Shown here: positions 1 through 55,802 of the stretch, piece after piece
Layout: each line of letters opens with the position of its first letter
How positions within the stretch are numbered: the stretch's first letter is position 1
Source of the DNA: a virus
Taxonomy: Duplodnaviria > Caudoviricetes
Direction: 5' to 3' (one strand)
DNA: 55,802 nucleotides
IMG/VR virus record: IMGVR_UViG_3300011252_000208
Span: 1 to 55,802 of that record
The notes under the pieces: model-generated
Told to the model about the DNA's origin: nothing
Databases searched by the model: none
The model's input: only the letters and a program-made list of their open reading frames with translations
Program-made: the position numbers and the translations under genes

Positions 1-530
1 TCAGTACCGCCATCAATATCCAGATCAGCAATGTTTATACTGCCATCAGGAAACGTAGGAGTACCCGCAAACGTCACACCCGTTGTACCTGTTGGTATCG
101 ACATGACGGTAGCGTCTGCATCGTTTTTAATAGTTACGTCTGATGTAGAACCCTGACCCGTAAGCACCAAACCATCAGCCGCAGCATAGCCCATAGCAGC
201 GGCATCACCCGCAGACGTATCGCCCGTGGGCAAGAATGTTCCGCCGCTTGCAGTAACGTCACCCGTAAATGTCCGTGATGATATTTCAAATGTGCTATAA
301 GAAATAATCTCTAACGTGTCGTTAGCAACCGCAGCAACCGCCAGCACAACGTCTGAGCTATTGGTCGCGGTAAAATCGGCAGGTGCAAGTTTCACACCGT
401 TCATATAAACATCTACAAATCCGGGTGTATATCCACTTGTGGGGAAGCTGGTTTGCCCAGCCGTTGCCGTAAATGAATCACGCTTTTGTGTAGCCTGCGG
501 GACTGCGCCCGTGCCGATATATCCAGCCAT
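1..530 (-). CDS. Tail fibre protein, N-terminal part (runs off window start)
   Basis: Not in ORF track; ATG at 530 gives MAGYIGTGAVPQATQKRDSFTATAGQTSF...VDVYMNGVKLAPADFTATNSSDVVL, a typical fibre N-terminus; open to position 1. Confidence 0.8.
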   Translation of the reverse strand, partial: MAGYIGTGAVPQATQKRDSFTATAGQTSFPTSGYTPGFVDVYMNGVKLAPADFTATNSSDVVLAVAAVANDTLEIISYSTFEISSRTFTGDVTASGGTFLPTGDTSAGDAAAMGYAAADGLVLTGQGSTSDVTIKNDADATVMSIPTGTTGVTFAGTPTFPDGSINIADLDIDGGT

Positions 531-850
531 TAGGTGATCTCCAAGACCGATAATACAGTATCTACGCTGCTTGCCGTGTCTGATATTACTTTAACAACAT
601 CAGCAGCTTCTAAGATAATTTTCCCATCCAGCACAGACAGCGCCCCTTGCGCGGGTATCGGTGCGTTTTTAACAATGTAATAATCTGTGCCGCTTCTGGT
701 GATGTAGGCACTGACCTTAATTTGGCTTGTGAGAATGTTAGCGAGGTTAATACCCACCGCAACCGTCTGTGTGCTTGACGGCACTGTGCGTACAGTAGCC
801 GCAGAGGTTCCCGTTGCACTCGCCAAATAACTCTTGAATGTATTAGCCAT
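530..850 (-). CDS. Virion structural protein (tail/fibre attachment)
   Basis: MANTFK...LSVLEIT beta-rich protein; stop overlaps start of the fibre gene. Confidence 0.65.
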   Translation of the reverse strand: MANTFKSYLASATGTSAATVRTVPSSTQTVAVGINLANILTSQIKVSAYITRSGTDYYIVKNAPIPAQGALSVLDGKIILEAADVVKVISDTASSVDTVLSVLEIT

Positions 851-853
851 CGT

Positions 854-1375
854 TTATCCTAACGCTATGCTTAATGCCAAAACGTCACCAATTGAAGGCG
901 CTGCGGCCCCCGCTACAAACAAACTTGGGACGCTCAAGTCTGTAAAGGCGTCAGTCATGGCTGCGCCAGAACCCGCTCCATCAGAAAAAACAGCCTTAAC
1001 TTGACTGTTTGGTATTGTGATTGTGTTGCCAGTGCCTTGCTTAATGATAATGTTGTACGGGCCTGAAGAACCACTATCGGTAGTCGCGTTTTCTATAAAC
1101 CACATTTTATTGACAGTGTTTGGGCCAATAGTAATTGTGCAATCTGAATCCAAAGCGCCTGTGTATTTTAGATACAAAGATCGTCCGGGGTCTGTTGCTC
1201 CGTCTGCAATAGTAGTTGCATGAGTGTTTGCATTTGTTGTTATGGCTTCAGTGCCGTAACTAAATGCTTCAGCGATTAATTCTAAGTTAGTGTTGGTTGT
1301 CGCACCCCAAGAGCCTGATTGTTCACCAGTTCCTATCTCTTCTAATCTTAGATCGTTTGTGTAAACACTAGCCAT
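854..1375 (-). CDS. Virion structural protein (tail-associated)
   Basis: LEEIGTGEQSGSWGATTNTNL N-terminus and ALSIALG C-terminus typical of podovirus tail proteins. Confidence 0.65.
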   Translation of the reverse strand: MASVYTNDLRLEEIGTGEQSGSWGATTNTNLELIAEAFSYGTEAITTNANTHATTIADGATDPGRSLYLKYTGALDSDCTITIGPNTVNKMWFIENATTDSGSSGPYNIIIKQGTGNTITIPNSQVKAVFSDGAGSGAAMTDAFTDLSVPSLFVAGAAAPSIGDVLALSIALG

Positions 1376-1424
1376 GTAAGTTTCCTAAACACTGTAAGCT
1401 GACATATTTATATCGCGCATATCA

Positions 1425-3056
1425 TTAAGACGCAATCTTTTTCCAATTTGGTGAAGAACCCGGAGATATTTGCGTCCAATCTCCCGGTGGGGCTGGGGTT
1501 ATTGGGGTCCAGTTTGCATTATGTATAGGCGTTATATTATTCCAAACAAACGCTGTTCCCAACTCCATAGTAGCAGAAACACCTTCTGGATATACATATT
1601 GGCCTATTCCTATTGACACAGGGAACGGATCACGCCCTGATGCTGATACGCCTGTAACCGCATAACCAAACGCTATTGTAACGGACCCAACGCTTCCTGT
1701 AGCTGACACGCCTGTAACGGATACGTCGATAGGTATGTTGACAGTTACGTCCCCAACTGCGCCTGTTCCTGCAACGCCTGTAGCAGATATATTCGCATCT
1801 ACTTTGGTTGTTACGCTTCCAACACCAGACGAACCACTAACGCCTGTTGTCGCAACGGATGCACCGAATTTTATTGTTACAGCCCCTGAAGAGCCTGTAG
1901 CTGATACACCTGTCGCGGAAGCCTGACCATCAGCTTCAACGCTGACAGAACCCACACTGCCCGTTCCCAACACACCTGTTACAGATTGATTTGTGTTGGC
2001 GTCTACTGTTGTAGAACCTACGCTACCAACGGCTCCTATACCTGACGCGGGAATGTTCGCTGATAATGTTAAACCTACAGAGCCAACACCGCCTGTTGCT
2101 GACAGACCCGTTACAGGCTGCGTTACTCCACTAGTTGTGGTCGCACTACCAACAGATGCAGTTCCGAATACGCCTGTAACATTTTGGACAACAGAACTTG
2201 TTGTTTGCGGTATGTTGCCAACTTCACCTGTTCCAACAACACCAGAAGCAGAAATGTTATTGTCAAACTCTAGGCTTACAGTGCCTACACCGCCTGTCGC
2301 AGAGACACCTGTTACAGAAACATTCTTTCCAATTCTAGCGTCTACCGTCCCTATAGCAGACGTACCAGAAACACCAGAAACGGAAACGTTTACATCGCTA
2401 GAAACGGTGGCAGAACCAACAGACCCTATAGAGTTTATGCCTACTGGGTGGGCATTTGCATCTGCGTCTATAGCGACAGAATCTAAAGCAGTTGTTCCCA
2501 CAACTCCTGTAACGGGTATGTTTGCTGAAAGACCTGTAAAGGTAGTTCCAACAGCGCCTGTGCCAGAAACCCCTGTTACAGTAAAGTTTGCATCGCCAGA
2601 AACAGTAGAAGAACCAACAGCGCCTGTAGATGATACTCCCGTAACAGGAACATTTGCATCTCCTGATACAGTATGCGCGGTGCCAACTGACCCTGTAGCT
2701 ATTACTGCGCTGGCTGAAATGTTACCAACACCAGTAACAGTTACGCTTCCAACACTGCCTGTAGCCGCTAAACCTGTCGCTGTTGTATTTGCGGCACCTG
2801 TCGTTGTTACAGAGCCAACACTTGCTGTTGCTGAAACCCCTGTAACAGAAATATTTGCTGCGCTAGTGGTAGTTACGCTACCAACCGAACCCGTAGCGGC
2901 TATCCCCGTTACGGGCTGTGTTACGCCGCTAGTAGTTGTTACACTGCCAACAGAAGCAGTACCCGCTACACCTGTAACGGATACGCCTACAGATAGGCTA
3001 TTCCAAGAGCCAGAACCCCAACCACCTCGGCCCCAGCCAGAATAAGGAAGTGGCAT
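1425..3056 (-). CDS. Gly/Val/Ser/Thr-rich repetitive structural protein
   Basis: About 20 imperfect ~23-aa repeats (VxVTGVSATGSVGSVT); WGxGxW N-terminus; WxxI repeats at C-terminus. Confidence 0.75.
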   Translation of the reverse strand: MPLPYSGWGRGGWGSGSWNSLSVGVSVTGVAGTASVGSVTTTSGVTQPVTGIAATGSVGSVTTTSAANISVTGVSATASVGSVTTTGAANTTATGLAATGSVGSVTVTGVGNISASAVIATGSVGTAHTVSGDANVPVTGVSSTGAVGSSTVSGDANFTVTGVSGTGAVGTTFTGLSANIPVTGVVGTTALDSVAIDADANAHPVGINSIGSVGSATVSSDVNVSVSGVSGTSAIGTVDARIGKNVSVTGVSATGGVGTVSLEFDNNISASGVVGTGEVGNIPQTTSSVVQNVTGVFGTASVGSATTTSGVTQPVTGLSATGGVGSVGLTLSANIPASGIGAVGSVGSTTVDANTNQSVTGVLGTGSVGSVSVEADGQASATGVSATGSSGAVTIKFGASVATTGVSGSSGVGSVTTKVDANISATGVAGTGAVGDVTVNIPIDVSVTGVSATGSVGSVTIAFGYAVTGVSASGRDPFPVSIGIGQYVYPEGVSATMELGTAFVWNNITPIHNANWTPITPAPPGDWTQISPGSSPNWKKIAS

Positions 3057-3070
3057 GGGTTATCCCCCAA

Positions 3071-3505
3071 TTAGGCGATACGGATAATAGCGTTACTCGC
3101 GTCTGCAGTTGGCATCACTACTGTAAAGTCACCTGCACTTGCAGCTTTATCTCCACCAAAATCAAGAACACAAACCGTAGGATCACCCGAAGCTGCTTCG
3201 TTAAAGATCAATGCACCACGAACTCCTGTAAGTGTTACATTCGTAAAAACTACATTGTCCATATCTACAAAAGCTGTAGTGCTACTAGATGTAGGCGTTA
3301 CTGTGGTTATCGCATTACCTTTAGCGGTATAATTTGTGCCACTGACTTCGTTGCTAGAAGTATAAGCTGTGGTAGCCGCATTAAAACTTGCACTGTTTGT
3401 ATACATTGCCAACTTAAATACGTTAGATGCCGCCGTAAAATTATGCACACCTTTCAAAAGCTCTGTTTTGAAAGAGGTACACATGAAGTTTCCTGAGAAT
3501 GCCAT
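3071..3505 (-). CDS. Conserved virion structural protein
   Basis: MCTSFKTELL...FKLAMYT...VLDFGGDK...AIIRIA pattern; within structural operon. Confidence 0.7.
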   Translation of the reverse strand: MAFSGNFMCTSFKTELLKGVHNFTAASNVFKLAMYTNSASFNAATTAYTSSNEVSGTNYTAKGNAITTVTPTSSSTTAFVDMDNVVFTNVTLTGVRGALIFNEAASGDPTVCVLDFGGDKAASAGDFTVVMPTADASNAIIRIA

Positions 3506-3793
3506 TTACATTTTCCTTATATATTCAGCTAGTTTTTTATGACCAGCATCACTGATTGCATTATATACAGTAGTTCTATCGCTTTGGATAGCCTGTTTCA
3601 TGTAGACTGCGATTACAGCCGCCATCTGTTGTTTGTACGCCAAGGCTTGATCTCTTATTGCTGGTGGGGCGTCATCAGCCACAGACATAAGACGATCAGC
3701 GCAAAGTTCTGCTACTTCCTCTGGCGTAAAACCACGATTGTTGGTGGTTCTAACTTCAACGCTTCCCACTGTCATTTCAAACGGCATGTTCAT
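3506..3793 (-). CDS. Hypothetical phage protein
   Basis: Tightly packed in operon; ATGA overlap with the upstream gene. Confidence 0.7.
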   Translation of the reverse strand: MNMPFEMTVGSVEVRTTNNRGFTPEEVAELCADRLMSVADDAPPAIRDQALAYKQQMAAVIAVYMKQAIQSDRTTVYNAISDAGHKKLAEYIRKM

Positions 3794-4425
3794 CTTCTGT
3801 AACTATCTCCCTTGTTCGCTGCATCAATAATAGAAAGCTCACGCAACGCTGTTTCATATCTTTCTTTATATTGTTGCATAATATCAGCTTCGCCTTTCAT
3901 GAAATTGTATGCTTCAACTAATGAACCATACAATAAAACAGATTCGGCATTTTCACCAAGCCATGATGTGTTTGTGGTTACTATAGACTTAGGTAAAAAA
4001 TAGTAATGCAGTTCAACAGTATATGTCGCGTTAGGTGTTGGGCCTACAATAAAATGACCAAATGTATTTGCGGCAATAGCATCACCGTCAAACTGTCCAT
4101 AATACTTTGGAACGCCTTGTGTAGCAGCTACAGGAAACGCCTCACGCATAAAATTAACATCTTTTTCAAGCAAGTAGGTGTAAGCTGCAGTTGTAGGGTC
4201 GATAATTGCCAAAGAAAAAACAGCTAAAAAATCATCTGGTCTTTGCAAATATTGATTGCCTTGCGTAAGTGTGCCTGTGCTGTTTGACCTTACTTCAGGA
4301 ATAGTTACGGTTCTAAATATTCGCTGCTCTGCCTGTTGAATAAACGTAGGTATTAAAGAAACAAATGTTGTTTCTTCATTTTCTGTATATTCTTTTATAG
4401 CAGACGTTAATTCTGTATAATTCAT
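3790..4425 (-). CDS. Head-tail adaptor protein
   Basis: MNYTEL...FIQQAEQRI...GPTPN..Y.VELHY...LLYGSLVEAYNFMKG adaptor-like pattern. Confidence 0.65.
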   Translation of the reverse strand: MNYTELTSAIKEYTENEETTFVSLIPTFIQQAEQRIFRTVTIPEVRSNSTGTLTQGNQYLQRPDDFLAVFSLAIIDPTTAAYTYLLEKDVNFMREAFPVAATQGVPKYYGQFDGDAIAANTFGHFIVGPTPNATYTVELHYYFLPKSIVTTNTSWLGENAESVLLYGSLVEAYNFMKGEADIMQQYKERYETALRELSIIDAANKGDSYRR

Positions 4426-4435
4426 TGGCTTACCC

Positions 4436-5311
4436 TCATGGTGTGTTCGCCGTCCCGCCCATACCGCTATGGTTGCTGCAGTAATAATAGAGAGTTGGTG
4501 CAGAATTTGCGACAGTTATCTGAACATATGCACCAGCCTGTCCCGCAGTTCCTGATGTTGTTACGCCTGTCGTGTATTCGCTCCCCCCTGCATGCGTACC
4601 ATTAGCTGTAGTGCTAAACCTCAATGGGTGGCTACTATTAGAACTTGCAGATTGATCGAATCGAAAGGTAGAACCCTCTGCAATACTAATTGTCGGGCTT
4701 ACCGCGCCGTCTAAATAAAACTTATTACCTGTACCATATGGATTCGTTCCGCTGGCTACTGTCACCGCAAATATGTTTGTAGTAACTGTTGTAGCGCCGG
4801 GATAACCCGTACCCAAAACACCAGAAGGCGAAGCAAAATTAGTATTTACAGTTACAGATACAGAACCTGCTTGCCCTGTGCCATTAATACCTGCAGGAGA
4901 TACTGTTACACTTCCGTTTGTAGCGGTCCCAACCGCGCCAGAAGCTGAAGTTCCTACAGCAGAAACAGAAGTGTCAATACCTTGAGTAACAGAAGTTGTG
5001 ACAACTCCAACATAAGCATTGGCAACTAAATTGTTTCCTGTGAAACCATATTTATCACCTGTATAACCTACAGGATTCCAGCCCCACTGAATATTGTTCA
5101 TAGAACTTATATCGTGTTCTGGTCGTGGGTCTTTTAAGGCTTGCGGGTCTGGCCTCGCCCGTAGTGGCTCAAGTTGTGGTTGCTTTGCTTCCCACTCATC
5201 CTTGCCTACTAAAAGACCGTTCCATTCTTTGCGCATATCACGCAATCTATATCTGAAGCCAGAACGATCAGATATTCCATACGCCCATTTTCCTGTAGCG
5301 TATTTAGACAT
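4436..5311 (-). CDS. Structural protein with C-terminal cupredoxin-like domain
   Basis: Conserved N-terminus GISDRSGFRY...EWNGLLVG; C-terminus HPLRFS...TLYYYCSNHSGMG. Confidence 0.65.
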   Translation of the reverse strand: MSKYATGKWAYGISDRSGFRYRLRDMRKEWNGLLVGKDEWEAKQPQLEPLRARPDPQALKDPRPEHDISSMNNIQWGWNPVGYTGDKYGFTGNNLVANAYVGVVTTSVTQGIDTSVSAVGTSASGAVGTATNGSVTVSPAGINGTGQAGSVSVTVNTNFASPSGVLGTGYPGATTVTTNIFAVTVASGTNPYGTGNKFYLDGAVSPTISIAEGSTFRFDQSASSNSSHPLRFSTTANGTHAGGSEYTTGVTTSGTAGQAGAYVQITVANSAPTLYYYCSNHSGMGGTANTP

Positions 5312-5972
5312 ATCGGTAATTTCTCAAGTCTGGCGATACTTTGAATGAGGCTCTATCTCTGTCCTCATCCATCGCACGGTTTAACTCTTCGTCATAAATA
5401 GGCTTTAGAAGAGAAATGCGGTCAGGGGCTTTTTTTATAGCAATGTAATAAGCTAATCCTGCAGCTAGTGCTGGGTAAAACCTAAATGGTATTTGCGCAG
5501 TGTTTACATATGTATCTGCATCATCCATGCGAATAAGGGCATCATACAAAATAACATCTGTGCTGTTATCTGGCAAAGGCCACACTTTTAGGTTCGGATT
5601 TATTTGCCTATCTACAAAATACTGCGTAGCCCTGCCTTTTGTAGATTTTGTTGGAATATTTAAGTATGTGTCGCGGCTAATTCTGTTTAGCGCATAATCT
5701 GTACCGCTTCTGCGAACAACTAGGGACAATATATCTATAACGTCCGCACCAAGGCTAGTCTCACCATCACCCTCTGCAACTGTAAAACTCCTTTGCGCAA
5801 TAGTCCATTGATTTAAACCTCGATTTGCCCAATCAGCGAACAAGAGATTTAAAGAACGTTTTGCTGTCCGCAGATCATAACCTGTTTGGGCCTCAAGACC
5901 ACAACGCTCGAAAGCCTCTTCGATGTAATCAGCTACGTCTAATTCAAAGTCTTTCGAACCTGATACAGTCAT
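5304..5972 (-). CDS. Head-tail connector/adaptor protein
   Basis: IEEAFERCG...DLRTAKRSLNLLFADWANRGLNQW...PFRFYPALAAGLAYY; downstream of capsid genes. Confidence 0.65.
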   Translation of the reverse strand: MTVSGSKDFELDVADYIEEAFERCGLEAQTGYDLRTAKRSLNLLFADWANRGLNQWTIAQRSFTVAEGDGETSLGADVIDILSLVVRRSGTDYALNRISRDTYLNIPTKSTKGRATQYFVDRQINPNLKVWPLPDNSTDVILYDALIRMDDADTYVNTAQIPFRFYPALAAGLAYYIAIKKAPDRISLLKPIYDEELNRAMDEDRDRASFKVSPDLRNYRYV

Positions 5973-6247
5973 TTCTTATTCCTTTTCAGGGATTTAACCC
6001 TACGTGGCTTCCCGGCAGGTTGTCCAATGCGTTTCTTTTGAGAAATTCTACTTCTTTTTTCCGCTGCTGTCATTTCTGACGCTGTTTTTGGCGTTTTCGA
6101 ACTAACTTTTTTGCTAGGTCGGCAGTATGGTGTGCCACGCTTTTCACCTTTTTTGCGCCCACAAGCCTTACCTGTCCTAACGTCTTTCCAATCCTCTTTA
6201 AACCAACGTTTTAAGGCAGCACCTTTTTTTGTTTTGCGAACAGCCAT
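5969..6247 (-). CDS. Small highly basic protein
   Basis: Lys/Arg-rich; LKRWFKEDW and PYCRP motifs. Confidence 0.7.
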   Translation of the reverse strand: MAVRKTKKGAALKRWFKEDWKDVRTGKACGRKKGEKRGTPYCRPSKKVSSKTPKTASEMTAAEKRSRISQKKRIGQPAGKPRRVKSLKRNKK

Positions 6248-6525
6248 TAGGTCATCCTTGTTACCTTACGGCGATTGCCCATGACTTTGCCGCACCCATT
6301 GGCTATAGCCTCGCCACCCTTCATCATTCTGCGTACAGGTCTTTTTCTAAAATTATTATTCGGCTCAACTGCGCCACCCATCGCCTTTTTAACAGGCTTT
6401 TTTTTACTATTACCCCAGTTTTTAGCGCCTACCTTTCGGCATTTTGCAATAGCACCACTGGCATATGCGCTAGGAAAAACTTTGTACCTAGCCTTTACTT
6501 TTTTATAACAAGCGTCTTTAGGCAT
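6247..6525 (-). CDS. Small highly basic protein with xxGG motifs
   Basis: DACYKKVKARYKVFPSAYASGA; AMGGAV and MMKGGEA. Confidence 0.7.
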   Translation of the reverse strand: MPKDACYKKVKARYKVFPSAYASGAIAKCRKVGAKNWGNSKKKPVKKAMGGAVEPNNNFRKRPVRRMMKGGEAIANGCGKVMGNRRKVTRMT

Positions 6526-6526
6526 A

Positions 6527-6820
6527 TTAACACTTCCATCTTTTACGTGCTTGACGCAAACGACTGTTAGGGTCTTTTGCAGCCTTGGGGAATTTCTTCA
6601 TTTGCCCTGCAGAACGTGCGCAGTATGACTTTCTGCGATTGGCGGCTTTACTTCCCGCTTTTACTTTTCCTGTAACGGCTGTTTTTAATTTAGAGCCGGG
6701 ATTTTTGCGTTTGTACGCGGCAACACCCTTTTTAGTCATGCCAGCGCCTGATTTTGTTTTGCGGTAATTACCGCCTTTACCAGTAGTTTTCCGTATTGGA
6801 TTTTCTTTTTTACGCGGCAT
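6527..6820 (-). CDS. Small highly basic protein (DUF6321-like)
   Basis: RRKSYCARSAGQMK...DPNSRLRQARKRWKC. Confidence 0.7.
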   Translation of the reverse strand: MPRKKENPIRKTTGKGGNYRKTKSGAGMTKKGVAAYKRKNPGSKLKTAVTGKVKAGSKAANRRKSYCARSAGQMKKFPKAAKDPNSRLRQARKRWKC

Positions 6821-6863
6821 TTCTCACCTGCTGTATAATAGGGGGCATCGCCCCCTACTACAT

Positions 6864-7142
6864 TTAAGATAAAAAGATTGTTAGCTCATTGTTTGAACCT
6901 GTAAACGCCGAAACAAACACACCATCAGTGAATATCATTCCATCATCAGGTATATAAAGTTCATTCATGCCTACTGGAAATTTTTGCACTATCATAGTAG
7001 CGCCACCATTTCCATTAGTCAGAGTAAATGAACCTGCTGCTTCAGCATAGATATTAACAGTTCTAAGCCTAGACCTAGAAGGCCCAATAAGGGCCGCAGC
7101 ATCACCTTGAGCTACATTGTATCCTGTTACTGGGCCAGCCAT
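6864..7142 (-). CDS. Small structural protein
   Basis: Beta-rich; strong RBS AAGGAG. Confidence 0.7.
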   Translation of the reverse strand: MAGPVTGYNVAQGDAAALIGPSRSRLRTVNIYAEAAGSFTLTNGNGGATMIVQKFPVGMNELYIPDDGMIFTDGVFVSAFTGSNNELTIFLS

Positions 7143-7153
7143 TTACTTACTCC

Positions 7154-7633
7154 TTATGCTACAAGATTGCTGGCTTGCTGATACAGAACAGTCGCTCTGA
7201 TTTCACCTGCGTTAGTAGCACCTGTGGTAGTCCAAGTAAGGCGAACATCTGTTGTGTTAGATGTTTCAGCCCAAGACAATGCACCACCAGCTTCAGTGGT
7301 AGGGTACTTGCGTCCTGCGCCAGAAGCTACGGTAATCGAAAACCCGTTGATAAATGTGCCGTTTCCACCAGCAGTATCGCCAACGCTGAAAACCGCAGTA
7401 GCATTACCCATAGCTGTTGGGCAATCTAGCACAATATCAATAATTTGAGACTTTGCAGGAATAACTACGTCAGTGACGTTTGCAGCAGAAGCACCGCCTG
7501 CAAGAGAGCCAGTAGTAAAGGACTGTGCCATGACAACTTGGCCTGTGTTTTTAATATCAGAGCCTACGGTTGTTCCAGTAGTATCTTTGATTGTTCCTGC
7601 CAGAATTGGCCCGGAAAAAGTAGTTGTACCCAT
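7154..7633 (-). CDS. Capsid-associated/decoration protein
   Basis: MGTTTFSGP N-terminus; follows major capsid gene; RBS AGGAG. Confidence 0.65.
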   Translation of the reverse strand: MGTTTFSGPILAGTIKDTTGTTVGSDIKNTGQVVMAQSFTTGSLAGGASAANVTDVVIPAKSQIIDIVLDCPTAMGNATAVFSVGDTAGGNGTFINGFSITVASGAGRKYPTTEAGGALSWAETSNTTDVRLTWTTTGATNAGEIRATVLYQQASNLVA

Positions 7634-7708
7634 GTCTATCTCCTGTCGTGGGTTAAGTCAGACGCTATTTGCGCCTGTCAGGGATAAGCAAATAATACAC
7701 AACAATCC

Positions 7709-7740
7709 AAAAAAAGAAAGGGGGCAGATGAACTGCCCCC
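7709..7740 (-). terminator. Rho-independent terminator after major capsid gene
   Basis: GGGGGCAG-N5-CTGCCCCC stem followed by a T-rich tract on - strand. Confidence 0.8.
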
Positions 7741-7765
7741 AATCAAAACCAAACATTTGTTCGGG

Positions 7766-8674
7766 TTACGCTCCGGGTGAACCAAATACGCAACGTGGGT
7801 CCGAGAAACCAAATGAATAACGCTCACGCGCTTTAAAGCGCATGTTGCCTGTATCAAAATCTGCTTCCATGTTTGTACGCATGGGAGAACGCTCAAAGTG
7901 CTTGAAGCCATTTGGCGCGTCAGTTTTGATAAAGAACGCATCAGTATCGGTGAGGAAGTGGTTAATTGTATAACCCTCTGGCACCATACCCATGTTTTTT
8001 GTCGCGTTAATATCATTGTCAGCAGTGCCGGGACGCAAGGTCGATTCCAGCAGACGATCTGCAATGAACTGAAGCTGTGGTGGAATAATCAGCTTAGTGC
8101 CACGAAGGGCAATAATCATATTCCGCTCATCAACAAAGCCTGAAATGTCAATCAGAGCATTTTCAAGCGAAGTTTCATTGAGGTCAGCCGCAGTAGCTGG
8201 TTCGTTACGGAATGTGCCGCCTTGAGCCAGTGGGTGTACTGCAGAACAAAGCTCAACACCGTCACCGCCTGTGAATGCCGCGTTGAAAGCGTTGTTAAGA
8301 ACTGCAGCAGCCTTAACTTGCTTAGAATGCGCCATAGAACGGGCAAGTGCCTTGGTGTAACGAGCGCCAAGACGATCATACAGATTGTCTTCAATCGCCT
8401 CTTCAGTCAAAGCGAATGCAAGAGCTACAGTTTCATGTGTGTAACGAGCGGTGTACGCTTCGTTAGCATCATCAAACGACACCCCTGATCCTTCACTTTT
8501 AGTAGGAGCATTGCCAAAACCTGAAAGCATAACTTCTTCTTCGAACGCACGATCTGACGATTCTGTGTCGAAAATTTCTGCATGCTCATTGTCGTAGCGG
8601 TTGTACTCCATGCCGAACAAAGCATTTAGGCCCGGCTCAAGCTCTTTGACAAGTTGTGAACGAGAAATAGCCAT
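7766..8674 (-). CDS. Major capsid protein
   Basis: MAISRSQLVKELEPGLNALFG...FKARERYSFGFSDPR capsid pattern; after scaffold; RBS AAGGAG. Confidence 0.9.
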   Translation of the reverse strand: MAISRSQLVKELEPGLNALFGMEYNRYDNEHAEIFDTESSDRAFEEEVMLSGFGNAPTKSEGSGVSFDDANEAYTARYTHETVALAFALTEEAIEDNLYDRLGARYTKALARSMAHSKQVKAAAVLNNAFNAAFTGGDGVELCSAVHPLAQGGTFRNEPATAADLNETSLENALIDISGFVDERNMIIALRGTKLIIPPQLQFIADRLLESTLRPGTADNDINATKNMGMVPEGYTINHFLTDTDAFFIKTDAPNGFKHFERSPMRTNMEADFDTGNMRFKARERYSFGFSDPRCVFGSPGA

Positions 8675-8689
8675 AACTTATCTCCTTTC

Positions 8690-9265
8690 TTATGCCAGAC
8701 CTGCAGTGCCAGCACTGAACAGGTGGTTGTTGATTTTGACTATTACATTTGTATTAGCCGACGATACATCGTCATTCTCAGGGTCTTGAGAAATGTCGAT
8801 AGCTTTCAGAGCCAAGGCTGCTGTGGTTGCACCTGTTGATACTGCAAGTTCCATGCTGGAAACACCGCTTGCGGTTCGTCCAACAGGGTTATTGTCTACA
8901 ATATCAAAATTGCCAAACAAGTCGGCTACAGGCATTGCTGCATTCGCTTGAATTTCAAAGGTCGCACTTGGATCATCAATGACATTCGCAAAAATGTTTG
9001 TTCCAGTTGCGCTTGCAGGCCAATGGTTTGAGAATTTCACATCACCATTCGCATCCACATATTCACAGCCATTAAACACGCCCAAACACAAAGCATTGTC
9101 TCCTGCTGCAACGCGAGTAATTGTTCCATTTGTGTTGACTGTAACTAAGTCACCTTGGAAAATGTTCGTGTTGTAGCCAGAGGCAATACGATAACGGTTT
9201 TGTCTTTGTGAAGACAAACTCGTTTTTACTGGACGAAGGCCGAAAGGGGCGTCTTGATTCGCCAT
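8690..9265 (-). CDS. Capsid cement/decoration-like protein
   Basis: MANQDAPFGLRP...IFQGDLV...VIDDP..FEIQ; immediately upstream of capsid gene. Confidence 0.6.
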   Translation of the reverse strand: MANQDAPFGLRPVKTSLSSQRQNRYRIASGYNTNIFQGDLVTVNTNGTITRVAAGDNALCLGVFNGCEYVDANGDVKFSNHWPASATGTNIFANVIDDPSATFEIQANAAMPVADLFGNFDIVDNNPVGRTASGVSSMELAVSTGATTAALALKAIDISQDPENDDVSSANTNVIVKINNHLFSAGTAGLA

Positions 9266-9270
9266 CTTAC

Positions 9271-9732
9271 TTATCCTTCAGATTTATTCCGTGAGCCGAA
9301 GCTAACAGAAGATTTACGTTGTGGTGCCAGTTTTGGCATAAGGGCGTTGTTTTCCCGCATCCAATCGCGGTCAACAGCGTCCATTTGATTACTAGCCACT
9401 TGTGCAAAGTGTTGATTCCGCTGGTTTACCAATTCGGTAGGGATTCGGGCCAAAACCAATCCACCGACACCAATGGTGCCTGCGTTTCTTCCTTCGTCAA
9501 TGACGGGGCCAACATAATCAGGGTACTCTTCAGCGCGAACAAGTTCCCATCCCTCTTGCCGTTTCTTATGAACGTTAGTCTTATCATCATATTCCATGAC
9601 AGATTCACGAATCCATCTATGCTTATATCCTAGAGGTGGCTCTGGGGCGTCTAAAGCAGAACCCGGACGCCATTGTTGAATGCGCTCTGCGCTTTCCCGT
9701 GAATTTGAATCACGCGCTGACCTAGTTCCCAT
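9271..9732 (-). CDS. Conserved head-module protein
   Basis: LDAPEPP.GYKHRWIR...EGWELVRA...GGLVLARIP. Confidence 0.7.
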   Translation of the reverse strand: MGTRSARDSNSRESAERIQQWRPGSALDAPEPPLGYKHRWIRESVMEYDDKTNVHKKRQEGWELVRAEEYPDYVGPVIDEGRNAGTIGVGGLVLARIPTELVNQRNQHFAQVASNQMDAVDRDWMRENNALMPKLAPQRKSSVSFGSRNKSEG

Positions 9733-10674
9733 TTAATCGCTCCTACTTTCTAGTTTCACAACCTCTTTCGCATAAACTTCAAGAGGTATCCGCATTTTAT
9801 TAGCAAATGCGACTTGCCCCGGTGTTAGCTCCACCGATCTTTTCCGCCCAGATTTTAATGACCGTCCGTTACCAGACGCAGGCGTAACAACTTGGGCGTT
9901 CTGTTGTTTGGCCTGAAACTTGTGAGGCATTTCCTTGCGGATACGCTTGTCTATTTCAGAATAATATTCATCAGTAGTAGGGTCGAACCCTTCCTCACCA
10001 ACAATCTGATTGTGTATAGCAGTAGCCGCAGCCTTCATAACGTTGTCTTTTTCAAACCAATCGTTTTTAGACAACCACTTTTCCAACTTAGGGTCAGCCG
10101 CTTGTCTTTGCTGCTGTTGTGGTTGTTGCTGTCGTTGCTGCTGTTGCTCTGCCTCATACTGTCGTTGCTGTTCTTCACGCTTGGCCTTGGCAGTTTGCAG
10201 TCGAATGCGTTCCTTTTCGATAGCAACTTGTGACAATGCGGATTGCGCTTCAGCAACCTTTTCATAATCACCAGCTTCATGCGCTTCTGTCAAAGCGCGT
10301 TTGGCTTGCTGTTCCTGAGATACAACACGGCCCTCATACTCAGACCTATACCCTTGGTCTAACTGCTGAAGCCTAGCTTTCATTTGCTGGTTTTCTTGGT
10401 GAACTTGCTGTGCGTATTGAACTGCAGCTTCAGCCTCTTCTGTTGCAGCTTTACGCCGTGCAGTTAGCTGGTTAATGCGCTTCTTTACGCCTTCACTATA
10501 GCTTTCAAGTTCGTCATCGCCATCTGATGATTTACGAACTTTTGTTCGGGTTTCATCAGAATTACTGTCTGAATCAGCGGCTTCAACAGCAGATGATTCC
10601 TGATTGTCCTCTTCAAGTTCAATAGTAGTGCCGTTGAACTCTTCGTTTTCCATGCTTTCTTCAGCCATAGACAT
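9733..10674 (-). CDS. Capsid scaffolding protein
   Basis: Acidic coiled-coil, Gln-rich; YSEGVKKRI and LTPGQVAFA motifs; between portal and capsid. Confidence 0.75.
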   Translation of the reverse strand: MSMAEESMENEEFNGTTIELEEDNQESSAVEAADSDSNSDETRTKVRKSSDGDDELESYSEGVKKRINQLTARRKAATEEAEAAVQYAQQVHQENQQMKARLQQLDQGYRSEYEGRVVSQEQQAKRALTEAHEAGDYEKVAEAQSALSQVAIEKERIRLQTAKAKREEQQRQYEAEQQQQRQQQPQQQQRQAADPKLEKWLSKNDWFEKDNVMKAAATAIHNQIVGEEGFDPTTDEYYSEIDKRIRKEMPHKFQAKQQNAQVVTPASGNGRSLKSGRKRSVELTPGQVAFANKMRIPLEVYAKEVVKLESRSD

Positions 10675-10694
10675 TTCCTTAGCTCCCTAACTTT

Positions 10695-11177
10695 CTATAC
10701 ATACGAAACATCTGTTGGGTCAAGTATTGTGGCTATAATATTGTCGTCATTTATGATTCTGACCTCAAGACCGTCCACTTTAAACCTATTCCCAGCATAT
10801 CTTCCTATAAGAACCCAGTTTTTCTCCTGACAATAGGAGCCACTTGGGAACTTTTGTTCGTCTTTGTAGGCATCCGGGCCTAACTTAACTACATAAGCTG
10901 ACACAGTAGCAAATGACTCCCGCTCTCTAGTTTGGTCAGGGATATACAAGCCACCTTTTGTTTTGGCGCTAGGGTAATACGGAATAATTAATATTCTATA
11001 CCCAGTGGGCTGCGGTAAACGCTCAAGTACGGAAGGCTCAATGTTAGATGGATCATCAACATTTTTATTATCCTCTTCAGTCCCTTGCGTTTTAAAAGCG
11101 TTTTCTATCGGTTTGGATAGTTTTGTTTTCCTAGCTGCTTTCGCAACATGGTCAGGAACATACAATTTTTTAGTCAT
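10695..11177 (-). CDS. groES: GroES-like co-chaperonin
   Basis: PTGYRILI..KTKGGLYIPD..VVKLGPDAY..RYAG..RIINDDNIIA matches Cpn10 motifs. Confidence 0.85.
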   Translation of the reverse strand: MTKKLYVPDHVAKAARKTKLSKPIENAFKTQGTEEDNKNVDDPSNIEPSVLERLPQPTGYRILIIPYYPSAKTKGGLYIPDQTRERESFATVSAYVVKLGPDAYKDEQKFPSGSYCQEKNWVLIGRYAGNRFKVDGLEVRIINDDNIIATILDPTDVSYV

Positions 11178-11367
11178 CTTCTAACTCTATGCCTTTCATC
11201 GCGGTTTTAATTAAATCTTCGCAGTAGGTCATTCCGCGTATTTCGCCTACAAGATAACGGTACTCATCCCAAGATGAGGCCGAACCGTCCGCAACTCGGT
11301 CTTTCAACCTAGAATCACGCTCACGTATTTCTTTCAACAGATATTGTGCTAGATGTGCAGCGTCCAT
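11170..11367 (-). CDS. Conserved small phage protein
   Basis: WDEYRYLVGEIRGM motif; start moved to ATG after GGGAG. Confidence 0.7.
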   Translation of the reverse strand: MDAAHLAQYLLKEIRERDSRLKDRVADGSASSWDEYRYLVGEIRGMTYCEDLIKTAMKGIELEDD

Positions 11368-11430
11368 ACTTGTCTCCCTGCACACATAGTATGCAATTAT
11401 ACGGGATACGCAAGTATTGTTAGTAAAAAG

Positions 11431-11577
11431 CTATAAAACCCCTATAAATCTTTGGGGTCTTGCTATTCTACTAAACTTTTTTAAATATCTTGGCTTTGTT
11501 CTTGGTGGTTTTTTTAACTGCTGGCTTGGAACTTTCTTTGATTTTAGGTGTTTCCGCAACAGTCTGTTTGGCTTCAT
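11431..11577 (-). CDS. Overprinted small basic protein (48 aa, ends ARPQRFIGVL)
   Basis: Not in ORF track; AGAGG RBS then ATG at 11577; different frame from 11471..11659. Confidence 0.45.
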   Translation of the reverse strand: MKPNRLLRKHLKSKKVPSQQLKKPPRTKPRYLKKFSRIARPQRFIGVL

Positions 11578-11659
11578 TTTTAACCTCTGATGTAATTGCA
11601 GGTGAATGCTTTGCAGCCTTTATAACCTCTGCCATCTTTTGCCTTACTGAAGAACTCAT
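11471..11659 (-). CDS. Small Lys-rich protein
   Basis: ORF track; follows the stop of the 11661..11750 ORF. Confidence 0.55.
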   Translation of the reverse strand: MSSSVRQKMAEVIKAAKHSPAITSEVKNEAKQTVAETPKIKESSKPAVKKTTKNKAKIFKKV

Positions 11660-11660
11660 A

Positions 11661-11750
11661 TCATTTCCTATCTTCTATTTGCTTACGTTGTTGTGCAATC
11701 AAAATCTTTTGGCGTTCTAACTCTAAGAACTGCCTGTCTATTTCAGTCAT
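11661..11750 (-). CDS. Small coiled-coil peptide (29 aa)
   Basis: MTEIDRQFLELERQKILIAQQRKQIEDRK fills the gap after portal. Confidence 0.4.
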   Translation of the reverse strand: MTEIDRQFLELERQKILIAQQRKQIEDRK

Positions 11751-11769
11751 TTCAGGAAAATCTACGATA

Positions 11770-14223
11770 TTATCCTGTATTGGCTTTTGTTGCATTCATC
11801 ACCGCAATTTCACGCTGCGTCCGTATCCTATCTTCTGCAATTCTGGTCTTATCCTCTAAGGCTGCTTCAGAAACATCAATGCGCTGTTGATTTACCAGAA
11901 TGTCATTCTTTTCTTTCTCACGTTCTAACTCCTGCTTGGCTTCAAACTCTGAAGACTTGCGCTGCATATCAGCCGCTTTTAGCTGCAACTCTTGATTGCG
12001 TATGTCCACCAGTGGATCAGACTGCTGTGGCGGCTCTACAGCTTGCGCCATGCTTTCAACCATGTCTGCAATCATAACCGCAGCTATCTGGTCGATCTGA
12101 GGCTTAATTTGCTGCATCATCATTTGCATTTGTTCTGGGTTTTGTTGCACTTCAGGCGGTATTCTCTCCATAACCTGTGCCTGTGCCTGCTTTTCAGCCA
12201 TAAGCCCTATATGCTCCTGTATGTGGCCCTGTAAGGCCACAATAGACGCAGGGTTAAGCTGCATGGCAGGCGTAGACATTACCGCCATATGAGCCTCTAT
12301 GTGGGCCTGATGATCTTGCTCTGGAAATGCCTGCAGTGGAACGCCCATAAGCGCATTCTGGTTCTCTTTAGCAGCATTAGCAGGCGGGGGCGGTGGCGGT
12401 GGTGGTGGCAAAATAGCGTCAATGTTCGTAACGCCCAAAGCCTCGTACATCTTGCGATACGCCTGATACAGTCCCATAGGACCGCCGTGTATCTCAGGAT
12501 TAGACTGCACCAACTGCAATTCGCTTTGCGCCAAAGCAATGCGCTGCGACATGGAAAAGATGTTCGGGTCTGAAACAGGCAAAACATCAATGCGTTCATC
12601 AAAGTCTTGCGCTTTTACTTCAGGCCCAACTTCTTTGGACACCATATATGGATACGGCTGTAAGTCTTGCGAAAATATCTTCGACAAAAGTTTAAATTCT
12701 ATCTTTTGCGAATAATGCAATCGCTTATGAATAGCGGACATAACCTTAGTGCCACGTTCCATAATCGCCATAGTGGTGCCAACGGGCGTTTCACCGCTCA
12801 TCTCACCAACCTTCATGTCAGCCATAGATGCAAACCTGCGACCAGCATCAACCAGCGTACCCAAAAGGTTATACAACGTGCCAGAAGGCTCTTTGAACGG
12901 TAATGGCATCAAAGACGCCTGCAGCGTTTGTCCCACTACATCAATGTCACGAAACTCTCCGGGCTGTAGTGGGCTGTCTTCATCACGAATACGCGCACCA
13001 CGGGCTTTAAACCCCGCTGGAAGGTTAGCCAACGTGCCAGCATCAATAAGCTGACGCAGGATCGACGTTGAAGCCATAGCCAAGCCGCCAATCATATGCG
13101 TTAGGCCCAAGCCGTAAAAACCCAAACCGGGCAAAAACTTGTAATGCACAAAGTATTTTTGCGCACGTTTCATAGGGTCATCTTCTGGATAGTTGCGACG
13201 AATAGAAAGAATTTCATTTGTATCTTCTAAAATGGTCACAATGTACGGTAGCTTTAACCCCGTAGGCTCACCGTCCATTCCAATGTCCTCAAAGCCCTCA
13301 AGGTCCAAATCAGTGTGGACCTCATAAAGAGTTAAATCTGTAGAAGAATTAGAAGGGTGTACGCCCTGTATATCGTTAATTGACTCCGTAACCTCACTCA
13401 TCTGGTCATCAGATGTACCATCAGTCGGAATATCTATGTCGCTGTAAAAACCCGCAAGCTGCAGCTTTCTAACCTCGTTAGAATCCATCGTAATACGGTG
13501 CGTAATGCGGGGCGAAGTTGCCAAGTCAGTAGCGCCATATGGCACAATTAAATCTTCTGCATGAATAAAGTTGCTAACAGCGCGTTGCTTTAGTGGATCA
13601 CGGTAAACCTTCTTAAAGGTCGATCCAATCACAGGTAAATAAAACAACATTTGATCCAATTCAGGATCGTATTCTTCCATTTCATACGTGATCTGGTAAT
13701 TCATATAATCTTTGACACGCTCTGCCTGCTTAACAAGCATTTCGCTCTGCGCACCAATAACCTGCGTTCTAACAGGACCATTTGCAGGCAAAAGCTCACG
13801 ATACGCCTGCGCTTGAAACTGCGTAACACTTTCTGCCAACAATGGATGAACAACGCCTGACGAACCCTCAAAAGGCTCTGTGCGCTCTTCAGTCTTCATG
13901 CCTAGAAATTCTAGCCCCTGCTTGTACGTGTCTTCCCAATCTTCGCGGGACGCCAAGTCATCATCAATAAGGCCAACCAAGTCAGAAACAATGCGCCCAA
14001 GAATGGCAGGATCAACAACATCAGCCAAATTACCATCAAAAGGGACTTCTGGTGCAATACCCATTCCATCGTCATAATCACCAACTACAGCACTGCCGTC
14101 ATCAAACTCAAATACACCGGGTTCTGGCGGCAATTCAGGAATGTCTGCCAAAACGTTTTCTTCGGGCAAAATAGGCATTTCAGGAACACCACCCGGACCA
14201 GAATCACGATCTATAAAAGCCAT
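11770..14223 (-). CDS. Portal protein
   Basis: 817 aa; SREDWEDTYKQGLEFLG, HPLLAESVTQFQAQAY, FLPGLGFYGLG; downstream of terL. Confidence 0.88.
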   Translation of the reverse strand: MAFIDRDSGPGGVPEMPILPEENVLADIPELPPEPGVFEFDDGSAVVGDYDDGMGIAPEVPFDGNLADVVDPAILGRIVSDLVGLIDDDLASREDWEDTYKQGLEFLGMKTEERTEPFEGSSGVVHPLLAESVTQFQAQAYRELLPANGPVRTQVIGAQSEMLVKQAERVKDYMNYQITYEMEEYDPELDQMLFYLPVIGSTFKKVYRDPLKQRAVSNFIHAEDLIVPYGATDLATSPRITHRITMDSNEVRKLQLAGFYSDIDIPTDGTSDDQMSEVTESINDIQGVHPSNSSTDLTLYEVHTDLDLEGFEDIGMDGEPTGLKLPYIVTILEDTNEILSIRRNYPEDDPMKRAQKYFVHYKFLPGLGFYGLGLTHMIGGLAMASTSILRQLIDAGTLANLPAGFKARGARIRDEDSPLQPGEFRDIDVVGQTLQASLMPLPFKEPSGTLYNLLGTLVDAGRRFASMADMKVGEMSGETPVGTTMAIMERGTKVMSAIHKRLHYSQKIEFKLLSKIFSQDLQPYPYMVSKEVGPEVKAQDFDERIDVLPVSDPNIFSMSQRIALAQSELQLVQSNPEIHGGPMGLYQAYRKMYEALGVTNIDAILPPPPPPPPPANAAKENQNALMGVPLQAFPEQDHQAHIEAHMAVMSTPAMQLNPASIVALQGHIQEHIGLMAEKQAQAQVMERIPPEVQQNPEQMQMMMQQIKPQIDQIAAVMIADMVESMAQAVEPPQQSDPLVDIRNQELQLKAADMQRKSSEFEAKQELEREKEKNDILVNQQRIDVSEAALEDKTRIAEDRIRTQREIAVMNATKANTG

Positions 14224-14242
14224 ATTACTTTCCTATTGTAGC

Positions 14243-14342
14243 GTTGAGGCAGAAAAGCTCTACCAGTGAAAGGACAGAAACTGGGAGCCGCTGACGTAAC
14301 CCGTTGGGAGGTGCGCGGAACGCCAACCTAATCTGCCTCAAC
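14243..14342 (-). ncRNA. Structured RNA element upstream of portal, anti-SD loops
   Basis: 11-bp closing stem GTTGAGGCAGA/TCTGCCTCAAC enclosing two hairpins with CACCTCC and TCTGTCCTTTC loops. Confidence 0.5.
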
Positions 14343-14495
14343 CTCTTCAGCCATTACCGCGCCACAAGTCGGGCAGGTAATCGCAACTTCTTTTACAACG
14401 TCTTCGCCTTCTACATCTTCAATCACAACTGATTCGTCTGGCTGAAGAAAATAGTCCTTGTAAGGAATATCAACGTCGATTGTTATCTTGGGCAT
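14328..14495 (-). CDS. Small acidic protein with CPTCG motif (55 aa)
   Basis: Not in ORF track; start overlaps the stop of the upstream gene (TAATG). Confidence 0.6.
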   Translation of the reverse strand: MPKITIDVDIPYKDYFLQPDESVVIEDVEGEDVVKEVAITCPTCGAVMAEEVEAD

Positions 14496-14764
14496 TATTT
14501 TACACCACGAAATTTTGTGCCACGAAGTGCCGCGCCACCGCCACGGGAAAAACCTGAGTTCTCATCAGCCATAGAAGCGTCCATAGGCTGTGCATAATGC
14601 TCTTGCATAACGCCATCAACTTCAACGCTACCGCCGTGCATCATTTTCTTAACACTTCCACCGTATTTCATCTTTAACGGTTTACCAGACGCTTTGGCTG
14701 CATTCTTAGCCATAGCAATTCCTTTGGCATCATAGCTGTAATGCTTATCACCTACTTTGGGCAT
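14495..14764 (-). CDS. Small basic protein with xxGG motifs
   Basis: Start moved to MPKVG after AGGAG; MKYGGSV, MMHGGSV; ends RGTKFRGVK. Confidence 0.7.
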   Translation of the reverse strand: MPKVGDKHYSYDAKGIAMAKNAAKASGKPLKMKYGGSVKKMMHGGSVEVDGVMQEHYAQPMDASMADENSGFSRGGGAALRGTKFRGVK

Positions 14765-14774
14765 TCTATGTCTC

Positions 14775-16253
14775 CTAATAATATTCTCTGCGTTTGCTGT
14801 ATCTGTATTCGTCTTCATCATTATAGTCAGTTTTGGTCACGATAAAACCACCCTGTCTAAATCGCAGTATAGCCTGTGTCATCGAATCCGCCAAGTCATC
14901 ATGTTCACCATTCGGAAAAGCAGCGCATTCTTCCATAACTTCGTCAGCAAAATTAGTGTCAGGACACCACACAATGCCGCTCTCAAACACAGGTGCGCAA
15001 GAATGCATGCGCGTAAACTTATCAGCGCCCCTGCTAGGTGTAAATGGCGTCACAGGTATGCCCATACGCCGTAATTCCTGCGTTAAAGGCATGCCAGAAC
15101 CCTTTTGCTCTATTAAAACCATGTCAGGGTCATACTCATGGTACATATCATTGGCCTGTTCCTTTAATTCAGGAAACTCCCAACGCCCCTTGACTGCATC
15201 CAACAAAATAATGTGTTCTTCATCGCTGTTTTCTTCAAGAAATATACCCCAAGTCGTAATTGCGCTGTAGTCAGCACGATCACCCTTACTAAAGGCCGTA
15301 TCGTAACTTTGAATGATGTATGAACAAACGGGTGGGTCTTCTTTTTCCCAAATATTCCACCATTCACGCTTAATAATCGCACCCTCTTCAGCAGTAGGGT
15401 TCTGCATGTACTGCGCATTCCATTTTGCTACAGGAATAGACGCCTTTACGCCCTCAAGTTCATCCAAACTCCAATATTCAGGCCAAAGTGACTCGCCAGA
15501 AGGCATAATTGCAGGAAATTCAACAATTTCCCACTTATCAGCGCCCTTTTCGCTCTGTTTTGCCAGAACTTTCGCAGTTAAATCACGAATAGACCACCGC
15601 GTCATAACAATAATTATTGCGCCACCGGGCTGTAAACGCTGTCTAGGGCCAGAAGTGTACCACTCATACACATTATCTAGCGCAGTTGTACTAAGCGCAT
15701 CCTGTTCTGAAACTGGATCGTCAATAATTGCCAAATCAGCGCCACGACCAGCCAAAGCGCCGCCCACACCAACCGCATAATATTCACCACCGCCGCTGGT
15801 ACTCCAACGTCCACTAGCCTTTGCATCAGATGCCAAGCTGACTTTAGGAAATACGTCCCTAAATTCATCTGAATCAATCAGGTTTTTAATTTTACGACCA
15901 AAACCAACCGCCAACTCCGCCGTGTGCGTGGCCTGAATAATCTTCAGGTCAGGTCTGCGCCCCATAAGCCACGTTGGAAACAAATAACTGGCAAATTCAG
16001 ACTTCGTATGTCTAGGCGGCATGTTAATAATTAAACGTTTTAACTTACCGTCAGCCACAGCCTGTAGTTTTTCCGCATAAATCTTGTGGTGCCTGCCCTC
16101 AATAAACTGAGGCCAAACGTGCTTAACAAACGACATATAATTGCTGCTACGATCATCTCGGTCTTCTAACGTCGAAAGCCGCTCCAACATGGGAGCGACT
16201 GTCGCTAACTCTTCCTCAGTTAGATATTGCGCAAAGTTAGTCAGGTCGTTCAT
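14775..16253 (-). CDS. terL: Terminase large subunit
   Basis: MPPRHTKS Walker A, IIDDP Walker B, YDTA and HDDLADSMTQA nuclease motifs. Confidence 0.95.
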   Translation of the reverse strand: MNDLTNFAQYLTEEELATVAPMLERLSTLEDRDDRSSNYMSFVKHVWPQFIEGRHHKIYAEKLQAVADGKLKRLIINMPPRHTKSEFASYLFPTWLMGRRPDLKIIQATHTAELAVGFGRKIKNLIDSDEFRDVFPKVSLASDAKASGRWSTSGGGEYYAVGVGGALAGRGADLAIIDDPVSEQDALSTTALDNVYEWYTSGPRQRLQPGGAIIIVMTRWSIRDLTAKVLAKQSEKGADKWEIVEFPAIMPSGESLWPEYWSLDELEGVKASIPVAKWNAQYMQNPTAEEGAIIKREWWNIWEKEDPPVCSYIIQSYDTAFSKGDRADYSAITTWGIFLEENSDEEHIILLDAVKGRWEFPELKEQANDMYHEYDPDMVLIEQKGSGMPLTQELRRMGIPVTPFTPSRGADKFTRMHSCAPVFESGIVWCPDTNFADEVMEECAAFPNGEHDDLADSMTQAILRFRQGGFIVTKTDYNDEDEYRYSKRREYY

Positions 16254-19200
16254 AGGCTACCTAACCCCATACCAACTTGTCCGCCTCGGTTGTACCTGCC
16301 TACAGGAACGGGAGTTACAGGGTCAGAAAAGAAAATTTTGTTAGTTACACCAGCACGGTCTGTATGCTGACCGTGCGTTATCCCACCTTTATAATACAAT
16401 TCGGCTTCCGCCACAGTTTTTGGTGCTAACATTCTTTCATCTAAAGTCACTTTTTGCCCTCTAGCCCCTAAAGGAAGACTGTATTGTTGTGTTTTTGGAT
16501 TGTACTGTAATTTCTTGGCGTCTGGTCCTGTTCCAAACAACTTGGCATTCATCGCGTCAACGCCCAAAGCGTTTGTTGCTTGTGTTAAAATTTGGTTATC
16601 TGCGGGATTACCATATTCAAAGGAACTGCCCAGCTTACCCTCTTGTATTTGCGTTTTATACAAAACACCGGGAAGATCGCCAGTAACCGCAGTTTTAAAG
16701 TCTGTTAAATTCTTCTTAGCCTTTTCTGCATCCTGCGCTATTCTGTATGTTTGTGTAAGATCAATGTATTTTTTGCTTACATCGCCAGTATATTGCTTGC
16801 TTAAATCTCTTAGCTCCGCTCTTCTTTCTGCAATTTGTTTATTGGTTAAATTGGTTAAATTAGGAAAATCTCTGTTTATTTCTTCCATCCTTTTTCTATA
16901 ACCCGGATTGCCATAATCCATGTTTCCTCGGTTAGAAATCATGTCACGTATGGCGTACAATTCTTCATCTATTTGATCGTTAGCGCCGAAAACAACGCTC
17001 CTGTAAAATCCCTGCGGATCAATTTCACGCCTTGGATCACCCCTAAACCTACTGGTATCAAATATACTACTGTCTAAAATTCGTTCCGCAGCGGTTCTAT
17101 TTGCGTCCGCATACACATCTTCAGCCGATTTCACTCCTAAACTCGCATCTTTTACAGCATTATCAACATCATCTATTTTCTCTGAAAAGAACGTTTTAAA
17201 GTTGTCTGGTCTTCCACCCGCATCAGCAAAATCAACTCTTTCTTGTGCCGCCTTCATAGCAGCGGCAGAAAGATCGCGGTCTAAACCACTTCGCATAAAA
17301 CGATAACCTGTAGCCGTACTAGGAGACATTGATTGATAAGCGCCAGCCCCATAAGCCTTTCCTGAAGGAACCCCCGCTTCACCCAAAGCCTCTGGACTTC
17401 CCATTGGTCGATTGCCCTCACCTGTGCCGCTATAATCTGACCTATCACGACCTAAAGGAAATCCGGGTTCTGGATCATAAGCCACAGGGGAACCCTTGTA
17501 GAAAGTAAGCGTTTCATTGCTGGGTTTAATGTCAGTGGAAATCGTATTGTTTTTAGGTGTTAACTTACCTAGCCTTCCTAACGGCGTTACCGCAGTAGCC
17601 GCTGCAAGTGGACCCCCTATAATATTACCAACTCTATCACGCGCATTTGTTTCAGTGCCTAATCTACCAAACGCATCAAATACGCTATCAACAGCCCCGT
17701 AAACAGCTTTCGGCGGATCATACAAAGTATCAAATACACTTCGCCCAAGATCAACAGCCGCGCCGCCTAAGTATTCTAAAGGCTTTCCCTCTGGCCCTAT
17801 CACATCGTCATAAAAAGAAGTAGCCAATTCACCGCCCATTTCACCAGCGGCACCAAATACAGATTGATCGTAATTTGGCCCCAACATAAATGCAGAATTA
17901 ACACTTGCAGGCAAATAATTACTTATACCTTGCATGAAAGTTTCCTGCTTTGGCAAAGCCGCAGCGTTCTGCATCGTAGGCCCAACAGAACCATCGTTGT
18001 AGTTGTCTTGAACGCTGCTAATCGCATTGTTTACATATGGATCAAACGAAGCAGGACGTAGCTGTGGACGCAAAGAACGCTGTACTATGTTATCGGGTTC
18101 TGGCTCTGGATTAAAAAACCCACTTGACATTATATCAGGATAAACAGGAGCGGCTGCGGCGTCAGCGTAGAAGTTGTATGCGGGAGCAACGGGATCGTTA
18201 TCTACACCCCTGCCGCCTCTGCCGTAAACATCATCAGGAAAAGGATCATACGAAAAGTTTCTTTCGTCCTTTTCACTATCGCTCATGGACGGTGTACTTA
18301 CGCGAGTTCTTACAGGATTGCCAAATCCATCCTTAACAGTTGAACCACTTTCCGTCTGCATATCAACATAACCACCACGGGCCATGCCAACAGGCGCTAC
18401 ATTAGATTTTTTTTTTACGCTGCCACCCATAGCAGAAATAAAGCTATCAATCGCAGAACCCATGCCGTCACTAACAGCGCCGCCACCCGCAAAGTAATTA
18501 GGACGCCGAATGGTCAAACCACCAACGTCAGATGTTTCCTCTTCATCATCATCGTCAACAACATCACGAACGACAGGGCGTAACGTGCTAGGCAACGTAG
18601 CTGAAGCGATAGCATCCTCAATCGCTGTAGCAGGATTAGCAGCAACGCGCTGTATAGGCATGCACACACCGTTAACCCTACGAAAACCGGATGGGCAACC
18701 ATCATCGTCGCCGCCCGTATCATCTTGCTCTTTCGGAACCAAACGAACTAAACCGCCCTCTTTATCCTCAAAGCCAACAGGCTTGCCTTCCTCATAAACA
18801 ATCTTGCCAGTGTCATAATAAGCCTGCAAAGCCTTATTGCGGTTTTCTTGCGACATGGCCTTAAAGTCCATAGGTCCGGGCAAAAGAAAACTCAACGCCG
18901 TTTCAAAGCCGCTAAGAACCTTGTCAGCAAAACGATCCTCTACAACCAAATCGCCTTTCTTATAACCGGGGCCATCCTCAGTGTGACGCGCACCAGCCAT
19001 AGCGTTGCGAATTAAATTAGTCTCGCCCTTGTTAGGCGCTTTCATACTTCTGGTTAAAGCCGCATATGAATCAAAAATATCTGTACCACCGCCATCTGGA
19101 TCAGCGGTAGCAGGCTGGGCTAAGGCGTTAGCTCTGTTCGCAGCAGCCGCAGGGGAATCATAACCAGAAGCCCCAGCCAAAGATACAACGTTACCCGCAG

Positions 19201-21706
19201 AATCAATACCAGACACATTCATGGCTGCTTCTTCAGAAGTCATTGGCGCTCTGCCCGTTGCTTGACGCAAAGTCTTAGGCGGGTTTTGAATGTCTTCTCC
19301 AATAACCCGCCTCATATCATCAGCAATTCTTGAAACGTCAGTCGTAACTCCATTCAAAGGATCGCTAAGACCTGAAAACTGAAAAGAGCCGTCAGTGGAA
19401 GGTGTGCTGAAAATATCGCCCGGAGATTGCGGAAAAGTCTCATCTACAATGTTGCCCTTCGGATAAGCCGCTTCCTCTAAGGCCATAGTGTCAAAACCCG
19501 TAGGTGGATTAGCGTCAAGCCGCGCTTGTGCGTTTATAGCAGCAGAATCATCTTGCGTTAAAACCGTGCCGTCTGGTCTTGTGAATACAGGGCCGCTGGG
19601 AGTATCGTTGTAAACAATAGGATCATCGCTGCCCATTCCCGGCCTAGTAGAAGCGCCAGCAAGACCACCGCCTATTTGTTCGGGTTCAGCTTCTGGAAAA
19701 ACTGTATCCGCAGGCAAGGCTAGGGAATCCACCCTGCCATCGCCCGGAAAGGAACTCTCTGGGCCTATGGGACCAAACGGGCCTCGACGTAGGTTCGGCT
19801 GATAGCCACCATCAATAGCTGCATCAGCGCCGCCAAGTGAACCTTCACGCGCAAGCGCAGCGTCATCAGCCCTAGCCTCTGCCATAGCACGGCGATTAGA
19901 CGCCATAACTTCAGCAGGCGTAGGCTCAACAAACTCAGGCTCAAAAACACCAGTATAAGCGTCAGAACCTAAAGCGTTGATAGCCGCAGCTTCCGAAGCA
20001 TCAACACCCTGCGCCGCAGCCATAGCATTAGCTAAACCAGCGTCCTCAATCCTAGTCTTAGAGGAACCGCCCGGTAAGGCAATGTTCAACATATCAGGAC
20101 GCCTAGTGTCCCTGTTGAAAAACGCCTCAGTCTGATTCTCGTTAAGTAATTCAGGTTGAGCAAAATCAGGCGACGAAACAGCTTTGTTAACTCTCGGCGG
20201 AACATAAGAGCCGCCAATATCAATAGACCCACTCGGAACAATGCCACCACCCGGCGTCAGTCTTTCATTCACAGATATAGGAGAAGGCGCAAGGGGAGAT
20301 AACAAACTAATCGGGTTTTGGCCCAAAATATTAGGAACATCGGCAAATATCTCTGGACCCGCATCACCAGAACCAACAACAGGCGCTGCACCAACAGCAT
20401 CAATAGAACCAGTGTTGCCAAGCTGCGCGTTTAAATCACTGACCAAAGAAGAAATGTTTTCTAAATTCTCAACACTACCGCTCGTCCCAACAACAGGTTT
20501 TAAATCACTCTCGCTAAGAACCGTGCCGTCAGATAACTGTATGTCATTATTCGCACCAGCAACCTGTTTAGCTGCTTCAGCTAAAATCATATTCTTTATA
20601 TCATCACCACCAGACTCTGGCTCTGGCTCTGGAACAACTACAGGCGGGGCAGGAGCAGGGGGCGGAGTATAAACATAATTATCATCTAAGTAATTATAAT
20701 AATCATCGTCATCGCCACCACTATCATCGCCGCCACCACCAAAGTCTTTGTTCGGATTAAAATCAGGAATGCCTAAACTATCCAACAAATCATCAGTGCC
20801 AAATGGATCATCGTCGCTGTAATCCCTAGTCGTAGGATTACCAATAAATCCGCCAAGCGCCATCTTAACAGGATCAGATGAAACAGAACCGCCGTTAGCC
20901 ATAGGACGCGCAACCTGATAATTAGCCAAGTCCTGATAATCGCCAGCTTGAGAACCAAAAATGCCGCTCAAATATTCGCTGTCCCCAAGATTCCTCTGAG
21001 GACCGGGACGCTCAGTTATAGCTGGTTGAGGCGTGTTAAAACCGCCCATGCCGCCAAATGTCTGCTGCTCCTGCTGCGCAATGCCCTGTAAGAAATTATC
21101 GCGCTTCTGTTCAAACTGTGGATCACCGTACTGATTATCCAAATAATCACCATACTGATTTAAAGCATTAGCAGAACCCTGCTGCGGCATGCCGAAATTC
21201 TGATACGGCTGATACTGTTCTGCAATTTTAGGACCATATGGCATGCCTAATGGACCTAAACGCTGCGCTTGCGTAGAAGCAGCCTCTTGCGCCGCCTCTA
21301 TGCCAGAACCAACCATGCCGCCATACGACATGCGCTGAATAGGCTGCGGCATGTCGCTGTTCAACATCATTGAACCATCTGGCATCTGATGCATGCCGCC
21401 ATTCATAGAAGACTGCGGCATAGGACGAGGCTTCGGCGGAGAAGTCATGCGCTGCATGCGCTCACTAAATCCAGCACGACCAGCACTGCTACCACCAAAT
21501 CCACCTAAACCCTCAGTAATCGGAGCAATCGGCGGAGCCATAGGCGGCGGTGCCATCATAGGAGGGGGCGGCATGCCACCCATCATAGGAGGTGGCGGAC
21601 CCATAGGCGCAGAACCAACCATCGGAGCCGGTCCCAAAGGCTGTGAAGGCTGACCAGAAATCGGCGCTATGCCCATGTTGCTAGACGGTACATTAGGATT
21701 ATACAT
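16250..21706 (-). CDS. Large (1818 aa) probable internal virion polyvalent protein with C-terminal ART-like domain
   Basis: Pro/Gly/Met-rich N-terminus, acidic middle, repeated xxGG motifs; FYKGSP...GTGEG...AYGAGAY resembles polyvalent-protein ART-like domains. Confidence 0.6.
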   Translation of the reverse strand: MYNPNVPSSNMGIAPISGQPSQPLGPAPMVGSAPMGPPPPMMGGMPPPPMMAPPPMAPPIAPITEGLGGFGGSSAGRAGFSERMQRMTSPPKPRPMPQSSMNGGMHQMPDGSMMLNSDMPQPIQRMSYGGMVGSGIEAAQEAASTQAQRLGPLGMPYGPKIAEQYQPYQNFGMPQQGSANALNQYGDYLDNQYGDPQFEQKRDNFLQGIAQQEQQTFGGMGGFNTPQPAITERPGPQRNLGDSEYLSGIFGSQAGDYQDLANYQVARPMANGGSVSSDPVKMALGGFIGNPTTRDYSDDDPFGTDDLLDSLGIPDFNPNKDFGGGGDDSGGDDDDYYNYLDDNYVYTPPPAPAPPVVVPEPEPESGGDDIKNMILAEAAKQVAGANNDIQLSDGTVLSESDLKPVVGTSGSVENLENISSLVSDLNAQLGNTGSIDAVGAAPVVGSGDAGPEIFADVPNILGQNPISLLSPLAPSPISVNERLTPGGGIVPSGSIDIGGSYVPPRVNKAVSSPDFAQPELLNENQTEAFFNRDTRRPDMLNIALPGGSSKTRIEDAGLANAMAAAQGVDASEAAAINALGSDAYTGVFEPEFVEPTPAEVMASNRRAMAEARADDAALAREGSLGGADAAIDGGYQPNLRRGPFGPIGPESSFPGDGRVDSLALPADTVFPEAEPEQIGGGLAGASTRPGMGSDDPIVYNDTPSGPVFTRPDGTVLTQDDSAAINAQARLDANPPTGFDTMALEEAAYPKGNIVDETFPQSPGDIFSTPSTDGSFQFSGLSDPLNGVTTDVSRIADDMRRVIGEDIQNPPKTLRQATGRAPMTSEEAAMNVSGIDSAGNVVSLAGASGYDSPAAAANRANALAQPATADPDGGGTDIFDSYAALTRSMKAPNKGETNLIRNAMAGARHTEDGPGYKKGDLVVEDRFADKVLSGFETALSFLLPGPMDFKAMSQENRNKALQAYYDTGKIVYEEGKPVGFEDKEGGLVRLVPKEQDDTGGDDDGCPSGFRRVNGVCMPIQRVAANPATAIEDAIASATLPSTLRPVVRDVVDDDDEEETSDVGGLTIRRPNYFAGGGAVSDGMGSAIDSFISAMGGSVKKKSNVAPVGMARGGYVDMQTESGSTVKDGFGNPVRTRVSTPSMSDSEKDERNFSYDPFPDDVYGRGGRGVDNDPVAPAYNFYADAAAAPVYPDIMSSGFFNPEPEPDNIVQRSLRPQLRPASFDPYVNNAISSVQDNYNDGSVGPTMQNAAALPKQETFMQGISNYLPASVNSAFMLGPNYDQSVFGAAGEMGGELATSFYDDVIGPEGKPLEYLGGAAVDLGRSVFDTLYDPPKAVYGAVDSVFDAFGRLGTETNARDRVGNIIGGPLAAATAVTPLGRLGKLTPKNNTISTDIKPSNETLTFYKGSPVAYDPEPGFPLGRDRSDYSGTGEGNRPMGSPEALGEAGVPSGKAYGAGAYQSMSPSTATGYRFMRSGLDRDLSAAAMKAAQERVDFADAGGRPDNFKTFFSEKIDDVDNAVKDASLGVKSAEDVYADANRTAAERILDSSIFDTSRFRGDPRREIDPQGFYRSVVFGANDQIDEELYAIRDMISNRGNMDYGNPGYRKRMEEINRDFPNLTNLTNKQIAERRAELRDLSKQYTGDVSKKYIDLTQTYRIAQDAEKAKKNLTDFKTAVTGDLPGVLYKTQIQEGKLGSSFEYGNPADNQILTQATNALGVDAMNAKLFGTGPDAKKLQYNPKTQQYSLPLGARGQKVTLDERMLAPKTVAEAELYYKGGITHGQHTDRAGVTNKIFFSDPVTPVPVGRYNRGGQVGMGLGSL

Positions 21707-21768
21707 GCAACAATAGTCCCCATAAGCAATAAAACTTGCGCCAAGACTAAATCATCACAACAAATTAA

Positions 21769-22023
21769 TCAATCCATATACGAAACACGCTCCAACATGC
21801 CGTTCCTAACCATGCTGTCAGCAAAACTAGACCTACTGTCATAATAATAAGTCCCCTTGTTCCACTCACACATCTCAATCGCCGTCCGCCGCATATATCC
21901 ACCCTCGTCAGGACAAGGAAAATCATTCGCCCACTTGCGACGATACATTACAGGTACAACCTCTGACAAAGACTGACCCTCAAACTCATAATCACCGCCG
22001 TACCTAATTCTAAACGTTGCCAT
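21769..22023 (-). CDS. Hypothetical protein
   Basis: GGAG RBS; overlaps upstream gene. Confidence 0.6.
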   Translation of the reverse strand: MATFRIRYGGDYEFEGQSLSEVVPVMYRRKWANDFPCPDEGGYMRRTAIEMCEWNKGTYYYDSRSSFADSMVRNGMLERVSYMD

Positions 22024-22639
22024 TACTCAACTCCATCCTTTTACCAATTAAACTTTTCAACGAAGCCACAATTAAATCCATCGTCTTCCTACCGCAATTC
22101 GGAGTTCTAAGCCAATGATGCTCCCGGTATTCAAAAATAGATAAATTAGGGTCCGTTGGATACCGCAACTCATCACTAACAACCCTAATGGCGCGGCTAA
22201 CAACATGCTTGCTGTACGCATCACCAACATCATAAATAGCCGAAATAACGGAATGAGGGTGAAAATTATACTGATCTTCCAATATCTCATCAATGCAAGC
22301 TTCCGAAGCACGGTAAGCATAAGTAAGGCTCCACAACAACTTACCGCCATGAACCTTTTCACTGCATAAATTCTGAGCCAAAATCTCATAATCCTCTTCC
22401 GCACGACGAAAAAATGCAGTCTTATGACGCTCAAAAAATTGCTTACTTAACGGTATGCCAGCAGCGTCATAAGCCGCAACAAACGCAGGAAGAATATGCC
22501 GCATATCTACCCAACCCTTCTCAGATAAGTGCATGAACCAATCTTTCTCAGTTAACCTGTCAAAGCTAATAGGATACTGACCGTCCAAAACCAAAAAACT
22601 CGCATCTGCATCATCGTTCTTATCAATTTCCCACTTCAT
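22010..22639 (-). CDS. Protein with C-terminal RNA polymerase alpha-CTD-like motif
   Basis: WLRTPNCGRKTMDLI resembles alpha-CTD LLKTPNLGKKSLTEI. Confidence 0.55.
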   Translation of the reverse strand: MKWEIDKNDDADASFLVLDGQYPISFDRLTEKDWFMHLSEKGWVDMRHILPAFVAAYDAAGIPLSKQFFERHKTAFFRRAEEDYEILAQNLCSEKVHGGKLLWSLTYAYRASEACIDEILEDQYNFHPHSVISAIYDVGDAYSKHVVSRAIRVVSDELRYPTDPNLSIFEYREHHWLRTPNCGRKTMDLIVASLKSLIGKRMELSNGNV

Positions 22640-22758
22640 TCGTACATCCCCGCTGTCTTACGTTGAAACTTTTCCACAAACTCACGCAATTCCTTATTCT
22701 CAGCCTTCAATCGCTCAATCTCTTCCAACAAACGCTGATATTCATCACGGTTAATCAT
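22636..22758 (-). CDS. Small coiled-coil protein (40 aa)
   Basis: Not in ORF track; MINRDEYQRLLEEIERLKAENKELREF; ATGA overlap with next gene. Confidence 0.55.
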   Translation of the reverse strand: MINRDEYQRLLEEIERLKAENKELREFVEKFQRKTAGMYE

Positions 22759-22759
22759 A

Positions 22760-22927
22760 TCAAACCCCCACTTCGCCATCACTCTCCCTAGCCATGTAAA
22801 CATAAACCAAACTACGACACGCAGGGCAACTTAAATTCGTTACCATGCAATGATCATCATCCTCATCATCATCTAAATCATGATCCCCGCCCCAAATTAA
22901 CTCAGCCTTGCAATGCCAACAATTCAT
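22760..22927 (-). CDS. Small zinc-ribbon protein
   Basis: CWHC...LIWGGDHD...LSCPAC. Confidence 0.65.
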   Translation of the reverse strand: MNCWHCKAELIWGGDHDLDDDEDDDHCMVTNLSCPACRSLVYVYMARESDGEVGV

Positions 22928-22949
22928 ACCAAAACCCCCCAATTCAACA

Positions 22950-24047
22950 TTACCTGCTCATCTCACGCTCAAAAATAGGAACACTATCCTCAAACGTCAC
23001 AAAATCATCAGCAACCTCATCATCAAAACGCATCGAACCAGTAAACTCAAAAATAGAATTTCTATGCAATCCAGCTAAACCAACCTTAACAAAATAATCA
23101 TTCCAACGAAACTCACGTAAACCACGAAAATGAGACTTCACAAACCTCTTACTACCACCAGAACCCTTCCGATAATGACCCCTAACTATATGAAAAATCT
23201 TCTTCGTATGACCATTCTCATTAACAACCTTGTCACGGTCAGAAAAAAAATAAGGCGTCCGTAACATATCAATCGCAAAAGATACCGAATGCTTGCCGCG
23301 ACTAACACGTACCGTTACACCACTCTCCTGCATCATAGCGCCAGAACACGCAGCCCAAAATAAAGAAGCTATCTGCTCATGAACACTGCAACCACGCTCC
23401 CGCGCAGTCTCAACTAAAAAATCAGGCCAAGACCACTCCATACGAACATATCCACGACCATTGCGCAAATTATAATTCTTAGGCTGACAAATCTTCAATG
23501 GAATAACCTCGCCAGAATCAGATATACTCAAATAAACACTGCACATGCCAGAACGATTAGAACCAGAAGAAACACTAGAACGATAAATTAAACCAAGCTG
23601 ATATACAGTTAAATTACTGCCCTGAACATTATATGGACGCTTCTGCTTGGAAAAATATAAAAAAGTTAAACGAGAAAGATTGTCTTGTTCACAATCAGAA
23701 ACCAAACTGCCGTCAGTCATAATAGATAAATTGCCGTTTAAATGAAGGCAACCAAAACTAGGAAAATCCTCGAAATTCGCCGTGCGGTCCAAACTAAATA
23801 AAGCGTCCTTAGACATAATGCTGCAACCAACACGACTAAACATCTTGTAATGAATAGGATCGTTTCGCTTGAAAACACCTAAACAATTAAACGCACTGTC
23901 CAAACTATCCAATAAATCACCCAAATAATAATGAGCGCCAAAATGCTCCGCAGAATGACGCTTCGTCTTGCGCCTCTTCCTGTCATTAAAATGCTTTACC
24001 TCAGTCCGCTGAAAAAAAGACCTTATCCAAGCAATCAACCTGTTCAT
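22950..24047 (-). CDS. Hypothetical protein (365 aa)
   Basis: Long ORF; HIVRGHYR motif; own promoter and GGGAG RBS. Confidence 0.75.
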   Translation of the reverse strand: MNRLIAWIRSFFQRTEVKHFNDRKRRKTKRHSAEHFGAHYYLGDLLDSLDSAFNCLGVFKRNDPIHYKMFSRVGCSIMSKDALFSLDRTANFEDFPSFGCLHLNGNLSIMTDGSLVSDCEQDNLSRLTFLYFSKQKRPYNVQGSNLTVYQLGLIYRSSVSSGSNRSGMCSVYLSISDSGEVIPLKICQPKNYNLRNGRGYVRMEWSWPDFLVETARERGCSVHEQIASLFWAACSGAMMQESGVTVRVSRGKHSVSFAIDMLRTPYFFSDRDKVVNENGHTKKIFHIVRGHYRKGSGGSKRFVKSHFRGLREFRWNDYFVKVGLAGLHRNSIFEFTGSMRFDDEVADDFVTFEDSVPIFEREMSR

Positions 24048-24079
24048 AACAAAAATACTCCCATATCTCCTACATAATC

Positions 24080-24110
24080 AGCCTATGCCGCTTTGTGGGA
24101 TTATGTCAAG
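24080..24110 (-). promoter_or_regulatory. Sigma70-type promoter with ATCCCACA box
   Basis: - strand CTTGACATAATCCCACAAAG upstream of 24047. Confidence 0.55.
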
Positions 24111-24310
24111 CGTTTAGCATATTATTATTTTTTTTTATAAAAAATTTTTTTGGGGAACCGTGCGCGGGGAACTTGGTGTAGTGTTGTGTCTGACCGCGAG
24201 TCCGAAAAGGGGGTGGGCCGTCTTTATATGATCCCGATCCCGATAAACCGTTTAAAATCAACAGGGTACCTGCAAACGCTAACATTTGTTCGTGTTTGGC
24301 ATCGCGCATG

Positions 24311-24338
24311 AAAAAACCCGCGACATGCGCGGGTGTTT
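24311..24338 (-). terminator. Rho-independent terminator of amidoligase unit
   Basis: ACCCGCG-N5-CGCGGGT stem followed by T6 on - strand. Confidence 0.75.
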
Positions 24339-24361
24339 CCGATTGGCGTATGTCGCGCGGT

Positions 24362-24538
24362 TTATGTGATGCCAGAAAATCGCGTTGCGCGACTAGGCGC
24401 GGCAATCTGTGGCGCTGGGTGTGAGACTGTTTTAACATGTCTGGTATTTTTCTTGACCAGCTTATTGCCGCGATAATTGGCTGGGCGTTTTGATTGCGCG
24501 GCGCGGCGCTGTGCGCGATTTGGTTTGGTATTCTGCAT
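24362..24538 (-). CDS. Small Arg/Lys-rich peptide (58 aa)
   Basis: Not in ORF track; GAAGGGA RBS; MQNTKPNRAQRRAAQSKRP; ends just before the terminator. Confidence 0.6.
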   Translation of the reverse strand: MQNTKPNRAQRRAAQSKRPANYRGNKLVKKNTRHVKTVSHPAPQIAAPSRATRFSGIT

Positions 24539-24612
24539 TGTGTTTCCCTTCGCTGTGGTGGCGGTATTGCCAGTGATAGAGCCGCGCGTTGCGGCTCTAC
24601 TGCGAGCAATAC

Positions 24613-25806
24613 TTAGCGGCGCGCTATGGTGTCGATACGGTCAAACCAGTAATCGTAATCATCATCCGTGGTGCGCGCCCATATGCTAGGATTAGACAAA
24701 TCTTGCACTACATCTGTGCGCGCTGTCACTTCGTCCCATGTCTCTAAGATTTGATAGCGTGTGTAGTCAGTACCATCACCATAGCTGTGCCCTTGTGCTT
24801 GCTGTGTGTGGGTCACAAGCGCGCTATCGCCTATACGGTTGCGGATTTCGGAAACCATGCGGCGCACGCTTGTTTCTGCTACCCCTGTGGCAAGTATGAT
24901 TTCGTGCGTTGTCGCGCCGCGATCTGTGCGCAACATGTCATACACGTTGCGTATGCGGCGCGCCTGTGCAGCAAACGCGCTTGCGCCTGTGCGCGGTGTT
25001 GTGTGCGTTACTGTGGTCATCTGTGGGCGTGGGTGCCGTGTCTCAATGCTGTGCTGTGCGATGTTCAAAAGCAATTGCACCCATTTTTGAATTTTGATCG
25101 TTTCCGTGGTGCCGCCTGCCTGCCGAAATTCAATGGTCTGCTTGCCTTGTTCAAAATTCTGCAAATTGATGTTGGTGAATTTGCCGTGCAATTCGGTCAT
25201 GGCGCGCACAATTTCGCTTGTATCGGTTGCGCGCTTTACGTTGCGGATCATGCCTGCGGTGATTTGATGCCCCATAAATTGACTAAAATGTGGGTGTCCC
25301 TCTGTGCGTGATTTTTGATGTAGCGAATTGATAATATCTTGCTGGTCATACATGCGGACAATAATATCACGCAGTTGCTCTGTGGTAATTGGGTCTTCAG
25401 TTCTATTTTCAAGACTAATCATGCGCCCAGTGCGTTGTGTGTAAGCGATACTCTCGCGGCAAAACATTTCACGCTCACGCTCTGTTTTGACGTTAAGCAA
25501 GCGGCGTGTGGACATGTGAACATGACAACCGCAACCGCCGCGTGATGATGACCGCTCTGGAATAGTCGCGCCGCCACGTACTGAGCTATTGAACATTTCT
25601 TCAACCGCTGCCCACGCAAAAGCGCAATCGACTAAAATGGGCGTATTGGTTTCACTGTTTACAACGCCGCAATCGCTGCACGTTGTGAAGCCTTCAACGC
25701 CGTCTCTGCGATACTGATCGGCTTGTGTGTGCTGTGTGATATTGCCTGAAAACTCAGGCTCGAAACCAAATGGCAGGGCGTTCTCTGTGTGGGTTTGTAC
25801 TGGCAT
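24613..25806 (-). CDS. Putative amidoligase (COOH-NH2 ligase, Amidoligase_2-like) fused to C-terminal winged HTH
   Basis: FGFEPEF, ETNTPIL, CGCHVHMS, KFTNINL, TIEFRQAGGT..KIQKWV; C-terminal YDMLRTDRGATTHEIILATGVAETSVRRMVSEIR. Confidence 0.8.
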   Translation of the reverse strand: MPVQTHTENALPFGFEPEFSGNITQHTQADQYRRDGVEGFTTCSDCGVVNSETNTPILVDCAFAWAAVEEMFNSSVRGGATIPERSSSRGGCGCHVHMSTRRLLNVKTEREREMFCRESIAYTQRTGRMISLENRTEDPITTEQLRDIIVRMYDQQDIINSLHQKSRTEGHPHFSQFMGHQITAGMIRNVKRATDTSEIVRAMTELHGKFTNINLQNFEQGKQTIEFRQAGGTTETIKIQKWVQLLLNIAQHSIETRHPRPQMTTVTHTTPRTGASAFAAQARRIRNVYDMLRTDRGATTHEIILATGVAETSVRRMVSEIRNRIGDSALVTHTQQAQGHSYGDGTDYTRYQILETWDEVTARTDVVQDLSNPSIWARTTDDDYDYWFDRIDTIARR

Positions 25807-25855
25807 TTTTTACTCTCCTATAAGGCGAACGGGTTATTCCGTGTCGCTCTTTATA

Positions 25856-25886
25856 TATATAGCCCTATTTTCAACCTACTTGTCAA
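25856..25886 (-). promoter_or_regulatory. Sigma70-type promoter of amidoligase
   Basis: TTGACA-N17-GCTATA(TA); AGGAG RBS downstream. Confidence 0.65.
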
Positions 25887-25935
25887 CACCATTATCACGA
25901 AATGTTTCAACTTGTAACATCAAGTGATAAGACTT

Positions 25936-25993
25936 ACCATTGGTCAACTTTTAAACCATTAGTCAATTTTCAAAACATTCAGTCAACTTCCAA
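25936..25993. repeat. Three ~19-bp tandem repeats, each with TTGAC on - strand
   Basis: ACCATTGGTCAACTTTTAA / ACCATTAGTCAATTTTCAA / AACATTCAGTCAACTTCCAA. Confidence 0.7.
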
Positions 25994-26005
25994 ACCGTTG
26001 GAAAG

Positions 26006-26021
26006 CCGAACAATTGTTCGG
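26006..26021. promoter_or_regulatory. Perfect palindrome CCGAACAATTGTTCGG (type copy of a dispersed site)
   Basis: Further copies at 26735, 27707, 27817, 27924; variants at 7749, 10535, 24274, 31294, 48033. Confidence 0.8.
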
Positions 26022-26075
26022 GTTTGTATGTGCGTGGTGCGGTGTGGATATGATAAAGGGCCGAGGTATATAATA

Positions 26076-26143
26076 CCCCGACCCCGACCCCGATTGATCC
26101 CGACCCGATCCCGAAGGCCCGACCCCGAAGAGTCAGGCCCGAT
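26076..26143 (+). repeat. Cluster of CCCGA repeats
   Basis: CCCCGACCCCGACCCCGATTGATCCCGACCCGATCCCGAAGGCCCGACCCCGAAG. Confidence 0.85.
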
Positions 26144-26145
26144 TG

Positions 26146-26349
26146 TTAAGAAGAAACGTCCGCTTCTGTTTCTTCTAATACTTCCATTGCGTGCTCAAGT
26201 GCTTCCTGATCGCTATCAATACCGTAGCAAGTAAAGCAATGGTAATCGACCCACTGCCCCCCGATAGGTGCCTGAAGATTAAAAGTTGCGGCTTCATTCC
26301 ACTGAAGCCGAAAATGCTCACCGTTGTGTTCTACTTCCCAATGTTTCAT
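26146..26349 (-). CDS. Small acidic hypothetical protein
   Basis: Start moved to MKHWEV (GGGAG RBS, TAATG coupling). Confidence 0.65.
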   Translation of the reverse strand: MKHWEVEHNGEHFRLQWNEAATFNLQAPIGGQWVDYHCFTCYGIDSDQEALEHAMEVLEETEADVSS

Positions 26350-26606
26350 TATTCTGTCTCCCGCTTGTAAAAGAAATCGCCTGTTGTCCATACATGAAAA
26401 TTGTCATGCTTTCGCAACCTGATTTGTGCGTAATACTCAGCACAACCGTTCGGCACATTGTCTGTATATTCTAATTCAAGTTCGCCGCAATATAGCTTGT
26501 CAATCTCTTTTGAAACTAACGCTTCAATGTCTAACTTTTCATTTGGCCCTAGACGGCGATTGCAAAGTAACTCGCCGGTATGATTGTTTTCGATTGTTAA
26601 AAACAT
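26349..26606 (-). CDS. Hypothetical protein
   Basis: Start moved to MFLTIE after TAGCAAAAAGGAG; upstream extension in the ORF track runs through promoter and terminator. Confidence 0.65.
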   Translation of the reverse strand: MFLTIENNHTGELLCNRRLGPNEKLDIEALVSKEIDKLYCGELELEYTDNVPNGCAEYYAQIRLRKHDNFHVWTTGDFFYKRETE

Positions 26607-26763
26607 AGCGTTCTCCTTTTTGCTAACACCTATATAACGTGAGTCAACCACCAGGTCAACAAGTATTTTAAATAAGTTTACCCGGTGCAATTTAACCGGT
26701 CCGGGCGACTCCGGGCGCTCCGGGTAAATAAACACGAACAATTGTTCGGGTTCTATTCCGGGC

Positions 26764-26794
26764 AAAAAAATACCCGGTGAATTAACACCGGGTA
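26764..26794 (-). terminator. Rho-independent terminator after GGCT gene
   Basis: TACCCGGTG-N6-CACCGGGTA stem followed by T7 on - strand. Confidence 0.8.
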
Positions 26795-26799
26795 AAAGT

Positions 26800-27207
26800 T
26801 TATGCGACTTCTGTTTTCCCCGCTTCGTTTGCCGCAACCCGAAGGCAATAATCATCAAGCCCGAAGTCCCGATACCCTTCTTCGATCATGTCGAAGTAGT
26901 GCTGACTTGGAGGCCCGACATAGTTTTTATTATTCATTTCATACACTAACCATCCGCCGTTAATCTTCCGACGATTGTAAAGCGTTGGATACCCTTCCAA
27001 TATATCCAGTGCTTCTAGGCAACTAGGCGTGATGGCCCATAGCGCAACGGGGCATATGCTGTCCCGATCCCGAACAATGTCAGCAACGCCCCGAAAAACT
27101 AGCCGAGTGTCGGGCAGGTAGAACCCGCCCATCGGTTTAGCTAACGGGCAACGTGCTTCCATTGCCCGACGATTAGTATTCATGCCATAGGCCATATAAA
27201 GCATCAT
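26800..27207 (-). CDS. Gamma-glutamylcyclotransferase (AIG2-like) family protein
   Basis: LYMAYGMN...RCP.A...LVFRGVADI...ALW.IT...LDILEGYP.LY. Confidence 0.85.
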   Translation of the reverse strand: MMLYMAYGMNTNRRAMEARCPLAKPMGGFYLPDTRLVFRGVADIVRDRDSICPVALWAITPSCLEALDILEGYPTLYNRRKINGGWLVYEMNNKNYVGPPSQHYFDMIEEGYRDFGLDDYCLRVAANEAGKTEVA

Positions 27208-27209
27208 GT

Positions 27210-27515
27210 TTACACCGACACCCATTCACTGTCGCCAAGCTCCCGAACAGTCTCACCGTCCTTGACAAGATACTGCCGCAGGTTACGCTGACATACGCGA
27301 TAATCAGAACCGCTGAGTTCTAACAGGCCGTTGATACGATCCCGCGTTGTGACGGTGGGCCAATCTGCGAGAGTAAACCACAGTTTACTTTTGCCTCGCT
27401 CTGCGATCAAGTTTCCGTGCAGCCATACACTATAGCCGTCCGTATTAGTCCGCTGTGCCGAAGCCTTCTCACCTTTTAAGAAAGCGGACATGATTTTCTT
27501 TGTTTCTTTTCTCAT
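27210..27515 (-). CDS. Hypothetical early protein
   Basis: LHGNLIA...WPTVTTRDRING; RBS GAAAGGA; own promoter. Confidence 0.75.
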   Translation of the reverse strand: MRKETKKIMSAFLKGEKASAQRTNTDGYSVWLHGNLIAERGKSKLWFTLADWPTVTTRDRINGLLELSGSDYRVCQRNLRQYLVKDGETVRELGDSEWVSV

Positions 27516-27546
27516 GTGTCTGTCCTTTCATTTACTAGACAAACAA

Positions 27547-27575
27547 CATGTATCCCACATTATCCCACATGTCAA
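27547..27575 (-). promoter_or_regulatory. Promoter with tandem TATCCCACAT boxes in the spacer
   Basis: - strand TTGACATGTGGGATAATGTGGGATACATG. Confidence 0.65.
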
Positions 27576-27599
27576 CAATTAAAATAATAAAGTTGAAAT

Positions 27600-27670
27600 A
27601 AAAAAACCCCCGCTGTTGCAGTGCGAAACCTAGCCGAGCGGGGGTAGTTGAGTAAAGAGGAGTAATGCAG
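27600..27670 (-). ncRNA. Candidate ~70-nt sRNA with anti-SD
   Basis: TTGACA(27703-27698)-N17-CATCTT promoter; no ATG; UACUCCUCUUU; ACCCCCGCT/AGCGGGGGT stem plus T tract. Confidence 0.45.
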
Positions 27671-28040
27671 CGCCAAGATGCCTGACCCCGGCCTGTTTGT
27701 CAAACGCGAACAATTGTTCGGGTTGTGATTGCCGGGGGTCAAGGTCTGTCAACGGTTGACCCCCGGTTCTGCCCGGCGACCCAAAGTGTACCCGGCAGGT
27801 TCCCCGGAACCCCGATCCCGAACAATTGTGCGGGTTCCCCGACCCGGCCCGATCCCGGCCCGATTGCAGGCAACCGGGGGTAAAAGACTTAACATAATAC
27901 TTGTTTGTGATAGGGGGGCTACAGTACCCGAACAAGTCTTCGGGTACCCCGACCCCCGAAAGACCCGACTTGGCCCCCTGCGGGCCTTCAGATCGCCCCG
28001 ACGATGGCCCTGCGGCCCTACCCGCCAAGCCCAGCCCCGA

Positions 28041-28547
28041 TCAGTGCGGCTTTTCGCTAATTTCTGTTAAGTGTTCTGGTTCTGTTGCTTCAGGTGTTAC
28101 ATCGATCATTCGGCTTTTAGCCCGATCCATGATGACTTGCAGCTTTTTAGTTATTTCGTCTTTATCCATGCTGTCTATTTTTTCGTGCGTTACATGGCTG
28201 CGGTTGACCATGAGGCCGGCCACTTTGAGGCGCAGTTCTTCTGCTTTAATTGCTGCGCTATAGTTTCCTGCGGCCCACGCTTCATCGCGGAGCATCTGCA
28301 TATCCCGAACAGATTTGGTTATGTTGACTCCATACTTTGATTCTAGTTCGACGCGCATTTCTTCTAGTCGTTCCCGAACGTGTGGCGTGTTGAGTAGTTG
28401 CACGGCTTGTACGTTTGGGTGTTTGTATCCTGCGGCTCTAGCTGCTGCTGTTTGTGTCATGTCTTTATGCAGGAAGTTATTTAGGAATGTTTGCTGCTGT
28501 GGTTTGAGTGAAGGCCCGTTTGGATTTTTTTCCCCGACTTTTGGCAT
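28041..28547 (-). CDS. terS: Terminase small subunit
   Basis: LKPQQQTF...TQTAAARAAGYK...AVQLLNTPHV HTH; AIKAEEL; start at MPKVG uncertain (alternative 28598). Confidence 0.8.
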   Translation of the reverse strand: MPKVGEKNPNGPSLKPQQQTFLNNFLHKDMTQTAAARAAGYKHPNVQAVQLLNTPHVRERLEEMRVELESKYGVNITKSVRDMQMLRDEAWAAGNYSAAIKAEELRLKVAGLMVNRSHVTHEKIDSMDKDEITKKLQVIMDRAKSRMIDVTPEATEPEHLTEISEKPH

Positions 28548-28644
28548 GCTGCGAATCCCTGCTGTGGTGCCCCCGATCAATAGCACATTATCCCACAAGT
28601 GCGCAAGTCCTTATCACGGTATTGGCGGCATTAGATTAACATCA

Positions 28645-28860
28645 AGGGGGGGTAGTATATATACCCCCCTGTAAAGGGGGTACCGTGCTTACCGTAAAAT
28701 AACGCATTGATTTTATTCAACAATTTACGGTAAAACGGGTTTTTACCGTGCTTACCGTAAATCCTTAACCCATTGATATTGTTTAACATTCTACGTTACG
28801 TTAAGCGCGGTAAAATTTAACGTGAATTTTTTTACCGTAAATTATCCAATGAAATCAATG
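28645..28860. promoter_or_regulatory. Origin-like element with iterons and IHF-consensus sites
   Basis: G-run/C-run inverted repeat; TACCGTGCTTACCGTAAA x2; more TTACCGT copies; two WATCAANNNNTTR matches on - strand. Confidence 0.6.
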
Positions 28861-28906
28861 GGGCGGTTTTTAGTGAAAATGGCTATTATTTTATTTACAT
28901 TTGCTA

Positions 28907-28939
28907 TTGACACTAGGACTTTCTGGGATTAGGTATGGT
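28907..28939 (+). promoter_or_regulatory. Sigma70-type promoter of + strand cassette
   Basis: TTGACA-N17-TAGGTA with TGGGAT in the spacer. Confidence 0.55.
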
Positions 28940-28970
28940 GTTATCTTTTATAGCAAAAGGAAAATGACAA

Positions 28971-29393
28971 ATGAAACCACAAGAGATATTTGACGCAGCT
29001 TCGGTTCATTTGATGGGCATGGACGGCCCGTCATTGGACGAGAACAATGACGCTTGCGTGTACCGTGGGTATGACGATGATTGTGAGTACAACGGTCAGA
29101 AGTGTGCCGTTGGCTTGTTCATTGCTGACGAGTATTACAGCCCCGACTTAGAGGGTCAGGGTATAAGCGGTGGACAGGCTGTTGCTGACGCTGTTGCGGC
29201 GTCATGGGGTCAAGATGATTTAACTGTCGATCAGATAAGTTTGTTGGCTGATTTACAGAACGCGCATGATGAAACGTCTAGGGGCAGTTCGTTAATACCT
29301 GACCATACTTGGTCTAAGAACATTGTTGCCGCTTTAGACGGTGTAGCCACCAAGTTTCACCTACGCTTTGATCCGAAGGGGGCCAGCGCATGA
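28971..29393 (+). CDS. Conserved phage hypothetical protein
   Basis: QEIFD...CVYRG...KCAVG...DLQNAHD; RBS AAAGGA. Confidence 0.75.
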   Translation: MKPQEIFDAASVHLMGMDGPSLDENNDACVYRGYDDDCEYNGQKCAVGLFIADEYYSPDLEGQGISGGQAVADAVAASWGQDDLTVDQISLLADLQNAHDETSRGSSLIPDHTWSKNIVAALDGVATKFHLRFDPKGASA

Positions 29394-29671
29394 TACGTTT
29401 AACAGACATTGCGGGACGCAAGACGCTTGCGGTTACGTTGGGAGAGCGCACGGGTGAGGACATTCATTACAGCGAAGTTTGTGCTGATGATAAGTATGTT
29501 TATCGCCACAACTCTGAGTATCCTGACGAAGTTGAGCTTTATGAGATTCCGCTTTCCATGTGCGCAGAGGTTTATGACGATGTTGCATATGACAAGTCGC
29601 CGTTTGTAGACCCGAACAATTTCAGTCGTGATTCACAGCGCGGCGTTCGTGGGTTTTCCCGTGAAGTATGA
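29390..29671 (+). CDS. Hypothetical protein
   Basis: ATGA coupling with the upstream gene. Confidence 0.65.
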   Translation: MIRLTDIAGRKTLAVTLGERTGEDIHYSEVCADDKYVYRHNSEYPDEVELYEIPLSMCAEVYDDVAYDKSPFVDPNNFSRDSQRGVRGFSREV

Positions 29672-29768
29672 TTTGAAGGACATGGCGTGGTCGGTAGTTG
29701 TACTGCTGACCATTGCTGCAATCACGTTCGTCATTTTGGCGATGTAACTAGCAGAGAGGATGCTAACG

Positions 29769-30014
29769 ATGGATTACAAGATTAATTCTGGGGTTCCGAT
29801 CCCCGACGTTGTTTCGGGTAAGAAGAGGGGCAGGGGCAAGTGGCAAGTTTTGCTTTCGTCCATGTCTGAGGGCGATTGCGTTGATATACCTAGCGGGTCG
29901 TATAACAGCATTTACGTTGCTGCGTCCCGATTGGGCATTACTTTAATGAGCAGACGCGAGGCTGATGGTTTGGCTGATGGATTTGTTCGCATTTGGCGTG
30001 TGTCAGATGGATGA
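29769..30014 (+). CDS. Small protein, paralog of 34777..35058
   Basis: KINSGVPIP...MSEGDCV...VRIWRV. Confidence 0.7.
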   Translation: MDYKINSGVPIPDVVSGKKRGRGKWQVLLSSMSEGDCVDIPSGSYNSIYVAASRLGITLMSRREADGLADGFVRIWRVSDG

Positions 30015-30237
30015 TACTGTTCACATTCCTTACATTGTTGATCGTTTGGACGAGATTATTGATCTTTATGAAACTGAGGATGATTCGTTAAGCGCGGTTG
30101 AGGAATTGCGCCGTGAGTTGATTTTCAACATGGGGGTTAATTCGTTGGCCCGACATAAAGATCAGGACAAGAAGATATTGGATGGGTCGTATTTCCCGCC
30201 TGTGATTAAGCTGCGGGGTGTTCCAGATGATGATTGA
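30007..30237 (+). CDS. Hypothetical protein
   Basis: Start moved to MDDTVHIP; overlaps neighbours. Confidence 0.6.
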   Translation: MDDTVHIPYIVDRLDEIIDLYETEDDSLSAVEELRRELIFNMGVNSLARHKDQDKKILDGSYFPPVIKLRGVPDDD

Positions 30238-30382
30238 TTGCCCTGAGTGTTCACATTCTGACCGTAAGGGTGAGGTAGAACACGAACAATTTAAGATGAC
30301 TTCATACGGTGTTTATGAGCCGTTTGGGGTTTGGAAGACTTGTGAGAACTGTTCTGGTTCTGGCGAGATTGAAGCCGATTAA
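30227..30382 (+). CDS. Small DnaJ-type zinc-finger protein (51 aa)
   Basis: Not in ORF track; CPEC...CENCSGSG. Confidence 0.65.
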   Translation: MMIDCPECSHSDRKGEVEHEQFKMTSYGVYEPFGVWKTCENCSGSGEIEAD

Positions 30383-30395
30383 AAGGATGAATGTA

Positions 30396-30824
30396 ATGGC
30401 TGATAAGAATAAAAGAAAACTTACGCCTACGAAACGCGCTATGAAGCCGTGGACGGGTAAAGAGATTGACCAGTTGCTTGAGTACAAGGCAACGGGTTTT
30501 AAGCACAGCGAGATTGGTGAGCTTATGGGTCGATCCACTAAGTCGATCAATGTTAAGATTTCCAAGATACGTCTTGGTGTTGAGGCGGCGAGTAATCCTG
30601 TTGAGGATTTAACGCCATTCCAGAAAAATCTGGACTCGACGTTATTTGGGGAAGTTTCCCCCGATGACAAGCCTAAGAAGCCCCGTAAGCCCCGCGCAAC
30701 GAAGCTATCACTGACTCCGCAACCGAAGGCTGCTGATGCGTTTAACGTGCCTAAGAAGCCCGTTTATGTGGCTGTTGTGTTGGTTTTGGTGATTGTTGCT
30801 TGGTACTTAGGTAGCATGTCGTAA
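30396..30824 (+). CDS. HTH protein (GcrA N-terminus/Myb-like) with C-terminal transmembrane segment
   Basis: WTGKEIDQLL...SEIGELMGRSTKSINVKISKIRL; VYVAVVLVLVIVAWYL. Confidence 0.65.
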   Translation: MADKNKRKLTPTKRAMKPWTGKEIDQLLEYKATGFKHSEIGELMGRSTKSINVKISKIRLGVEAASNPVEDLTPFQKNLDSTLFGEVSPDDKPKKPRKPRATKLSLTPQPKAADAFNVPKKPVYVAVVLVLVIVAWYLGSMS

Positions 30825-30926
30825 GTGCAAAGTTGGGGGCGGCAATGACATGATTTGATCCAGCGAGGTTAAATCAAACCGCCCCCACATTTTGTTTATC
30901 ATTCATAGCGAAAAGGAACAACTAAA

Positions 30927-31202
30927 ATGCCGAAGTTTAATAACATAGAAGAAAAGCAGAAGTTTTTCCGCAATGCCATGCGGAAACTTGATACAGGTTT
31001 GCCAAAGGAAGCCAGCCCAGATTTGATAAAGTTTTTTGTGCTTCATGTGATAACGGCTTATGACCATGATGATTGTTGGGATGATGTTAAAGGGTTTGTT
31101 GACTTTGCTTTAAAAGAGAAGAGTCAATTTGATTCAGCTAGACAGGCGGTAGAAGATGCTGATAACATGTTGGATGCAATAACAAACAGCAAAGACAGAT
31201 GA
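30927..31202 (+). CDS. Hypothetical protein
   Basis: TAGCGAAAAGGA leader. Confidence 0.7.
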   Translation: MPKFNNIEEKQKFFRNAMRKLDTGLPKEASPDLIKFFVLHVITAYDHDDCWDDVKGFVDFALKEKSQFDSARQAVEDADNMLDAITNSKDR

Positions 31203-31435
31203 TGCAACCAGAAGATTTAGAAAGAATTGCGGCGGGGCTTCTTAACGAAGTACCCGCTAATTTTTCGACTGCTGACTTACGCGATTTAATAGTCGAACTT
31301 TTGTTCGGGTTAGGCGTGAGTCCATCAGATTTGCCGATGTTTTGTTTACTGCTGATTGATAAATACGTGGCGGATAATAAGATAGAAGAGTCCCGACAAA
31401 GAAAAACCCCGCCCGATTATGGGCAGGGTTTGTGA
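31199..31435 (+). CDS. Hypothetical protein
   Basis: ATGA coupling. Confidence 0.6.
   Translation: MMQPEDLERIAAGLLNEVPANFSTADLRDLIVELLFGLGVSPSDLPMFCLLLIDKYVADNKIEESRQRKTPPDYGQGL
31402..31432. terminator. Probable bidirectional terminator between convergent units
   Basis: AAAAACCCCGCCC-GATTAT-GGGCAGGGTTT. Confidence 0.55.
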
Positions 31436-31456
31436 CTTTCAGCATGTTGCGTGGGA

Positions 31457-31798
31457 TTATCTATAGCGACTGCCCATTCGCGGCAATGGTTTAGACGGGT
31501 TTCTATCGGGCCATTCGTACACGGCTTCGCCATGCAGCGGCCTTGATTCTAGGTGTCCTTCTTTTACGAGGTTTCGCAGTAGTTCTTGCGCTACATCGTC
31601 TTTGACACGCATTTTTCTGGCGAGGTCTTTGATTGTCCAAGCGTCTCTAGTTTTGATTGTGTCGAAGGCTATAGCCATGAGGTCTACTTTGGCCCCATAG
31701 TTACGCCCGACGATAGCTTGAGTTGGTTGTGCTATTAGCTGATGACGTAGGTTTTCGATTCTCGCTAGTTCTATATATGTTGGATTTAATCCACTCAT
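31457..31798 (-). CDS. Winged-HTH domain protein
   Basis: WTIKDLARKMRVKDDVAQELLRNLVKEGHL. Confidence 0.65.
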   Translation of the reverse strand: MSGLNPTYIELARIENLRHQLIAQPTQAIVGRNYGAKVDLMAIAFDTIKTRDAWTIKDLARKMRVKDDVAQELLRNLVKEGHLESRPLHGEAVYEWPDRNPSKPLPRMGSRYR

Positions 31799-31986
31799 AT
31801 TTTTTTCCCCCATGATCTTAGATCACTAACATATCGTTCTAGTTCTGTACGCGCTACCCACAGATCGTTTTGTGCGTTGGGTAGTGGGCTTTTTTTGAAT
31901 GTTTCGTCTTGCAGTCTATCGACTCTGCCGCGCAGGAACTTTAGTTCTGATTCTTGCGCGGGTGTTAGGCCCGTTTCTAGTCCCAC
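31795..31986 (-). CDS. Hypothetical protein
   Basis: Overlaps neighbours in the operon. Confidence 0.6.
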   Translation of the reverse strand: MGLETGLTPAQESELKFLRGRVDRLQDETFKKSPLPNAQNDLWVARTELERYVSDLRSWGKKI

Positions 31987-32216
31987 ATTGCGTCCCCTTC
32001 TAGGACGATTGCAGGCCCGACTAGCCTGCGCCCAGCGATCATGCTGGCTTGAATATTAACGGGAAGATCGTGCATTAGACCCTCTTCGTTAATTATGAGT
32101 TGCATTTTTTCTGGGTTCATTAGTGGAACCATTTCCACCAGCCCCCCGACAATCGCTTGCGCTTCTTCTAGCGTAGGCTGTTTGTCTTTAAAGAAGTGTA
32201 ACATTTTTTCTGCCAT
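31977..32216 (-). CDS. DUF3846-like protein
   Basis: PTLEEAQAIVGGLVE...IINEEG...LPVN..AS. Confidence 0.7.
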   Translation of the reverse strand: MAEKMLHFFKDKQPTLEEAQAIVGGLVEMVPLMNPEKMQLIINEEGLMHDLPVNIQASMIAGRRLVGPAIVLEGDAMWD

Positions 32217-32231
32217 TTTGTATCCTTTGCT

Positions 32232-32279
32232 ATTACGGCGTTATTTCCCAATTTGGGTAATTACGGCGTTATTTCCCAA
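32232..32279. repeat. 20-bp direct repeat x2
   Basis: ATTACGGCGTTATTTCCCAA at 32232 and 32260. Confidence 0.85.
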
Positions 32280-32344
32280 AACGGATTAAAATACGCATTT
32301 AAATCCGCTCCCAAGGATTAGCACATCATGGCATGCGTGTAAAT

Positions 32345-32465
32345 AAAAAAAACCCTCACCGCGGCAACGGTAAGGGTTTATAACTTAACGAAAGGATCGT
32401 TATGTTTATTTGAACTTTGTAGCTGTAACTACCTAGCAAAATGTAAGAGCGACCTAACCCTTAAT
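32345..32465 (-). ncRNA. Candidate ~120-nt sRNA with anti-SD hairpin
   Basis: Promoter TTGCAT-N17-TAGGAA; no ATG; TAACG-ATCCTTT-CGTTA hairpin; terminator at 32345-32379. Confidence 0.5.
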
Positions 32466-32508
32466 TCCCAATTCCTAGCATAAGGTTTTATGTTATGCAA
32501 GCCTTTAT

Positions 32509-34719
32509 TTATAAATTTTCTCGCGCTGTTCTGGCTTCATATTCGCCACGGCTTAACGGCCCACCTGCAACGCCCAGCCACTTATTTACACCTGACTGTG
32601 TTAGCCTGTAGGTATCAACGCGCCCTGCCTCTTGCAGTGCTGTTATGGTGTTTTTAACTGTGCTTTCTCCAATGTGTTTCAGTGCGATTACGCATGGTTC
32701 ACCTGACGAACTTGTTCGTATTGCTTCATGCGCTCCGTCATTAGCGCCGCCTTTTGTGACTGCATTTCCGTCAGCTTCCATCATGGCTAAGAAGTCGAAC
32801 ATGTGTTGGAGTCTGTTTCTGACCGCGTCTGACAGCGCCAAGTTGCGTATATCTTCTGACCTATCTTCTAACAAACCTGTGTTCGGGTTTCGGATAAAGT
32901 GTCTTATGTCCCGATTAGCTGGCCCGTTGGCTTTGACCACAGCGCCATCGAACACGGTGTTACGTGCATAATCCACGTTGAGGTCTTTACATCGCTGTCT
33001 GCCTAGCCGTTCTTCTACGTTCCACACGGTAAATGCGCAGCGGACGCCATCAACGATAGCTGACGTACCCCGAATGAGATTACGCGCTTGTTCTGGTGTT
33101 GTGACGGGATCGTTGTCTTTGATTTTAGCCATGTGGTGATTGACCATGACTGTAGCGCCTGTTTCAGTTGATATTTGCGCAAGCATACCCATAAATGCGG
33201 CTCCTGCGGCTGGATCAGCGTTTACATCTGCGTGTACGAATGACGCCATTGGGTCGATAACCAGCAGTGCGAGATTTTGCATTTCTAAGATTTGATCGTA
33301 GATGCGTCCAAACTCTTCGCCCATGACGTAGCTGTTGTCGATCTTTTGCATGATTGGAAACACACCGCCGAGGTTAGGTAACGGCAGGATTTTTAAATTG
33401 TTCGGGTATTCGCGGCGCTTGCCCATAGGGTCCATGCGTTCTATTCGCCTGTGCATTTCGTCTTTATCATCTTCTGCGGATAGAATTATTGCATCCCCGA
33501 ATGTGGATACCATACCCCCGAAAGCTGATTGCATGGGTTCGCCCGATGCGACTTTCATTGCTAGGTCTAGGGTCATCATGCCTTTACCGCTATCGCCAGC
33601 GGCGGCGAATATGGTTGGAACGCCTAGCGGTATTGTGCCGTTGATTAGGTACTCTTGTTCGGGTGCGCGACCTACAAAGTAAGTCCCGATGTTTAGGCTA
33701 TCGTCCAGCAGGTGTATTGGCTTTTTGATTTTGCTTTGGCTACTGCGGATAAACCTGTGAACGTCAAATTGTTCGTCTAGTGCGTCTGCGGCATCCCACT
33801 TTTCTGGTTTTCCGAATGGCGCACGTAGCATGAGAGTTGATTTTGCCCCTGCATCTTTGGCGAGGCGTTCTACGAGTGCAGCCAAGTCCCGACCTGCTTT
33901 ATCGTTGTCGGGCCAAAGGATTACGTCTTTGCCCTCAAGTGGTGAGAAATCAAACTTATGGGCGACACGTTCCGATAGCATGCCTGCGCCCCCGATAGTA
34001 CAGGTAGCTGCAAAGCCCATGCTGGTTAGTGCATCAGCGCATTTCTCGCCTTCCGCCCATATAACTGTTTCTGCATCCAAAATGTTCGGGATGTTATATA
34101 GGGGTCTTGGCTCTGGCAGACCCATACGCCCGTTCATAAACTGGCGAAATTGTTTTTTAACTTCGCCGTCTTCGCTTTCTTCCACGTATTTACGGACTGT
34201 GACAAGCACAACGCCGTCAGCGTCAGTGTATGTATATTCCGCATCGTATGGTGTATCTAAATTGTAGACCTTTTTTGCGCCTACTTGTTCGGGTTGTTGC
34301 AGCGGAATTGGTTCCGGGCTTGGTACGTTGGCAAGTTCGGGTTTGATTGGGTTTTCTGGCGCTGGCTCTTGTGGCGTTCCGAGGAAAGATTGATAGTGCG
34401 CGGCGACTTCTCTGCTAGTCCAGCCCCGACCTTCCATGAGGATTTTGGTTATACCCCCGATGCCATCACCTGTGGCCCAATCCTGACCGCGCATGAAGTT
34501 GGGGCCATGAATATCTATGTTGATTTGTAACGAACTACCCGCTTCGCCTTGAAACGACCCGATCATAAATGTAGTGCCGTGACGCACACCATTTGGGTAT
34601 GTATCGAACAAATCTTGAAGCTGTGTTGTGCGTGGCACAAGGTTGGAAATTTTATCTGTAAGCTGGCTAGTTGTGTTGCCAAAGCGCAATATTGTCATTA
34701 TGTTGTCCTTATCACTCAT
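32509..34719 (-). CDS. Primase-helicase (TOPRIM plus RepA/AAA_25 helicase)
   Basis: AEGEKCAD, WPDNDKAG and WDAAD TOPRIM motifs; AAGDSGKG Walker A, LLVIDP, NHHMAK, RGTSAIVDGVR. Confidence 0.9.
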   Translation of the reverse strand: MSDKDNIMTILRFGNTTSQLTDKISNLVPRTTQLQDLFDTYPNGVRHGTTFMIGSFQGEAGSSLQINIDIHGPNFMRGQDWATGDGIGGITKILMEGRGWTSREVAAHYQSFLGTPQEPAPENPIKPELANVPSPEPIPLQQPEQVGAKKVYNLDTPYDAEYTYTDADGVVLVTVRKYVEESEDGEVKKQFRQFMNGRMGLPEPRPLYNIPNILDAETVIWAEGEKCADALTSMGFAATCTIGGAGMLSERVAHKFDFSPLEGKDVILWPDNDKAGRDLAALVERLAKDAGAKSTLMLRAPFGKPEKWDAADALDEQFDVHRFIRSSQSKIKKPIHLLDDSLNIGTYFVGRAPEQEYLINGTIPLGVPTIFAAAGDSGKGMMTLDLAMKVASGEPMQSAFGGMVSTFGDAIILSAEDDKDEMHRRIERMDPMGKRREYPNNLKILPLPNLGGVFPIMQKIDNSYVMGEEFGRIYDQILEMQNLALLVIDPMASFVHADVNADPAAGAAFMGMLAQISTETGATVMVNHHMAKIKDNDPVTTPEQARNLIRGTSAIVDGVRCAFTVWNVEERLGRQRCKDLNVDYARNTVFDGAVVKANGPANRDIRHFIRNPNTGLLEDRSEDIRNLALSDAVRNRLQHMFDFLAMMEADGNAVTKGGANDGAHEAIRTSSSGEPCVIALKHIGESTVKNTITALQEAGRVDTYRLTQSGVNKWLGVAGGPLSRGEYEARTARENL

Positions 34720-34776
34720 CCTGATACAAAATGTGGGGTGTTCCGATCAGCCTTGGAATGCCCCACTATTGCTGTT

Positions 34777-35058
34777 TTATTCAATTCGCCAAACCCTGTA
34801 GCAAACCCAACTAGAGTCAATGATTCTGGCTGTTTCTGGAACATGTTCGGGTTCTGCCTCATAGTCTCTTCTTTTTATAGTTTTAAACCCATGTTTTTTA
34901 GCACACGTTTTAAAATACTCTGCACGGGAATTTGCGTGTGGGAACTCGCCATCTCCCACGAATAAAACACTGTCACCAATTTCCAAACGCGCAGCAATGT
35001 TAAGGGTTTTGCTATCGGCAGAAGGAATTGGTACATTTTTATCAATTTTTAGTGTCAT
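34777..35058 (-). CDS. Small protein, paralog of 29769..30014
   Basis: KIDKNVPIP...LEIGDSV...YRVWRI. Confidence 0.7.
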   Translation of the reverse strand: MTLKIDKNVPIPSADSKTLNIAARLEIGDSVLFVGDGEFPHANSRAEYFKTCAKKHGFKTIKRRDYEAEPEHVPETARIIDSSWVCYRVWRIE

Positions 35059-35852
35059 TGTGTTTGCTCCCCCCAGCACGAATCCTGATACTCACAGAAC
35101 TTGCAAAGAAAGAAATCTTTGCTTTGTGCGATGCGTGGTAGAATGTCATTTGCTTTTGCAGCCGTCAAGATATTTACTGCCCTATCGCTGGCTTCCTGCG
35201 CAAGCCCTTGATTGAAAGGGATTATTTCATAGTATATCTCGCTGGTGTTTTTATTCACTACGGTGAACAAACAAGGTGTTTCTGTTAACTCCATGTAGGC
35301 TTGGTACAGTGCCACTTGGGTAGCATACACTGGATTTGCCTTAGCAACGCCGTGCTTTTCAAACGCCCTAAACTTATTGTCATTGGCTGATTTGCATTCC
35401 CACAGCATAGGATACGGCGCTTTTACGGGGCCATCACAGACTACGCCGTCTATGTGACCGCGTATTTCACCATCAGCGATTGAGAACCCGAACTGTTCAC
35501 CCATTTTGTCTTCTGTGCGTAGGTCAAACCCTGCGTCCTGTATCCACTTGGCGGCATAGTCTTCGATGTTGTGACCGAACTGGAATATCCGCAGTGTTCG
35601 TGCGGTAAATTCCTTGCCACTATCAATGGGTCTGTTGAGGTAGCGATATTGTATTTTGCGTGAGCATTCATCACCAATGCTGGACGCACCGATATACTTA
35701 CGCCGCTCACGTTTCTTTTCGCCTTTGACGATCCCCTGATCCACAGCCTCTTTGATTTGTTCGGCTATTGGGTCTGGTTCCCTAGAATGGGATTGAAGTA
35801 GAAGGCCAACTGCCTGTTGACTTATAGTAGGATTCTTCAAGGTTTCCGACAT
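35055..35852 (-). CDS. Cas4-like PD-(D/E)XK exonuclease (start uncertain)
   Basis: YIGASSIGDEC, GHIDG, WECKS, QVALYQ, CKFC.Y...C. Confidence 0.85.
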   Translation of the reverse strand: MSETLKNPTISQQAVGLLLQSHSREPDPIAEQIKEAVDQGIVKGEKKRERRKYIGASSIGDECSRKIQYRYLNRPIDSGKEFTARTLRIFQFGHNIEDYAAKWIQDAGFDLRTEDKMGEQFGFSIADGEIRGHIDGVVCDGPVKAPYPMLWECKSANDNKFRAFEKHGVAKANPVYATQVALYQAYMELTETPCLFTVVNKNTSEIYYEIIPFNQGLAQEASDRAVNILTAAKANDILPRIAQSKDFFLCKFCEYQDSCWGEQTQ

Positions 35853-36006
35853 TTACCGTCTCCGTAATTTTTTTTGATTCTTGCAGTGCGAATATCAACA
35901 CTTGGACTTGTTCTTCTGTCAGGTCGCAGAACCGCGTACCCCAGCCGAAGTATCCAAGTATGAATGACAACTCTTCGATTGGGTCTTTTGCTGATTCGTA
36001 ATTCAA
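35782..36006 (-). CDS. Hypothetical protein
   Basis: ATGA coupling; ends SIPF. Confidence 0.6.
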   Translation of the reverse strand: MNYESAKDPIEELSFILGYFGWGTRFCDLTEEQVQVLIFALQESKKITETVNVGNLEESYYKSTGSWPSTSIPF

Positions 36007-36311
36007 TGGACTGTTCCCTCTTCTAACCCGAACAACTCTGCGGCTTTGTCGAATAGCCCCTCATCTGCTTCCGGGTTTTGAAATATAGCATCCGCTACTT
36101 TTTCTTTATCCACGAATATTTTTGCGCAGCCCCCGATACATAATTTTTTTGAATGTTCCATGTGGTCTTGCACTGCTTTTCCTGCGGCTTGGGTAACTTT
36201 TTCGCCATCGTTCCAATCTGACACAAACGCAACGATTTTGTATTCTTCACAGGCAAACTCGCTGTTGTCGTAAACTATGGCTGTTAGTTCAAGTTCTATC
36301 CGTGCCATCAT
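36003..36311 (-). CDS. Hypothetical protein
   Basis: Start moved to MMARIEL after AAGGAAG. Confidence 0.6.
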   Translation of the reverse strand: MMARIELELTAIVYDNSEFACEEYKIVAFVSDWNDGEKVTQAAGKAVQDHMEHSKKLCIGGCAKIFVDKEKVADAIFQNPEADEGLFDKAAELFGLEEGTVH

Positions 36312-36588
36312 CTCTTCCTTTTTTGATAGCCAACTCGCCACCACAGGCCATGTAACCACATGCGTCTACCCAGTTGTCAGGATTGCTTTTGTTAGATTTT
36401 AGCCGTGCTATTTTTAACAGCGTCATCATCACTGCAACGTCAGTAGATGTGAAATCCCATTCGTTGTTAAAGTAAATTTGCCACAACTCTGCTATGGAAT
36501 CAAAGTTGTCTTCCATATCACCGTGCGTGGCGTCACGATCTTTGGTGACGTACTGCTTTGCCGTATCTAATATTTCTGCCCGTTTCAT
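36289..36588 (-). CDS. DUF6378-like protein
   Basis: RAEIL..A...V..DR..THG..EDNF..IA.LW...LLKIAR...DNWVD.CGY. Confidence 0.75.
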   Translation of the reverse strand: MKRAEILDTAKQYVTKDRDATHGDMEDNFDSIAELWQIYFNNEWDFTSTDVAVMMTLLKIARLKSNKSNPDNWVDACGYMACGGELAIKKGRDDGTDRT

Positions 36589-38252
36589 TCAGCTATCCTT
36601 TCCACTGCTGCGTCTATTTGTTCTTTGTTCCACAGATAGTTTAGCCAACACGCGGCTTTGTATTTTGTCCATGAGAAGTCCATTGCGCTTACTTGAACCC
36701 CACCCCTGCGCAAAGCATCACGTTGCTTGTCTGTGGCCCTCTCATTGAGCCAGCGTTTAGATTTGTTAGCTGCGTTACTGTCTTCTATTTCACGCATGAA
36801 GTCATCTGCGGCTGACATGGCTTGCACCTTACCACCAATTGCGACTGAGCGCACCTTGCGCCCGTTCTGAGCCTTGACTAGCCCAATAGATGTGTCGCCC
36901 ACTGTGCCGACTACGCCAAAGCCGTTGAAGCCCATTGCCATGAGGCACGAACCGTTGCCGAATATGTCCATCCATAGGAACGGTGATAGTTCCATGAGGT
37001 CGTATTCTGTCAGCGTGAAGTCCACCAATTCTTCTGTGTCTTGGCTTTGGAACTCATAGCCACACTCAACGCACATTCTGACGTTAAGAGGGTTAATGAA
37101 TCCGCACTCTGGACATTGCTTTTCTGGCGCTTCCCCGTTGGGGTCTTTAAGCTTGCCATCTAGGTTAGCTGCTTCATCCAACGCACCATGCGTTAGAATG
37201 CTGCTACCGAAGTCTAGCACAATACAGTCTTTCTTGATTTGGTCAGGATAAATCTCTGGATCAAGAATGCGCAAACCGCGCCCAATCATCTGCACCATTG
37301 TTGATTTAAATGAGCAGGGTCTGGTTAGAACCACACAAGATACAGGCGGTGCATCAAAGCCTTCGGTCAGCACTGCTACGTTCACCACAACTTGTACGTC
37401 ACCAAACTCAAGGTCATGCAGGATTTGTTCGCGTTCTGGCTTTGGCGTATCACCAATAACCATTTCAGCGTTTATGTCATGTTCGATAAACATATCCAGC
37501 AAGTCTTGTGCGTGGTTGATTGTGGAGCAGAATACAACGGTCTTTCGATCCCCTGCGCGGTCTTGCCATTCATTGACCACACGTTCGTTAATGACGCGCT
37601 TATTCATTATTCGCGCAACCTCATCCATGTCGAAGTCATTGCCGCGCCGTGTGACCCCTTCCAGAGCCTCTGTGACGCCAACATCGACAACGTAAGCCTT
37701 GGGTGGCACTAGGAAGCCTTCGCGTATCAGCGTGGCTAATTCTATTTGGTGTGAGCAATTGGTGAACACGCTGCGCAGACCTTTGCCATCTCCGCGATTA
37801 GGCGTGGCTGTAAAGCCAACTATCTCAGCGTGTTCGTTGTCTTCTTTGACCGCTTCGATAATTCTCATATAGGTGTCAGCGGCTGCATGGTGGCTTTCAT
37901 CTACAACAACCATATCGAACTTTGGCCTGTGGCGCAGATTGTTTTCGCGTGACAGGGTTTGCACCATTGAGAATATGGTGTCACCGTCCCACTTTTTAAT
38001 CGTGCCATTGACGATACTGGTGGATATGTTTGGGTTTACCTTTAGAAACTTTTCGCGGTTTTGCGCTACAAGTTCGTCGCGGTGCTGCAACACAAGAATG
38101 CGTTTACCTTCTTGGTGTCTTTTACCAATGAGCGCAGACAACATAATAGTTTTGCCTGCGCCTGTGGGAGCAACTACGATTGTATTTTTGTGGGTGTCCA
38201 GCGCATTTAATGCGTCTGAAATCGCCACCTCTTGATAGGGGCGTAATATCAT
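36585..38252 (-). CDS. SF2 DEAD/DEAH-box helicase with C-terminal zinc finger
   Basis: LRPYQ, APTGAGKT, DESHH, TATP, LTEGFD, QMIGRGLR, CPECG..CVECG. Confidence 0.92.
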   Translation of the reverse strand: MILRPYQEVAISDALNALDTHKNTIVVAPTGAGKTIMLSALIGKRHQEGKRILVLQHRDELVAQNREKFLKVNPNISTSIVNGTIKKWDGDTIFSMVQTLSRENNLRHRPKFDMVVVDESHHAAADTYMRIIEAVKEDNEHAEIVGFTATPNRGDGKGLRSVFTNCSHQIELATLIREGFLVPPKAYVVDVGVTEALEGVTRRGNDFDMDEVARIMNKRVINERVVNEWQDRAGDRKTVVFCSTINHAQDLLDMFIEHDINAEMVIGDTPKPEREQILHDLEFGDVQVVVNVAVLTEGFDAPPVSCVVLTRPCSFKSTMVQMIGRGLRILDPEIYPDQIKKDCIVLDFGSSILTHGALDEAANLDGKLKDPNGEAPEKQCPECGFINPLNVRMCVECGYEFQSQDTEELVDFTLTEYDLMELSPFLWMDIFGNGSCLMAMGFNGFGVVGTVGDTSIGLVKAQNGRKVRSVAIGGKVQAMSAADDFMREIEDSNAANKSKRWLNERATDKQRDALRRGGVQVSAMDFSWTKYKAACWLNYLWNKEQIDAAVERIAE

Positions 38253-38273
38253 TTGATTGTCCTCTTCGCTAAA

Positions 38274-38310
38274 AGAAAATTGGGGGGTTCACGGCCCACG
38301 GCCCCCCATC
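38274..38310 (-). terminator. Hairpin/terminator after SSB gene
   Basis: TGGGGGG...CCCCCCA stem followed by TTTTCT on - strand. Confidence 0.5.
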
Positions 38311-38343
38311 CGTGGTAGCAGGCGCGGAATGGCCTTGCCGCTA

Positions 38344-38964
38344 CTACCTCTGCGCCCAGCTTGGCACGGGACTTCCAGCTTGCGGTGCTGGTGCCTGTGG
38401 TTGCTGGTATCCTGCTTGCGCTGCTGGCGTTGATTGCATTGGCGCTGACGCGGTAGCAATGAACCCCTTTTGATCTGGCGTTAACGCAGCCATCAATTGA
38501 TTTTGATCGCTATACCCGTTGGTGCCTTTCTTGATGCCAATCTTGGCACAAATCTCCATAGCGTTCAAGTCAAACACGCCAGAGATATTTCTGCGCTGTT
38601 GGGCTTCGTCCGACATATCGCTGGCCTTTAGATTGTTTGCACTTTCCACAATCTGACGCAGTGTTCGCAGACCAATTTCTTTAGCCAACGGCATACCGCT
38701 CTTGCCCATTTTGTTGCCATCAACAAAAATTTTAGACCAGAACTTACGTCTGTCGAACTCACCGCCGATGCAGGTAAATTCTAGTTCCATCCACTTTGCA
38801 GCGGAACTTTGTGATTGCTTGAACCACTGGCCCTGACCAAACTCAGGCAGTTCAATATCGCCGCTTTTAACAACGATAACTGCACGGCTGATTGCGCCGT
38901 TTGGAATGAGCGAAAACTCACGGTTGCCGCCATCATCTGCTGGTGTTTCATTAAGATTAAACAT
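38344..38964 (-). CDS. Single-stranded DNA-binding protein (DUF669-like)
   Basis: LIPNG...LEFT..GGEFDRRKFW; low-complexity tail ending PSWA; next to Sak4-like ATPase. Confidence 0.7.
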   Translation of the reverse strand: MFNLNETPADDGGNREFSLIPNGAISRAVIVVKSGDIELPEFGQGQWFKQSQSSAAKWMELEFTCIGGEFDRRKFWSKIFVDGNKMGKSGMPLAKEIGLRTLRQIVESANNLKASDMSDEAQQRRNISGVFDLNAMEICAKIGIKKGTNGYSDQNQLMAALTPDQKGFIATASAPMQSTPAAQAGYQQPQAPAPQAGSPVPSWAQR

Positions 38965-39820
38965 TTTTATTTCCTTCGCTTTGCTGCGTTTCTGGTTTTA
39001 CAAAATCCAACGGTTTCCCATTTGCTGAAAGTTGTGAACTCATTTTGTCGATCAGTTTACCTAAGTGTGGTTCTTCAAGTGTAGCCAATCGACCAGACCT
39101 ATCCTTGGCAGGATAGCCCCATTCATTCAATGGCTGACAGATAAATGCGCGGTACGGCCCATTTTCACCTGTTAGAATAGCCATTGTAATTACTTCATCA
39201 ACAATTCCGGGCAATTCGCGCCCTGTCTTGCTGCCTTCGATCTGCAAGTTATATTGCTTGCGGCTGTAGTCATCTGTGGTTTCATCCAAGATGCCAACAA
39301 AGATTACATTCTTTTCGCGGATATGCTGCAAGTGGGTTAGCCACTGCATCATTTCACGACCATGCAAGCCGTATGCTGCGCGTGTGTCCAGTTTACCTGT
39401 GCGGTCAGACCGCGACTCTGGTTGTTGCTGGCACCATGAAAAGCACAAGCGCCCTGCTACTGTAATTGAGTCCACAAACAGCGTATCATACTTTGCTACT
39501 AGCGCAGTTGGATCACCCTCTTCTGCACACAGAAAATCATAGTGTGCTTGGCTGTATGGCTGATCTTCTGCCAGTGATGGGTTTGGCCCACCAAGATAGC
39601 ATGCAAGATCACGACACTCAGGCCATGACTGCGGACGCATCACATCAATGGGATGCCCTTCGATAGCTGAGTCGCCAGCTTCTAGGTCAACGAACAATGT
39701 GCGTTCGCCTAGAGTTCTAGCGAGTGTGGTTTTACCCACACCGCTTTGACCACAGATCACAATTTTGTGACCTTTCTTTTCAGATAACCGTTGATCGGCT
39801 GTGATAATTTGAAAACCCAT
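38957..39820 (-). CDS. Sak4-like/AAA_24 ATPase
   Basis: GQSGVGKT, DLEAG, FVDSIT, PAKDRSG. Confidence 0.85.
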   Translation of the reverse strand: MGFQIITADQRLSEKKGHKIVICGQSGVGKTTLARTLGERTLFVDLEAGDSAIEGHPIDVMRPQSWPECRDLACYLGGPNPSLAEDQPYSQAHYDFLCAEEGDPTALVAKYDTLFVDSITVAGRLCFSWCQQQPESRSDRTGKLDTRAAYGLHGREMMQWLTHLQHIREKNVIFVGILDETTDDYSRKQYNLQIEGSKTGRELPGIVDEVITMAILTGENGPYRAFICQPLNEWGYPAKDRSGRLATLEEPHLGKLIDKMSSQLSANGKPLDFVKPETQQSEGNKNV

Positions 39821-40221
39821 TACTTGTCCTCGACTTCTACTGTAAAGCGTCCGACTTCTGTAGTACGGGCGGCTTCTAGTGTTGCTTTGATTGCGGGTGG
39901 AGCGGTTGTGTACTTGCGCTCTTCCACAGCGTAGGTCAGCTTTGCGTAGTGCTGTGCATTCTCAGGCGTCATGCTGTTGAATGTGTCACGCAGTACGTCT
40001 TGATCCCAAGTGACCTTTTTACCAACGTTGACTTTCATAGCCACATTGCCTTCGACAATATGCGCAGTACCAAAGTCTTTACCGTCTGCCCGTAGTGCAT
40101 CACGCGCCAATGGCAGAAATAAATCTGATAGTTGATCGTCTACGTTTTTGAGTTCGGCACGAAGCTCAGTGATTACTGACTTGAGTTCGTCGCGCCGCTC
40201 AAACAGTTCCATACTGTTCAT
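39820..40221 (-). CDS. Hypothetical recombination-module protein
   Basis: Coiled-coil N-terminus, KKVTWDQ; own promoter and RBS. Confidence 0.75.
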   Translation of the reverse strand: MNSMELFERRDELKSVITELRAELKNVDDQLSDLFLPLARDALRADGKDFGTAHIVEGNVAMKVNVGKKVTWDQDVLRDTFNSMTPENAQHYAKLTYAVEERKYTTAPPAIKATLEAARTTEVGRFTVEVEDK

Positions 40222-40247
40222 GCGTATATTCCTTCTTTGCTACAAGT

Positions 40248-40282
40248 TCCCAATACCTAGCAAGTGCTGGCATACGTGTCAA
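40248..40282 (-). promoter_or_regulatory. Promoter of replication operon
   Basis: TTGACA-N17-TAGGTA followed by TTGGGA; near-identical layout at 32309-32343. Confidence 0.65.
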
Positions 40283-40653
40283 CTATTTTTTTTGGTTAAA
40301 TATATTTCAATGCCTAAACAAGCCTTCATCAGCTTCTTTTTTAGTTTAAATTCAGGGGTTTCCACGCCTTTTGCGTCTTCAACAATTTGTTCCCACACGC
40401 CATCTTTGTTCTCGCGCTCGTATCTAAAGTCGGCAACATAGGCGCATATCTTCTGGTCATTAACGATCAGATTGAACCTGACTTGCAGTTCCAAGTTTCT
40501 GACGGTGCCAGCCCGTTCTAGCGCGTGTAGATATAAATAGCGTTCTGATTCCCACTTTGAATCGAACTTGATGTTGTGAACCACAACCTTCTTATTACCG
40601 TACTTGGGCCTTGACCCAAATCTTCTGGGATTATATGGTCTTTGTGACGCCAT
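40279..40653 (-). CDS. DUF1064 endonuclease-like protein
   Basis: KYGNKK...FDSKWE...YVADF.Y...VEDAKG..T..FKLKKKL. Confidence 0.8.
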   Translation of the reverse strand: MASQRPYNPRRFGSRPKYGNKKVVVHNIKFDSKWESERYLYLHALERAGTVRNLELQVRFNLIVNDQKICAYVADFRYERENKDGVWEQIVEDAKGVETPEFKLKKKLMKACLGIEIYLTKKNS

Positions 40654-40672
40654 GTTTGGGAAAGGAACCTTT

Positions 40673-40891
40673 ATGCCAAATCCAAAAGAATACAAGTCTG
40701 TTGGCCTTACAACAGAGGCATACGATAAGTTGAAATACGTTGCAGCGCAAGAGGACAGACCATTGGGGCGTCAGCTTTCAAGGCTGATTGACGTTGCTTA
40801 CTTGCAGATACAGAACGCCAAGCGTGGTTATAGACCTGCCAGCACAGGCGGCATTGGTTCTGCATCTACTGTCATGGAACTTGAAGACTAA
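40673..40891 (+). CDS. Probable ribbon-helix-helix regulator
   Basis: YKSVGLTTEAYDKLKYVAAQEDRPLGRQLSRLI; AAGGA RBS; promoter TTGACC-N17-TATGGT at 40611. Confidence 0.65.
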   Translation: MPNPKEYKSVGLTTEAYDKLKYVAAQEDRPLGRQLSRLIDVAYLQIQNAKRGYRPASTGGIGSASTVMELED

Positions 40892-43800
40892 AGCAGCCCT
40901 GCGCTTCCCAAACCGCCAAGTAAAGTAGCCGCCGCCGCAGGGTTTTGGGCGGCTCTTTCTCGTAGTGTCATCTGTTGTGCGTTACGTCTTATTTGTTCAA
41001 TGGGAGACAATGGTGCAGCAGGACCAGTTTTTCTAGGCGCGGGAGGTTCAAAATTTATTGCCGGGGGCGTTACAACTGGAACACTTGTTCGGCTTTCCGG
41101 GCCTTGAGAACCTAAACCTAAAGCTCTAGGCGTTACTTGTTTGGCTACTCTGCTGGCTCCACCTAAAGCTCGTCCTGTTCCTTGAACTACTTTACCTATT
41201 TTACTCGCAGTTGCGCCAGCATCCACACCCTGTTCACGCGCAGCATCGTCCAAGAATCCTAGAATTGCACGACCATTTTCTTTAGCTGTACCGCCACCCT
41301 CACGTAACTCTAAAAACTTTTTTGCAACTTCATGTCTGCCAAGTGCTTTAGCACCTAATCTCATTTGTGAAACACGCGCAATCGCAGTTAATGGATGTTT
41401 AAACACTTGCGCCCAAATGCTACCCGCAGCAATTGCACCCTCTTTTGTTACATCACCTAAAAACGAAAGTTCTTCCGCGAACTCATACAATGCTTTTGTT
41501 GTGTTCGGGTTTGCAGCATCATCAAGAATTGTTGATAGAACTTTTCTATCATACATACCTAAAGTTTCTTGTAACTTTCCTGCACTTTTTGCGCTGTCAA
41601 AAAGTCCACTATCTACGGATTCCATAATGTCTTGCAACACAACTTGGCGCATGTTGCTTTTCATTTGTGGATTATCCCCAAAAAACTCCATAATTCTGCT
41701 GGCTTCAGATTGAGATAGGTTAGGTGTTGTTAAAGCCTGAACAACTTCATCATAAGATCGTGGGCCTAGCTTACCTGTTTCCAAATCTTTTAACACACGG
41801 GCTTTTAACAAATCATCATAATCGCTGGTTACTTTAGCTATGTCATTAAGAGCATCCAACACGCTTGTTGGCGCTCCTGCTTCACTAGCCAATCTAATTT
41901 GTTCGGCTTTTACGCCGCCTCGCATATCTGACTTGCCTATAGCGTTGGCTAAATTTTGTATTTCGTCCCACTTGTCACCAAACAATTCTTTGCCCGTTCC
42001 TTTGAGGGACATGATTTTATTTCTAAAAGTTTTGCCGTTGAATTGCGTTGGGTCAAGTGGATCACGCCCTGCATCAGTTAAAGCGTCATCTATGAAGCTA
42101 CGACCTAACATATCCCGAACTTCATCAGGATTATCTACAGTTTTTAAAATGTTACGCAGTCTTTCTGGTTCATCTGGCTTGACCACTTTAGAAAATAATT
42201 TGTCAGATGTAGCCCGTGGTACATTACCGTTTAATGACTGCAAATCTCTTAAAGACCTAATGATACTCAAATCAACAAGTTTTTCAAAGGGTTCTATTCC
42301 ATCACGATAATGCTTTATCGCTATTTCTCTTTGTTTTGCTGCTTGTATTAATGACGTTTTATCAATCATAGACAGTGCATCTTCAGGAATATGATCCCCA
42401 ATGTTTTTACTCATTAAAACATTGTCTATGTTTCCTTTTATATCTTCTAATAATAACGCGGCTTTAGTTGATATTTTGCCGTTAAAATACAAGTTGTCGT
42501 TAATCGCTTTGCGCAAAACAGCCATTTCAGAAAAACTTGCTTTTCCCTGAGTGCTTCGCAAAAATATATCAATGTCTGTAGCCAATGGATCAGCAAGATT
42601 TCGCATTTCTGCGTTGTATTCCATTATTTTTGATTCCAAGGGCCTTACATTAAATAACTTGAATTTATTCCCTCTACCACCCGCAATCGGTGCCAGTATT
42701 TCATCAATAGCAGAAAAATTATCTGCCGCATCAGCCCCAAATTTAGAAAATGTATTTGTGATACGACCTAAAATTTCAGGATTCAAATCCACATTGTTTT
42801 TCATGGATTTTGATAAAACATCAACAGAACCATCTATAGCTCTTAGGTATGCTTGGTTGGCACTTTCTTGCAGCTTTTGAAATTTTACAAACTGGCTATC
42901 GCTGAGGAACATAACATCATCAGCTAACTGGCCTTTTGCGTCAGCGCGAACACCTTCAAGGAATTTATTTTTTTCAGCAAGCGCAAGCCCAAGGTTTCGT
43001 TCTCTACGATCTACAACTTTACCAGCGTTTTCCAAAAACTTTTGACCGTAGCCTAGTCGTTCTGCACCAAGGCTTTGCAGACTTGGTGTAAAATCTTTGT
43101 CTATTAACCTTCTAGCAACAGCTAAGTTTTCTTTGTTTACTTCCTCAAGAGCGCCTACACCTGACAACCTGCCAGCTACAGACTTGCCACCACCAATAAC
43201 CTTGCGGCCTGCCCCGATCACCGCAGCGCCTATAAGCTCACCACCAGCGCCTATAGCGCCCTCTATGGCTACGTCTTTAGCTATATCGCCTAACCCTTGC
43301 GTCTGCACGCCTAACAAGCCCTCTATGGACTCTTCTAATGCTTGACCCAAAGCACCACCAGCGCCTGCGCCAACCACAGCGCCAAGGCCAAAAGAAGGAC
43401 CACCACCAATGATAGCGCCTGCCACAGAACCTACAGTTTCTGGAACTATGCCTGCCAAGTCGGAAAAATCACGCATACTGAAGCCTTCATCTTCAATAAC
43501 AAGATTTTTACCAATTGGCTCCATGCCGCGTTTTTCTTGGCCCTTCTGGGTTAATGAATATCTACCAGCTTTATCTTTAACAAATCCATCAGACCCGACT
43601 AGGCTTTCTAATATGGCTTCACGATCACCGTCAGTTTCCGCAAAAGACAACAAAGACCGTAGCCTACCATCTGCACCAGTAGTGTAATCAAAGTTTTCAC
43701 GGTCACGGCCCTGTCGAATATCGACTAATTCTTTCAGGGTTTTTCCACTACCTAAGTTAGAAAAAGATAAAGACGCTGCTAAATCAGCGACCTCTTCATT

Positions 43801-43905
43801 GGGAGCGTTGGATTCTATAGCGCGATATGCTTTTAATTTCTGAGCGTCAGTAAATGACCCTGATTCTATACCGCGATATAAATTTAACTTTATCCGATCA
43901 TCCAA
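40888..43905 (-). CDS. Large internal virion/ejection protein
   Basis: 1005 aa; Gly/Ala-rich membrane-like segment then a helical region; last gene of the tail operon. Confidence 0.65.
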   Translation of the reverse strand: MDDRIKLNLYRGIESGSFTDAQKLKAYRAIESNAPNEEVADLAASLSFSNLGSGKTLKELVDIRQGRDRENFDYTTGADGRLRSLLSFAETDGDREAILESLVGSDGFVKDKAGRYSLTQKGQEKRGMEPIGKNLVIEDEGFSMRDFSDLAGIVPETVGSVAGAIIGGGPSFGLGAVVGAGAGGALGQALEESIEGLLGVQTQGLGDIAKDVAIEGAIGAGGELIGAAVIGAGRKVIGGGKSVAGRLSGVGALEEVNKENLAVARRLIDKDFTPSLQSLGAERLGYGQKFLENAGKVVDRRERNLGLALAEKNKFLEGVRADAKGQLADDVMFLSDSQFVKFQKLQESANQAYLRAIDGSVDVLSKSMKNNVDLNPEILGRITNTFSKFGADAADNFSAIDEILAPIAGGRGNKFKLFNVRPLESKIMEYNAEMRNLADPLATDIDIFLRSTQGKASFSEMAVLRKAINDNLYFNGKISTKAALLLEDIKGNIDNVLMSKNIGDHIPEDALSMIDKTSLIQAAKQREIAIKHYRDGIEPFEKLVDLSIIRSLRDLQSLNGNVPRATSDKLFSKVVKPDEPERLRNILKTVDNPDEVRDMLGRSFIDDALTDAGRDPLDPTQFNGKTFRNKIMSLKGTGKELFGDKWDEIQNLANAIGKSDMRGGVKAEQIRLASEAGAPTSVLDALNDIAKVTSDYDDLLKARVLKDLETGKLGPRSYDEVVQALTTPNLSQSEASRIMEFFGDNPQMKSNMRQVVLQDIMESVDSGLFDSAKSAGKLQETLGMYDRKVLSTILDDAANPNTTKALYEFAEELSFLGDVTKEGAIAAGSIWAQVFKHPLTAIARVSQMRLGAKALGRHEVAKKFLELREGGGTAKENGRAILGFLDDAAREQGVDAGATASKIGKVVQGTGRALGGASRVAKQVTPRALGLGSQGPESRTSVPVVTPPAINFEPPAPRKTGPAAPLSPIEQIRRNAQQMTLRERAAQNPAAAATLLGGLGSAGLL

Positions 43906-43917
43906 ATCCTACACTCC

Positions 43918-45795
43918 CTAAGTTCCAGCAAGACGCTGTTTTTCGCGCTTGGCTAGTTCCGCTACATCCTCTTCAGACATTGGGCCATCATCAGGGGCTA
44001 CAGACCTACCTGTGTAACGATCCAATGTGTTTAAGGCGTCCAGAATATCACGTTCTTTCTTTATAATGATTGAGTTAAACAGGTCATTTAACTTAAATGT
44101 TATTTCGTCTGCTGTCCTTCCTGCGTCTAAATCACCCACAATTTGTGCAACTCTTGCACGGTCAGCATCCGAAATAGTTTTACCAGCTTCACCCAAAATT
44201 TCAGGAGCATTTTGTGCTTGCAATTTATCTAAGATAAATTTTAATTTTTGTGTTTCGGTAACATCTTCACGAAGGTTTACACCAAGAACTTCAGCTAAAT
44301 TATCTAGTTTATCAACACTAAATCTAAATATATTGACGCCTTCTGCTAACTCCATACCAGTTATAAATTTTTCTTTTGCTATATTTATATCTCTAGCAGC
44401 GTTTTGCAGAGCTTTGTATGTTTCATCTCCTGTACCTACTAATTTGTTTTCCACGCCAGAATTAGGCAAAGCTCTCCAAGTTTCTATGGTGAACAAATCC
44501 CCAGCACCCTCGCCAAATAGCTCCATTTTTCTAGGGGTTTTTGTGTCATATAGCGATTTTGCTTCGGGTGTTTTCATAGCTTCTGCAACAATGCTTGTGT
44601 AGCTAGACCCCGGAAGTATATCAAACTTTTCTGCAAACTCTGGGTTCTGCATAAGTTGTTGCAGTTCGCCTTTGCTAAGTGTTTCAAGACTGCCTTTGTT
44701 TTGCAATATAGATGAAACGGTGCCAGCAACACCATCACCCTTTGGTACTACAAAGTATTGGCTTAAAGCCGACATTTCTTTTTTGGCTGCTTCACGCTTA
44801 GTTTTATCTGATGACTCTGCCTCTAGCGCATATTTACCCGCAGCAATAACATTGTTACGCGCCTCTGCTTTAGCCGCAGTCAGTGCAGGCAGGGCTTTCT
44901 CACCAGCTTCGCCCACAGAACTTAACATTCTGCCAACGTTGAAGCCTTTACCAGCGCGGTTCTGCATCATGGACAGGCCCATAGCCATTAACGCTTGGCT
45001 AGTGTCGGGCTTGCCACTTATGTCAACGCCAGTGGCTTCCGCAAACTTTTTCTTGTAGGCTTCAATGTCACCCACTTTTGGAAGCTGACCTTCTGCGCCT
45101 TCTCTAGCCTGTGATATGTAATCTGTCATTGCTTGAGCGAACAGTTGTTCGGCTGGGTCATCACTCATAGATGGCATATCCAAGCTGGCTTCGCGGTTTG
45201 CGTCAGCTAACTCCTGTTCTTTTCTTTTTGCAATAATCATATCTTGCGCTCTGGCTTCATCAGACGCGCCATCCCTAGCGGGTGTGCCTTTGTTTCTGCC
45301 AGAAGTTCCGGGCGTTGTTTTGGTTTTGCCTTTTTCAAACTTCGGGTCTGTTTCTAAAAATCTATTCTTAAAGTCATCACGGGATTCACCGGGTTTGCGC
45401 TCAAACATAATGTCAGGAATATCCGTAGCTTCAAATATACTATTATCAGTAATACCTTCAGCAGCTATAGCTTCAGCAGCAGCAGACGGGCTTGTTAAGT
45501 ATTTTGTAGCAGATAAAGCAGCGTCTAACATAGGCGCTGGCAACCTACCACCTTCGCCGCTAAACATTCCCAAACCCTTTGTTATACCCTCTGTTAAGTC
45601 TTTAAATCCTATCTCTGGAAACCCGAACACATTGTTGAGAGAGTTTTTTTGCAAATCTTCAAGAGTTGTACCTTGAACCTTTTGAGGGACCATACCCAGA
45701 CCCTGCGCCAAAGCCCCACCTTTTGTCTGAGGGACACCCGCACCTTCTATACGCCTGCGGATTATCTCGTTATACGGTGCGGAAATGTCAGCCAT
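43918..45795 (-). CDS. Internal virion/ejection protein
   Basis: Helical; ALMAMGLSMM segment; GKTISDADR; position. Confidence 0.6.
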   Translation of the reverse strand: MADISAPYNEIIRRRIEGAGVPQTKGGALAQGLGMVPQKVQGTTLEDLQKNSLNNVFGFPEIGFKDLTEGITKGLGMFSGEGGRLPAPMLDAALSATKYLTSPSAAAEAIAAEGITDNSIFEATDIPDIMFERKPGESRDDFKNRFLETDPKFEKGKTKTTPGTSGRNKGTPARDGASDEARAQDMIIAKRKEQELADANREASLDMPSMSDDPAEQLFAQAMTDYISQAREGAEGQLPKVGDIEAYKKKFAEATGVDISGKPDTSQALMAMGLSMMQNRAGKGFNVGRMLSSVGEAGEKALPALTAAKAEARNNVIAAGKYALEAESSDKTKREAAKKEMSALSQYFVVPKGDGVAGTVSSILQNKGSLETLSKGELQQLMQNPEFAEKFDILPGSSYTSIVAEAMKTPEAKSLYDTKTPRKMELFGEGAGDLFTIETWRALPNSGVENKLVGTGDETYKALQNAARDINIAKEKFITGMELAEGVNIFRFSVDKLDNLAEVLGVNLREDVTETQKLKFILDKLQAQNAPEILGEAGKTISDADRARVAQIVGDLDAGRTADEITFKLNDLFNSIIIKKERDILDALNTLDRYTGRSVAPDDGPMSEEDVAELAKREKQRLAGT

Positions 45796-45805
45796 ATTAA
45801 AGCCC

Positions 45806-46912
45806 TCAAGTACGTTGTTGGTTAATACCCGAAAGGGCTGTGTACGCGCCTATGCCAGCGATAAACGGGTTGGTTCCCGGCTGGGCAGGGGCTGTCGTGT
45901 ATTGACTTGCAACACCCGCAGATGGAGTTCCTGATAGCGCACCGTAAGCGTAGTTGATTGGATACAACGCTTGCTCAGTGCCACGCATAGATTCTCTGCG
46001 CTGATTGTCCAAAACCCTCTGATCGTAGTCGCGCTGTGTTTGACCTAGCCCATACATAAAGCCCATGTCTGCGGGGGTCATGGCGCTATAAACCCGACCA
46101 ACATCTGCGCTAGTTCCGCCCAATGTGCCGTAGGACGATCCAGCGTCTACCAGCTTAGAACCAAGACCACCGACTGTTTGACCTAATCCGCCTGTAAGTC
46201 TGCCGCCTTCTAAGTTGCGCTTTTGTTCGGCTTCAAACCCAGACATAGCTGCGCCTAAAGACTTGTCGTATCCTTGAGACATCATATTCGCTATGGTTCT
46301 GGCCCTAGCATCCTGAATATTGCCTTGCGTTGCAGCCGCCTGCACACCCGCTCTTGATCCGCCAAATGCACCAGCCCCCACTGCCTGTGCATTTAATTTC
46401 TGCATGGCTTGTGCGCCTTGCTTGTCGATCTGCTTCATTGCCTCGTCAATAACATCTTGCTTGTACGGGTTCATATAATCCGTAACAGCAGTTTTTGGAT
46501 CAAAGGCTTCTGTACCGCTTTCAATGTACGTTGAGGCTTGCGGGAAGTAATCGTCATCTTCTGTGCCTAAAGCACCTTCAATCTCGCTGATGCCAGTATC
46601 CATAGTTTTAGATGCAGTAGGAAAATATTTGGCTGCTCCTGTAGCGTCTGTAAAATACGGTTGATACCTATCCATAAATGCCTGACGTTCTATGTCAGTG
46701 TCAAACGTATTGTAGATAGATTTTTCTAAATCTGTTTCAGGTGCGATTTTATACTGTGGTATTTTAAACAGGTCTGGATACGCTTCCGCGTCCACAAGAC
46801 CGCCAGTGAAAACACCGCCCGACTCTGTGCCGAAGATTTTATCTAGTAAGGCTTGTTCACGCTGCTCAATATATTCTGGACGGCGCTGAATGGTTTCATA
46901 GGTTTCACTCAT
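45806..46912 (-). CDS. Internal virion (DNA transfer/pilot-like) protein
   Basis: YMNPY..DVI and AGAFGGSR motifs typical of podovirus ejection proteins. Confidence 0.7.
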   Translation of the reverse strand: MSETYETIQRRPEYIEQREQALLDKIFGTESGGVFTGGLVDAEAYPDLFKIPQYKIAPETDLEKSIYNTFDTDIERQAFMDRYQPYFTDATGAAKYFPTASKTMDTGISEIEGALGTEDDDYFPQASTYIESGTEAFDPKTAVTDYMNPYKQDVIDEAMKQIDKQGAQAMQKLNAQAVGAGAFGGSRAGVQAAATQGNIQDARARTIANMMSQGYDKSLGAAMSGFEAEQKRNLEGGRLTGGLGQTVGGLGSKLVDAGSSYGTLGGTSADVGRVYSAMTPADMGFMYGLGQTQRDYDQRVLDNQRRESMRGTEQALYPINYAYGALSGTPSAGVASQYTTAPAQPGTNPFIAGIGAYTALSGINQQRT

Positions 46913-47997
46913 GTTCTAGCCTTTTTCTCTAGCGCATTTTGCATATCGTATGCTTTAGCAATACCTTGACGTTGGTTGCCATTGCCAAGACCTTTTATCG
47001 CGTCTTTCGTTAGTACGAACTCACCAGCCATTAGCATAGCGGGTACATCGTCTTTTGTGCCAGAGCCTTCGCTTGGCATAATCCCGCCGTTTCTACGTGG
47101 GAAATAGTCAGGCGTTGCTTCACCGCCGTCAGCTAATGTCCTCATGGTATTGATAGATGTTGGACTGCCAAATCCAAATGGACGATTGGCTCTTGCGATT
47201 ATTTCAGCGCGTCCATCGTCTTCATCATCGTCACCTTGTATTTTTGCTAGTAGCTCTGCACCTAGACCAAACGCCAGTGCTTCACCTGCTTTGGTATTTA
47301 ACAGCTTACCAAGGATGTTGCCTTCGTCCTTTAGGCTTGGGAATACAGATGATCCCAACTCGCCAATGCCCATTAGGTCTTCTTTAAACACACGTTGCGG
47401 CACGGGGGGCTTCACTGCGTCTATTGTTCTATCAACAGCATATTTACTAGCTTCAGCGCCAAATCCAGCAGAACCCGGACCATCAGCGCGTCCAACACTC
47501 TTTGTCACTCTCTTAGCCATATCAGCCATGTTTGCTTTATCTAGTGCTGCTTCAGACGCCATAGACGGTCCACCACTCGCCCCACCAAAGAGGTTAGCTA
47601 TAGATGTACCCTTACCCATATAGCCGCCTATGCCTTCGCCTAGAATGCCACCGATCAAAGCCTCGCGCAGTCCAGCCTTCTTACCTTGCAGCTTACGCAC
47701 TGCCAAAGAAGTCAACGCGCCTTTGACAGCGTTACTGCCAAGAGCCGTTGCAGCAAGAGAAGCTAACTGCGGCAAGAAAAACTCTGGCTGACCTGTGTTC
47801 GGGTTTATACTATTCTGCGGTGTACCAACCATATAGCGTCTAGGGTCAACGCCTTCTGACCTAATTGCAGATGCAATGCCTTGCGCCATCTGAGGGTTGT
47901 TCTGCATAACCTGACGCGGCACAACCATCTCGCCGGGTGCCACATGCGCCATGCGTGTATCGCCGTATCTGCCCATGTTCTGCATGCTGTTCATCAT
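46909..47997 (-). CDS. Internal virion protein
   Basis: GRYGDTRMAHVAPGE, SINPNTGQPEFF, LADGGE, GSGTKDDVPAMLMAGEFV. Confidence 0.65.
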   Translation of the reverse strand: MMNSMQNMGRYGDTRMAHVAPGEMVVPRQVMQNNPQMAQGIASAIRSEGVDPRRYMVGTPQNSINPNTGQPEFFLPQLASLAATALGSNAVKGALTSLAVRKLQGKKAGLREALIGGILGEGIGGYMGKGTSIANLFGGASGGPSMASEAALDKANMADMAKRVTKSVGRADGPGSAGFGAEASKYAVDRTIDAVKPPVPQRVFKEDLMGIGELGSSVFPSLKDEGNILGKLLNTKAGEALAFGLGAELLAKIQGDDDEDDGRAEIIARANRPFGFGSPTSINTMRTLADGGEATPDYFPRRNGGIMPSEGSGTKDDVPAMLMAGEFVLTKDAIKGLGNGNQRQGIAKAYDMQNALEKKART

Positions 47998-48087
47998 GTC
48001 GTAACCTCAGTTGTTTGCTTTTCTAGCATACAAACCCGAACATTTGTAGGGGTTATTGTTTTTTTTAAAAAAACTAAATTGTTCGGG

Positions 48088-48300
48088 TTAGTAAACATTT
48101 TCAGGAACCTGATTTAGATATTTTGGCACACAGTAAGCAACAACCCTGTCTTCTACTTCTATTCCGTGCGTACTGTACCTTTTAACGACTTCACTTGCCA
48201 CCTTGTTACAGAAGTCAACACGGTGGAAATACATATCCTCACTCAGCAAGGTTCGGTCATCCCCATAGCCCAGATAGACCATAAGAACGAATACGTGCAT
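48088..48300 (-). CDS. Small Cys-containing membrane/secreted protein (lysis region)
   Basis: Hydrophobic N-terminus; FC...AYCVP. Confidence 0.6.
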   Translation of the reverse strand: MHVFVLMVYLGYGDDRTLLSEDMYFHRVDFCNKVASEVVKRYSTHGIEVEDRVVAYCVPKYLNQVPENVY

Positions 48301-48301
48301 A

Positions 48302-48754
48302 TCACAGCATTAACTCAAAGTGCGGCGCGTCAATGAACGGTCTGCGCCCCTGTGAGCGCCTTATGTCTATGTAGCTGTTCATAGCATTCTCTGCGCTACC
48401 TTCCCACGCTCCAAGGTCATCTATCGTCCACGCAGCGCCCCAGCGCAGCTTTGCGCCCACAGCCTCTGCGCCTTCTTTCATAGCGTCTGCAATTTCATCA
48501 TATAGGTTGAGTTCCCATCTACCACCATCGCAGTAAGCCATAAGATCAACAGCGTTACCGTCAATGTGTTTTGACTTCATGGTTTGCGAAGCCCCTTTTG
48601 CAACTAAAGCACGTTGTTCGTCTATTGTTCTCAACCCACAGATTACACTGAAGTCTTGTTTCGTAACGCCGATAGCGTATTTAACAATGCCGATCAGTCT
48701 TTCATCTACGCCTTCTAGCCTAGACAGGCTTCGTTTGCTTAACTTATATCCCAT
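48302..48754 (-). CDS. Endolysin, M15 family peptidase
   Basis: GLRT..EQ, SKH..GNAVD, LRWG..W, DAPHFEL. Confidence 0.9.
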   Translation of the reverse strand: MGYKLSKRSLSRLEGVDERLIGIVKYAIGVTKQDFSVICGLRTIDEQRALVAKGASQTMKSKHIDGNAVDLMAYCDGGRWELNLYDEIADAMKEGAEAVGAKLRWGAAWTIDDLGAWEGSAENAMNSYIDIRRSQGRRPFIDAPHFELML

Positions 48755-48756
48755 GA

Positions 48757-49212
48757 TTATTTCCCCGCATACTTAGATATAGCGCGATTGCCAAACCAGA
48801 AAGCTAACACTGCACTCATCAATCCAGCCGTTTCGGTATCCCACATAAGTTCAACAGCCTGCATCCAATCACCGCCAGCTTGTGTGACCTTCACCATAAT
48901 CACGACTTTTGTGGCAATGAATAAAGCAAAAAACATATAAGTGATAACGGGCCGAACGGACCCACGCAAGGCGTTGATAAAACTTCCAGCGTCGATAGAA
49001 CTGTCATGTAAATACAACCCTTTCGTTTCCTCAATGTCAGCTTGTTTATCCAACTCAACCAGCTTCATCTCAGAACGTTTTTGCGCTAGTTCTGTTTCAA
49101 TATGCATCATTTCTATACGATGCTTTTGCGCTTGGTTCGCCTTGAAGTAATTTAAAACCTCTGGCAGAAATGAACTGCCAAACCCTAGTAAGCTACCTAA
49201 TAGTGTTATCAT
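48757..49212 (-). CDS. Holin (3-TM, GTA-type)
   Basis: MITLLGSLLGFG...SVRPVITY...AFWFGNR; directly upstream of endolysin. Confidence 0.75.
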   Translation of the reverse strand: MITLLGSLLGFGSSFLPEVLNYFKANQAQKHRIEMMHIETELAQKRSEMKLVELDKQADIEETKGLYLHDSSIDAGSFINALRGSVRPVITYMFFALFIATKVVIMVKVTQAGGDWMQAVELMWDTETAGLMSAVLAFWFGNRAISKYAGK

Positions 49213-49409
49213 TTCTCTGACCCCAACCATACTGCAAACGCGCCTGTCATAGCGCCGGTTACAACAGAAATTAGACTTGCCTGCTGTGTAGACAAATCGG
49301 GTTGTGTAAGCGCCCACTCAATGCACCGAACATAAACTACTGTCATGGTGAACATCATAAAACGTGGCAAAAGTTTGTATTCTAGTATTTTTTCAAAAGC
49401 GTTTGTCAT
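49209..49409 (-). CDS. Small membrane protein
   Basis: LPRFMM...W...PD...VSVVTGAMTGAFAVWL; two hydrophobic segments. Confidence 0.7.
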   Translation of the reverse strand: MTNAFEKILEYKLLPRFMMFTMTVVYVRCIEWALTQPDLSTQQASLISVVTGAMTGAFAVWLGSEK

Positions 49410-49663
49410 TCAAAGCCCCCTTGCAAGCCTTCCATTATTTCCTTAACAGTCGGACGCCGCTTAGTATCGGGTGAGTATCGGCATTGGAACTGTCTTGGAC
49501 ACTCCTTAAAACTAAAACTCGGATAGTGATAACCTATCGTATTATTTGGCCCTTTGTAAATACAAACCATTTCATTCTGTATTTTAGTGCGTTTAGCCAA
49601 CTGACAAGTTACAAAATCAGGACTAACCAAACCAGCTACAATTGCAGATGCAATTAACATCAT
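49406..49663 (-). CDS. Small Cys-rich exported protein
   Basis: Signal-like N-terminus; C..VCIY.G...CPRQFQC. Confidence 0.65.
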   Translation of the reverse strand: MMLIASAIVAGLVSPDFVTCQLAKRTKIQNEMVCIYKGPNNTIGYHYPSFSFKECPRQFQCRYSPDTKRRPTVKEIMEGLQGGFE

Positions 49664-49866
49664 GTATCTACCCCAACTTTACGACAAGTGAATTGCCCTG
49701 AAGCGGGTATCCCTGACATTATCATTATGTTTTCTACAACAGAACTGCCTTTTTGCATACCTTCAATTAAACATTCGCCTTTTGTTTCAAAGCGTTGATT
49801 GTTTTCCAACATAAATGAATCGCCGTTTATAAAAACAATAAGAAAATATAGAACCCAGCTATCCAT
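49660..49866 (-). CDS. Small membrane-associated protein
   Basis: Hydrophobic N-terminus; F.T..EC motif. Confidence 0.6.
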   Translation of the reverse strand: MDSWVLYFLIVFINGDSFMLENNQRFETKGECLIEGMQKGSSVVENIMIMSGIPASGQFTCRKVGVDT

Positions 49867-50345
49867 TACTGGGTGGCTAGGACAATTAAATACATGCCAC
49901 CACCAAGAACACTAATTATGCCTAGAGACAGTCCAGCTATGGCTGCATTATTTGCCAGTTGGCGTTTAGCTTCCATAGCTGCATATATGGTTTCTTCCCG
50001 TTCTTTTCGTATTTGCCTACGCATACCTAGCATTTCGTCGTAAGTGCCTAATCCAAAACGATAATCTAGCATGAATTTAATTTCTTTTTCTTTTTCAATT
50101 AATGTTTTTTTGCGGACAATAATGTCCATTGCTTCCTTTTCTATGTTTTCAGTGCCATGTGTTTTTTTGTCTAGCCAAGTGGGGTTTTTACGTTGGGACT
50201 CAGCGCGTGTAATATCTGCGACTGCGCCATACCACGTTCCTAACTGCTTGCTAACATCTTGAATCTCACGACCCGCGCCAACCAACATTTTGACACCCTT
50301 AAAGGCGGCGTTAGCTGTGGCAAATGCTGTGATTGGGTCTATCAT
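49866..50345 (-). CDS. Conserved phage membrane protein
   Basis: MIDPITA N-terminus, coiled coil, C-terminal TM. Confidence 0.75.
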   Translation of the reverse strand: MIDPITAFATANAAFKGVKMLVGAGREIQDVSKQLGTWYGAVADITRAESQRKNPTWLDKKTHGTENIEKEAMDIIVRKKTLIEKEKEIKFMLDYRFGLGTYDEMLGMRRQIRKEREETIYAAMEAKRQLANNAAIAGLSLGIISVLGGGMYLIVLATQ

Positions 50346-50360
50346 CGCGAAACAAAGCTC

Positions 50361-50558
50361 CTAACCCATTTTTATAAGTATGGTCACAAGCATTAACATG
50401 ATAGCGCCTGAAGCTGCCATTAGCGTTGTTTCAAGTCGCTTAACCCGAACAAATAATTCTTTAAACTGGATTCTGACTTCTGTTTGCAGCGCAACCATAT
50501 CTTTTTCCAACTTGTCTATTCTGCTATGTGCAGATTGTAATGTTCGTTCATCTGTCAT
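50361..50558 (-). CDS. Small coiled-coil plus TM protein
   Basis: AHSRIDKLE...VKRLE; C-terminal hydrophobic segment. Confidence 0.7.
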   Translation of the reverse strand: MTDERTLQSAHSRIDKLEKDMVALQTEVRIQFKELFVRVKRLETTLMAASGAIMLMLVTILIKMG

Positions 50559-50848
50559 GCTGTCACCGTTACCGTACCAACTTGCCCCGTTCCCAATACA
50601 CCAGCAGCATAAGGCTGATGAGCAACAGGAACCCTTAAAACACCATCTACAACAAAAACAGTGCCATCTTCTAAACCCGAATCATTGTTCGGCAAGTTCG
50701 TAAAAACTTGTGTGGTATTTCTACCAGCGCCGGGGTTTTGCATTTGCTGAATATACAGAGCAAATGAACGTACCAAGCTATCCATATAAGCTATAGAATA
50801 CTCAGTTGGCGGCTTTCCAAAGAAAGGTTTGGCTAAATTTCTTGACAT
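50555..50848 (-). CDS. Small tail protein
   Basis: PP.EY...LVRSF...LPNNDSGLE.G; follows nozzle gene. Confidence 0.65.
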   Translation of the reverse strand: MSRNLAKPFFGKPPTEYSIAYMDSLVRSFALYIQQMQNPGAGRNTTQVFTNLPNNDSGLEDGTVFVVDGVLRVPVAHQPYAAGVLGTGQVGTVTVTA

Positions 50849-52987
50849 TTATCTTCTGCCATCTGGTCTTATTTCAACACGCGGCGTTCCTAGTCTCCAT
50901 GTTTCACCTAAATTTGACGATTGTATTTTAAACGCAAAACTTCGTCCACGTATTCTAACGTAAAGCTGATCTGTGAACTCTTCCACAGTGGTAGAAACTT
51001 CTTTAGTTACGTTTTTACTGTTAGACTGTAGATACGGACCACCGGGAAAGTTTCTAGCTTGTACTGTCATAACGGCTGTTGGCGTAGCTTCACTAGAATT
51101 TCTAAACGTTAAGTCTGGTATTATCTTGCTGATAAAGACAAACTTGTCGCCCTCACCTATAGTCATTTGGCTGCTTTCAATGCGTGAAATAATTGGACTA
51201 ACAGGATTAGTGCTACCATCATCAAACCCGAACTCATGTGTATAAAGGTAGTTATCACCACCAGCGGCTGTTGGGTTAGAATCAATACCTCTATCCTGCC
51301 AAAATGTTCGGCTTAGATTTCCAAAATACCAAATGTTTTGACCATAATTATATACAACATATCTGTCGTTATCTGAACTTGTTGATGAAGGATAAAACCA
51401 CCAAACTTCTGTAAAGGCAGTATTTGATCCTGCACAAACCTTTTCACGTTGAGAATCATTAAAATCATTAAACACGTAATCTTTTACAGAACATGGTATT
51501 ACTTTAACCCCACCATCATAAACATAAAACTCTGATAGCCCCATCCAAAACACTGAATCTTCAATGCTAACAGTCGAGAAAGAACCAGCAACAGTAATAT
51601 TGTTTGAAACCATATTTACGCCATAAGTAAGTGGCGGTCCTAAAAATTGCAGAGAATAAACAGACGTATCTGTTAAAACAATAATTTGTTGTTTTGTTTC
51701 AACAGCAGTTACTATTTCAGAGCCAGAACCTAGCACTAAATCTCCCGCAGAATTTGTTTCTTCTGTTTTCCAGACAGTTAAACTTTCAGCCCTGCTATTC
51801 ACAACAGAACTAAATCTAATCAACATTGGGTCTTGAGTTCCAATGCTGGTTTCTGGATCACAGCCAAATACTATTGTGTGCGCGGCTTGATCTGAAACCA
51901 TAACTTGCTTTGCTACAGTTGGCGCGAAGCCATCTGTGCCTGCCAAACTAGATAAAGGGACCGCTCTTGATGTAAGGCCAGAATCATAATCCCAATAATA
52001 AATATTTCCATTATGTGCGTTTATAAGAAGACTTTGACCAAAGTTGTCTTGTGTCCAGCTTCCCAACGCCTGCCCCGCAGCACTAATACTAGCAGATGAG
52101 TCCCAAGTTCCGCGACTCCAACTACCCGCCCCCCAGCCAGTGCCAAATACAGAAGTGTCCAGACCAGAAGTTAAAAGATATGTTGCGGTTACAGTTCCAC
52201 CGCCGTTTGTATCCGAGGACGTAGAATAAACGTTTGTAGGGTTTAAGCCGCCAGAAACAGTAATAGATTGTATTGTAGATACTGTTCTGGCCTCAACTTG
52301 GTAGTTGCTGCCATCTATAACCGCCGTTATTTCATATTCTTGATTTAAAACATTGGCTACAATATTGCCGCCTAAAGAAGTTGCGTTGGAAAATATTACA
52401 AAATCTCCGGGTGAAGCCAAGTGATCTGCATCTGTGACTTTAAACGTACAGCTAGAAACAGATGCGTTACCCGCATGCGTTGCTGCTGTGGTTCCATCTT
52501 GCCCCCTAGAGCAGCCTGTAAGAGTGTCAGCGGACGTTCCTGTATAGGTTATAACTTCGGAACCTATTTTAATTCTGCCAGAAGGCGCAAATGCTGTTGC
52601 TGCTGAGTTATTTGTAAGACGAATAACTGTATCAGTTGGTAAAACTTGTGTGTTATGAAGCGTTGTGCTTCTAGCAGTAAACGGGTTTGTAAGCGTATCT
52701 GTTCTGTCTATAGGTGTAATGTCATAGAATGTTTCACCGTTATTTATGTAAAACTTTCTGTTGGTTCCTATGCCTAATAATTTAGTGCCATCAAGTGCGA
52801 CCCAAGAATGCAAAGACCTACACGTTCCTATAAACGCTTCGTTTGACCTTTTTACCCAACCACCAATTTTTTCTGGAAAACCAGCGCGAAAACGCACTTT
52901 ATCACCATCGAACCAACCACCTTCATTGCTGTAAGATGTAGTTTCTTTATTGACTCCTGACCTAAATTTTAGCTTGCTTAACGCCAT
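50849..52987 (-). CDS. Tail nozzle / DNA stabilisation protein (P22 gp10-like)
   Basis: GVNKETT.Y..EGGW.D.DKVRFR...PEKIGGW; beta-propeller-like; ends PDGRR. Confidence 0.75.
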   Translation of the reverse strand: MALSKLKFRSGVNKETTSYSNEGGWFDGDKVRFRAGFPEKIGGWVKRSNEAFIGTCRSLHSWVALDGTKLLGIGTNRKFYINNGETFYDITPIDRTDTLTNPFTARSTTLHNTQVLPTDTVIRLTNNSAATAFAPSGRIKIGSEVITYTGTSADTLTGCSRGQDGTTAATHAGNASVSSCTFKVTDADHLASPGDFVIFSNATSLGGNIVANVLNQEYEITAVIDGSNYQVEARTVSTIQSITVSGGLNPTNVYSTSSDTNGGGTVTATYLLTSGLDTSVFGTGWGAGSWSRGTWDSSASISAAGQALGSWTQDNFGQSLLINAHNGNIYYWDYDSGLTSRAVPLSSLAGTDGFAPTVAKQVMVSDQAAHTIVFGCDPETSIGTQDPMLIRFSSVVNSRAESLTVWKTEETNSAGDLVLGSGSEIVTAVETKQQIIVLTDTSVYSLQFLGPPLTYGVNMVSNNITVAGSFSTVSIEDSVFWMGLSEFYVYDGGVKVIPCSVKDYVFNDFNDSQREKVCAGSNTAFTEVWWFYPSSTSSDNDRYVVYNYGQNIWYFGNLSRTFWQDRGIDSNPTAAGGDNYLYTHEFGFDDGSTNPVSPIISRIESSQMTIGEGDKFVFISKIIPDLTFRNSSEATPTAVMTVQARNFPGGPYLQSNSKNVTKEVSTTVEEFTDQLYVRIRGRSFAFKIQSSNLGETWRLGTPRVEIRPDGRR

Positions 52988-53060
52988 AGAACACCTTCGA
53001 TTTAGCCAGTTCTTTCAGGCACTTTACAATATTTAATACCATCTGGCTACACGGTATCTA

Positions 53061-53261
53061 TCAGCTAGGCTCAACGGGCCATGTAAACGTAAACGGCCAA
53101 CCTTCAGCCAATGGAATGTCTCTGAGTGCCTGTCTATATGCTAGTTGTTCTGCCGTCGCAGGATAGTCAGCCAATCCCCAAGTGTCTGTTTCGGCTAATT
53201 TTTCATCTCTAACAGTTCGCCAATACATATTTAATCCTACAGCTTCGTCTTCAATACTCAT
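53061..53261 (-). CDS. Tail fibre assembly chaperone
   Basis: VRDEKLAETD...YRQALRDIP...WP; start moved to MSIEDE. Confidence 0.8.
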   Translation of the reverse strand: MSIEDEAVGLNMYWRTVRDEKLAETDTWGLADYPATAEQLAYRQALRDIPLAEGWPFTFTWPVEPS

Positions 53262-53265
53262 TTTA

Positions 53266-54132
53266 TTAACTCCAACTTTGAATTGTAACAGCGTTTGCAC
53301 TAAGGGTCGCATTGCCTTGCTTGTTATATGAGTCATATATACCCCAAAGCACCCAAAAAACTTCATTCGGTTGCATGAGTATTGGGAAAGAATAACCCGC
53401 CGAACCAGACGTATTCTTCCCCACCCCAGCAGATGAATTTCTTGCCATATTATTCCAAGCAGTTAAGCTGCTAGAACCAAACTTAAGTTCCATACCCTCA
53501 TTCAGTATTTTTGTTTGAGTGTTTGTCCCACTTGGAACGCCTTTGTAAAAATGCAAACCTTTATAGATATAGCCTGTGCCGCTTAAACTGTTAGCAGTAA
53601 TTCCTGTACCTATACTTACCCGAACCCAGAGTATCTTTGGGTCAGTTGTAGTAATAACAGAACTTTGTGCAGCGATATTCCCAAATGTGCTTATAGTATT
53701 GTAGGCGATTTCATTGAAAGCGGTTCCGTTAGATGGTCCAAAACCATCTGCTATTGTTTGATCTGACGATGGGCCAGAAACTGATTCATATGTCAGTCCA
53801 CCAGCAGCAGCTTCAGCCCAAGATAGGTCGTTAGCACCTGCGGTTAAAACATAGCCTGACGTACCTTTAGCCAACGCTGCAGCCACACCTGATGAGTTGC
53901 CTACTTGTATAGCACCCCTAGCCAACGCGCCCACAGACGCGCCTGTAGCTGTTATAGAACCCGCAGCAGCAATATTTACTGTACCATCTGCGACTGATGC
54001 CACCGTAGCGTCAGCGCCGTTTTTAATTACAACGTCTGTGCTGCTACCATCGCCCTTTAGGATAAGGCCGTCAGCCGTGGTGTTGGTAATCGAACCCGTC
54101 GAGAACCCTGCTAAATCTCTGGCTTTGGTCAT
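53266..54132 (-). CDS. Tail fibre / receptor-binding protein 2
   Basis: MTKARDLA N-terminus; GYVLTAG..LSW; followed by a chaperone. Confidence 0.75.
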   Translation of the reverse strand: MTKARDLAGFSTGSITNTTADGLILKGDGSSTDVVIKNGADATVASVADGTVNIAAAGSITATGASVGALARGAIQVGNSSGVAAALAKGTSGYVLTAGANDLSWAEAAAGGLTYESVSGPSSDQTIADGFGPSNGTAFNEIAYNTISTFGNIAAQSSVITTTDPKILWVRVSIGTGITANSLSGTGYIYKGLHFYKGVPSGTNTQTKILNEGMELKFGSSSLTAWNNMARNSSAGVGKNTSGSAGYSFPILMQPNEVFWVLWGIYDSYNKQGNATLSANAVTIQSWS

Positions 54133-54134
54133 AG

Positions 54135-54350
54135 TTATTCTCCGTTGATTTTATTTTTATCTATAAAGTCAGGATCAACGGGCCAAGTAACATTTGCGGG
54201 AAATCCAGACTGAGCGGGTATGTCCCGCAGTGCTTGTCGATAAGTACGCCACTCGTCTGTGATGCGGTCAGCTAATGCCATTGTGTCCGATAGTTCAAGG
54301 AGTAAATTTCTATTCTCTCTAACTATATCAGATGCGGTTTTGACAGACAT
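54135..54350 (-). CDS. Tail fibre assembly chaperone
   Basis: RENRNLLLELSD...WRTYRQALRDIPAQSGFP..V.WP. Confidence 0.85.
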   Translation of the reverse strand: MSVKTASDIVRENRNLLLELSDTMALADRITDEWRTYRQALRDIPAQSGFPANVTWPVDPDFIDKNKINGE

Positions 54351-55802
54351 TATAATTTCCCTACGTTAAGATAAATTGAAGATGAAGACAAAGCAATGCC
54401 CAAGGCTCCAACTCCATCTACTCCAGCAACACTAAGTGACGATGAACCAGAAGTTAATGCGTACGTCTGACCAGTTGTTAGCCCACTTACTGACGTATTA
54501 ATTCCACCAGCAACCGTAACCTTTCCTGTTGCCCCATTTGATATGTTTTCCGCTGCAATACCTACAAACGCTGGGGAGGTTGCATTAAGAATGCGAACAT
54601 TAGTTCCATCAGCATTTACCAGACTACCCGTATCAGGGTCATAAACGGCGGCGGGGTAGTAGTCACTTTTTCCTATACCCCATTGAACCTTTTGCGATAT
54701 TGGTGCAAAGGTAATCTCTGCAGCACCTACGGACACTTCTAAAAGAGTATTAGCAGTCCCTGCAGTTTCATGATACTGTAAGTATTGTTTATCACCAGCA
54801 ACGATTAAATAGGTATTGCCGTCCCCCATCGATAAAGGAGTGCCAGTATCAAGCCGAACTCCACCAGTATCCGCAAGCGTAATATTTGTGCCACTAACTG
54901 TTAAAATGTAATAGTAAAAATAAGAGCCAGCATAGCTGCTGATAAGAACTGTTTTGTTAAGAGAGGGTATATACGTTAGCTGGGGATGTGGACCGCTACC
55001 AGTAAGTCCAGTGCCATCAACTTCCGACCCACCACTAACGCTTGTTCCGCTGATCGTTAAAGTTTTCATAGTAATCTTGAGTTCACCCGATATTTTATAA
55101 GCCATGATAAATTTATTTGCGGTAGAATCAAAACACAATGCAGTACAATCTGCTGAAGAATTACCTACAGATACTTGTGCTTGTGTCCCAAGGGAAACAG
55201 TTGTGCCGCTGACAGTTCCAACGCGGCCATAAATTACGCCCCCATCATAAACGAAAAGAACTTTTTGTGCATTACTATCGTAATCAACTTTAACATTATT
55301 TGTTCCAGATGACCTTAGTGTTACAGGAGTACCAAACGAAAGGCTTGTACCACTAACTGTTACAACCACCGCCATTGCGTAATTATTGCCGGAATTTTGA
55401 TTATAGGTAACTACAGTCTTTCCAGAATTAACATCATAAGCGGCGTCCATATCTATCGCTGTGGCGCTAGTAGTAGCGGCAGTTCCAAATGAAATTTGCC
55501 CGTTAGCAATAGTTCCAACTCTGCCATAAAGATAGTTGCTAGTACCTCTAAAAAACAATAACACTTTGTCATTAGCAGTATCATAAACTAACGCAGCACT
55601 ATCTGACGCCCCACTCCCCTGTGCCACAGCAGCTTGCAACTCTGCTTCCGCTACAGAAACTGTCCCACTAGAGGTCAATCCTACTAAATTACCCGCTGAA
55701 ATAGCACCTGTAGCAGTAAACGTCTGTTCACCACCACCGCTTGCCGCCACAAACGATAAATCGGTGCCATCAGATGTTAGAACTGTTCCCGCAGCACCTT
55801 TT
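54350..55802 (-). CDS. Tail fibre / receptor-binding protein 1, C-terminal part (runs off window end)
   Basis: Frame open to 55802 (KGAAGTVLTSDGTDLSFV...); repeated YD...K.V..Y...G..GTVSGTxxSxG blade-like units. Confidence 0.8.
   Translation of the reverse strand, partial: KGAAGTVLTSDGTDLSFVAASGGGEQTFTATGAISAGNLVGLTSSGTVSVAEAELQAAVAQGSGASDSAALVYDTANDKVLLFFRGTSNYLYGRVGTIANGQISFGTAATTSATAIDMDAAYDVNSGKTVVTYNQNSGNNYAMAVVVTVSGTSLSFGTPVTLRSSGTNNVKVDYDSNAQKVLFVYDGGVIYGRVGTVSGTTVSLGTQAQVSVGNSSADCTALCFDSTANKFIMAYKISGELKITMKTLTISGTSVSGGSEVDGTGLTGSGPHPQLTYIPSLNKTVLISSYAGSYFYYYILTVSGTNITLADTGGVRLDTGTPLSMGDGNTYLIVAGDKQYLQYHETAGTANTLLEVSVGAAEITFAPISQKVQWGIGKSDYYPAAVYDPDTGSLVNADGTNVRILNATSPAFVGIAAENISNGATGKVTVAGGINTSVSGLTTGQTYALTSGSSSLSVAGVDGVGALGIALSSSSIYLNVGKL

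Follow-up and report, generated by a model that had tools for sequence, protein, structure and literature searches.

A DNA word kept by selection, alone or paired into a palindrome, around the early genes of a marine phage family

Results

The window, by which we mean the whole 55,802-nucleotide stretch of phage DNA analysed here, carries the genes and sites listed in Table 1, and among them are 27 copies of the word TGTTCGGG (17 on the plus strand and 10 on the minus strand), its most enriched 8-mer. Dinucleotide shuffles gave a mean of 1.15 copies (SD 1.12, largest 5) and none of 100 reached 27. A sequence-only reading of the same DNA had placed all 27 half-sites exactly, and its figure of about 2 expected copies was slightly generous in view of the shuffle mean. 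Its description of the site as genome-wide was overstated, as 17 of the 27 copies lie within 10 kb between 26.0 and 36.0 kb (26015-36034). The copies cluster in four places: the control and early region, the small terminase gene terS, the stretch directly behind terS, and the primase-helicase gene. Eight are intergenic, in 3,929 intergenic bases; the other 19 lie within the 74 curated genes, where every reading phase is represented (giving PEQ, PN or RT), as are both orientations, and the signal is therefore in the DNA and not in the protein. An Rfam Mu-gpT-DE RNA (7631-7683) adjoins the dyad at 7746..7767.

Table 1. Copies of the word, related repeats and candidate reader genes in the window
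Position	Strand	Feature	Context
7746..7767	+	imperfect dyad, full half-site TGTTCGGG at 7758	intergenic, just 3' of major capsid gene (7766-8674, -)
10535..10552	+	exact 14-bp dyad core and full half-site	in gene 9733-10674 (-); conserved in G001
12561..12568	+	solitary half-site	in portal gene
19677..19684	+	solitary half-site	in 1818-aa ORF
24279..24296	+	degenerate dyad, core with 1 mismatch, TGTTCGTG in place of GGG	in ORF 24106-24609
24613..25806	-	amidoligase with C-terminal winged helix, candidate reader	
26003..26024	+	control region A dyad	upstream of promoter-like repeats of TTGAC type (recognised by eye) facing amidoligase operon
26076..26144	+	CCCGA(N) hexamer array (TCGGG on coding strand)	shares word core; conserved in G001, G002
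27836-27866, 27946-27980		arrays similar to the CCCGA(N) hexamers	
26731..26752	+	dyad	13 nt after strong intrinsic terminator (26771-26794, - strand)
27069..27076	-	solitary half-site	in gamma-glutamyl cyclotransferase gene
27242..27249	-	solitary half-site	in gene 27210-27515
27703..27946	.	phased array of three dyads (27703-27724, 27815-27836, 27925-27946)	directly 3' of terS
28041..28598	-	terS (Terminase_2), candidate reader	likely start M at 28547
28304..28311	-	half-site	in invariant KSVRD codons of terS
29611..29618	-	solitary half-site	in early gene 29390-29671 (+)
31294..31311	+	exact 14-bp dyad core and full half-site	in gene 31199-31435 (+); this gene family has 3.6 copies per kb in relatives
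32509..34719	-	Toprim / RepA-like primase-helicase, C-terminal winged helix	word hotspot and candidate reader
32880..34293	+	five solitary half-sites (32880, 33399, 33656, 34083, 34286)	in primase-helicase gene; all CCCGAACA on coding strand
34844..34851	+	half-site	in ORF 34777-35079
36027..36034	-	half-site	in gene 36003-36359; conserved in G002
41502..41509	+	half-site	in 1005-aa gene
45622..45629	-	half-site	in 625-aa gene
47796..47803	+	half-site	in gene 46909-47997
48033..48087	.	imperfect dyad 48033-48054 and half-site 48080-48087	intergenic pair flanking T-rich stretch
50444..50451	-	half-site	in small ORF (50361-50558)

The unit is the asymmetric word A-n-TTGTTCGGGTT, found alone or as a lopsided dyad, AACCCGAACAATTGTTCG-nn-TT. 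Allowing one mismatch, TTGTTCGGGTT has 36 matches in the window against 1.08 expected, and the 14-bp core CGAAC-N4-GTTCG has 16, six of them exact, against 0.97 expected. The idealised 22-mer has no perfect occurrence, and with up to three mismatches it is found in six places against zero expected (one mismatch each at 26003, 26731 and 27703, two at 27815, three at 7746 and 48033). The palindromes listed in the sequence-only reading thus hold at these six places and, as exact 14-bp cores, at 10535 and 31294, but those given at 27924 and 24274 are weaker, having only the core with one mismatch. In 138 non-redundant dyads from the family the strong arm reads AA-CCCGAACAA, and the two G's of the weak arm are not kept (35/138 and 51/138). 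A partner half was looked for beside the solitary copies and none was seen. Across the family, the best-conserved portion of the motif is CGAACAATTGTTCG.

The word has been conserved in a large family of uncultured marine phages whose GC contents range from 0.33 to 0.57, and is the top 8-mer also in relatives whose primase is only 62-65% identical. G001 and G002, relatives of about 70% identity, keep 22 and 19 copies, and G003 has 22. An exact 17-mer occurs in more than 120 viral contigs, and the 80 of them that were fetched have GC contents between 0.34 and 0.57. Many of our counts draw on related and therefore not independent sequences. Two capsid relatives whose replication and terS genes are of other kinds have 0 copies. 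The bacterial comparison covered five genomes that hold an 18-mer of the motif: in four flavobacterial genomes the 8-mer was no commoner than its reversed control, and in one Ruegeria genome it was less than 2-fold commoner (0.06 per kb).

Inside genes, shuffling synonymous codons gave a mean of 2.58 copies (SD 1.51, maximum 7) and shuffling codon order a mean of 0.98 (maximum 5), against the 19 observed, a number reached by 0 of 500 shuffles of either kind; the enrichment therefore survives the codon-preserving shuffle that had been proposed as its test. Conserved peptides of the primase-helicase use the word-spelling codons in 62 of 76, 53 of 55 and 50 of 51 homologs where codon usage predicts 5-11%, and the synonymous sites that flank these codons vary. 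The KSVRD codons of terS spell the word in 84 of 155 homologs, against 1.3% expected. Both the shuffles and the primase and terS codons support the earlier suggestion that retention in coding sequence reflects a DNA-level signal under selection, more than a single operator. Natural selection keeps this word, often paired into a palindrome, around the early genes of this phage and hundreds of its relatives, and because it is so kept some protein almost certainly reads it.

The array directly after terS is conserved in relatives; in the window its 8-mers lie 102-110 bp apart and are interleaved with CCGGG and CCCGA boxes. Such arrays are phased at about 105 bp, with a spacing peak of 100-119 bp (66 of 399 same-orientation neighbour pairs). 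At least one copy lies within 600 bp after the terS stop in 79 of 80 loci, a partly motif-selected sample, and in 52 of the 65 usable loci of a sample chosen by TerS alone (80 loci, 7 too short and 8 duplicates left out), in which the dyad core supplies the top 8-mers when the sequences downstream of terS are pooled. Control region A has the same layout of dyad and promoter-like repeats in G001 and G002.

The dyads have a polarity relative to terminators. A hairpin followed by a T-run lies just upstream in 26 of 157 non-redundant dyads, against 3 on the mirrored side, with a modal gap of 13 nt; the window dyad at 26731 has the same arrangement. At L099, four of five cassettes consist of a terminator, 13-15 nt, the word, 34-95 nt and a TTGACA-N17-TAnnnT promoter, and no such promoter or start follows the fifth copy. 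In 34 of 45 intergenic dyads between co-directional genes, the strong arm comes before the weak one when read along the coding strand, as judged from crude ORF calls.

With regard to the reader, three proteins drop out: the RHH protein (40707-40865) and the wHTH protein (31457-31813), both proposed earlier, and an HTH protein (30309-30824) have no homolog in G001 or G002, which bear the word, and are therefore poor candidates. TerS and the amidoligase winged helix remain candidates, and a third conserved DNA-binding module, which was outside the earlier list of binders, is the C-terminal winged helix of the primase-helicase. A host protein, also proposed, is less likely, because the word is invariant over the GC range of the family, solitary half-sites are selected, and the five bacterial genomes lack enrichment.

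Discussion

We propose, with a probability of about 0.4, that a conserved phage protein binds the word and insulates transcription units, or blocks them, in a stoperator-like manner. Selection on the DNA, conservation across the family, the places of the copies and their polarity towards terminators are established here; we infer the binding of a protein, its encoding by the phage and its action on transcription. The recognition unit would be the asymmetric A-n-TTGTTCGGGTT of about 12 bp, read by a sequence-specific DNA-binding protein encoded by the phage family, and in view of this asymmetry one protein molecule would occupy a solitary copy and two a dyad. Dyads at the borders of transcription units, behind an intrinsic terminator and before the next promoter, would partition transcription, with the bound protein holding RNA polymerase at or just behind the terminator so that read-through is stopped. 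A phased array of 3-7 copies would close the terS unit ahead of the long late operon, and the solitary copies in early genes, above all in that of the primase-helicase, may be further blocks or auxiliary sites. Several findings count against this proposal. The orientation of the copies is not strict (160 versus 68 in the primase genes of relatives, 16 versus 7 in the window), most copies in the window lie in genes and not in short intergenic gaps, only the above 26 of 157 dyads are preceded by a recognisable terminator, and the densest array is tied to terS, which fits a packaging site equally. Moreover, a search of the larger and control-region ORFs turned up neither a repressor nor an integrase nor any further sign of lysogeny, and there is therefore no obvious state to silence.

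The closest known case is the repeat of Cluster O mycobacteriophages such as Corndog, described as the 17-bp dyad 5'-TGTTCGGNNNCCGAACA (PMC4351075). The half-site is the identical 7 nt (TGTTCGG / CCGAACA), the copy number is similar (34 in Corndog, confirmed by our count, versus 27), copies are likewise denser in one genome arm, about one third of the Corndog copies are in genes according to the same description (PMC4351075), and neither phage has an integrase or other lysogeny sign. The authors of that study considered it unlikely that the repeats take part in transcription initiation (PMC4351075). However, the Cluster O halves face the other way with another gap (TGTTCGG-N3-CCGAACA versus CCGAACA-N2-TGTTCGG), nearly all Corndog copies are perfect dyads whereas those of the window are mostly solitary with a GGGTT extension, hosts and phage types are unrelated, and a tblastn comparison of window proteins with Corndog gave no match (best E-value 0.002). 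The shared half-site may reflect chance or a common type of reader. In mechanism, the stoperators of L5 and other Cluster A phages offer a parallel, being more than 20 copies of an asymmetric word of 12-13 bp spread genome-wide (PMC9283540; PMC6550527); the account of L5 cited here describes 13-mers that are read by a monomer, stop both initiation and elongation, and work in one orientation only (PMC9283540). As we propose for our word, they are read as single units and not as symmetric dyads, they lie at promoters and unit borders, and elongation is the target that we propose as well. They differ in occupying short intergenic gaps in one orientation, whereas 19 of 27 window copies are in genes in mixed orientation, and in being read by a temperate phage's immunity repressor, for which the window has no counterpart among the ORFs searched.

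Less probable is that the word is a recognition element of TerS, with the array 3' of terS and the copy within terS forming a pac region where DNA would wrap around TerS rings, and the dispersed copies being secondary. Headful phages such as P22, SPP1 and P1 have pac regions in or next to terS, and these resemble the window in having short boxes that recur within the small terminase gene and alongside it. The tight linkage to terS persists in the sample chosen by TerS alone, terS is present in 68 of the 80 fetched contigs with the 17-mer, the KSVRD codons carry a copy, and the array spacing of 100-110 bp would correspond to roughly a single turn of DNA wrapped on a TerS-sized ring. Among the DNA-binding segments of the family the TerS HTH is the best conserved, and a K-to-A change in its turn tracks a GGG-to-GGn variant of the motif, a correlation confounded by phylogeny. 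Furthermore, a distant relative whose TerS is 29% identical is without the word and has five copies of a repeat of its own between terS and terL. On the other hand, pac regions are normally single loci, and the window word is found again in the primase gene and at numerous unit borders; packaging leaves unexplained why each primase gene keeps 3.5 copies in spite of codon usage, why dyads stand at every small early cassette, and why there is a polarity towards terminators. To our knowledge, the HTH signature of Terminase_2 is conserved in all members whatever their pac site, and contig ends are not enriched for the word (5 of 87 against 4.4 expected, a weak test), both of which count against a packaging role.

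We consider it improbable that the winged helix of the primase-helicase binds the word, with the primase-gene copies and the array near terS as two cis-acting origin regions. The primase gene is a constant hotspot with 1.43 copies per kb over 76 homologs; between clades the copy positions and orientation turn over and the density is kept. In a structure model the C-terminal 120 residues form a winged helix (pLDDT 80), with IscR, MarR, ArsR and ORC2-type proteins as best PDB matches (Foldseek probability 0.9-0.99, E-values 0.03-0.2). No DNA polymerase gene was found among the 50 larger or control-region ORFs searched, so that under an origin role the phage would have to recruit a host replisome, the arrays have TG/TA-rich tracts and DnaA-box-like TGTGGGATA repeats next to them, and the word is missing in relatives with other replication modules. 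The iteron of the P4 alpha protein is the octamer TGTTCACC, and P4 ori and crr form two separated site clusters, and the window likewise has an octamer beginning TGTTC in two separated clusters. P4 alpha is also a primase-helicase with a C-terminal winged helix, and its primase, helicase and winged-helix parts follow one another in the same order (PMC2777425). Nevertheless, its helicase is of the SF3 class and that of the window RepA/DnaB-like (AAA_25), and the window sites, unlike those of P4, are spread over kilobases and inside genes at a spacing of 100-500 bp that is unlike iterons. Homologs that share the word differ greatly in their predicted recognition helix, a further difference from P4, the main array is linked to terS and separated from the primase gene by 4-8 kb of variable genes, and a Wolbachia phage whose primase is 35% identical has 0 TGTTCGG in 18 kb.

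The LexA box of Gram-positive bacteria and cyanobacteria has a 5-4-5 layout, as does CGAACAATTGTTCG, and it could be supposed that a conserved LexA-type host repressor reads the inner dyad CGAAC-N4-GTTCG and ties phage units to the DNA-damage state of the host. The excess of exact and near-exact cores favours this, and a conserved host protein would explain the invariance over GC 0.33-0.57. We regard it as very unlikely, as a dimeric repressor cannot explain selected solitary half-sites with an outer GGGTT extension, the -35 box at L099 is 34-95 nt downstream of the dyads, which do not overlap the promoters, and the bacterial genomes with the 18-mer have no clear 8-mer excess.

Still more doubtful is that the border dyads serve mainly as short homologies for shuffling early gene cassettes, as promoter-stem-loop cassettes do in T4-type phages. 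The window, G001 and G002 are strongly mosaic with respect to one another from terS to the primase gene, each small gene of L099 is bracketed by a dyad, and Cluster O repeats are described as having recombined to give insertions and deletions (PMC4351075), but recombination would leave the synonymous-site copies in conserved genes, the phased arrays and the invariance over wide divergence unexplained. That the dyads are intrinsic terminators or other RNA stem-loops is hardly credible, since solitary half-sites cannot pair, the outer pairs are not kept in the weak arms of the 138 phage dyads and the stem is therefore just 5-6 bp, and folded dyads reach about -8 kcal/mol (z-scores -0.95 to -1.9), with a neighbouring real terminator far lower, even though a terminator scan flagged window dyads as weak candidates and the perfect 22-mer, when flanked by A and T tracts in bacterial genomes, acts as an ordinary bidirectional terminator. 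Perfect palindromes occur in 13 of 29 bacterial loci, mostly in Flavobacteriaceae.

Gene content and enrichment of the word in the window

The window is a viral contig from seawater metagenomes (55.8 kb, 98% complete) with nearly all of its genes on the minus strand, among them those for tail, head, portal, TerL, an 1818-aa ORF, amidoligase, gamma-glutamyl cyclotransferase and terS. A plus-strand block of small genes is followed by a second minus-strand block of virion, lysis, recombination and replication genes, the last of which encodes a Toprim/RepA-like primase-helicase. Among the 50 window ORFs searched, PHROGs and Pfam identified no DNA polymerase, RNA polymerase, integrase or repressor, absence from such profiles being no proof. 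The capsid and TerL share 59-73% identity with those of HTVC023P-type pelagiphages and relatives, from which the window's replication and terS genes are absent; in contrast to the window's family, the HTVC023P-type phages have PolA, according to the passages on this topic in PMC9599517. Neither megablast with 12 kb of the window nor a search of a phage collection with the TerS protein matched a cultured close relative.

Coordinates of the features discussed; G001 and G002 are phage relatives about 70% identical in nucleotides
Feature	Position	Strand	Remarks
Mu-gpT-DE RNA (Rfam RF03012)	7631-7683	-	64.6 bits against a gathering score of 49; directly downstream of both the major capsid gene and the 7746 dyad
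1818-aa ORF	16250-21706	-	directly upstream of TerL; matches no PHROG or Pfam family and lacks a homolog in both G001 and G002
Amidoligase cluster	24613-27515		amidoligase with predicted C-terminal winged helix, conserved acidic 81-aa protein, gamma-glutamyl cyclotransferase, Kyano_Gp96-like protein
Three 20-21-bp direct repeats CCATTnGTCAAyTTTyAAA	25937-25996		flanked by the region A dyad and the amidoligase promoter
Dyad of control region A	26003-26024		upstream of promoter-like repeats, which face the amidoligase operon
CCCGA(N) hexamer arrays	26076-26144; 27836-27866; 27946-27980		kept in G001 and G002
Direct repeat ATCCCACA-nn-ATCCCACA	27550-27575; 28588-28597		abuts a minus-strand TTGACA -35 box
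Array directly 3' of terS	27703-27946		
terS, Terminase_2 type	28041-28598	-	
52-aa ORF	28631-28789		rejected as a gene
TTACCGTAA repeats	28640-28850		at least five copies; in the divergent control region that separates terS from the early block on the plus strand
Block of small genes	28971-31435	+	2.5 kb
Primase-helicase	32509-34719	-	

All 27 half-site coordinates listed by the sequence-only reading proved right, and 27 copies stand against 1.15 expected, TGTTCGGG being the top-enriched 8-mer of the window. The 11-mer TTGTTCGGGTT with at most one mismatch has 36 matches against 1.08 expected, and the 14-bp dyad core CGAAC-N4-GTTCG occurs 6 times exactly and 16 times with at most one mismatch, against 0.97 expected. 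The idealised 22-mer has no perfect copy in the window and is approached at six places with 1-3 mismatches. Of the 27 copies, 8 fall in the 3.9 kb of intergenic DNA and 19 lie inside curated genes, in all three phases and on both strands. The enrichment persists under the codon-preserving shuffle that the sequence-only reading had named as a check on it: the 19 in-gene copies compare with a mean of 2.58 (maximum 7) after synonymous shuffling and of 0.98 after shuffling of codon order, and 19 was reached in 0 of 500 shuffles of either kind. A protein motif or codon bias is thus ruled out as the cause by the three phases, the two strands and both shuffles. The spread, on the other hand, is uneven rather than genome-wide as had been proposed, with 17 of the 27 copies between 26.0 and 36.0 kb.

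Selection on the word across the phage family

The word is the top 8-mer even in relatives whose primase is just 62-65% identical, and the relatives G001, G002 and G003 carry 22, 19 and 22 copies, respectively, with 19 of the 22 in G001 lying within 13 kb. In one viral collection the exact 17-mer GAACAATTGTTCGGGTT is found in more than 120 viral contigs, and terS has more than 470 relatives; the 80 17-mer contigs that were fetched range in GC from 0.34 to 0.57, and 68 of them have terS. The capsid relatives 023Pt_psg01 and DSL-LC04, which have other terS and replication genes, contain 0 copies, and no analogous motif was found in two phages with a related primase (Rhizobium phage RHph_Y3_1 and a Wolbachia WO phage). 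The word marks a large, abundant and uncultured marine phage family. When it was used as a literature query, only primers and unrelated matches were returned, and a repeat of this kind is unmentioned in the passages on this topic of the HTVC023P-type pelagiphage paper (PMC9599517).

Site positions partly turn over. G001 keeps 4 of 8 alignable window sites (background 10.7%) and G002 keeps 1 of 9 (background 9.3%), and some sites of the primase gene are held across clades while others are clade-specific gains. At conserved primase peptides, codons that spell the word are used in 62 of 76 homologs at NIPN(I/V), in 53 of 55 at RNPNT and in 50 of 51 at QPEQ, where codon usage predicts 5-11%, and at KSVRD in terS in 84 of 155 homologs against 1.3% expected, although these counts are not independent events because the sequences are related to each other. 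Synonymous sites neighbouring these codons vary in both genes. Judged from sequence, the word is a genuine cis-element of the whole family under strong selection and an asymmetric unit for a putative reader; it ranks among the clearest examples of selection on a short DNA signal inside protein-coding sequence.

Phage 023Pt_psg01 has an unrelated repeat of its own, with five same-strand copies of about 30 bp, each ending in GGGCCCACCC-n-CCCC, in the terS-terL gaps at 15431-17839 of its genome. The same genome holds 9 copies of the E. coli Chi octamer GCTGGTGG against 0.3 expected, an excess that probably stems from glycine-rich coding repeats.

Anatomy of the word and of the dyads

The logo of the 27 window sites reads A-n-T-TGTTCGGG-T-T, the partner half leaving only a faint trace. 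A promoter element with a partner box is ruled out, since outside the word every position up to 25 nt away, in either direction, carries 0.7 bit or less. Over 138 non-redundant family dyads the consensus is A-n-AA-CCCGAACAATTGTTC-G-n-n-T-T, in which one arm is complete and the two G's of the other are not kept, so that the dyad is lopsided and a poor hairpin former. The RNA folds of the window dyads come to about -8 kcal/mol (z-scores -0.95 to -1.9), and the true terminator beside the 26731 dyad is far stronger. Identity of the dyads with intrinsic terminators, which have a stable G+C-rich paired stem and a T-run, fails on the unconserved outer arm and the weak hairpins. A low-GC clade has the variant CGAACAATTGTTCGG followed by A, T or C.

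Orientation of the copies is mixed (16 vs 7 in the window, 160 vs 68 in the primase genes of relatives), and its bias is limited to intergenic dyads (34 vs 11). The dyads are surrounded by CCGGG boxes and CCCGA(N) hexamer arrays that share the core of the word. The arrays sit just past the stop codons of the terS and 81-aa genes; on the coding strand they read as TCGGGG repeats, whose G runs, 2-3 nt apart, could form G-quadruplexes.

Arrays, terminators and promoters around the sites

In the relatives, word density is 1.9 per kb in terS, 1.43 per kb in the primase-helicase gene and 3.6 per kb in a 78-aa early gene, and TerL, the capsid gene and Sak4 have no copies. Immediately past the terS stop, 3-7 copies form an array. 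In 79 of 80 loci, a sample partly chosen by the motif, one copy or more falls within 600 bp of the stop; in a sample drawn by TerS similarity only, this holds for 52 of 65 usable loci, and 36 of the 65 have at least two. Spacing between neighbours favours 100-119 bp (66 of 399 same-orientation pairs) and is 102 and 110 bp in the window. Both control regions have the same layout in G001 and G002.

A hairpin with a T-run lies just upstream of 26 of 157 non-redundant dyads on the strand reading AACCCGAACAATTGTTC, compared with 3 on the mirrored side; the commonest gap from terminator to dyad is 13 nt, and the 26731 dyad of the window has the same arrangement. In a low-GC relative (L099, GC 0.34), four of five cassettes run in the order intrinsic terminator, 13-15 nt, word, 34-95 nt, TTGACA-N17-TAnnnT promoter and gene, and the fifth copy is followed by no such promoter. 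At least four small early cassettes of this phage have a near-identical promoter and 5' leader (TTGACA-N17-TAnnnT, ATGATTCGCAA, GGAG), which is a standardised early expression unit.

Other repeats share these control regions. Each of the direct repeats beside the region A dyad contains a minus-strand TTGAC, and the three resemble promoter-like or activator sites in tandem. The TTACCGTAA family (often TACCGTGCTTACCGTAAA) is kept in relatives, as tblastn with its 52-aa translation matches 17-22 loci; the 52-aa ORF is not a real gene, being a mere translation of these repeats. The ATCCCACA repeat, whose minus-strand reading is TGTGGGAT, has counterparts in G001 and G002, and its box also adjoins the region A dyad of relatives. 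We take TGTGGGAT to resemble a DnaA box with one extra base.

Candidate readers

Two binders put forward by the sequence-only reading, the RHH at 40673 and the wHTH at 31457, have no homolog in G001 or G002, and the same is true of an HTH at 30309; all three are therefore poor candidates. Three conserved DNA-binding modules were found, namely the nearly invariant HTH of TerS and the C-terminal domains of the amidoligase and the primase-helicase. The model of the amidoligase domain (last about 140 aa; pLDDT 71) matches MarR/ArsR-type winged helices best, and conservation within the protein is highest in the helix and wing of this domain. The primase-helicase domain (last about 120 aa; pLDDT 80) also has winged-helix matches, and its predicted recognition helix varies while the word stays invariant. 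Because the Foldseek E-values are weak (0.015-0.2), these fold assignments rest on a consistent list of matches, and a sequence search of both domains against solved structures gave nothing significant. A K-to-A change in the turn of TerS goes with a variant of the motif, an association confounded by descent. As a side observation, fusion to a DNA-binding domain may make the amidoligase a regulator as well as an enzyme, or may target the enzyme to DNA.

Discussion

The most likely reading, to which we give a probability of roughly 0.4, is that a conserved phage protein binds the word, insulating or blocking transcription units. The word offers a handle on how expression, packaging or replication is ordered in phages apparently lacking a polymerase or repressor of their own. 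The three conserved DNA-binding modules, together with a single defined target of 12 bp, can be synthesised and tested without culture of the phage.

The nearest system of known mechanism is that of the L5-type stoperators (PMC9283540). Both systems have an asymmetric word (about 13 bp in L5) in more than 20 copies per genome, and the window logo is likewise asymmetric. However, stoperators strictly follow the direction of transcription and sit in promoters and short intergenic gaps, whereas the window sites break the orientation rule and lie mostly in genes; moreover, the L5 reader is the immunity repressor of a temperate phage, and neither a repressor nor an integrase was found in the 50 window ORFs searched.

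The nearest described case is the 17-bp repeat TGTTCGGNNNCCGAACA of the Cluster O mycobacteriophages. According to PMC4351075, Corndog has 34 copies, which are more densely packed in one arm and about one-third of which lie in genes; the paper leaves their function unexplained, and Corndog shows no obvious sign of being temperate. Our count confirmed the 34 Corndog dyads, and a listing of later literature showed no work explaining the repeats. The 7-nt half-site TGTTCGG is the same in the Cluster O repeats and the window word, but the geometry differs: Cluster O has TGTTCGG-N3-CCGAACA, with nearly all copies perfect dyads, whereas the window has the opposite order and a 2-bp gap, with most copies solitary. 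Corndog has 0 copies of the window's dyad geometry, and tblastn of all window ORFs against Corndog gave nothing below E = 0.002. Corndog also holds 26 solitary TGTTCGG/CCGAACA 7-mers beyond the 68 half-sites of its 34 dyads, where base composition leads one to expect about 8; solitary half-sites may therefore be selected there too. That TGTTCGG, present in two unrelated phage lineages (the abundant marine family and Cluster O), marks one widespread kind of phage module that binds DNA as a monomer seems improbable to us. In the marine family such a putative module would sit at a set distance of 11-13 nt behind intrinsic terminators, and also in phased arrays, as a protein-assisted terminator or insulator that splits the genome into timed units; under this reading an enzyme with a winged helix, such as the amidoligase, could even be the reader. 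The common half-site makes the cultured and tractable Cluster O phages a system for the same question, open since 2015.

Of the alternatives to binding by an insulating or blocking protein, a TerS/pac array, with TerS as the putative binder, comes first, and we regard it as doubtful. Sites lie in and adjoin terS, as a pac region requires; contig ends, a weak indicator of genome termini, are not enriched at the word (5 of 87 vs 4.4 expected). A replication origin comes next and appears quite improbable. P4 alpha is a precedent for a primase-helicase with a winged helix (PMC2777425), and the window primase-helicase has a predicted winged helix at its C-terminus as well. However, the variable recognition helix beside an invariant word argues, indirectly, against P4-type iterons.

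A LexA-type dimeric repressor is a further, improbable reading. The inner core, with 6 exact copies among the 16 that have at most one mismatch, has the 5-4-5 layout of the Gram-positive/cyanobacterial LexA box. A LexA box would overlap the promoter that it represses and would also precede lexA and recA of the host. Such a repressor would leave unexplained both the selected solitary half-sites and the position of the L099 dyads, 34-95 nt upstream of the -35 box and promoters.

A host-wide word finds little support in the five bacterial genomes bearing the 18-mer that were counted: the 8-mer does not exceed its reversed control in the four from flavobacteria, and in that of Ruegeria it is less than twofold commoner (0.06 per kb). 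Chi and DNA-uptake sequences are strongly over-represented in the host chromosome and polar in orientation; the phage word is mixed in orientation and clustered rather than spread. The 18-mer occurs at 29 bacterial loci, of which 13, mostly in Flavobacteriaceae, hold a perfect 22-mer, and several of the other matches sit inside ORFs. In these genomes the perfect 22-bp palindrome AACCCGAACAATTGTTCGGGTT, with an A tract and a T tract at its sides, is a bidirectional terminator of the ordinary kind. It is conserved as a terminator at eight Flavobacteriaceae loci (L224, L225, L230, L231, L234, L238, L242 and L245), at six of which (L225, L230, L231, L238, L242 and L245) it follows, as judged by eye, a tRNA/tmRNA-type 3' end (GGTTCGATTCC...CCAC).

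What the first reader, a model, noticed from the sequence alone, without database searches (positions are those of the whole stretch)
14243..14342. Late-transcript RNA structure with a perfect 12-nt antisense match to an early-gene RBS
Seen: an 11-bp stem (14243-14253 with 14332-14342) encloses two hairpins with anti-SD loops. One reads UCUGUCCUUUCA (14278-14267), exactly complementary to UGAAAGGACAGA (27530-27519), the RBS of the first gene of the 27515/GGCT operon. Inference: an RNA embedded in, or excised from, the packaging transcript that shuts off early translation.
Basis: partly seen in the sequence, partly recalled or inferred. Interest (0 to 1): 0.75.

Follow-up and report, generated by a model that had tools for sequence, protein, structure and literature searches.

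The report
Conserved folded RNA before phage portal gene
The stretch is a real, evolutionarily conserved folded RNA that sits just in front of the portal gene of a group of uncultured marine phages and displays a ribosome-site-like loop, but the proposed pairing with an early gene's ribosome site is not shown to be more than a lucky match.

Summary
Observation confirmed. The 11-bp stem, two hairpins and the exact 12-nt complement to the RBS of gene 27515 are all in the sequence.

The stretch is the leader of the portal gene (11770-14223, minus strand) and forms a three-way-junction RNA. Rfam 15 has no match even at E<=10.

- Spread: it occurs in many uncultured marine phage contigs, 47 distinct sequences aligned.
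- Closing stem P1: paired in 99.6% of cells, 7 of 11 pairs with compensatory changes, 0 of 500 shuffles reaching the covariation score.
- Hairpin P2: shows NCUCCC unpaired in its apical loop in 42 of 47 independent folds.
- Position: P1 ends 18-19 nt before the portal AUG in 39 of 47.
- Inheritance: the element follows the portal tree.

- The match is a nominal outlier for that loop (about 0.003 by shuffles).
- About 11 equally long antisense matches to start regions occur window-wide, near chance.
- Loops of four other lineages show nothing comparable.
- Loop and target never vary informatively.

Best reading: a new cis-acting portal-leader RNA. A trans anti-SD role remains possible. The scan had not noted this element on other DNA.

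The parts
14243..14342 (-). Core of the portal-leader RNA, a three-way junction of P1, P2 and P3 (100 nt)
   Evidence: Fold. Covariance model R1 scores 112.8 bits on the sense strand. Antisense matches listed for relatives score <=17 bits; none is listed for the window. Single copy in the window.
14332..14342 (-). P1 5' arm GUUGAGGCAGA. It lies in the last codons of the upstream 55-aa ORF.
   Evidence: P1 is paired in 99.6% of cells in 47 distinct sequences, and 7 of 11 pairs change on both sides.
14243..14253 (-). P1 3' arm UCUGCCUCAAC, followed by a conserved R-C
   Evidence: By my reading of the alignment, the position after P1 is a purine in 46 of 47 and the next is C in 46 of 47.
14290..14327 (-). 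P2 hairpin (8 + 3 bp) whose apical loop carries CCUCCC (14306-14311). This is the family's hallmark loop.
   Evidence: NCUCCC is unpaired in an apical loop in 42 of 47 independent MFE folds: CCUCCC 36, UCUCCC 6, ACUCCC 4, CCUCUC 1.
14256..14289 (-). P3 hairpin (5 + 4 bp with a UA bulge).
   Evidence: The loop is the same in the window's close group. It differs in L015 and L017, and P3 is missing in the L019 class.
14328..14330 (-). Stop codon UAG of the upstream 55-aa CxxC ORF (14328-14495), lying in the P1/P2 joint
14224..14242 (-). Linker with the portal Shine-Dalgarno AGGAAAG (14228-14234). P1 ends 19 nt before the AUG.
   Evidence: The distance is 16-22 nt in 47 of 47 sequences and 18-19 nt in 39 of 47.
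11770..14223 (-). Portal gene (817 aa)
   Evidence: PHROG 1216 portal protein, E = 8.9e-44.
27519..27530 (-). Proposed target UGAAAGGACAGA in the leader of gene 27210-27515. It is half buried in a local hairpin (UGUUUGUCU / GGACAGACA).

Best explanation
The stretch is a previously undescribed, conserved structured RNA that forms the 5' leader of the portal gene in a group of uncultured marine podophage-like viruses. Their distant cultured kin are Pelagibacter phages HTVC027P and HTVC023P.

Anatomy (shown):
- A G/C-rich closing helix P1 of 10-14 bp.
- A hairpin P2 that presents the invariant pentamer CUCCC (usually CCUCCC, like the 3' end of 16S rRNA) in its apical loop.
- In most lineages a variable third arm, P3.
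- The helix ends a fixed 18-19 nt before the portal AUG, about 5-8 nt before the Shine-Dalgarno.
- The element is inherited with the portal gene.

Mechanism (inferred): I think it acts in cis on portal expression as a translational operator or leader.
- The folded junction sits at the 5' edge of the 30S binding site.
- Its invariant parts are the loop CUCCC, the four P1 base pairs GUUG/CAAC and the following A-C. These would serve as the recognition surface for one common factor.
- That factor would most likely be a phage late protein, or else the ribosome.
- The factor would set how often the portal, needed at only 12 copies per virion, is initiated. The copy number is recalled general knowledge of tailed phages, not a result of any call here.

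For: - Structure: 47 distinct sequences give P1 99.6% paired and 7 of 11 pairs changed on both sides. 0 of 500 shuffles reach the covariation score, and slid controls pair 37-47%. RNAalifold finds P1 on its own.
- Every one of the first 23 distinct sequences folds alone into a closing stem that encloses hairpins.
- Strand: sense 44-114 bits against antisense <=17 bits. Many G.U pairs would be A.C on the other strand.
- Hallmark loop: 42 of 47.
- Position: 16-22 nt to the AUG in 47 of 47, and 18-19 nt in 39 of 47. The element is always directly before a portal start, although the upstream sequence differs between lineages.
- Inheritance: on a portal tree of 81 rows the element is in 27 of 27 evaluable rows of two clades and in 0 of 48 of the rest, with 2 changes needed.
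- In a second portal clade 63 of 80 loci hit strongly, plus 2 partial or weak hits. Seven loci lack upstream DNA and 8 lack the element.
- No promoter or terminator lies at the site, so it sits inside a polycistronic message.
Against: - No experiment and no identified binding partner.
- Secondary-structure prediction leaves the SD unpaired whether or not P1 is formed, so simple masking is not the mechanism.
- The loops pair worse with the window's own portal start region than with most others (rank 68 and 72 of 89).
- Own versus swapped loop/start-region energies do not differ: -11.68 against -11.43 kcal/mol, with 949 of 5000 permutations as low.
- An invariant C-rich apical loop is also the signature of trans-acting anti-SD RNAs (PMC4615179, passages read).
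- Linkage to the portal gene could be mere adjacency.
- Part of the family (22 of the 47 sequences) was first reached with a sequence pattern. The second clade was reached by protein only and removes that bias.
Confidence: 0.55

Rival explanations
1. Trans-acting anti-SD riboregulator. The junction is cut out of, or acts from within, the late message. Its C/U-rich loops pair with Shine-Dalgarno regions of other messages. In the window's lineage the P3 loop pairs with the RBS of gene 27515 and shuts off that operon.
For: - Exact 12-nt complement.
- Best duplex of 89 start regions at -20.7 against a next best of -13.9 kcal/mol, with 1 of 300 shuffled loops as good.
- P = 0.0028-0.011 by word shuffles.
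- The same pairing exists in L286, and in L295 with one G.U.
- The invariant CUCCC apical loop resembles the aSD loop motif of cuckoo/CcsR-type sRNAs and the UCCC loops of RNAIII. [quoted passage not shown]
- L090, L102 and L130 carry aSD-like motifs in both loops.
Against: - About 11 equally long antisense matches to start regions occur in the window, against about 8 expected.
- P3 is the non-conserved arm and is absent in one class.
- Six loops of four other lineages give no outlier against their own start regions: 0.115, 0.965, 0.030, 0.385, 0.545 and 0.270. Three of those genomes are incomplete.
- No compensatory change could be observed.
- The target leader is invariant even before diverged genes, and its SD is partly in its own hairpin.
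- GGGAGG, the perfect partner of the conserved loop, never occurs on the sense strand.
- A fixed position 18-19 nt before the portal AUG is not needed for a trans RNA.
- No free product is seen (contigs only).
Confidence: 0.2
2. Translated leader that enforces coupling. A short ORF runs through the element, so ribosomes coming from the upstream gene melt the structure and stop beside the portal start. Portal translation is thereby tied to upstream translation, while the folded form limits free initiation.
For: - One frame (codons starting one base after the first P1 pair) is free of stops through the whole core in 39 of 47 sequences. By my own grouping that is 16 of about 20 lineages. The other two frames are open in 14 and 2 of 47. 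Shuffles give 0.16-0.49 per frame.
- In many lineages an in-frame ATG lies 5-20 nt before P1. At -5 it stands in a TAATG (stop TAA overlapping ATG), as read. In the L230 type I read a GTG at the place of L241's ATG.
- These ORFs stop within about -16 to +18 nt of the portal AUG.
- In the window the upstream 55-aa ORF stops inside the P1/P2 joint, so its ribosomes must open P1.
Against: - The window's own group has no ATG in that frame.
- Core lengths differ by non-multiples of 3 and the predicted peptides are frame-shifted between lineages, so no peptide is conserved.
- Conserved motifs place stop triplets in the other frames, which may by itself leave one frame open.
- The lineages are related, so the counts are not independent.
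Confidence: 0.15
3. DNA-level site (packaging signal, origin or protein-binding inverted repeat), or a small mobile inverted-repeat element.
For: - It lies between terminase and portal genes.
- It has an 11-bp terminal inverted repeat and is present in only some portal clades.
Against: - G.U pairs are frequent in P1 (for example 19 of 47 at one pair), and the model scores 44-114 bits on the sense strand against <=17 antisense.
- One copy per genome in every record searched.
- Presence follows the portal tree with 2 changes.
- A scan of 185,579 species' genomes gave only 1 true hit, on a 5.5-kb contig, among 19 pattern matches.
Confidence: 0.03

Closest known systems
Mu-gpT-DE RNA (Rfam RF03012)
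   Same: A conserved structured RNA inside a phage head-gene string, placed directly before the next gene's start. A copy lies in this same window at 7631-7683(-), at 64.6 bits, ending on the ATG of gene 7154-7633.
   Different: No sequence or model similarity: nothing from Rfam matches 14100-14500 at E<=10. The architecture differs (three-way junction with a CUCCC loop), and so does the gene (portal).
Cuckoo / alpha-r14 sRNAs (CcsR/RSs0680, SmrC14/NfeR1) of Alphaproteobacteria
   Same: A C-rich anti-SD-like motif is shown in hairpin loops while the stems vary freely. [quoted passage not shown] One lineage here (L090) has the full CCUCCUCCC in P2, and L090, L102 and L130 have a second CCUCCCC loop.
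   Different: Cuckoo RNAs are 2-4 adjacent hairpins without a multiloop, and each loop carries CCUCCUCCC. Here a closing helix makes a three-way junction and only NCUCCC in one loop is conserved. The element is phage-borne and fixed before one gene.
UCCC-loop regulatory RNAs of Staphylococcus (RNAIII, Rsa RNAs)
   Same: A UCCC motif in apical loops is proposed to seed pairing with ribosome binding sites (as summarised in PMC4615179).
   Different: Unrelated organisms and architecture, and those are free-standing transcripts. Nothing beyond the loop motif was compared.
Translational operators just upstream of a Shine-Dalgarno (E. coli thrS operator, phage T4 gene 32 and regA targets, RNA-phage coat-protein operator). 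Recalled, not from any call.
   Same: A folded RNA at a fixed short distance from the start site, with invariant loop and helix-base nucleotides that a protein reads to set initiation.
   Different: No binding protein is known here. The resemblance is in logic only.
phi29 pRNA. Recalled, not from any call.
   Same: A three-way-junction RNA of about 120 nt tied to the portal and packaging machinery.
   Different: No sequence or model similarity was found, and the two loops show no complementary pair. The element lies in an mRNA leader. I list it only as the boldest analogy.

Membership tests
Any Rfam 15 family | Covariance-model match at or near the gathering score | tested here: not met
   Whole window at gathering threshold: only Mu-gpT-DE, at 7631-7683. 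Region 14100-14500 at E<=10: 0 matches.
tRNA / tmRNA-like gene | Cloverleaf detected by ARAGORN | tested here: not met
   0 genes in the window.
Cuckoo (alpha-r14 / CcsR) sRNA | 2-4 adjacent hairpins and no multiloop | tested here: not met
   The hairpins are enclosed by a covarying closing helix. The definition comes from PMC4615179.
Cuckoo (alpha-r14 / CcsR) sRNA | Every hairpin loop carries CCUCCUCCC | tested here: not met
   Window loops are CGCACCUCCCAA and UUUCUGUCCUUUCA. The family core is only NCUCCC, in one loop. The full motif occurs only in L090.
Trans-acting antisense RNA against gene 27515 | Complementarity to the target start region beyond chance | tested here: inconclusive
   12 nt exact. 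For this loop P = 0.003-0.011, but about 11 comparable events occur window-wide against about 8 expected. Six loops of other lineages give no outlier.
Trans-acting antisense RNA against gene 27515 | Loop and target co-vary in relatives | tested here: inconclusive
   The target 12-mer is identical in all nine relatives' leaders that were read: L154-L159 and L278, L286, L290 and L295. Only 3 genomes hold both sites, and the sole change is A->G giving G.U. No contig of the L015 or L017 lineages reaches the target.
Trans-acting antisense RNA against gene 27515 | A discrete RNA product | not testable with these tools
   Only assembled contigs of RNA libraries were available. One 420-nt contig spans 14095-14514. 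Contigs cannot show ends.
Intrinsic terminator | G+C-rich hairpin followed by a U run | tested here: not met
   No terminator-like site is listed at 14224-14345. P1 is followed by GCUACAAUAGG.
Cis-regulatory leader of the portal gene (the reading I adopt) | Constant position relative to the regulated start, and co-inheritance with that gene | tested here: met
   16-22 nt in 47 of 47 and 18-19 nt in 39 of 47. The tree needs 2 changes.
Cis-regulatory leader of the portal gene (the reading I adopt) | A measured effect on expression of the downstream gene | not testable with these tools
   No culture and no reporter data.

The most novel reading that the evidence does not exclude
A conserved RNA scaffold (P1 plus the CUCCC hairpin) embedded in the late packaging message carries a fast-evolving guide loop (P3). 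Each phage lineage retunes that loop against one of its own early messages. In this lineage 12 nt of P3 clamp the ribosome site of the 27515 / gamma-glutamyl-cyclotransferase operon and switch it off once late transcription starts. The conserved CUCCC loop dampens strongly SD-led host or early messages in general.
Probability: 0.12. Interest if true: 0.75.

Novelty: new variant of a known kind. Interest (0 to 1): 0.45.

Why it matters
- Structured RNAs in phage late operons are few, and their functions are mostly unknown.
- This one has strong comparative support and dozens of variants from many marine samples. It has a simple architecture, a strictly fixed place before one essential low-copy gene, and a loop that copies the ribosome's own anti-Shine-Dalgarno.
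- That makes it a clean test case for how phages set the output of single genes inside long late messages, and a candidate new class for RNA-family libraries.
- If the trans reading were right, it would be an example of a phage using part of a structural-gene message as a timed silencer of early genes.

Tried and rejected
1. Known families. Rfam and ARAGORN found nothing at the site.

2. DNA relatives among deposited phages. No blastn match. Four cultured relatives found through the portal protein (023Pt_psg01, HTVC027P, DSL-LC04, CRP-902) lack the element, 0 of 4. The 104-nt gap before the HTVC027P portal gene has no fold signal, z = 0.01.

3. Pseudoknot between the 5' flank GAGG and the loop CCUC. 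Rejected. In the clade reached by protein only, the flank is also GAAG or GGAG. Each flank form occurs with CCUCCC, UCUCCC and ACUCCC loops.

4. Masking of the portal SD by the loops.
- No lineage-specific fit: 949 of 5000 permutations were as low.
- The window's own start region ranks 68 and 72 of 89.
- Only L090, L102 and L130 show 8-9 bp of fit, by my own reading of the sequences.
- Removing the P1 5' arm lowers predicted SD accessibility in some lineages (L008, L090, L102, L259, L223) but not in the window, 0.46 to 0.51. I left this as a lead.

5. Mobile element. Rejected.

6. Small protein. Rejected because the peptides shift frame between lineages. The open frame itself is kept as a rival.

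7. Promoter just upstream. None above chance: 10 sites against 10.0 expected in 6 kb, and none at the site.

8. Loop/target covariation.
- I searched for genomes holding both sites through the target gene.
- I searched the loci in hand.
- I searched through the 1818-aa protein: 4 loci, none reaching the target.
- I searched through the 365-aa protein: no relatives.
- I searched through the 209-aa protein in metagenomes: 27 loci, two with both sites.
- No informative variation was found.

9. Expression. RNA-library runs hold parts of the stretch, but only as contigs. Parts without cover, and contig ends at 14262 and 14326, say nothing.

10. Hosts. One true hit sits on a 5.5-kb contig binned with an alphaproteobacterial MAG. 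That is too weak to name a host.

11. Print.
- Two text searches were made. For one search I saw the listing only, and nothing was relevant.
- For one search I saw the listing, and passages of PMC4615179 were then read.
- I found no description of this motif.

12. Earlier notes of this scan. Nothing on look-alike DNA.

Full report
WHAT IS THERE

The window is a 55.8-kb, about 98% complete virus record, with most genes on the minus strand. The finding lies in the 104-nt gap between two genes:
- a 55-aa CxxC ORF (14328-14495), and
- the portal gene (11770-14223; PHROG 1216, E = 8.9e-44).

The large terminase is two genes upstream at 14775-16253.

- P1: GUUGAGGCAGA (14342-14332) pairs with UCUGCCUCAAC (14253-14243).
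- P2 (14327-14290) has CACCUCCCAA in its loop.
- P3 (14289-14256) has the loop UUUCUGUCCUUUCA.
- The fold has dG -42.9 kcal/mol and z = -2.76.

UCUGUCCUUUCA (14278-14267) is the exact complement of UGAAAGGACAGA (27530-27519). That sequence lies just before the ATG at 27515 of a Kyano_Gp96-family gene, which is followed by a GGCT-family gene.

IS THE STRUCTURE REAL?

Portal-based retrieval from IMG/VR gave 80 loci at 73-100% protein identity. In 26 of them, and in the window, the same kind of element lies directly before the portal start.

A strict sequence pattern found 74 stretches. All loci then in hand yielded 22 distinct sequences under that pattern, or 23 once L070's variant loop is allowed.

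Each of the 23 distinct sequences, folded alone, gives a closing helix that encloses hairpins.

A covariance model (R1) scores members as follows:
- 54-114 bits on the sense strand in the first set, against 12-17 bits for the reverse strand;
- no match at E<=1 in 19 sampled loci of element-free portal relatives;
- at most 20 bits for 18 of 19 pattern matches in 185,579 species' genomes. The nineteenth (86 bits) is a 5.5-kb contig.

Because the pattern could have created false 'invariants', I took a second portal clade by protein only (query: the L148 portal). Of its 80 loci:
- 63 have the element at 38.6-71 bits;
- 2 give partial or weak hits;
- 7 have no upstream DNA;
- 8 (the 71%-identity group) lack it.

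With 47 distinct sequences aligned to the model:
- P1 is paired in 99.6% of cells.
- 7 of 11 pairs change on both sides.
- 0 of 500 shuffles reach the covariation score.
- Sliding one arm by 1-3 columns drops pairing from 87% to 37-47%.
- RNAalifold recovers P1 on its own.
- One divergent member (L259) has lost about four bases from both arms at the base of P1.

G.U pairs are frequent in P1. Together with the strand asymmetry of the scores, this places the structure in RNA of the portal-sense strand, not in DNA.

WHAT IS CONSERVED?

Reading the unbiased clade together with the first one:
- The four base pairs at the foot of P1 (GUUG/CAAC) are present in 46-47 of 47.
- The two nucleotides after P1 are a purine (46 of 47) and then C (46 of 47), by my reading of the alignment.
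- NCUCCC sits unpaired in the apical loop of P2 in 42 of 47 independent folds: CCUCCC 36, UCUCCC 6, ACUCCC 4, CCUCUC 1.
- The P2 stem and all of P3 vary freely. P3 is absent in the 80-nt L019 class.
- The distance from the last P1 pair to the portal AUG is 16-22 nt in all 47 and 18-19 nt in 39. The upstream sequence differs between lineages.
- On a portal tree of 81 rows the element is present in 27 of 27 evaluable rows of two clades and absent from 48 of 48 of the rest, needing two changes.
- There is one copy per record in all nine records searched.

This is the behaviour of a vertically inherited leader of the portal gene, not of a mobile repeat.

No Rfam family matches, even at E<=10. ARAGORN finds nothing. 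The four cultured relatives checked lack the element.

Twelve-base complements are common:
- There are 222 inverted 12-mer pairs in the window, against about 100 in shuffles.
- There are 15 non-trivial 12-mers (about 11 events, some 13-14 nt long) antisense to predicted start regions, against about 8 expected.

For this one loop, however, the match is an outlier:
- P(>=12 nt) is 0.0028 for shuffled loops and 0.011 with CCUUUC kept in place.
- By duplex energy the 27515 start region is first of 89, at -20.7 against -13.9 kcal/mol, and 1 of 300 shuffled loops does as well.

Against a function:
- The loop is in the arm that is not conserved. L017 differs at 8 of 16 loop positions while its stems are unchanged. 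L015 has a shorter, unrelated loop.
- Six loops from four other lineages, tested against their own records, give shuffle fractions of 0.115, 0.965, 0.030, 0.385, 0.545 and 0.270. One of those records is complete and three are partial.
- A fifth record, G006, offered no loop of 5 nt or more in its fold.
- Over the eight loops scored across lineages, one nominal 0.003 has a few per cent probability by chance.

- The target 12-mer is identical in all nine relatives whose leader I could read, even where the gene behind it is only 57-70% identical.
- Only the window, L286 and L295 hold both sites.
- The only change is loop A->G, which keeps a G.U pair.

The target's SD region is also partly closed in its own 9-bp hairpin.

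Assembled contigs from RNA libraries cover the region, and one of 420 nt runs through the whole element. Contigs cannot show ends, so a free product is neither shown nor excluded.

HOW IT MOST LIKELY WORKS

Shown:
- A covarying junction.
- A fixed distance to the AUG.
- Invariant loop and helix-foot nucleotides.
- Inheritance with the portal gene.

Inferred: it works in cis at the portal start.

Simple SD masking is unlikely:
- The SD is predicted open.
- The window's loops pair poorly with its own start region, rank 68 and 72 of 89.
- Own and swapped loop/start pairs do not differ.
- The portal SD varies (AGGAAAG, AGGAG, GGGAGG, AAAGG, AAGGGAA) while the loop does not.

A partner that is the same in all lineages fits better. 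I therefore favour a translational operator or leader read by one factor, either a phage late protein or the 30S subunit. The helix foot would sit at the edge of the ribosome's footprint. This step is inference.

Two further facts may belong to the mechanism:
- In the window the upstream ORF stops inside the P1/P2 joint, so its ribosomes must open P1.
- One reading frame is free of stops through the core in 39 of 47 sequences, against 14 and 2 for the other frames and 0.16-0.49 in shuffles. In many lineages, though not the window's, an ATG lies 5-20 nt before P1, often overlapping the upstream stop.
- The predicted peptides are not conserved, which would fit coupling by read-through of the structure. 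I keep this as a rival.

COMPARISON WITH WHAT IS KNOWN

In placement the nearest thing is Mu-gpT-DE, of which a copy lies at 7631-7683 in this window. It is a structured RNA directly before the next head gene.

In loop chemistry the nearest are the cuckoo/CcsR/NfeR1 sRNAs with CCUCCUCCC loops and the UCCC loops of RNAIII (PMC4615179, passages read). The element fails their defining features, which are tandem hairpins without a multiloop and the full motif in each loop.

It is thus a new RNA motif of a known general kind. I found no description in Rfam 15 or in two full-text searches. Supplementary tables of motif surveys were not open to me.

VERDICT

- Observation: confirmed.
- Interpretation: partly supported.
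- A new, well-supported portal-leader RNA: confidence about 0.95 that the structure is real and selected.
- That it acts in cis on the portal gene: 0.55.
- A trans anti-SD role: about 0.2. Within that, the specific shut-off of the 27515 operon is about 0.12.
- Interest: moderate.

Noticed in passing
window 7631-7683 (-): A Mu-gpT-DE RNA (RF03012, 64.6 bits) ends on the ATG of gene 7154-7633. It follows an intrinsic-terminator-like hairpin plus U run (about 7700-7740) after the 302-aa gene 7766-8674. It is a second structured leader in the late gene string.
   Followed up: partly
window 27516-27640 (-); also L154-L159, L278, L286, L290, L295: The promoter-leader cassette before gene 27515 has these parts: a terminator, TTGACA, two copies of TGTGGGATA, a 9-bp hairpin that buries part of the SD, then the ATG. 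From TTGACA to the ATG it is identical or differs at up to 5 positions in nine relatives. That includes two in which the gene behind it is only 57% and 70% identical.
   Followed up: partly
whole window: CCTCCC is rare: 3 matches on both strands against 14.7 +/- 4.2 in shuffles. All three are on the sense strand, so GGGAGG never occurs in sense-strand RNA.
   Followed up: no
window 14239-14345 (-) and 46 relatives: One reading frame through the RNA element is free of stop codons in 39 of 47 distinct sequences, although the predicted peptides shift frame between lineages.
   Followed up: partly
relatives L025-L042, L047-L069 against L070, L140, L211: In element-free relatives the upstream gene's stop overlaps the portal ATG (TAATG). 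In several element-bearing lineages the same TAATG precedes the element. I did not check the idea that loss or gain happened between short AATG repeats.
   Followed up: no
L139/L276 against window 12326-27223: A 14.4-kb relative is collinear with the window but mosaic. Identity is 97% over terL-portal and 80-93% elsewhere, and parts of the 1818-aa protein gene have no DNA match.
   Followed up: no

What the first reader, a model, noticed from the sequence alone, without database searches (positions are those of the whole stretch)
32345..32500. ~120-nt sRNA downstream of primase, complementary to the shared leader
Seen: promoter of the same class as the replication-operon promoter, no ATG, strong terminator. 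The RNA contains UUUUGCUA (32441-32434), complementary to UAGCAAAA leaders, and a hairpin exposing AUCCUUU, complementary to AAAGGAU SDs (genes 32216, 30396). With the elements at 14243 and 27600 this suggests a multi-sRNA anti-RBS network timing phage translation.
Basis: partly seen in the sequence, partly recalled or inferred. Interest (0 to 1): 0.7.

Follow-up and report, generated by a model that had tools for sequence, protein, structure and literature searches.

The report
Variable ORF-less small-RNA cassette after primase
An uncultured marine phage carries a 181-base add-on after its primase gene that looks like a small non-coding RNA gene, but most close relatives lack it and its proposed pairing to ribosome-binding sites is not conserved.

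Summary
On the minus strand the primase stop (32511-32509) is followed by a promoter-like element of the same class as two operon promoters, then a ~125-nt ATG-free stretch with hairpins, then a 13-bp terminator with a T8 run.

The "anti-RBS sRNA network" reading is not supported:
- The whole unit (32335-32515) is an accessory replacement allele. It is absent from 14 of 18 relatives with primase 86-99% identical.
- Where present, it occurs in five variant forms.
- These forms keep the promoter, a 5' hairpin and a terminator. In the 5' hairpin, 35 of 35 cells pair and 3 of 7 pairs have two-sided changes.
- The middle of the RNA is deleted, expanded or replaced between forms.
- UUUUGCUA and the AUCCUUU loop exist only in the window's form.
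- TAGCAAAA and AAAGGAT are not enriched in the window.
- Pairing to 70 start regions is no better than for shuffled RNAs.

Most likely this is an ORF-less, moron-like small-RNA gene with unknown targets. A terminator/promoter insulator and a recombination relic remain live rivals. Transcription as a discrete RNA is not shown. Interest is modest.

The parts
32335..32515 (-). Cassette-specific segment (181 nt). Cassette-less relatives carry 12 nt here instead, and in those the primase TGA overlaps the -35 TTGACC.
   Evidence: alignment with relatives; an RNA-library contig joins 32334 to 32516 with 12 other letters between.
32471..32500 (-). Promoter-like element P': TTGCAT (32500-32495), 17-nt spacer, TG-C-TAGGAA(T) (32477-32471). 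TTGGGA (32471-32466) covers the likely start.
   Evidence: The same motif class occurs at 32309-32323 and 40248-40262. Across variants the -10 region varies only as TA[GA][GACT]A[AC]T. Inferred, not shown to fire.
32343..32469 (-). Predicted ~125-nt ORF-less RNA, from a start near 32469-32466 to the end of the T run.
   Evidence: fold; no ATG and no conserved ORF across 7 variant sequences.
32444..32463 (-). 5' hairpin H1: 7-bp stem UAAGGGU/GCUCUUA with 6-nt loop UAGGUC. It can extend towards the 5' end.
   Evidence: Present in all five variant forms; 35 of 35 cells paired, 3 of 7 pairs changed on both sides, 6 of 500 shuffles reach this.
32434..32441 (-). It is specific to the window's allele.
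   Evidence: the RNA-library contig of X2 differs at 32438 and 32442.
32419..32432 (-). Hairpin H2 (GUAGU-UACA-GCUAC). Replaced by a different hairpin in V3/V4 and absent in V2 and V5.
32386..32402 (-). Enlarged by about 25 nt in V3/V4, half deleted in V2, absent in V5.
32377..32391 (-). A/U-rich single strand before the terminator. CGUUAAGUUAUAAACCC is invariant in V1-V4; V5 has CAGUUAGAUUAAGGCCC.
32343..32379 (-). Intrinsic terminator: 13-bp stem, GCCG loop, T8 run.
   Evidence: V4 keeps the stem through CCGTT..GCGG to CCATT..AATGG, and V5 has a different stem sequence.
32309..32343 (-). Promoter P of the DUF3846 operon. The cassette's 3' end supplies its -35 (TTTACA, 32343-32338). Then TG-C-TAATCC(T) and TTGGGA.
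   Evidence: At the same position, 63%-tier relatives have canonical TTGACA-17-TAATAAT.
32509..34719 (-). Primase/helicase gene (736 aa), the upstream neighbour.
   Evidence: AAA_25, 1e-31; phrog_239, DNA primase/helicase.
31977..32216 (-). DUF3846 gene (79 aa), the downstream neighbour, with leader TAGCAAAGGAUACAAAAUG.

Best explanation
The segment is an accessory, ORF-less, moron-like transcription unit.

Anatomy:
- An early-class promoter copy (P').
- A small RNA of about 125 nt that begins with a stable 5' hairpin (H1).
- An A/U-rich single strand, then a strong intrinsic terminator with a U tail.

Likely action (inferred):
- The terminator ends primase-operon transcripts.
- The cassette's last bases rebuild the -35 of the next promoter, so the downstream operon keeps its own start.
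- The RNA most likely acts in trans as a small riboregulator or decoy on host or competitor targets, rather than as a core timer of phage translation.
- The 3' module (A/U-rich strand, terminator hairpin, U tail) is the layout that Hfq-type sRNAs use. That statement is from established knowledge, recalled.

What is shown: the anatomy, its presence or absence in relatives, the variant forms, and hairpin conservation.
What is inferred: that P' fires, that the RNA accumulates, and that it acts in trans. Targets are unknown.
For: - Promoter class shared with two operon promoters: 3 exact sites, all in the gene direction.
- In 63%-tier relatives, the site homologous to P is a canonical TTGACA-17-TAATAAT promoter.
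- Strong terminator.
- No ATG in V1-V3 and no ORF shared among 7 variant sequences.
- All five variant forms keep P', H1 and a terminator, while the body is only 33-60% alignable and the flanks are 93-99% identical.
- H1: 35 of 35 cells paired, 3 of 7 pairs with two-sided change, 6 of 500 shuffles as high; slid controls pair 43-57% of cells.
- Terminator stems are kept through paired changes in V4 and V5.
- The variable positions of the -10 region are its third and fourth bases.
- 63%-tier relatives show that a terminator alone, without P', can sit at this site. P' is therefore not needed just to terminate.
- The cassette-bearing allele is covered by contigs of RNA libraries from two studies. 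This shows presence only.
Against: - No direct evidence of a discrete transcript. All runs laid were assembled contigs, and one 761-nt contig runs from primase through the cassette into DUF3846.
- P' was not flagged by the consensus promoter scan. Its -10 (TAGGAA/AGGAAT) is weak by E. coli rules.
- P' differs between variants by 2-17%, about what unconstrained sequence might show given roughly 7% (mostly silent) change in the primase 3' end.
- V2 has lost H2 and half of H3, and V5 has only H1 plus the terminator. No conserved seed is evident.
- All two-sided changes in H1 come from one lineage (V5) among 5 sequences.
- The unit is absent from 14 of 18 readable close relatives.
- There are no Rfam matches at gathering score.
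- The host is unknown, so whether it has Hfq is unknown.
Confidence: 0.45

Rival explanations
1. A cis-acting insulator or attenuator module. The selected part is the terminator, which separates the replication operon from the DUF3846 operon. P' transcripts are short, terminated leaders with no trans function. Some may read through the terminator and add to downstream expression.
For: - 63%-tier relatives have a hairpin plus terminator, then a promoter, at the same site; others have no terminator at all. Terminator presence or absence at this junction is therefore an old polymorphism.
- The terminator and the rebuilt -35 are the best conserved parts.
- In truncated (nascent) folds, the 5' arm of H1 can pair with the 5' arm of the terminator. 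This is the minimum-energy fold for V1, V2 and V5, as an attenuator would need.
- An RNA-library contig runs through the terminator.
- Short 5'UTR-derived ncRNA candidates are common in phages: 29 in six Pseudomonas phages (PMC10914365, passages read).
Against: - The H1-arm/terminator-arm complementarity is not beyond composition-matched shuffles: p = 0.06-0.08 for V1, V3 and V4, and 0.44 for V5.
- There is no conserved aptamer-like body and no Rfam leader or riboswitch match at gathering score.
- A full promoter P follows the terminator directly, so read-through control seems redundant.
- A terminator alone does not explain why P' and H1 are kept in all five forms.
Confidence: 0.28
2. A neutral relic of modular recombination: an 'empty moron'. 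P' would be an old promoter of the next gene, or of a lost ORF. The body would be leftover UTR, and the terminator plus P a composite junction brought in by exchange between phages, as with PeSL terminator/promoter motifs in T4-like phages.
For: - The allele replaces 12 nt rather than inserting cleanly. The last primase codons are recoded silently: AAC CTT TGA against AAT TTA TAA.
- The whole intergenic region is a mosaic of small modules whose presence varies among relatives with 95-99% identical primase.
- The body shows large deletions and replacements.
- P' divergence is near the neutral level.
- PeSLs are composite terminator/promoter motifs that mediate indels (PMC4122927, abstract read).
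Against: - No variant with an ORF between P' and the terminator turned up in the collection scans. In viral contigs the 5' junction pattern hit 4 contigs and the 3' pattern 3. In metagenome contigs the 3' junction 19-mer hit 14 loci, of which 8 are true cassettes.
- H1 keeps pairing through 3 two-sided changes.
- No form has lost P', H1 or the terminator.
- The composite terminator/promoter sequence is not a repeated motif in this genome; the only other similarity is a 10-12-nt T-run match near 27600.
Confidence: 0.2
3. One reading: a trans-acting anti-leader / anti-SD sRNA. Together with elements at 14243 and 27600, it would pair with the shared UAGCAAA(A/G)GGA leaders and time phage translation.
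For: - UUUUGCUA pairs with the leader of the gene starting at 28971 over 8 nt. UUUGCUA pairs with the leader at 40221 over 7 nt. At 32216 the best 7-nt match is CAUUUUG, to the CAAAAUG at the start codon.
- Four of 6 leaders have at least 7 nt of complement, against 1% of shuffles.
- The octamer lies between hairpins in the centroid fold.
Against: - The octamer and the UCCUU loop are present in only 1 of 5 cassette forms, while the leader is unchanged.
- A near-identical allele in an RNA-library contig also changes the octamer, at 32438 and 32442.
- The cassette is absent from most close relatives.
- The motifs are not enriched.
- Overall duplex strength to 70 start regions equals that of shuffles.
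- In the minimum-energy fold, the UUUU is paired.
Confidence: 0.07

Closest known systems
Morons of temperate and other tailed phages: independent promoter-gene-terminator units inserted between genes that are adjacent in relatives. Source: 'The moron comes of age', PMC3594210, abstract in the search listing. The HK97 origin of the term is recalled.
   Same: It has its own promoter-like element and its own terminator. It sits between two genes that are directly adjacent in close relatives. Presence is patchy, and alleles appear to be exchanged horizontally.
   Different: It carries no ORF; the payload, if any, is an RNA. It replaces 12 nt, recodes the last primase codons, and supplies the -35 of the next promoter.
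Phage-encoded small ncRNA candidates defined by a start site plus early termination. Example: 29 5'UTR-derived candidates in six Pseudomonas phages by ONT-cappable-seq (PMC10914365, passages read). Lambda oop and the pR'-tR' 6S transcript are recalled examples.
   Same: A short ORF-less transcript, bounded by a promoter and an intrinsic terminator, lying just upstream of an operon.
   Different: There are no expression data here. A second full promoter follows the terminator. The unit is an accessory allele with a highly variable body.
PeSLs, the composite terminator/promoter motifs that mediate modular shuffling in T4-like phages (PMC4122927, abstract read; PMC2839356, listing only).
   Same: A stem-loop directly followed by an early-class promoter lies at the boundary of an indel between near-identical phages.
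   Different: It is not a many-copy repeated motif in this genome. The phage group is different: TerL is nearest to Pelagibacter phages HTVC027P and HTVC023P at 54-62% identity. No ORF is being shuffled.
Hfq-dependent trans-acting sRNAs of Proteobacteria (architecture recalled from established knowledge).
   Same: About 80-150 nt, with a 5' stem-loop, an A/U-rich single strand next to a terminator hairpin, and a U7-8 tail.
   Different: No conserved seed or target was found. The host and its Hfq status are unknown. There is no family match in Rfam.

Membership tests
Trans-acting base-pairing sRNA (Hfq-type) | Own promoter giving a discrete short transcript | tested here: inconclusive
   The promoter-class motif is shared with two operon promoters, but the consensus scan did not flag it. 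Only assembled contigs of RNA libraries were available.
Trans-acting base-pairing sRNA (Hfq-type) | Rho-independent terminator with a U tail, preceded by an A/U-rich single strand | tested here: met
   13-bp stem plus T8. AAGUUAUAAA lies before the stem and is invariant in V1-V4.
Trans-acting base-pairing sRNA (Hfq-type) | Conserved seed complementary to its targets | tested here: not met
Duplexes to 70 start regions equal those of shuffles.
Trans-acting base-pairing sRNA (Hfq-type) | Binding to Hfq or ProQ and an effect on target mRNAs | not testable with these tools
   Host unknown. The only genome hits are 3 metagenome-assembled contigs.
Moron | Inserted between genes that are adjacent in close relatives | tested here: met
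   14 of 18 readable relatives lack it and have the primase stop overlapping the next promoter. The cassette-less join is also seen.
Moron | Flanked by its own promoter and terminator | tested here: met
   By sequence anatomy only.
Moron | Carries a protein-coding gene | tested here: not met
   No ATG in V1-V3, and no shared ORF in 7 variant sequences.
PeSL-type composite terminator/promoter | Stem-loop directly followed by an early promoter at indel boundaries | tested here: met
   The terminator (32379-32350) is followed by P (32343-32309) at the right edge of the replacement.
PeSL-type composite terminator/promoter | Conserved motif repeated many times in the genome | tested here: not met
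   Variant cassettes match the rest of the window only by short chance-level words and by the promoter at 40247-40262.
Riboswitch / transcription attenuator | Conserved sensing domain, or a match to a described leader family | tested here: not met
   The body is deleted or replaced among variants. All Rfam hits are far below gathering score.
Riboswitch / transcription attenuator | Mutually exclusive antiterminator and terminator pairings | tested here: inconclusive
   The alternative 5'-arm/terminator-arm helix is the minimum-energy fold of truncated V1, V2 and V5, but it is not beyond shuffles (p = 0.06-0.44).
Lambda-type pR'-tR' short transcript with Q antitermination | A Q-like antiterminator gene, with late genes downstream | not tested
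   Downstream lie three small genes ending at the terminator 31431-31404. I did not search for a Q homologue.

The most novel reading that the evidence does not exclude
The locus would be a swappable RNA cassette. A constant frame holds an exchangeable middle that differs between co-circulating, near-identical marine phages. The frame consists of the early promoter, the 5' hairpin with loop U-N-K-G-U-C, the A/U-rich strand and the terminator. Each allele would aim a phage RNA at a different host or rival target, for example a defence transcript or a competing phage. That would make it an RNA counterpart of the diversifying accessory genes seen in phage arms races.
Probability: 0.12. Interest if true: 0.6.

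Novelty: new member of a known kind. Interest (0 to 1): 0.3.

Why it matters
If the RNA is made, it would be one of few candidate small RNAs in abundant, uncultured marine phages related to HTVC023P-type pelagiphages. Its five natural alleles, plus a natural null allele, would form a ready-made comparison set for asking what phage sRNAs do. If it is only a terminator/promoter junction, it still shows how regulatory modules are swapped at gene boundaries in these phages. Either way, the proposed genome-wide anti-RBS network should not be built on it.

Tried and rejected
- **Rfam.** The whole window at gathering score gave only Mu-gpT-DE at 7631-7683. The region at E <= 10 gave 17 weak hits, all below gathering score and mostly on the terminator.
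- **tRNA/tmRNA.** None in the window.
- **DNA search of the phage collection.** The 321-nt region gave no match.
- **More cassette contexts.**
  - The H1 pattern in viral contigs found only 2 known contigs.
  - H1-like hairpins in the window: besides this one, four other hairpins with a T-N-K-GTC loop, none close in stem sequence.
  - The cassette DNA was absent from 5 related virus records, 2 of them at least 99% complete. An empty answer there shows little.
- **Body against the rest of the window.** Only chance-level words.
- **Antiterminator idea.** Not beyond shuffles.
- **Expression.**
  - The run search listed 22 runs, 20 holding part of the stretch and 7 on record as RNA. All were kept as contigs, and the RNA rows held 0.10-0.18 of the words.
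  - Laying 4 RNA runs showed that contigs cover or bridge the cassette in X2 and X3, and that X8 holds the cassette-less join.
  - Contigs cannot show a start, an end, a strand or a level. Uncovered parts of primase say nothing.
- **Host.** The genome-contig scan found 3 metagenome-assembled contigs of different labelled taxa, so the host stays unknown.
- **Earlier notes, by sequence.** No look-alike in other genomes.
- **Pfam on 8 neighbouring proteins.** No family.
- **Not examined.** The elements at 14243 and 27600, beyond reading them. Supplementary files of the papers were not opened; Table S7 of PMC10914365 may list comparable RNAs.

Full report
**Setting**

The window is a 55.8-kb virus record, estimated 98% complete, with most genes on the minus strand. 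The replication operon runs from a promoter near 40290 through these genes:
- a phrog_2480 protein,
- a Sak4-like annealing protein,
- a helicase,
- a Cas4-domain exonuclease,
- a 736-aa primase/helicase at 32509-34719.

The next minus-strand gene is a 79-aa DUF3846 protein at 31977-32216. TerL is nearest to Pelagibacter phages HTVC027P and HTVC023P, at 54-62% identity. RNA and DNA runs that hold parts of the stretch are labelled marine or seawater. The host is not known. The only genome hits to the primase are three metagenome-assembled contigs with different labels.

**The observation**

Read on the minus strand, the 292-nt gap between primase and DUF3846 contains, in order:
- TTGCAT-17 nt-TAGGAA(T), preceded by TG and followed by TTGGGA;
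- an ATG-free stretch;
- a terminator-like hairpin at 32379-32350 with 13 pairs and a T8 run;
- a second promoter-like element, TTTACA-17 nt-TAATCC(T) then TTGGGA;
- an A/T-rich hairpin;
- two exact copies of GGGAAATAACGCCGTAAT;
- the leader TAGCAAAGGATACAAAATG.

The motif TGCTANNNNTTGGGA occurs exactly three times in the window, always in the gene direction. The sites are the two above and the head of the replication operon.

The RNA predicted from about 32469 to 32343 folds into a 5' hairpin (H1), two small hairpins and the terminator. The energy is -39.6 kcal/mol with z = -3.9. However, only UCCUU is in a loop, and the UUUU is paired in the minimum-energy fold.

**Relatives change the picture**

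A primase-based scan of IMG/VR returned 80 loci, out of 306 relatives, in three identity tiers. I read the downstream sequence of 18 loci with primase 86-99% identical.
- 14 lack the unit altogether. There the primase ends AAC CTT TGA, and that TGA lies inside the -35 (TTGACC) of the DUF3846 promoter.
- 4 carry a cassette.

In the window, 181 nt (32335-32515) replace 12 nt. The last primase codons are recoded silently (AAT TTA TAA), and the cassette's final bases provide a new -35, TTTACA. A contig from an RNA library shows the cassette-less join directly: 32334 to 32516 with 12 letters between.

I read the downstream sequence of 23 of the 63%-tier loci.
- Most have either the same overlap of the stop codon with a canonical TTGACA-17-TAATAAT promoter, or a stop followed by a palindromic hairpin, a terminator and then a promoter.
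- One (L039) has a short spacer before a TTGACA-type promoter.
- Two (L040, L041) carry extra modules downstream of the promoter.
- None has a second promoter with an RNA body.

Presence or absence of a terminator at this junction is therefore an old polymorphism. The promoter-bearing cassette is confined to the window's near relatives.

**Variant forms**

Exact-pattern scans were run for the two cassette junctions.
- In viral contigs the 5' junction pattern found 4 contigs and the 3' pattern found 3 of them.
- A 19-mer scan of the metagenome collection found 14 loci. Eight are true cassettes and 6 are unrelated chance matches.
- Some records are probably the same contig held in both collections.

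Together with the window they give five forms.

| Form | Where | Difference from V1 |
|---|---|---|
| V1 | the window | reference |
| V2 | L087, L089 | lacks H2 and half of H3 |
| V3 | L008, L009, L093 | H2 replaced by another hairpin; H3 enlarged by about 25 nt |
| V4 | L085, L091 | as V3, with a longer terminator loop; stem changed CCGTT..GCGG to CCATT..AATGG |
| V5 | L011/L082, L012/L083, L090, L094, L095 | only H1, a short spacer and a terminator, all of different sequence |

Against the window, identity by segment is as follows:

| Segment | Identity to the window |
|---|---|
| Primase 3' end | about 93% |
| DUF3846 | 93-99% |
| P' | 83-98% |
| RNA body | 33-60% alignable |

All five forms fold with a 5' hairpin that has a 6-nt loop (UAGGUC, UUUGUC or UUGGUC) and with a terminator. 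On a gapless alignment of H1, 35 of 35 cells pair and 3 of 7 pairs change on both sides. Six of 500 shuffles reach that, and slid controls pair 43-57% of cells. All three two-sided changes come from V5, so this is modest evidence.

No ORF is shared, and V1-V3 have no ATG.

**The anti-leader idea**

The leader motif noted earlier in this scan (e1-6298452) is real and is kept in relatives. Several results weigh against the idea.
- TAGCAAAA is found 8 times against 4.3 expected, and 6 of 100 shuffles reach 8. AAAGGAT is found 9 times against 8.5 expected. Neither is enriched.
- The best duplex between the RNA body and 70 start regions (-31.3 kcal/mol) is matched by 43% of shuffled bodies.

Three of those leaders share one heptamer, so they are not independent. 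An 8-mer to any leader occurs in 14.8% of shuffles.

The decisive point is conservation.
- The octamer reads UUUUAGCUA in V2, UUUUAGCU in V3 and UUUCAUCU in V4, and is absent in V5.
- A near-V1 allele in an RNA-library contig changes it at 32438 and 32442.
- The UCCUU loop is in V1 only.
- The DUF3846 leader is unchanged in all of these phages.

A core regulator of shared leaders would not be missing from most relatives or lose its seed in the rest.

**What it most likely is**

The parts kept in every form are the promoter copy, the 5' hairpin, an A/U-rich strand before the terminator (invariant in V1-V4), and the terminator with its U tail. That is the anatomy of a small RNA gene, and it fits the definition of a moron except that it has no ORF.

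I put 0.45 on a genuine accessory small RNA acting in trans on unknown targets. The rivals are:
- 0.28 on a cis-acting terminator/promoter insulator whose short transcript has no role of its own;
- 0.20 on a neutral relic of modular exchange, comparable to PeSL junctions in T4-like phages (PMC4122927, abstract);

An attenuator variant was examined. The 5' arm of H1 can pair with the 5' arm of the terminator, and this is the best fold of truncated V1, V2 and V5. However, the complementarity is not beyond composition-matched shuffles (p = 0.06-0.44).

**Expression**

Only assembled contigs of RNA libraries were available.
- Contigs from two studies cover the cassette.
- One 761-nt contig bridges primase, the cassette and DUF3846.
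- One contig carries the cassette-less join.

These show that both alleles circulate and occur in RNA libraries. They do not show that a discrete RNA exists.

**Known comparators and novelty**

Short ORF-less transcripts bounded by a start site and an early terminator are now commonly reported in phages. One study lists 29 candidates in six Pseudomonas phages (PMC10914365, passages read). Morons are a well-known kind (PMC3594210, abstract in the listing).

No Rfam family matches. The scan's earlier notes hold no look-alike on other DNA. I rate this a new member of a known kind with modest interest. The natural series of five alleles plus a null allele is its most useful feature.

Noticed in passing
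window 32232-32249 and 32260-32277 (-); L040/L041 downstream of primase: GGGAAATAACGCCGTAAT occurs exactly twice, in the 5' UTR of the DUF3846 gene (0.03 expected). Copy number among close relatives is 0, 1 or 2. Two distant relatives (63% primase identity) have three copies at the same place, one reading AATAACGGCGTTATT, a near-perfect palindrome. This looks like an operator for a DNA-binding regulator, or an RNA motif.
   Followed up: partly
window 28689-28841: A cluster of TTACCGTAAA / TTACGGTAAA sites lies in the divergent intergenic region between terS and the plus-strand gene block. Six of the 10 matches in the window fall here, at four places, against 4.1 expected genome-wide; no shuffle reaches 10. 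These are candidate operators or an origin.
   Followed up: no
window 32309-32323, 32466-32480, 40248-40262 (-): A promoter class with TG-C-TA(A/G)nnnT followed at once by TTGGGA. TTGGGAA is found 18 times against 9 expected, and 2 of 100 shuffles reach 18. The 63%-tier promoters instead carry TGGGA...TCCCA inverted repeats around the -10. This suggests a phage regulator site over the start.
   Followed up: partly
window 32509-32520 (-) against L002-L007: The last three primase codons are silently recoded between alleles: AAC CTT TGA forms the -35 of the next promoter, while the cassette allele has AAT TTA TAA.
   Followed up: yes
L026, L029, L031, L036 and others, just after primase: Many 63%-tier relatives have a palindromic hairpin, AACCCGACAATTTGTTCGGGTT, after the primase stop and before a terminator.
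   Followed up: no
window 7631-7683 (-): The Rfam Mu-gpT-DE RNA motif matches at 64.6 bits (gathering score 49), just downstream of the major head protein gene. It was the only Rfam match at gathering score.
   Followed up: no
window 32282-32307 (-): An A/U-rich hairpin, CGGAUUUAAAUGCGUAUUUUAAUCCG, followed by UUUU lies at the very start of the DUF3846 5' UTR. It is kept in most close and 86%-tier relatives and missing in L005, L011 and L012. It could be a weak attenuator.
   Followed up: no
window 31404-31431: A strong two-way terminator-like hairpin (11 pairs, 7 G-C) sits between the convergent genes 31199-31435 (+) and 31457-31813 (-). It ends the short three-gene operon that follows the cassette.
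   Followed up: no
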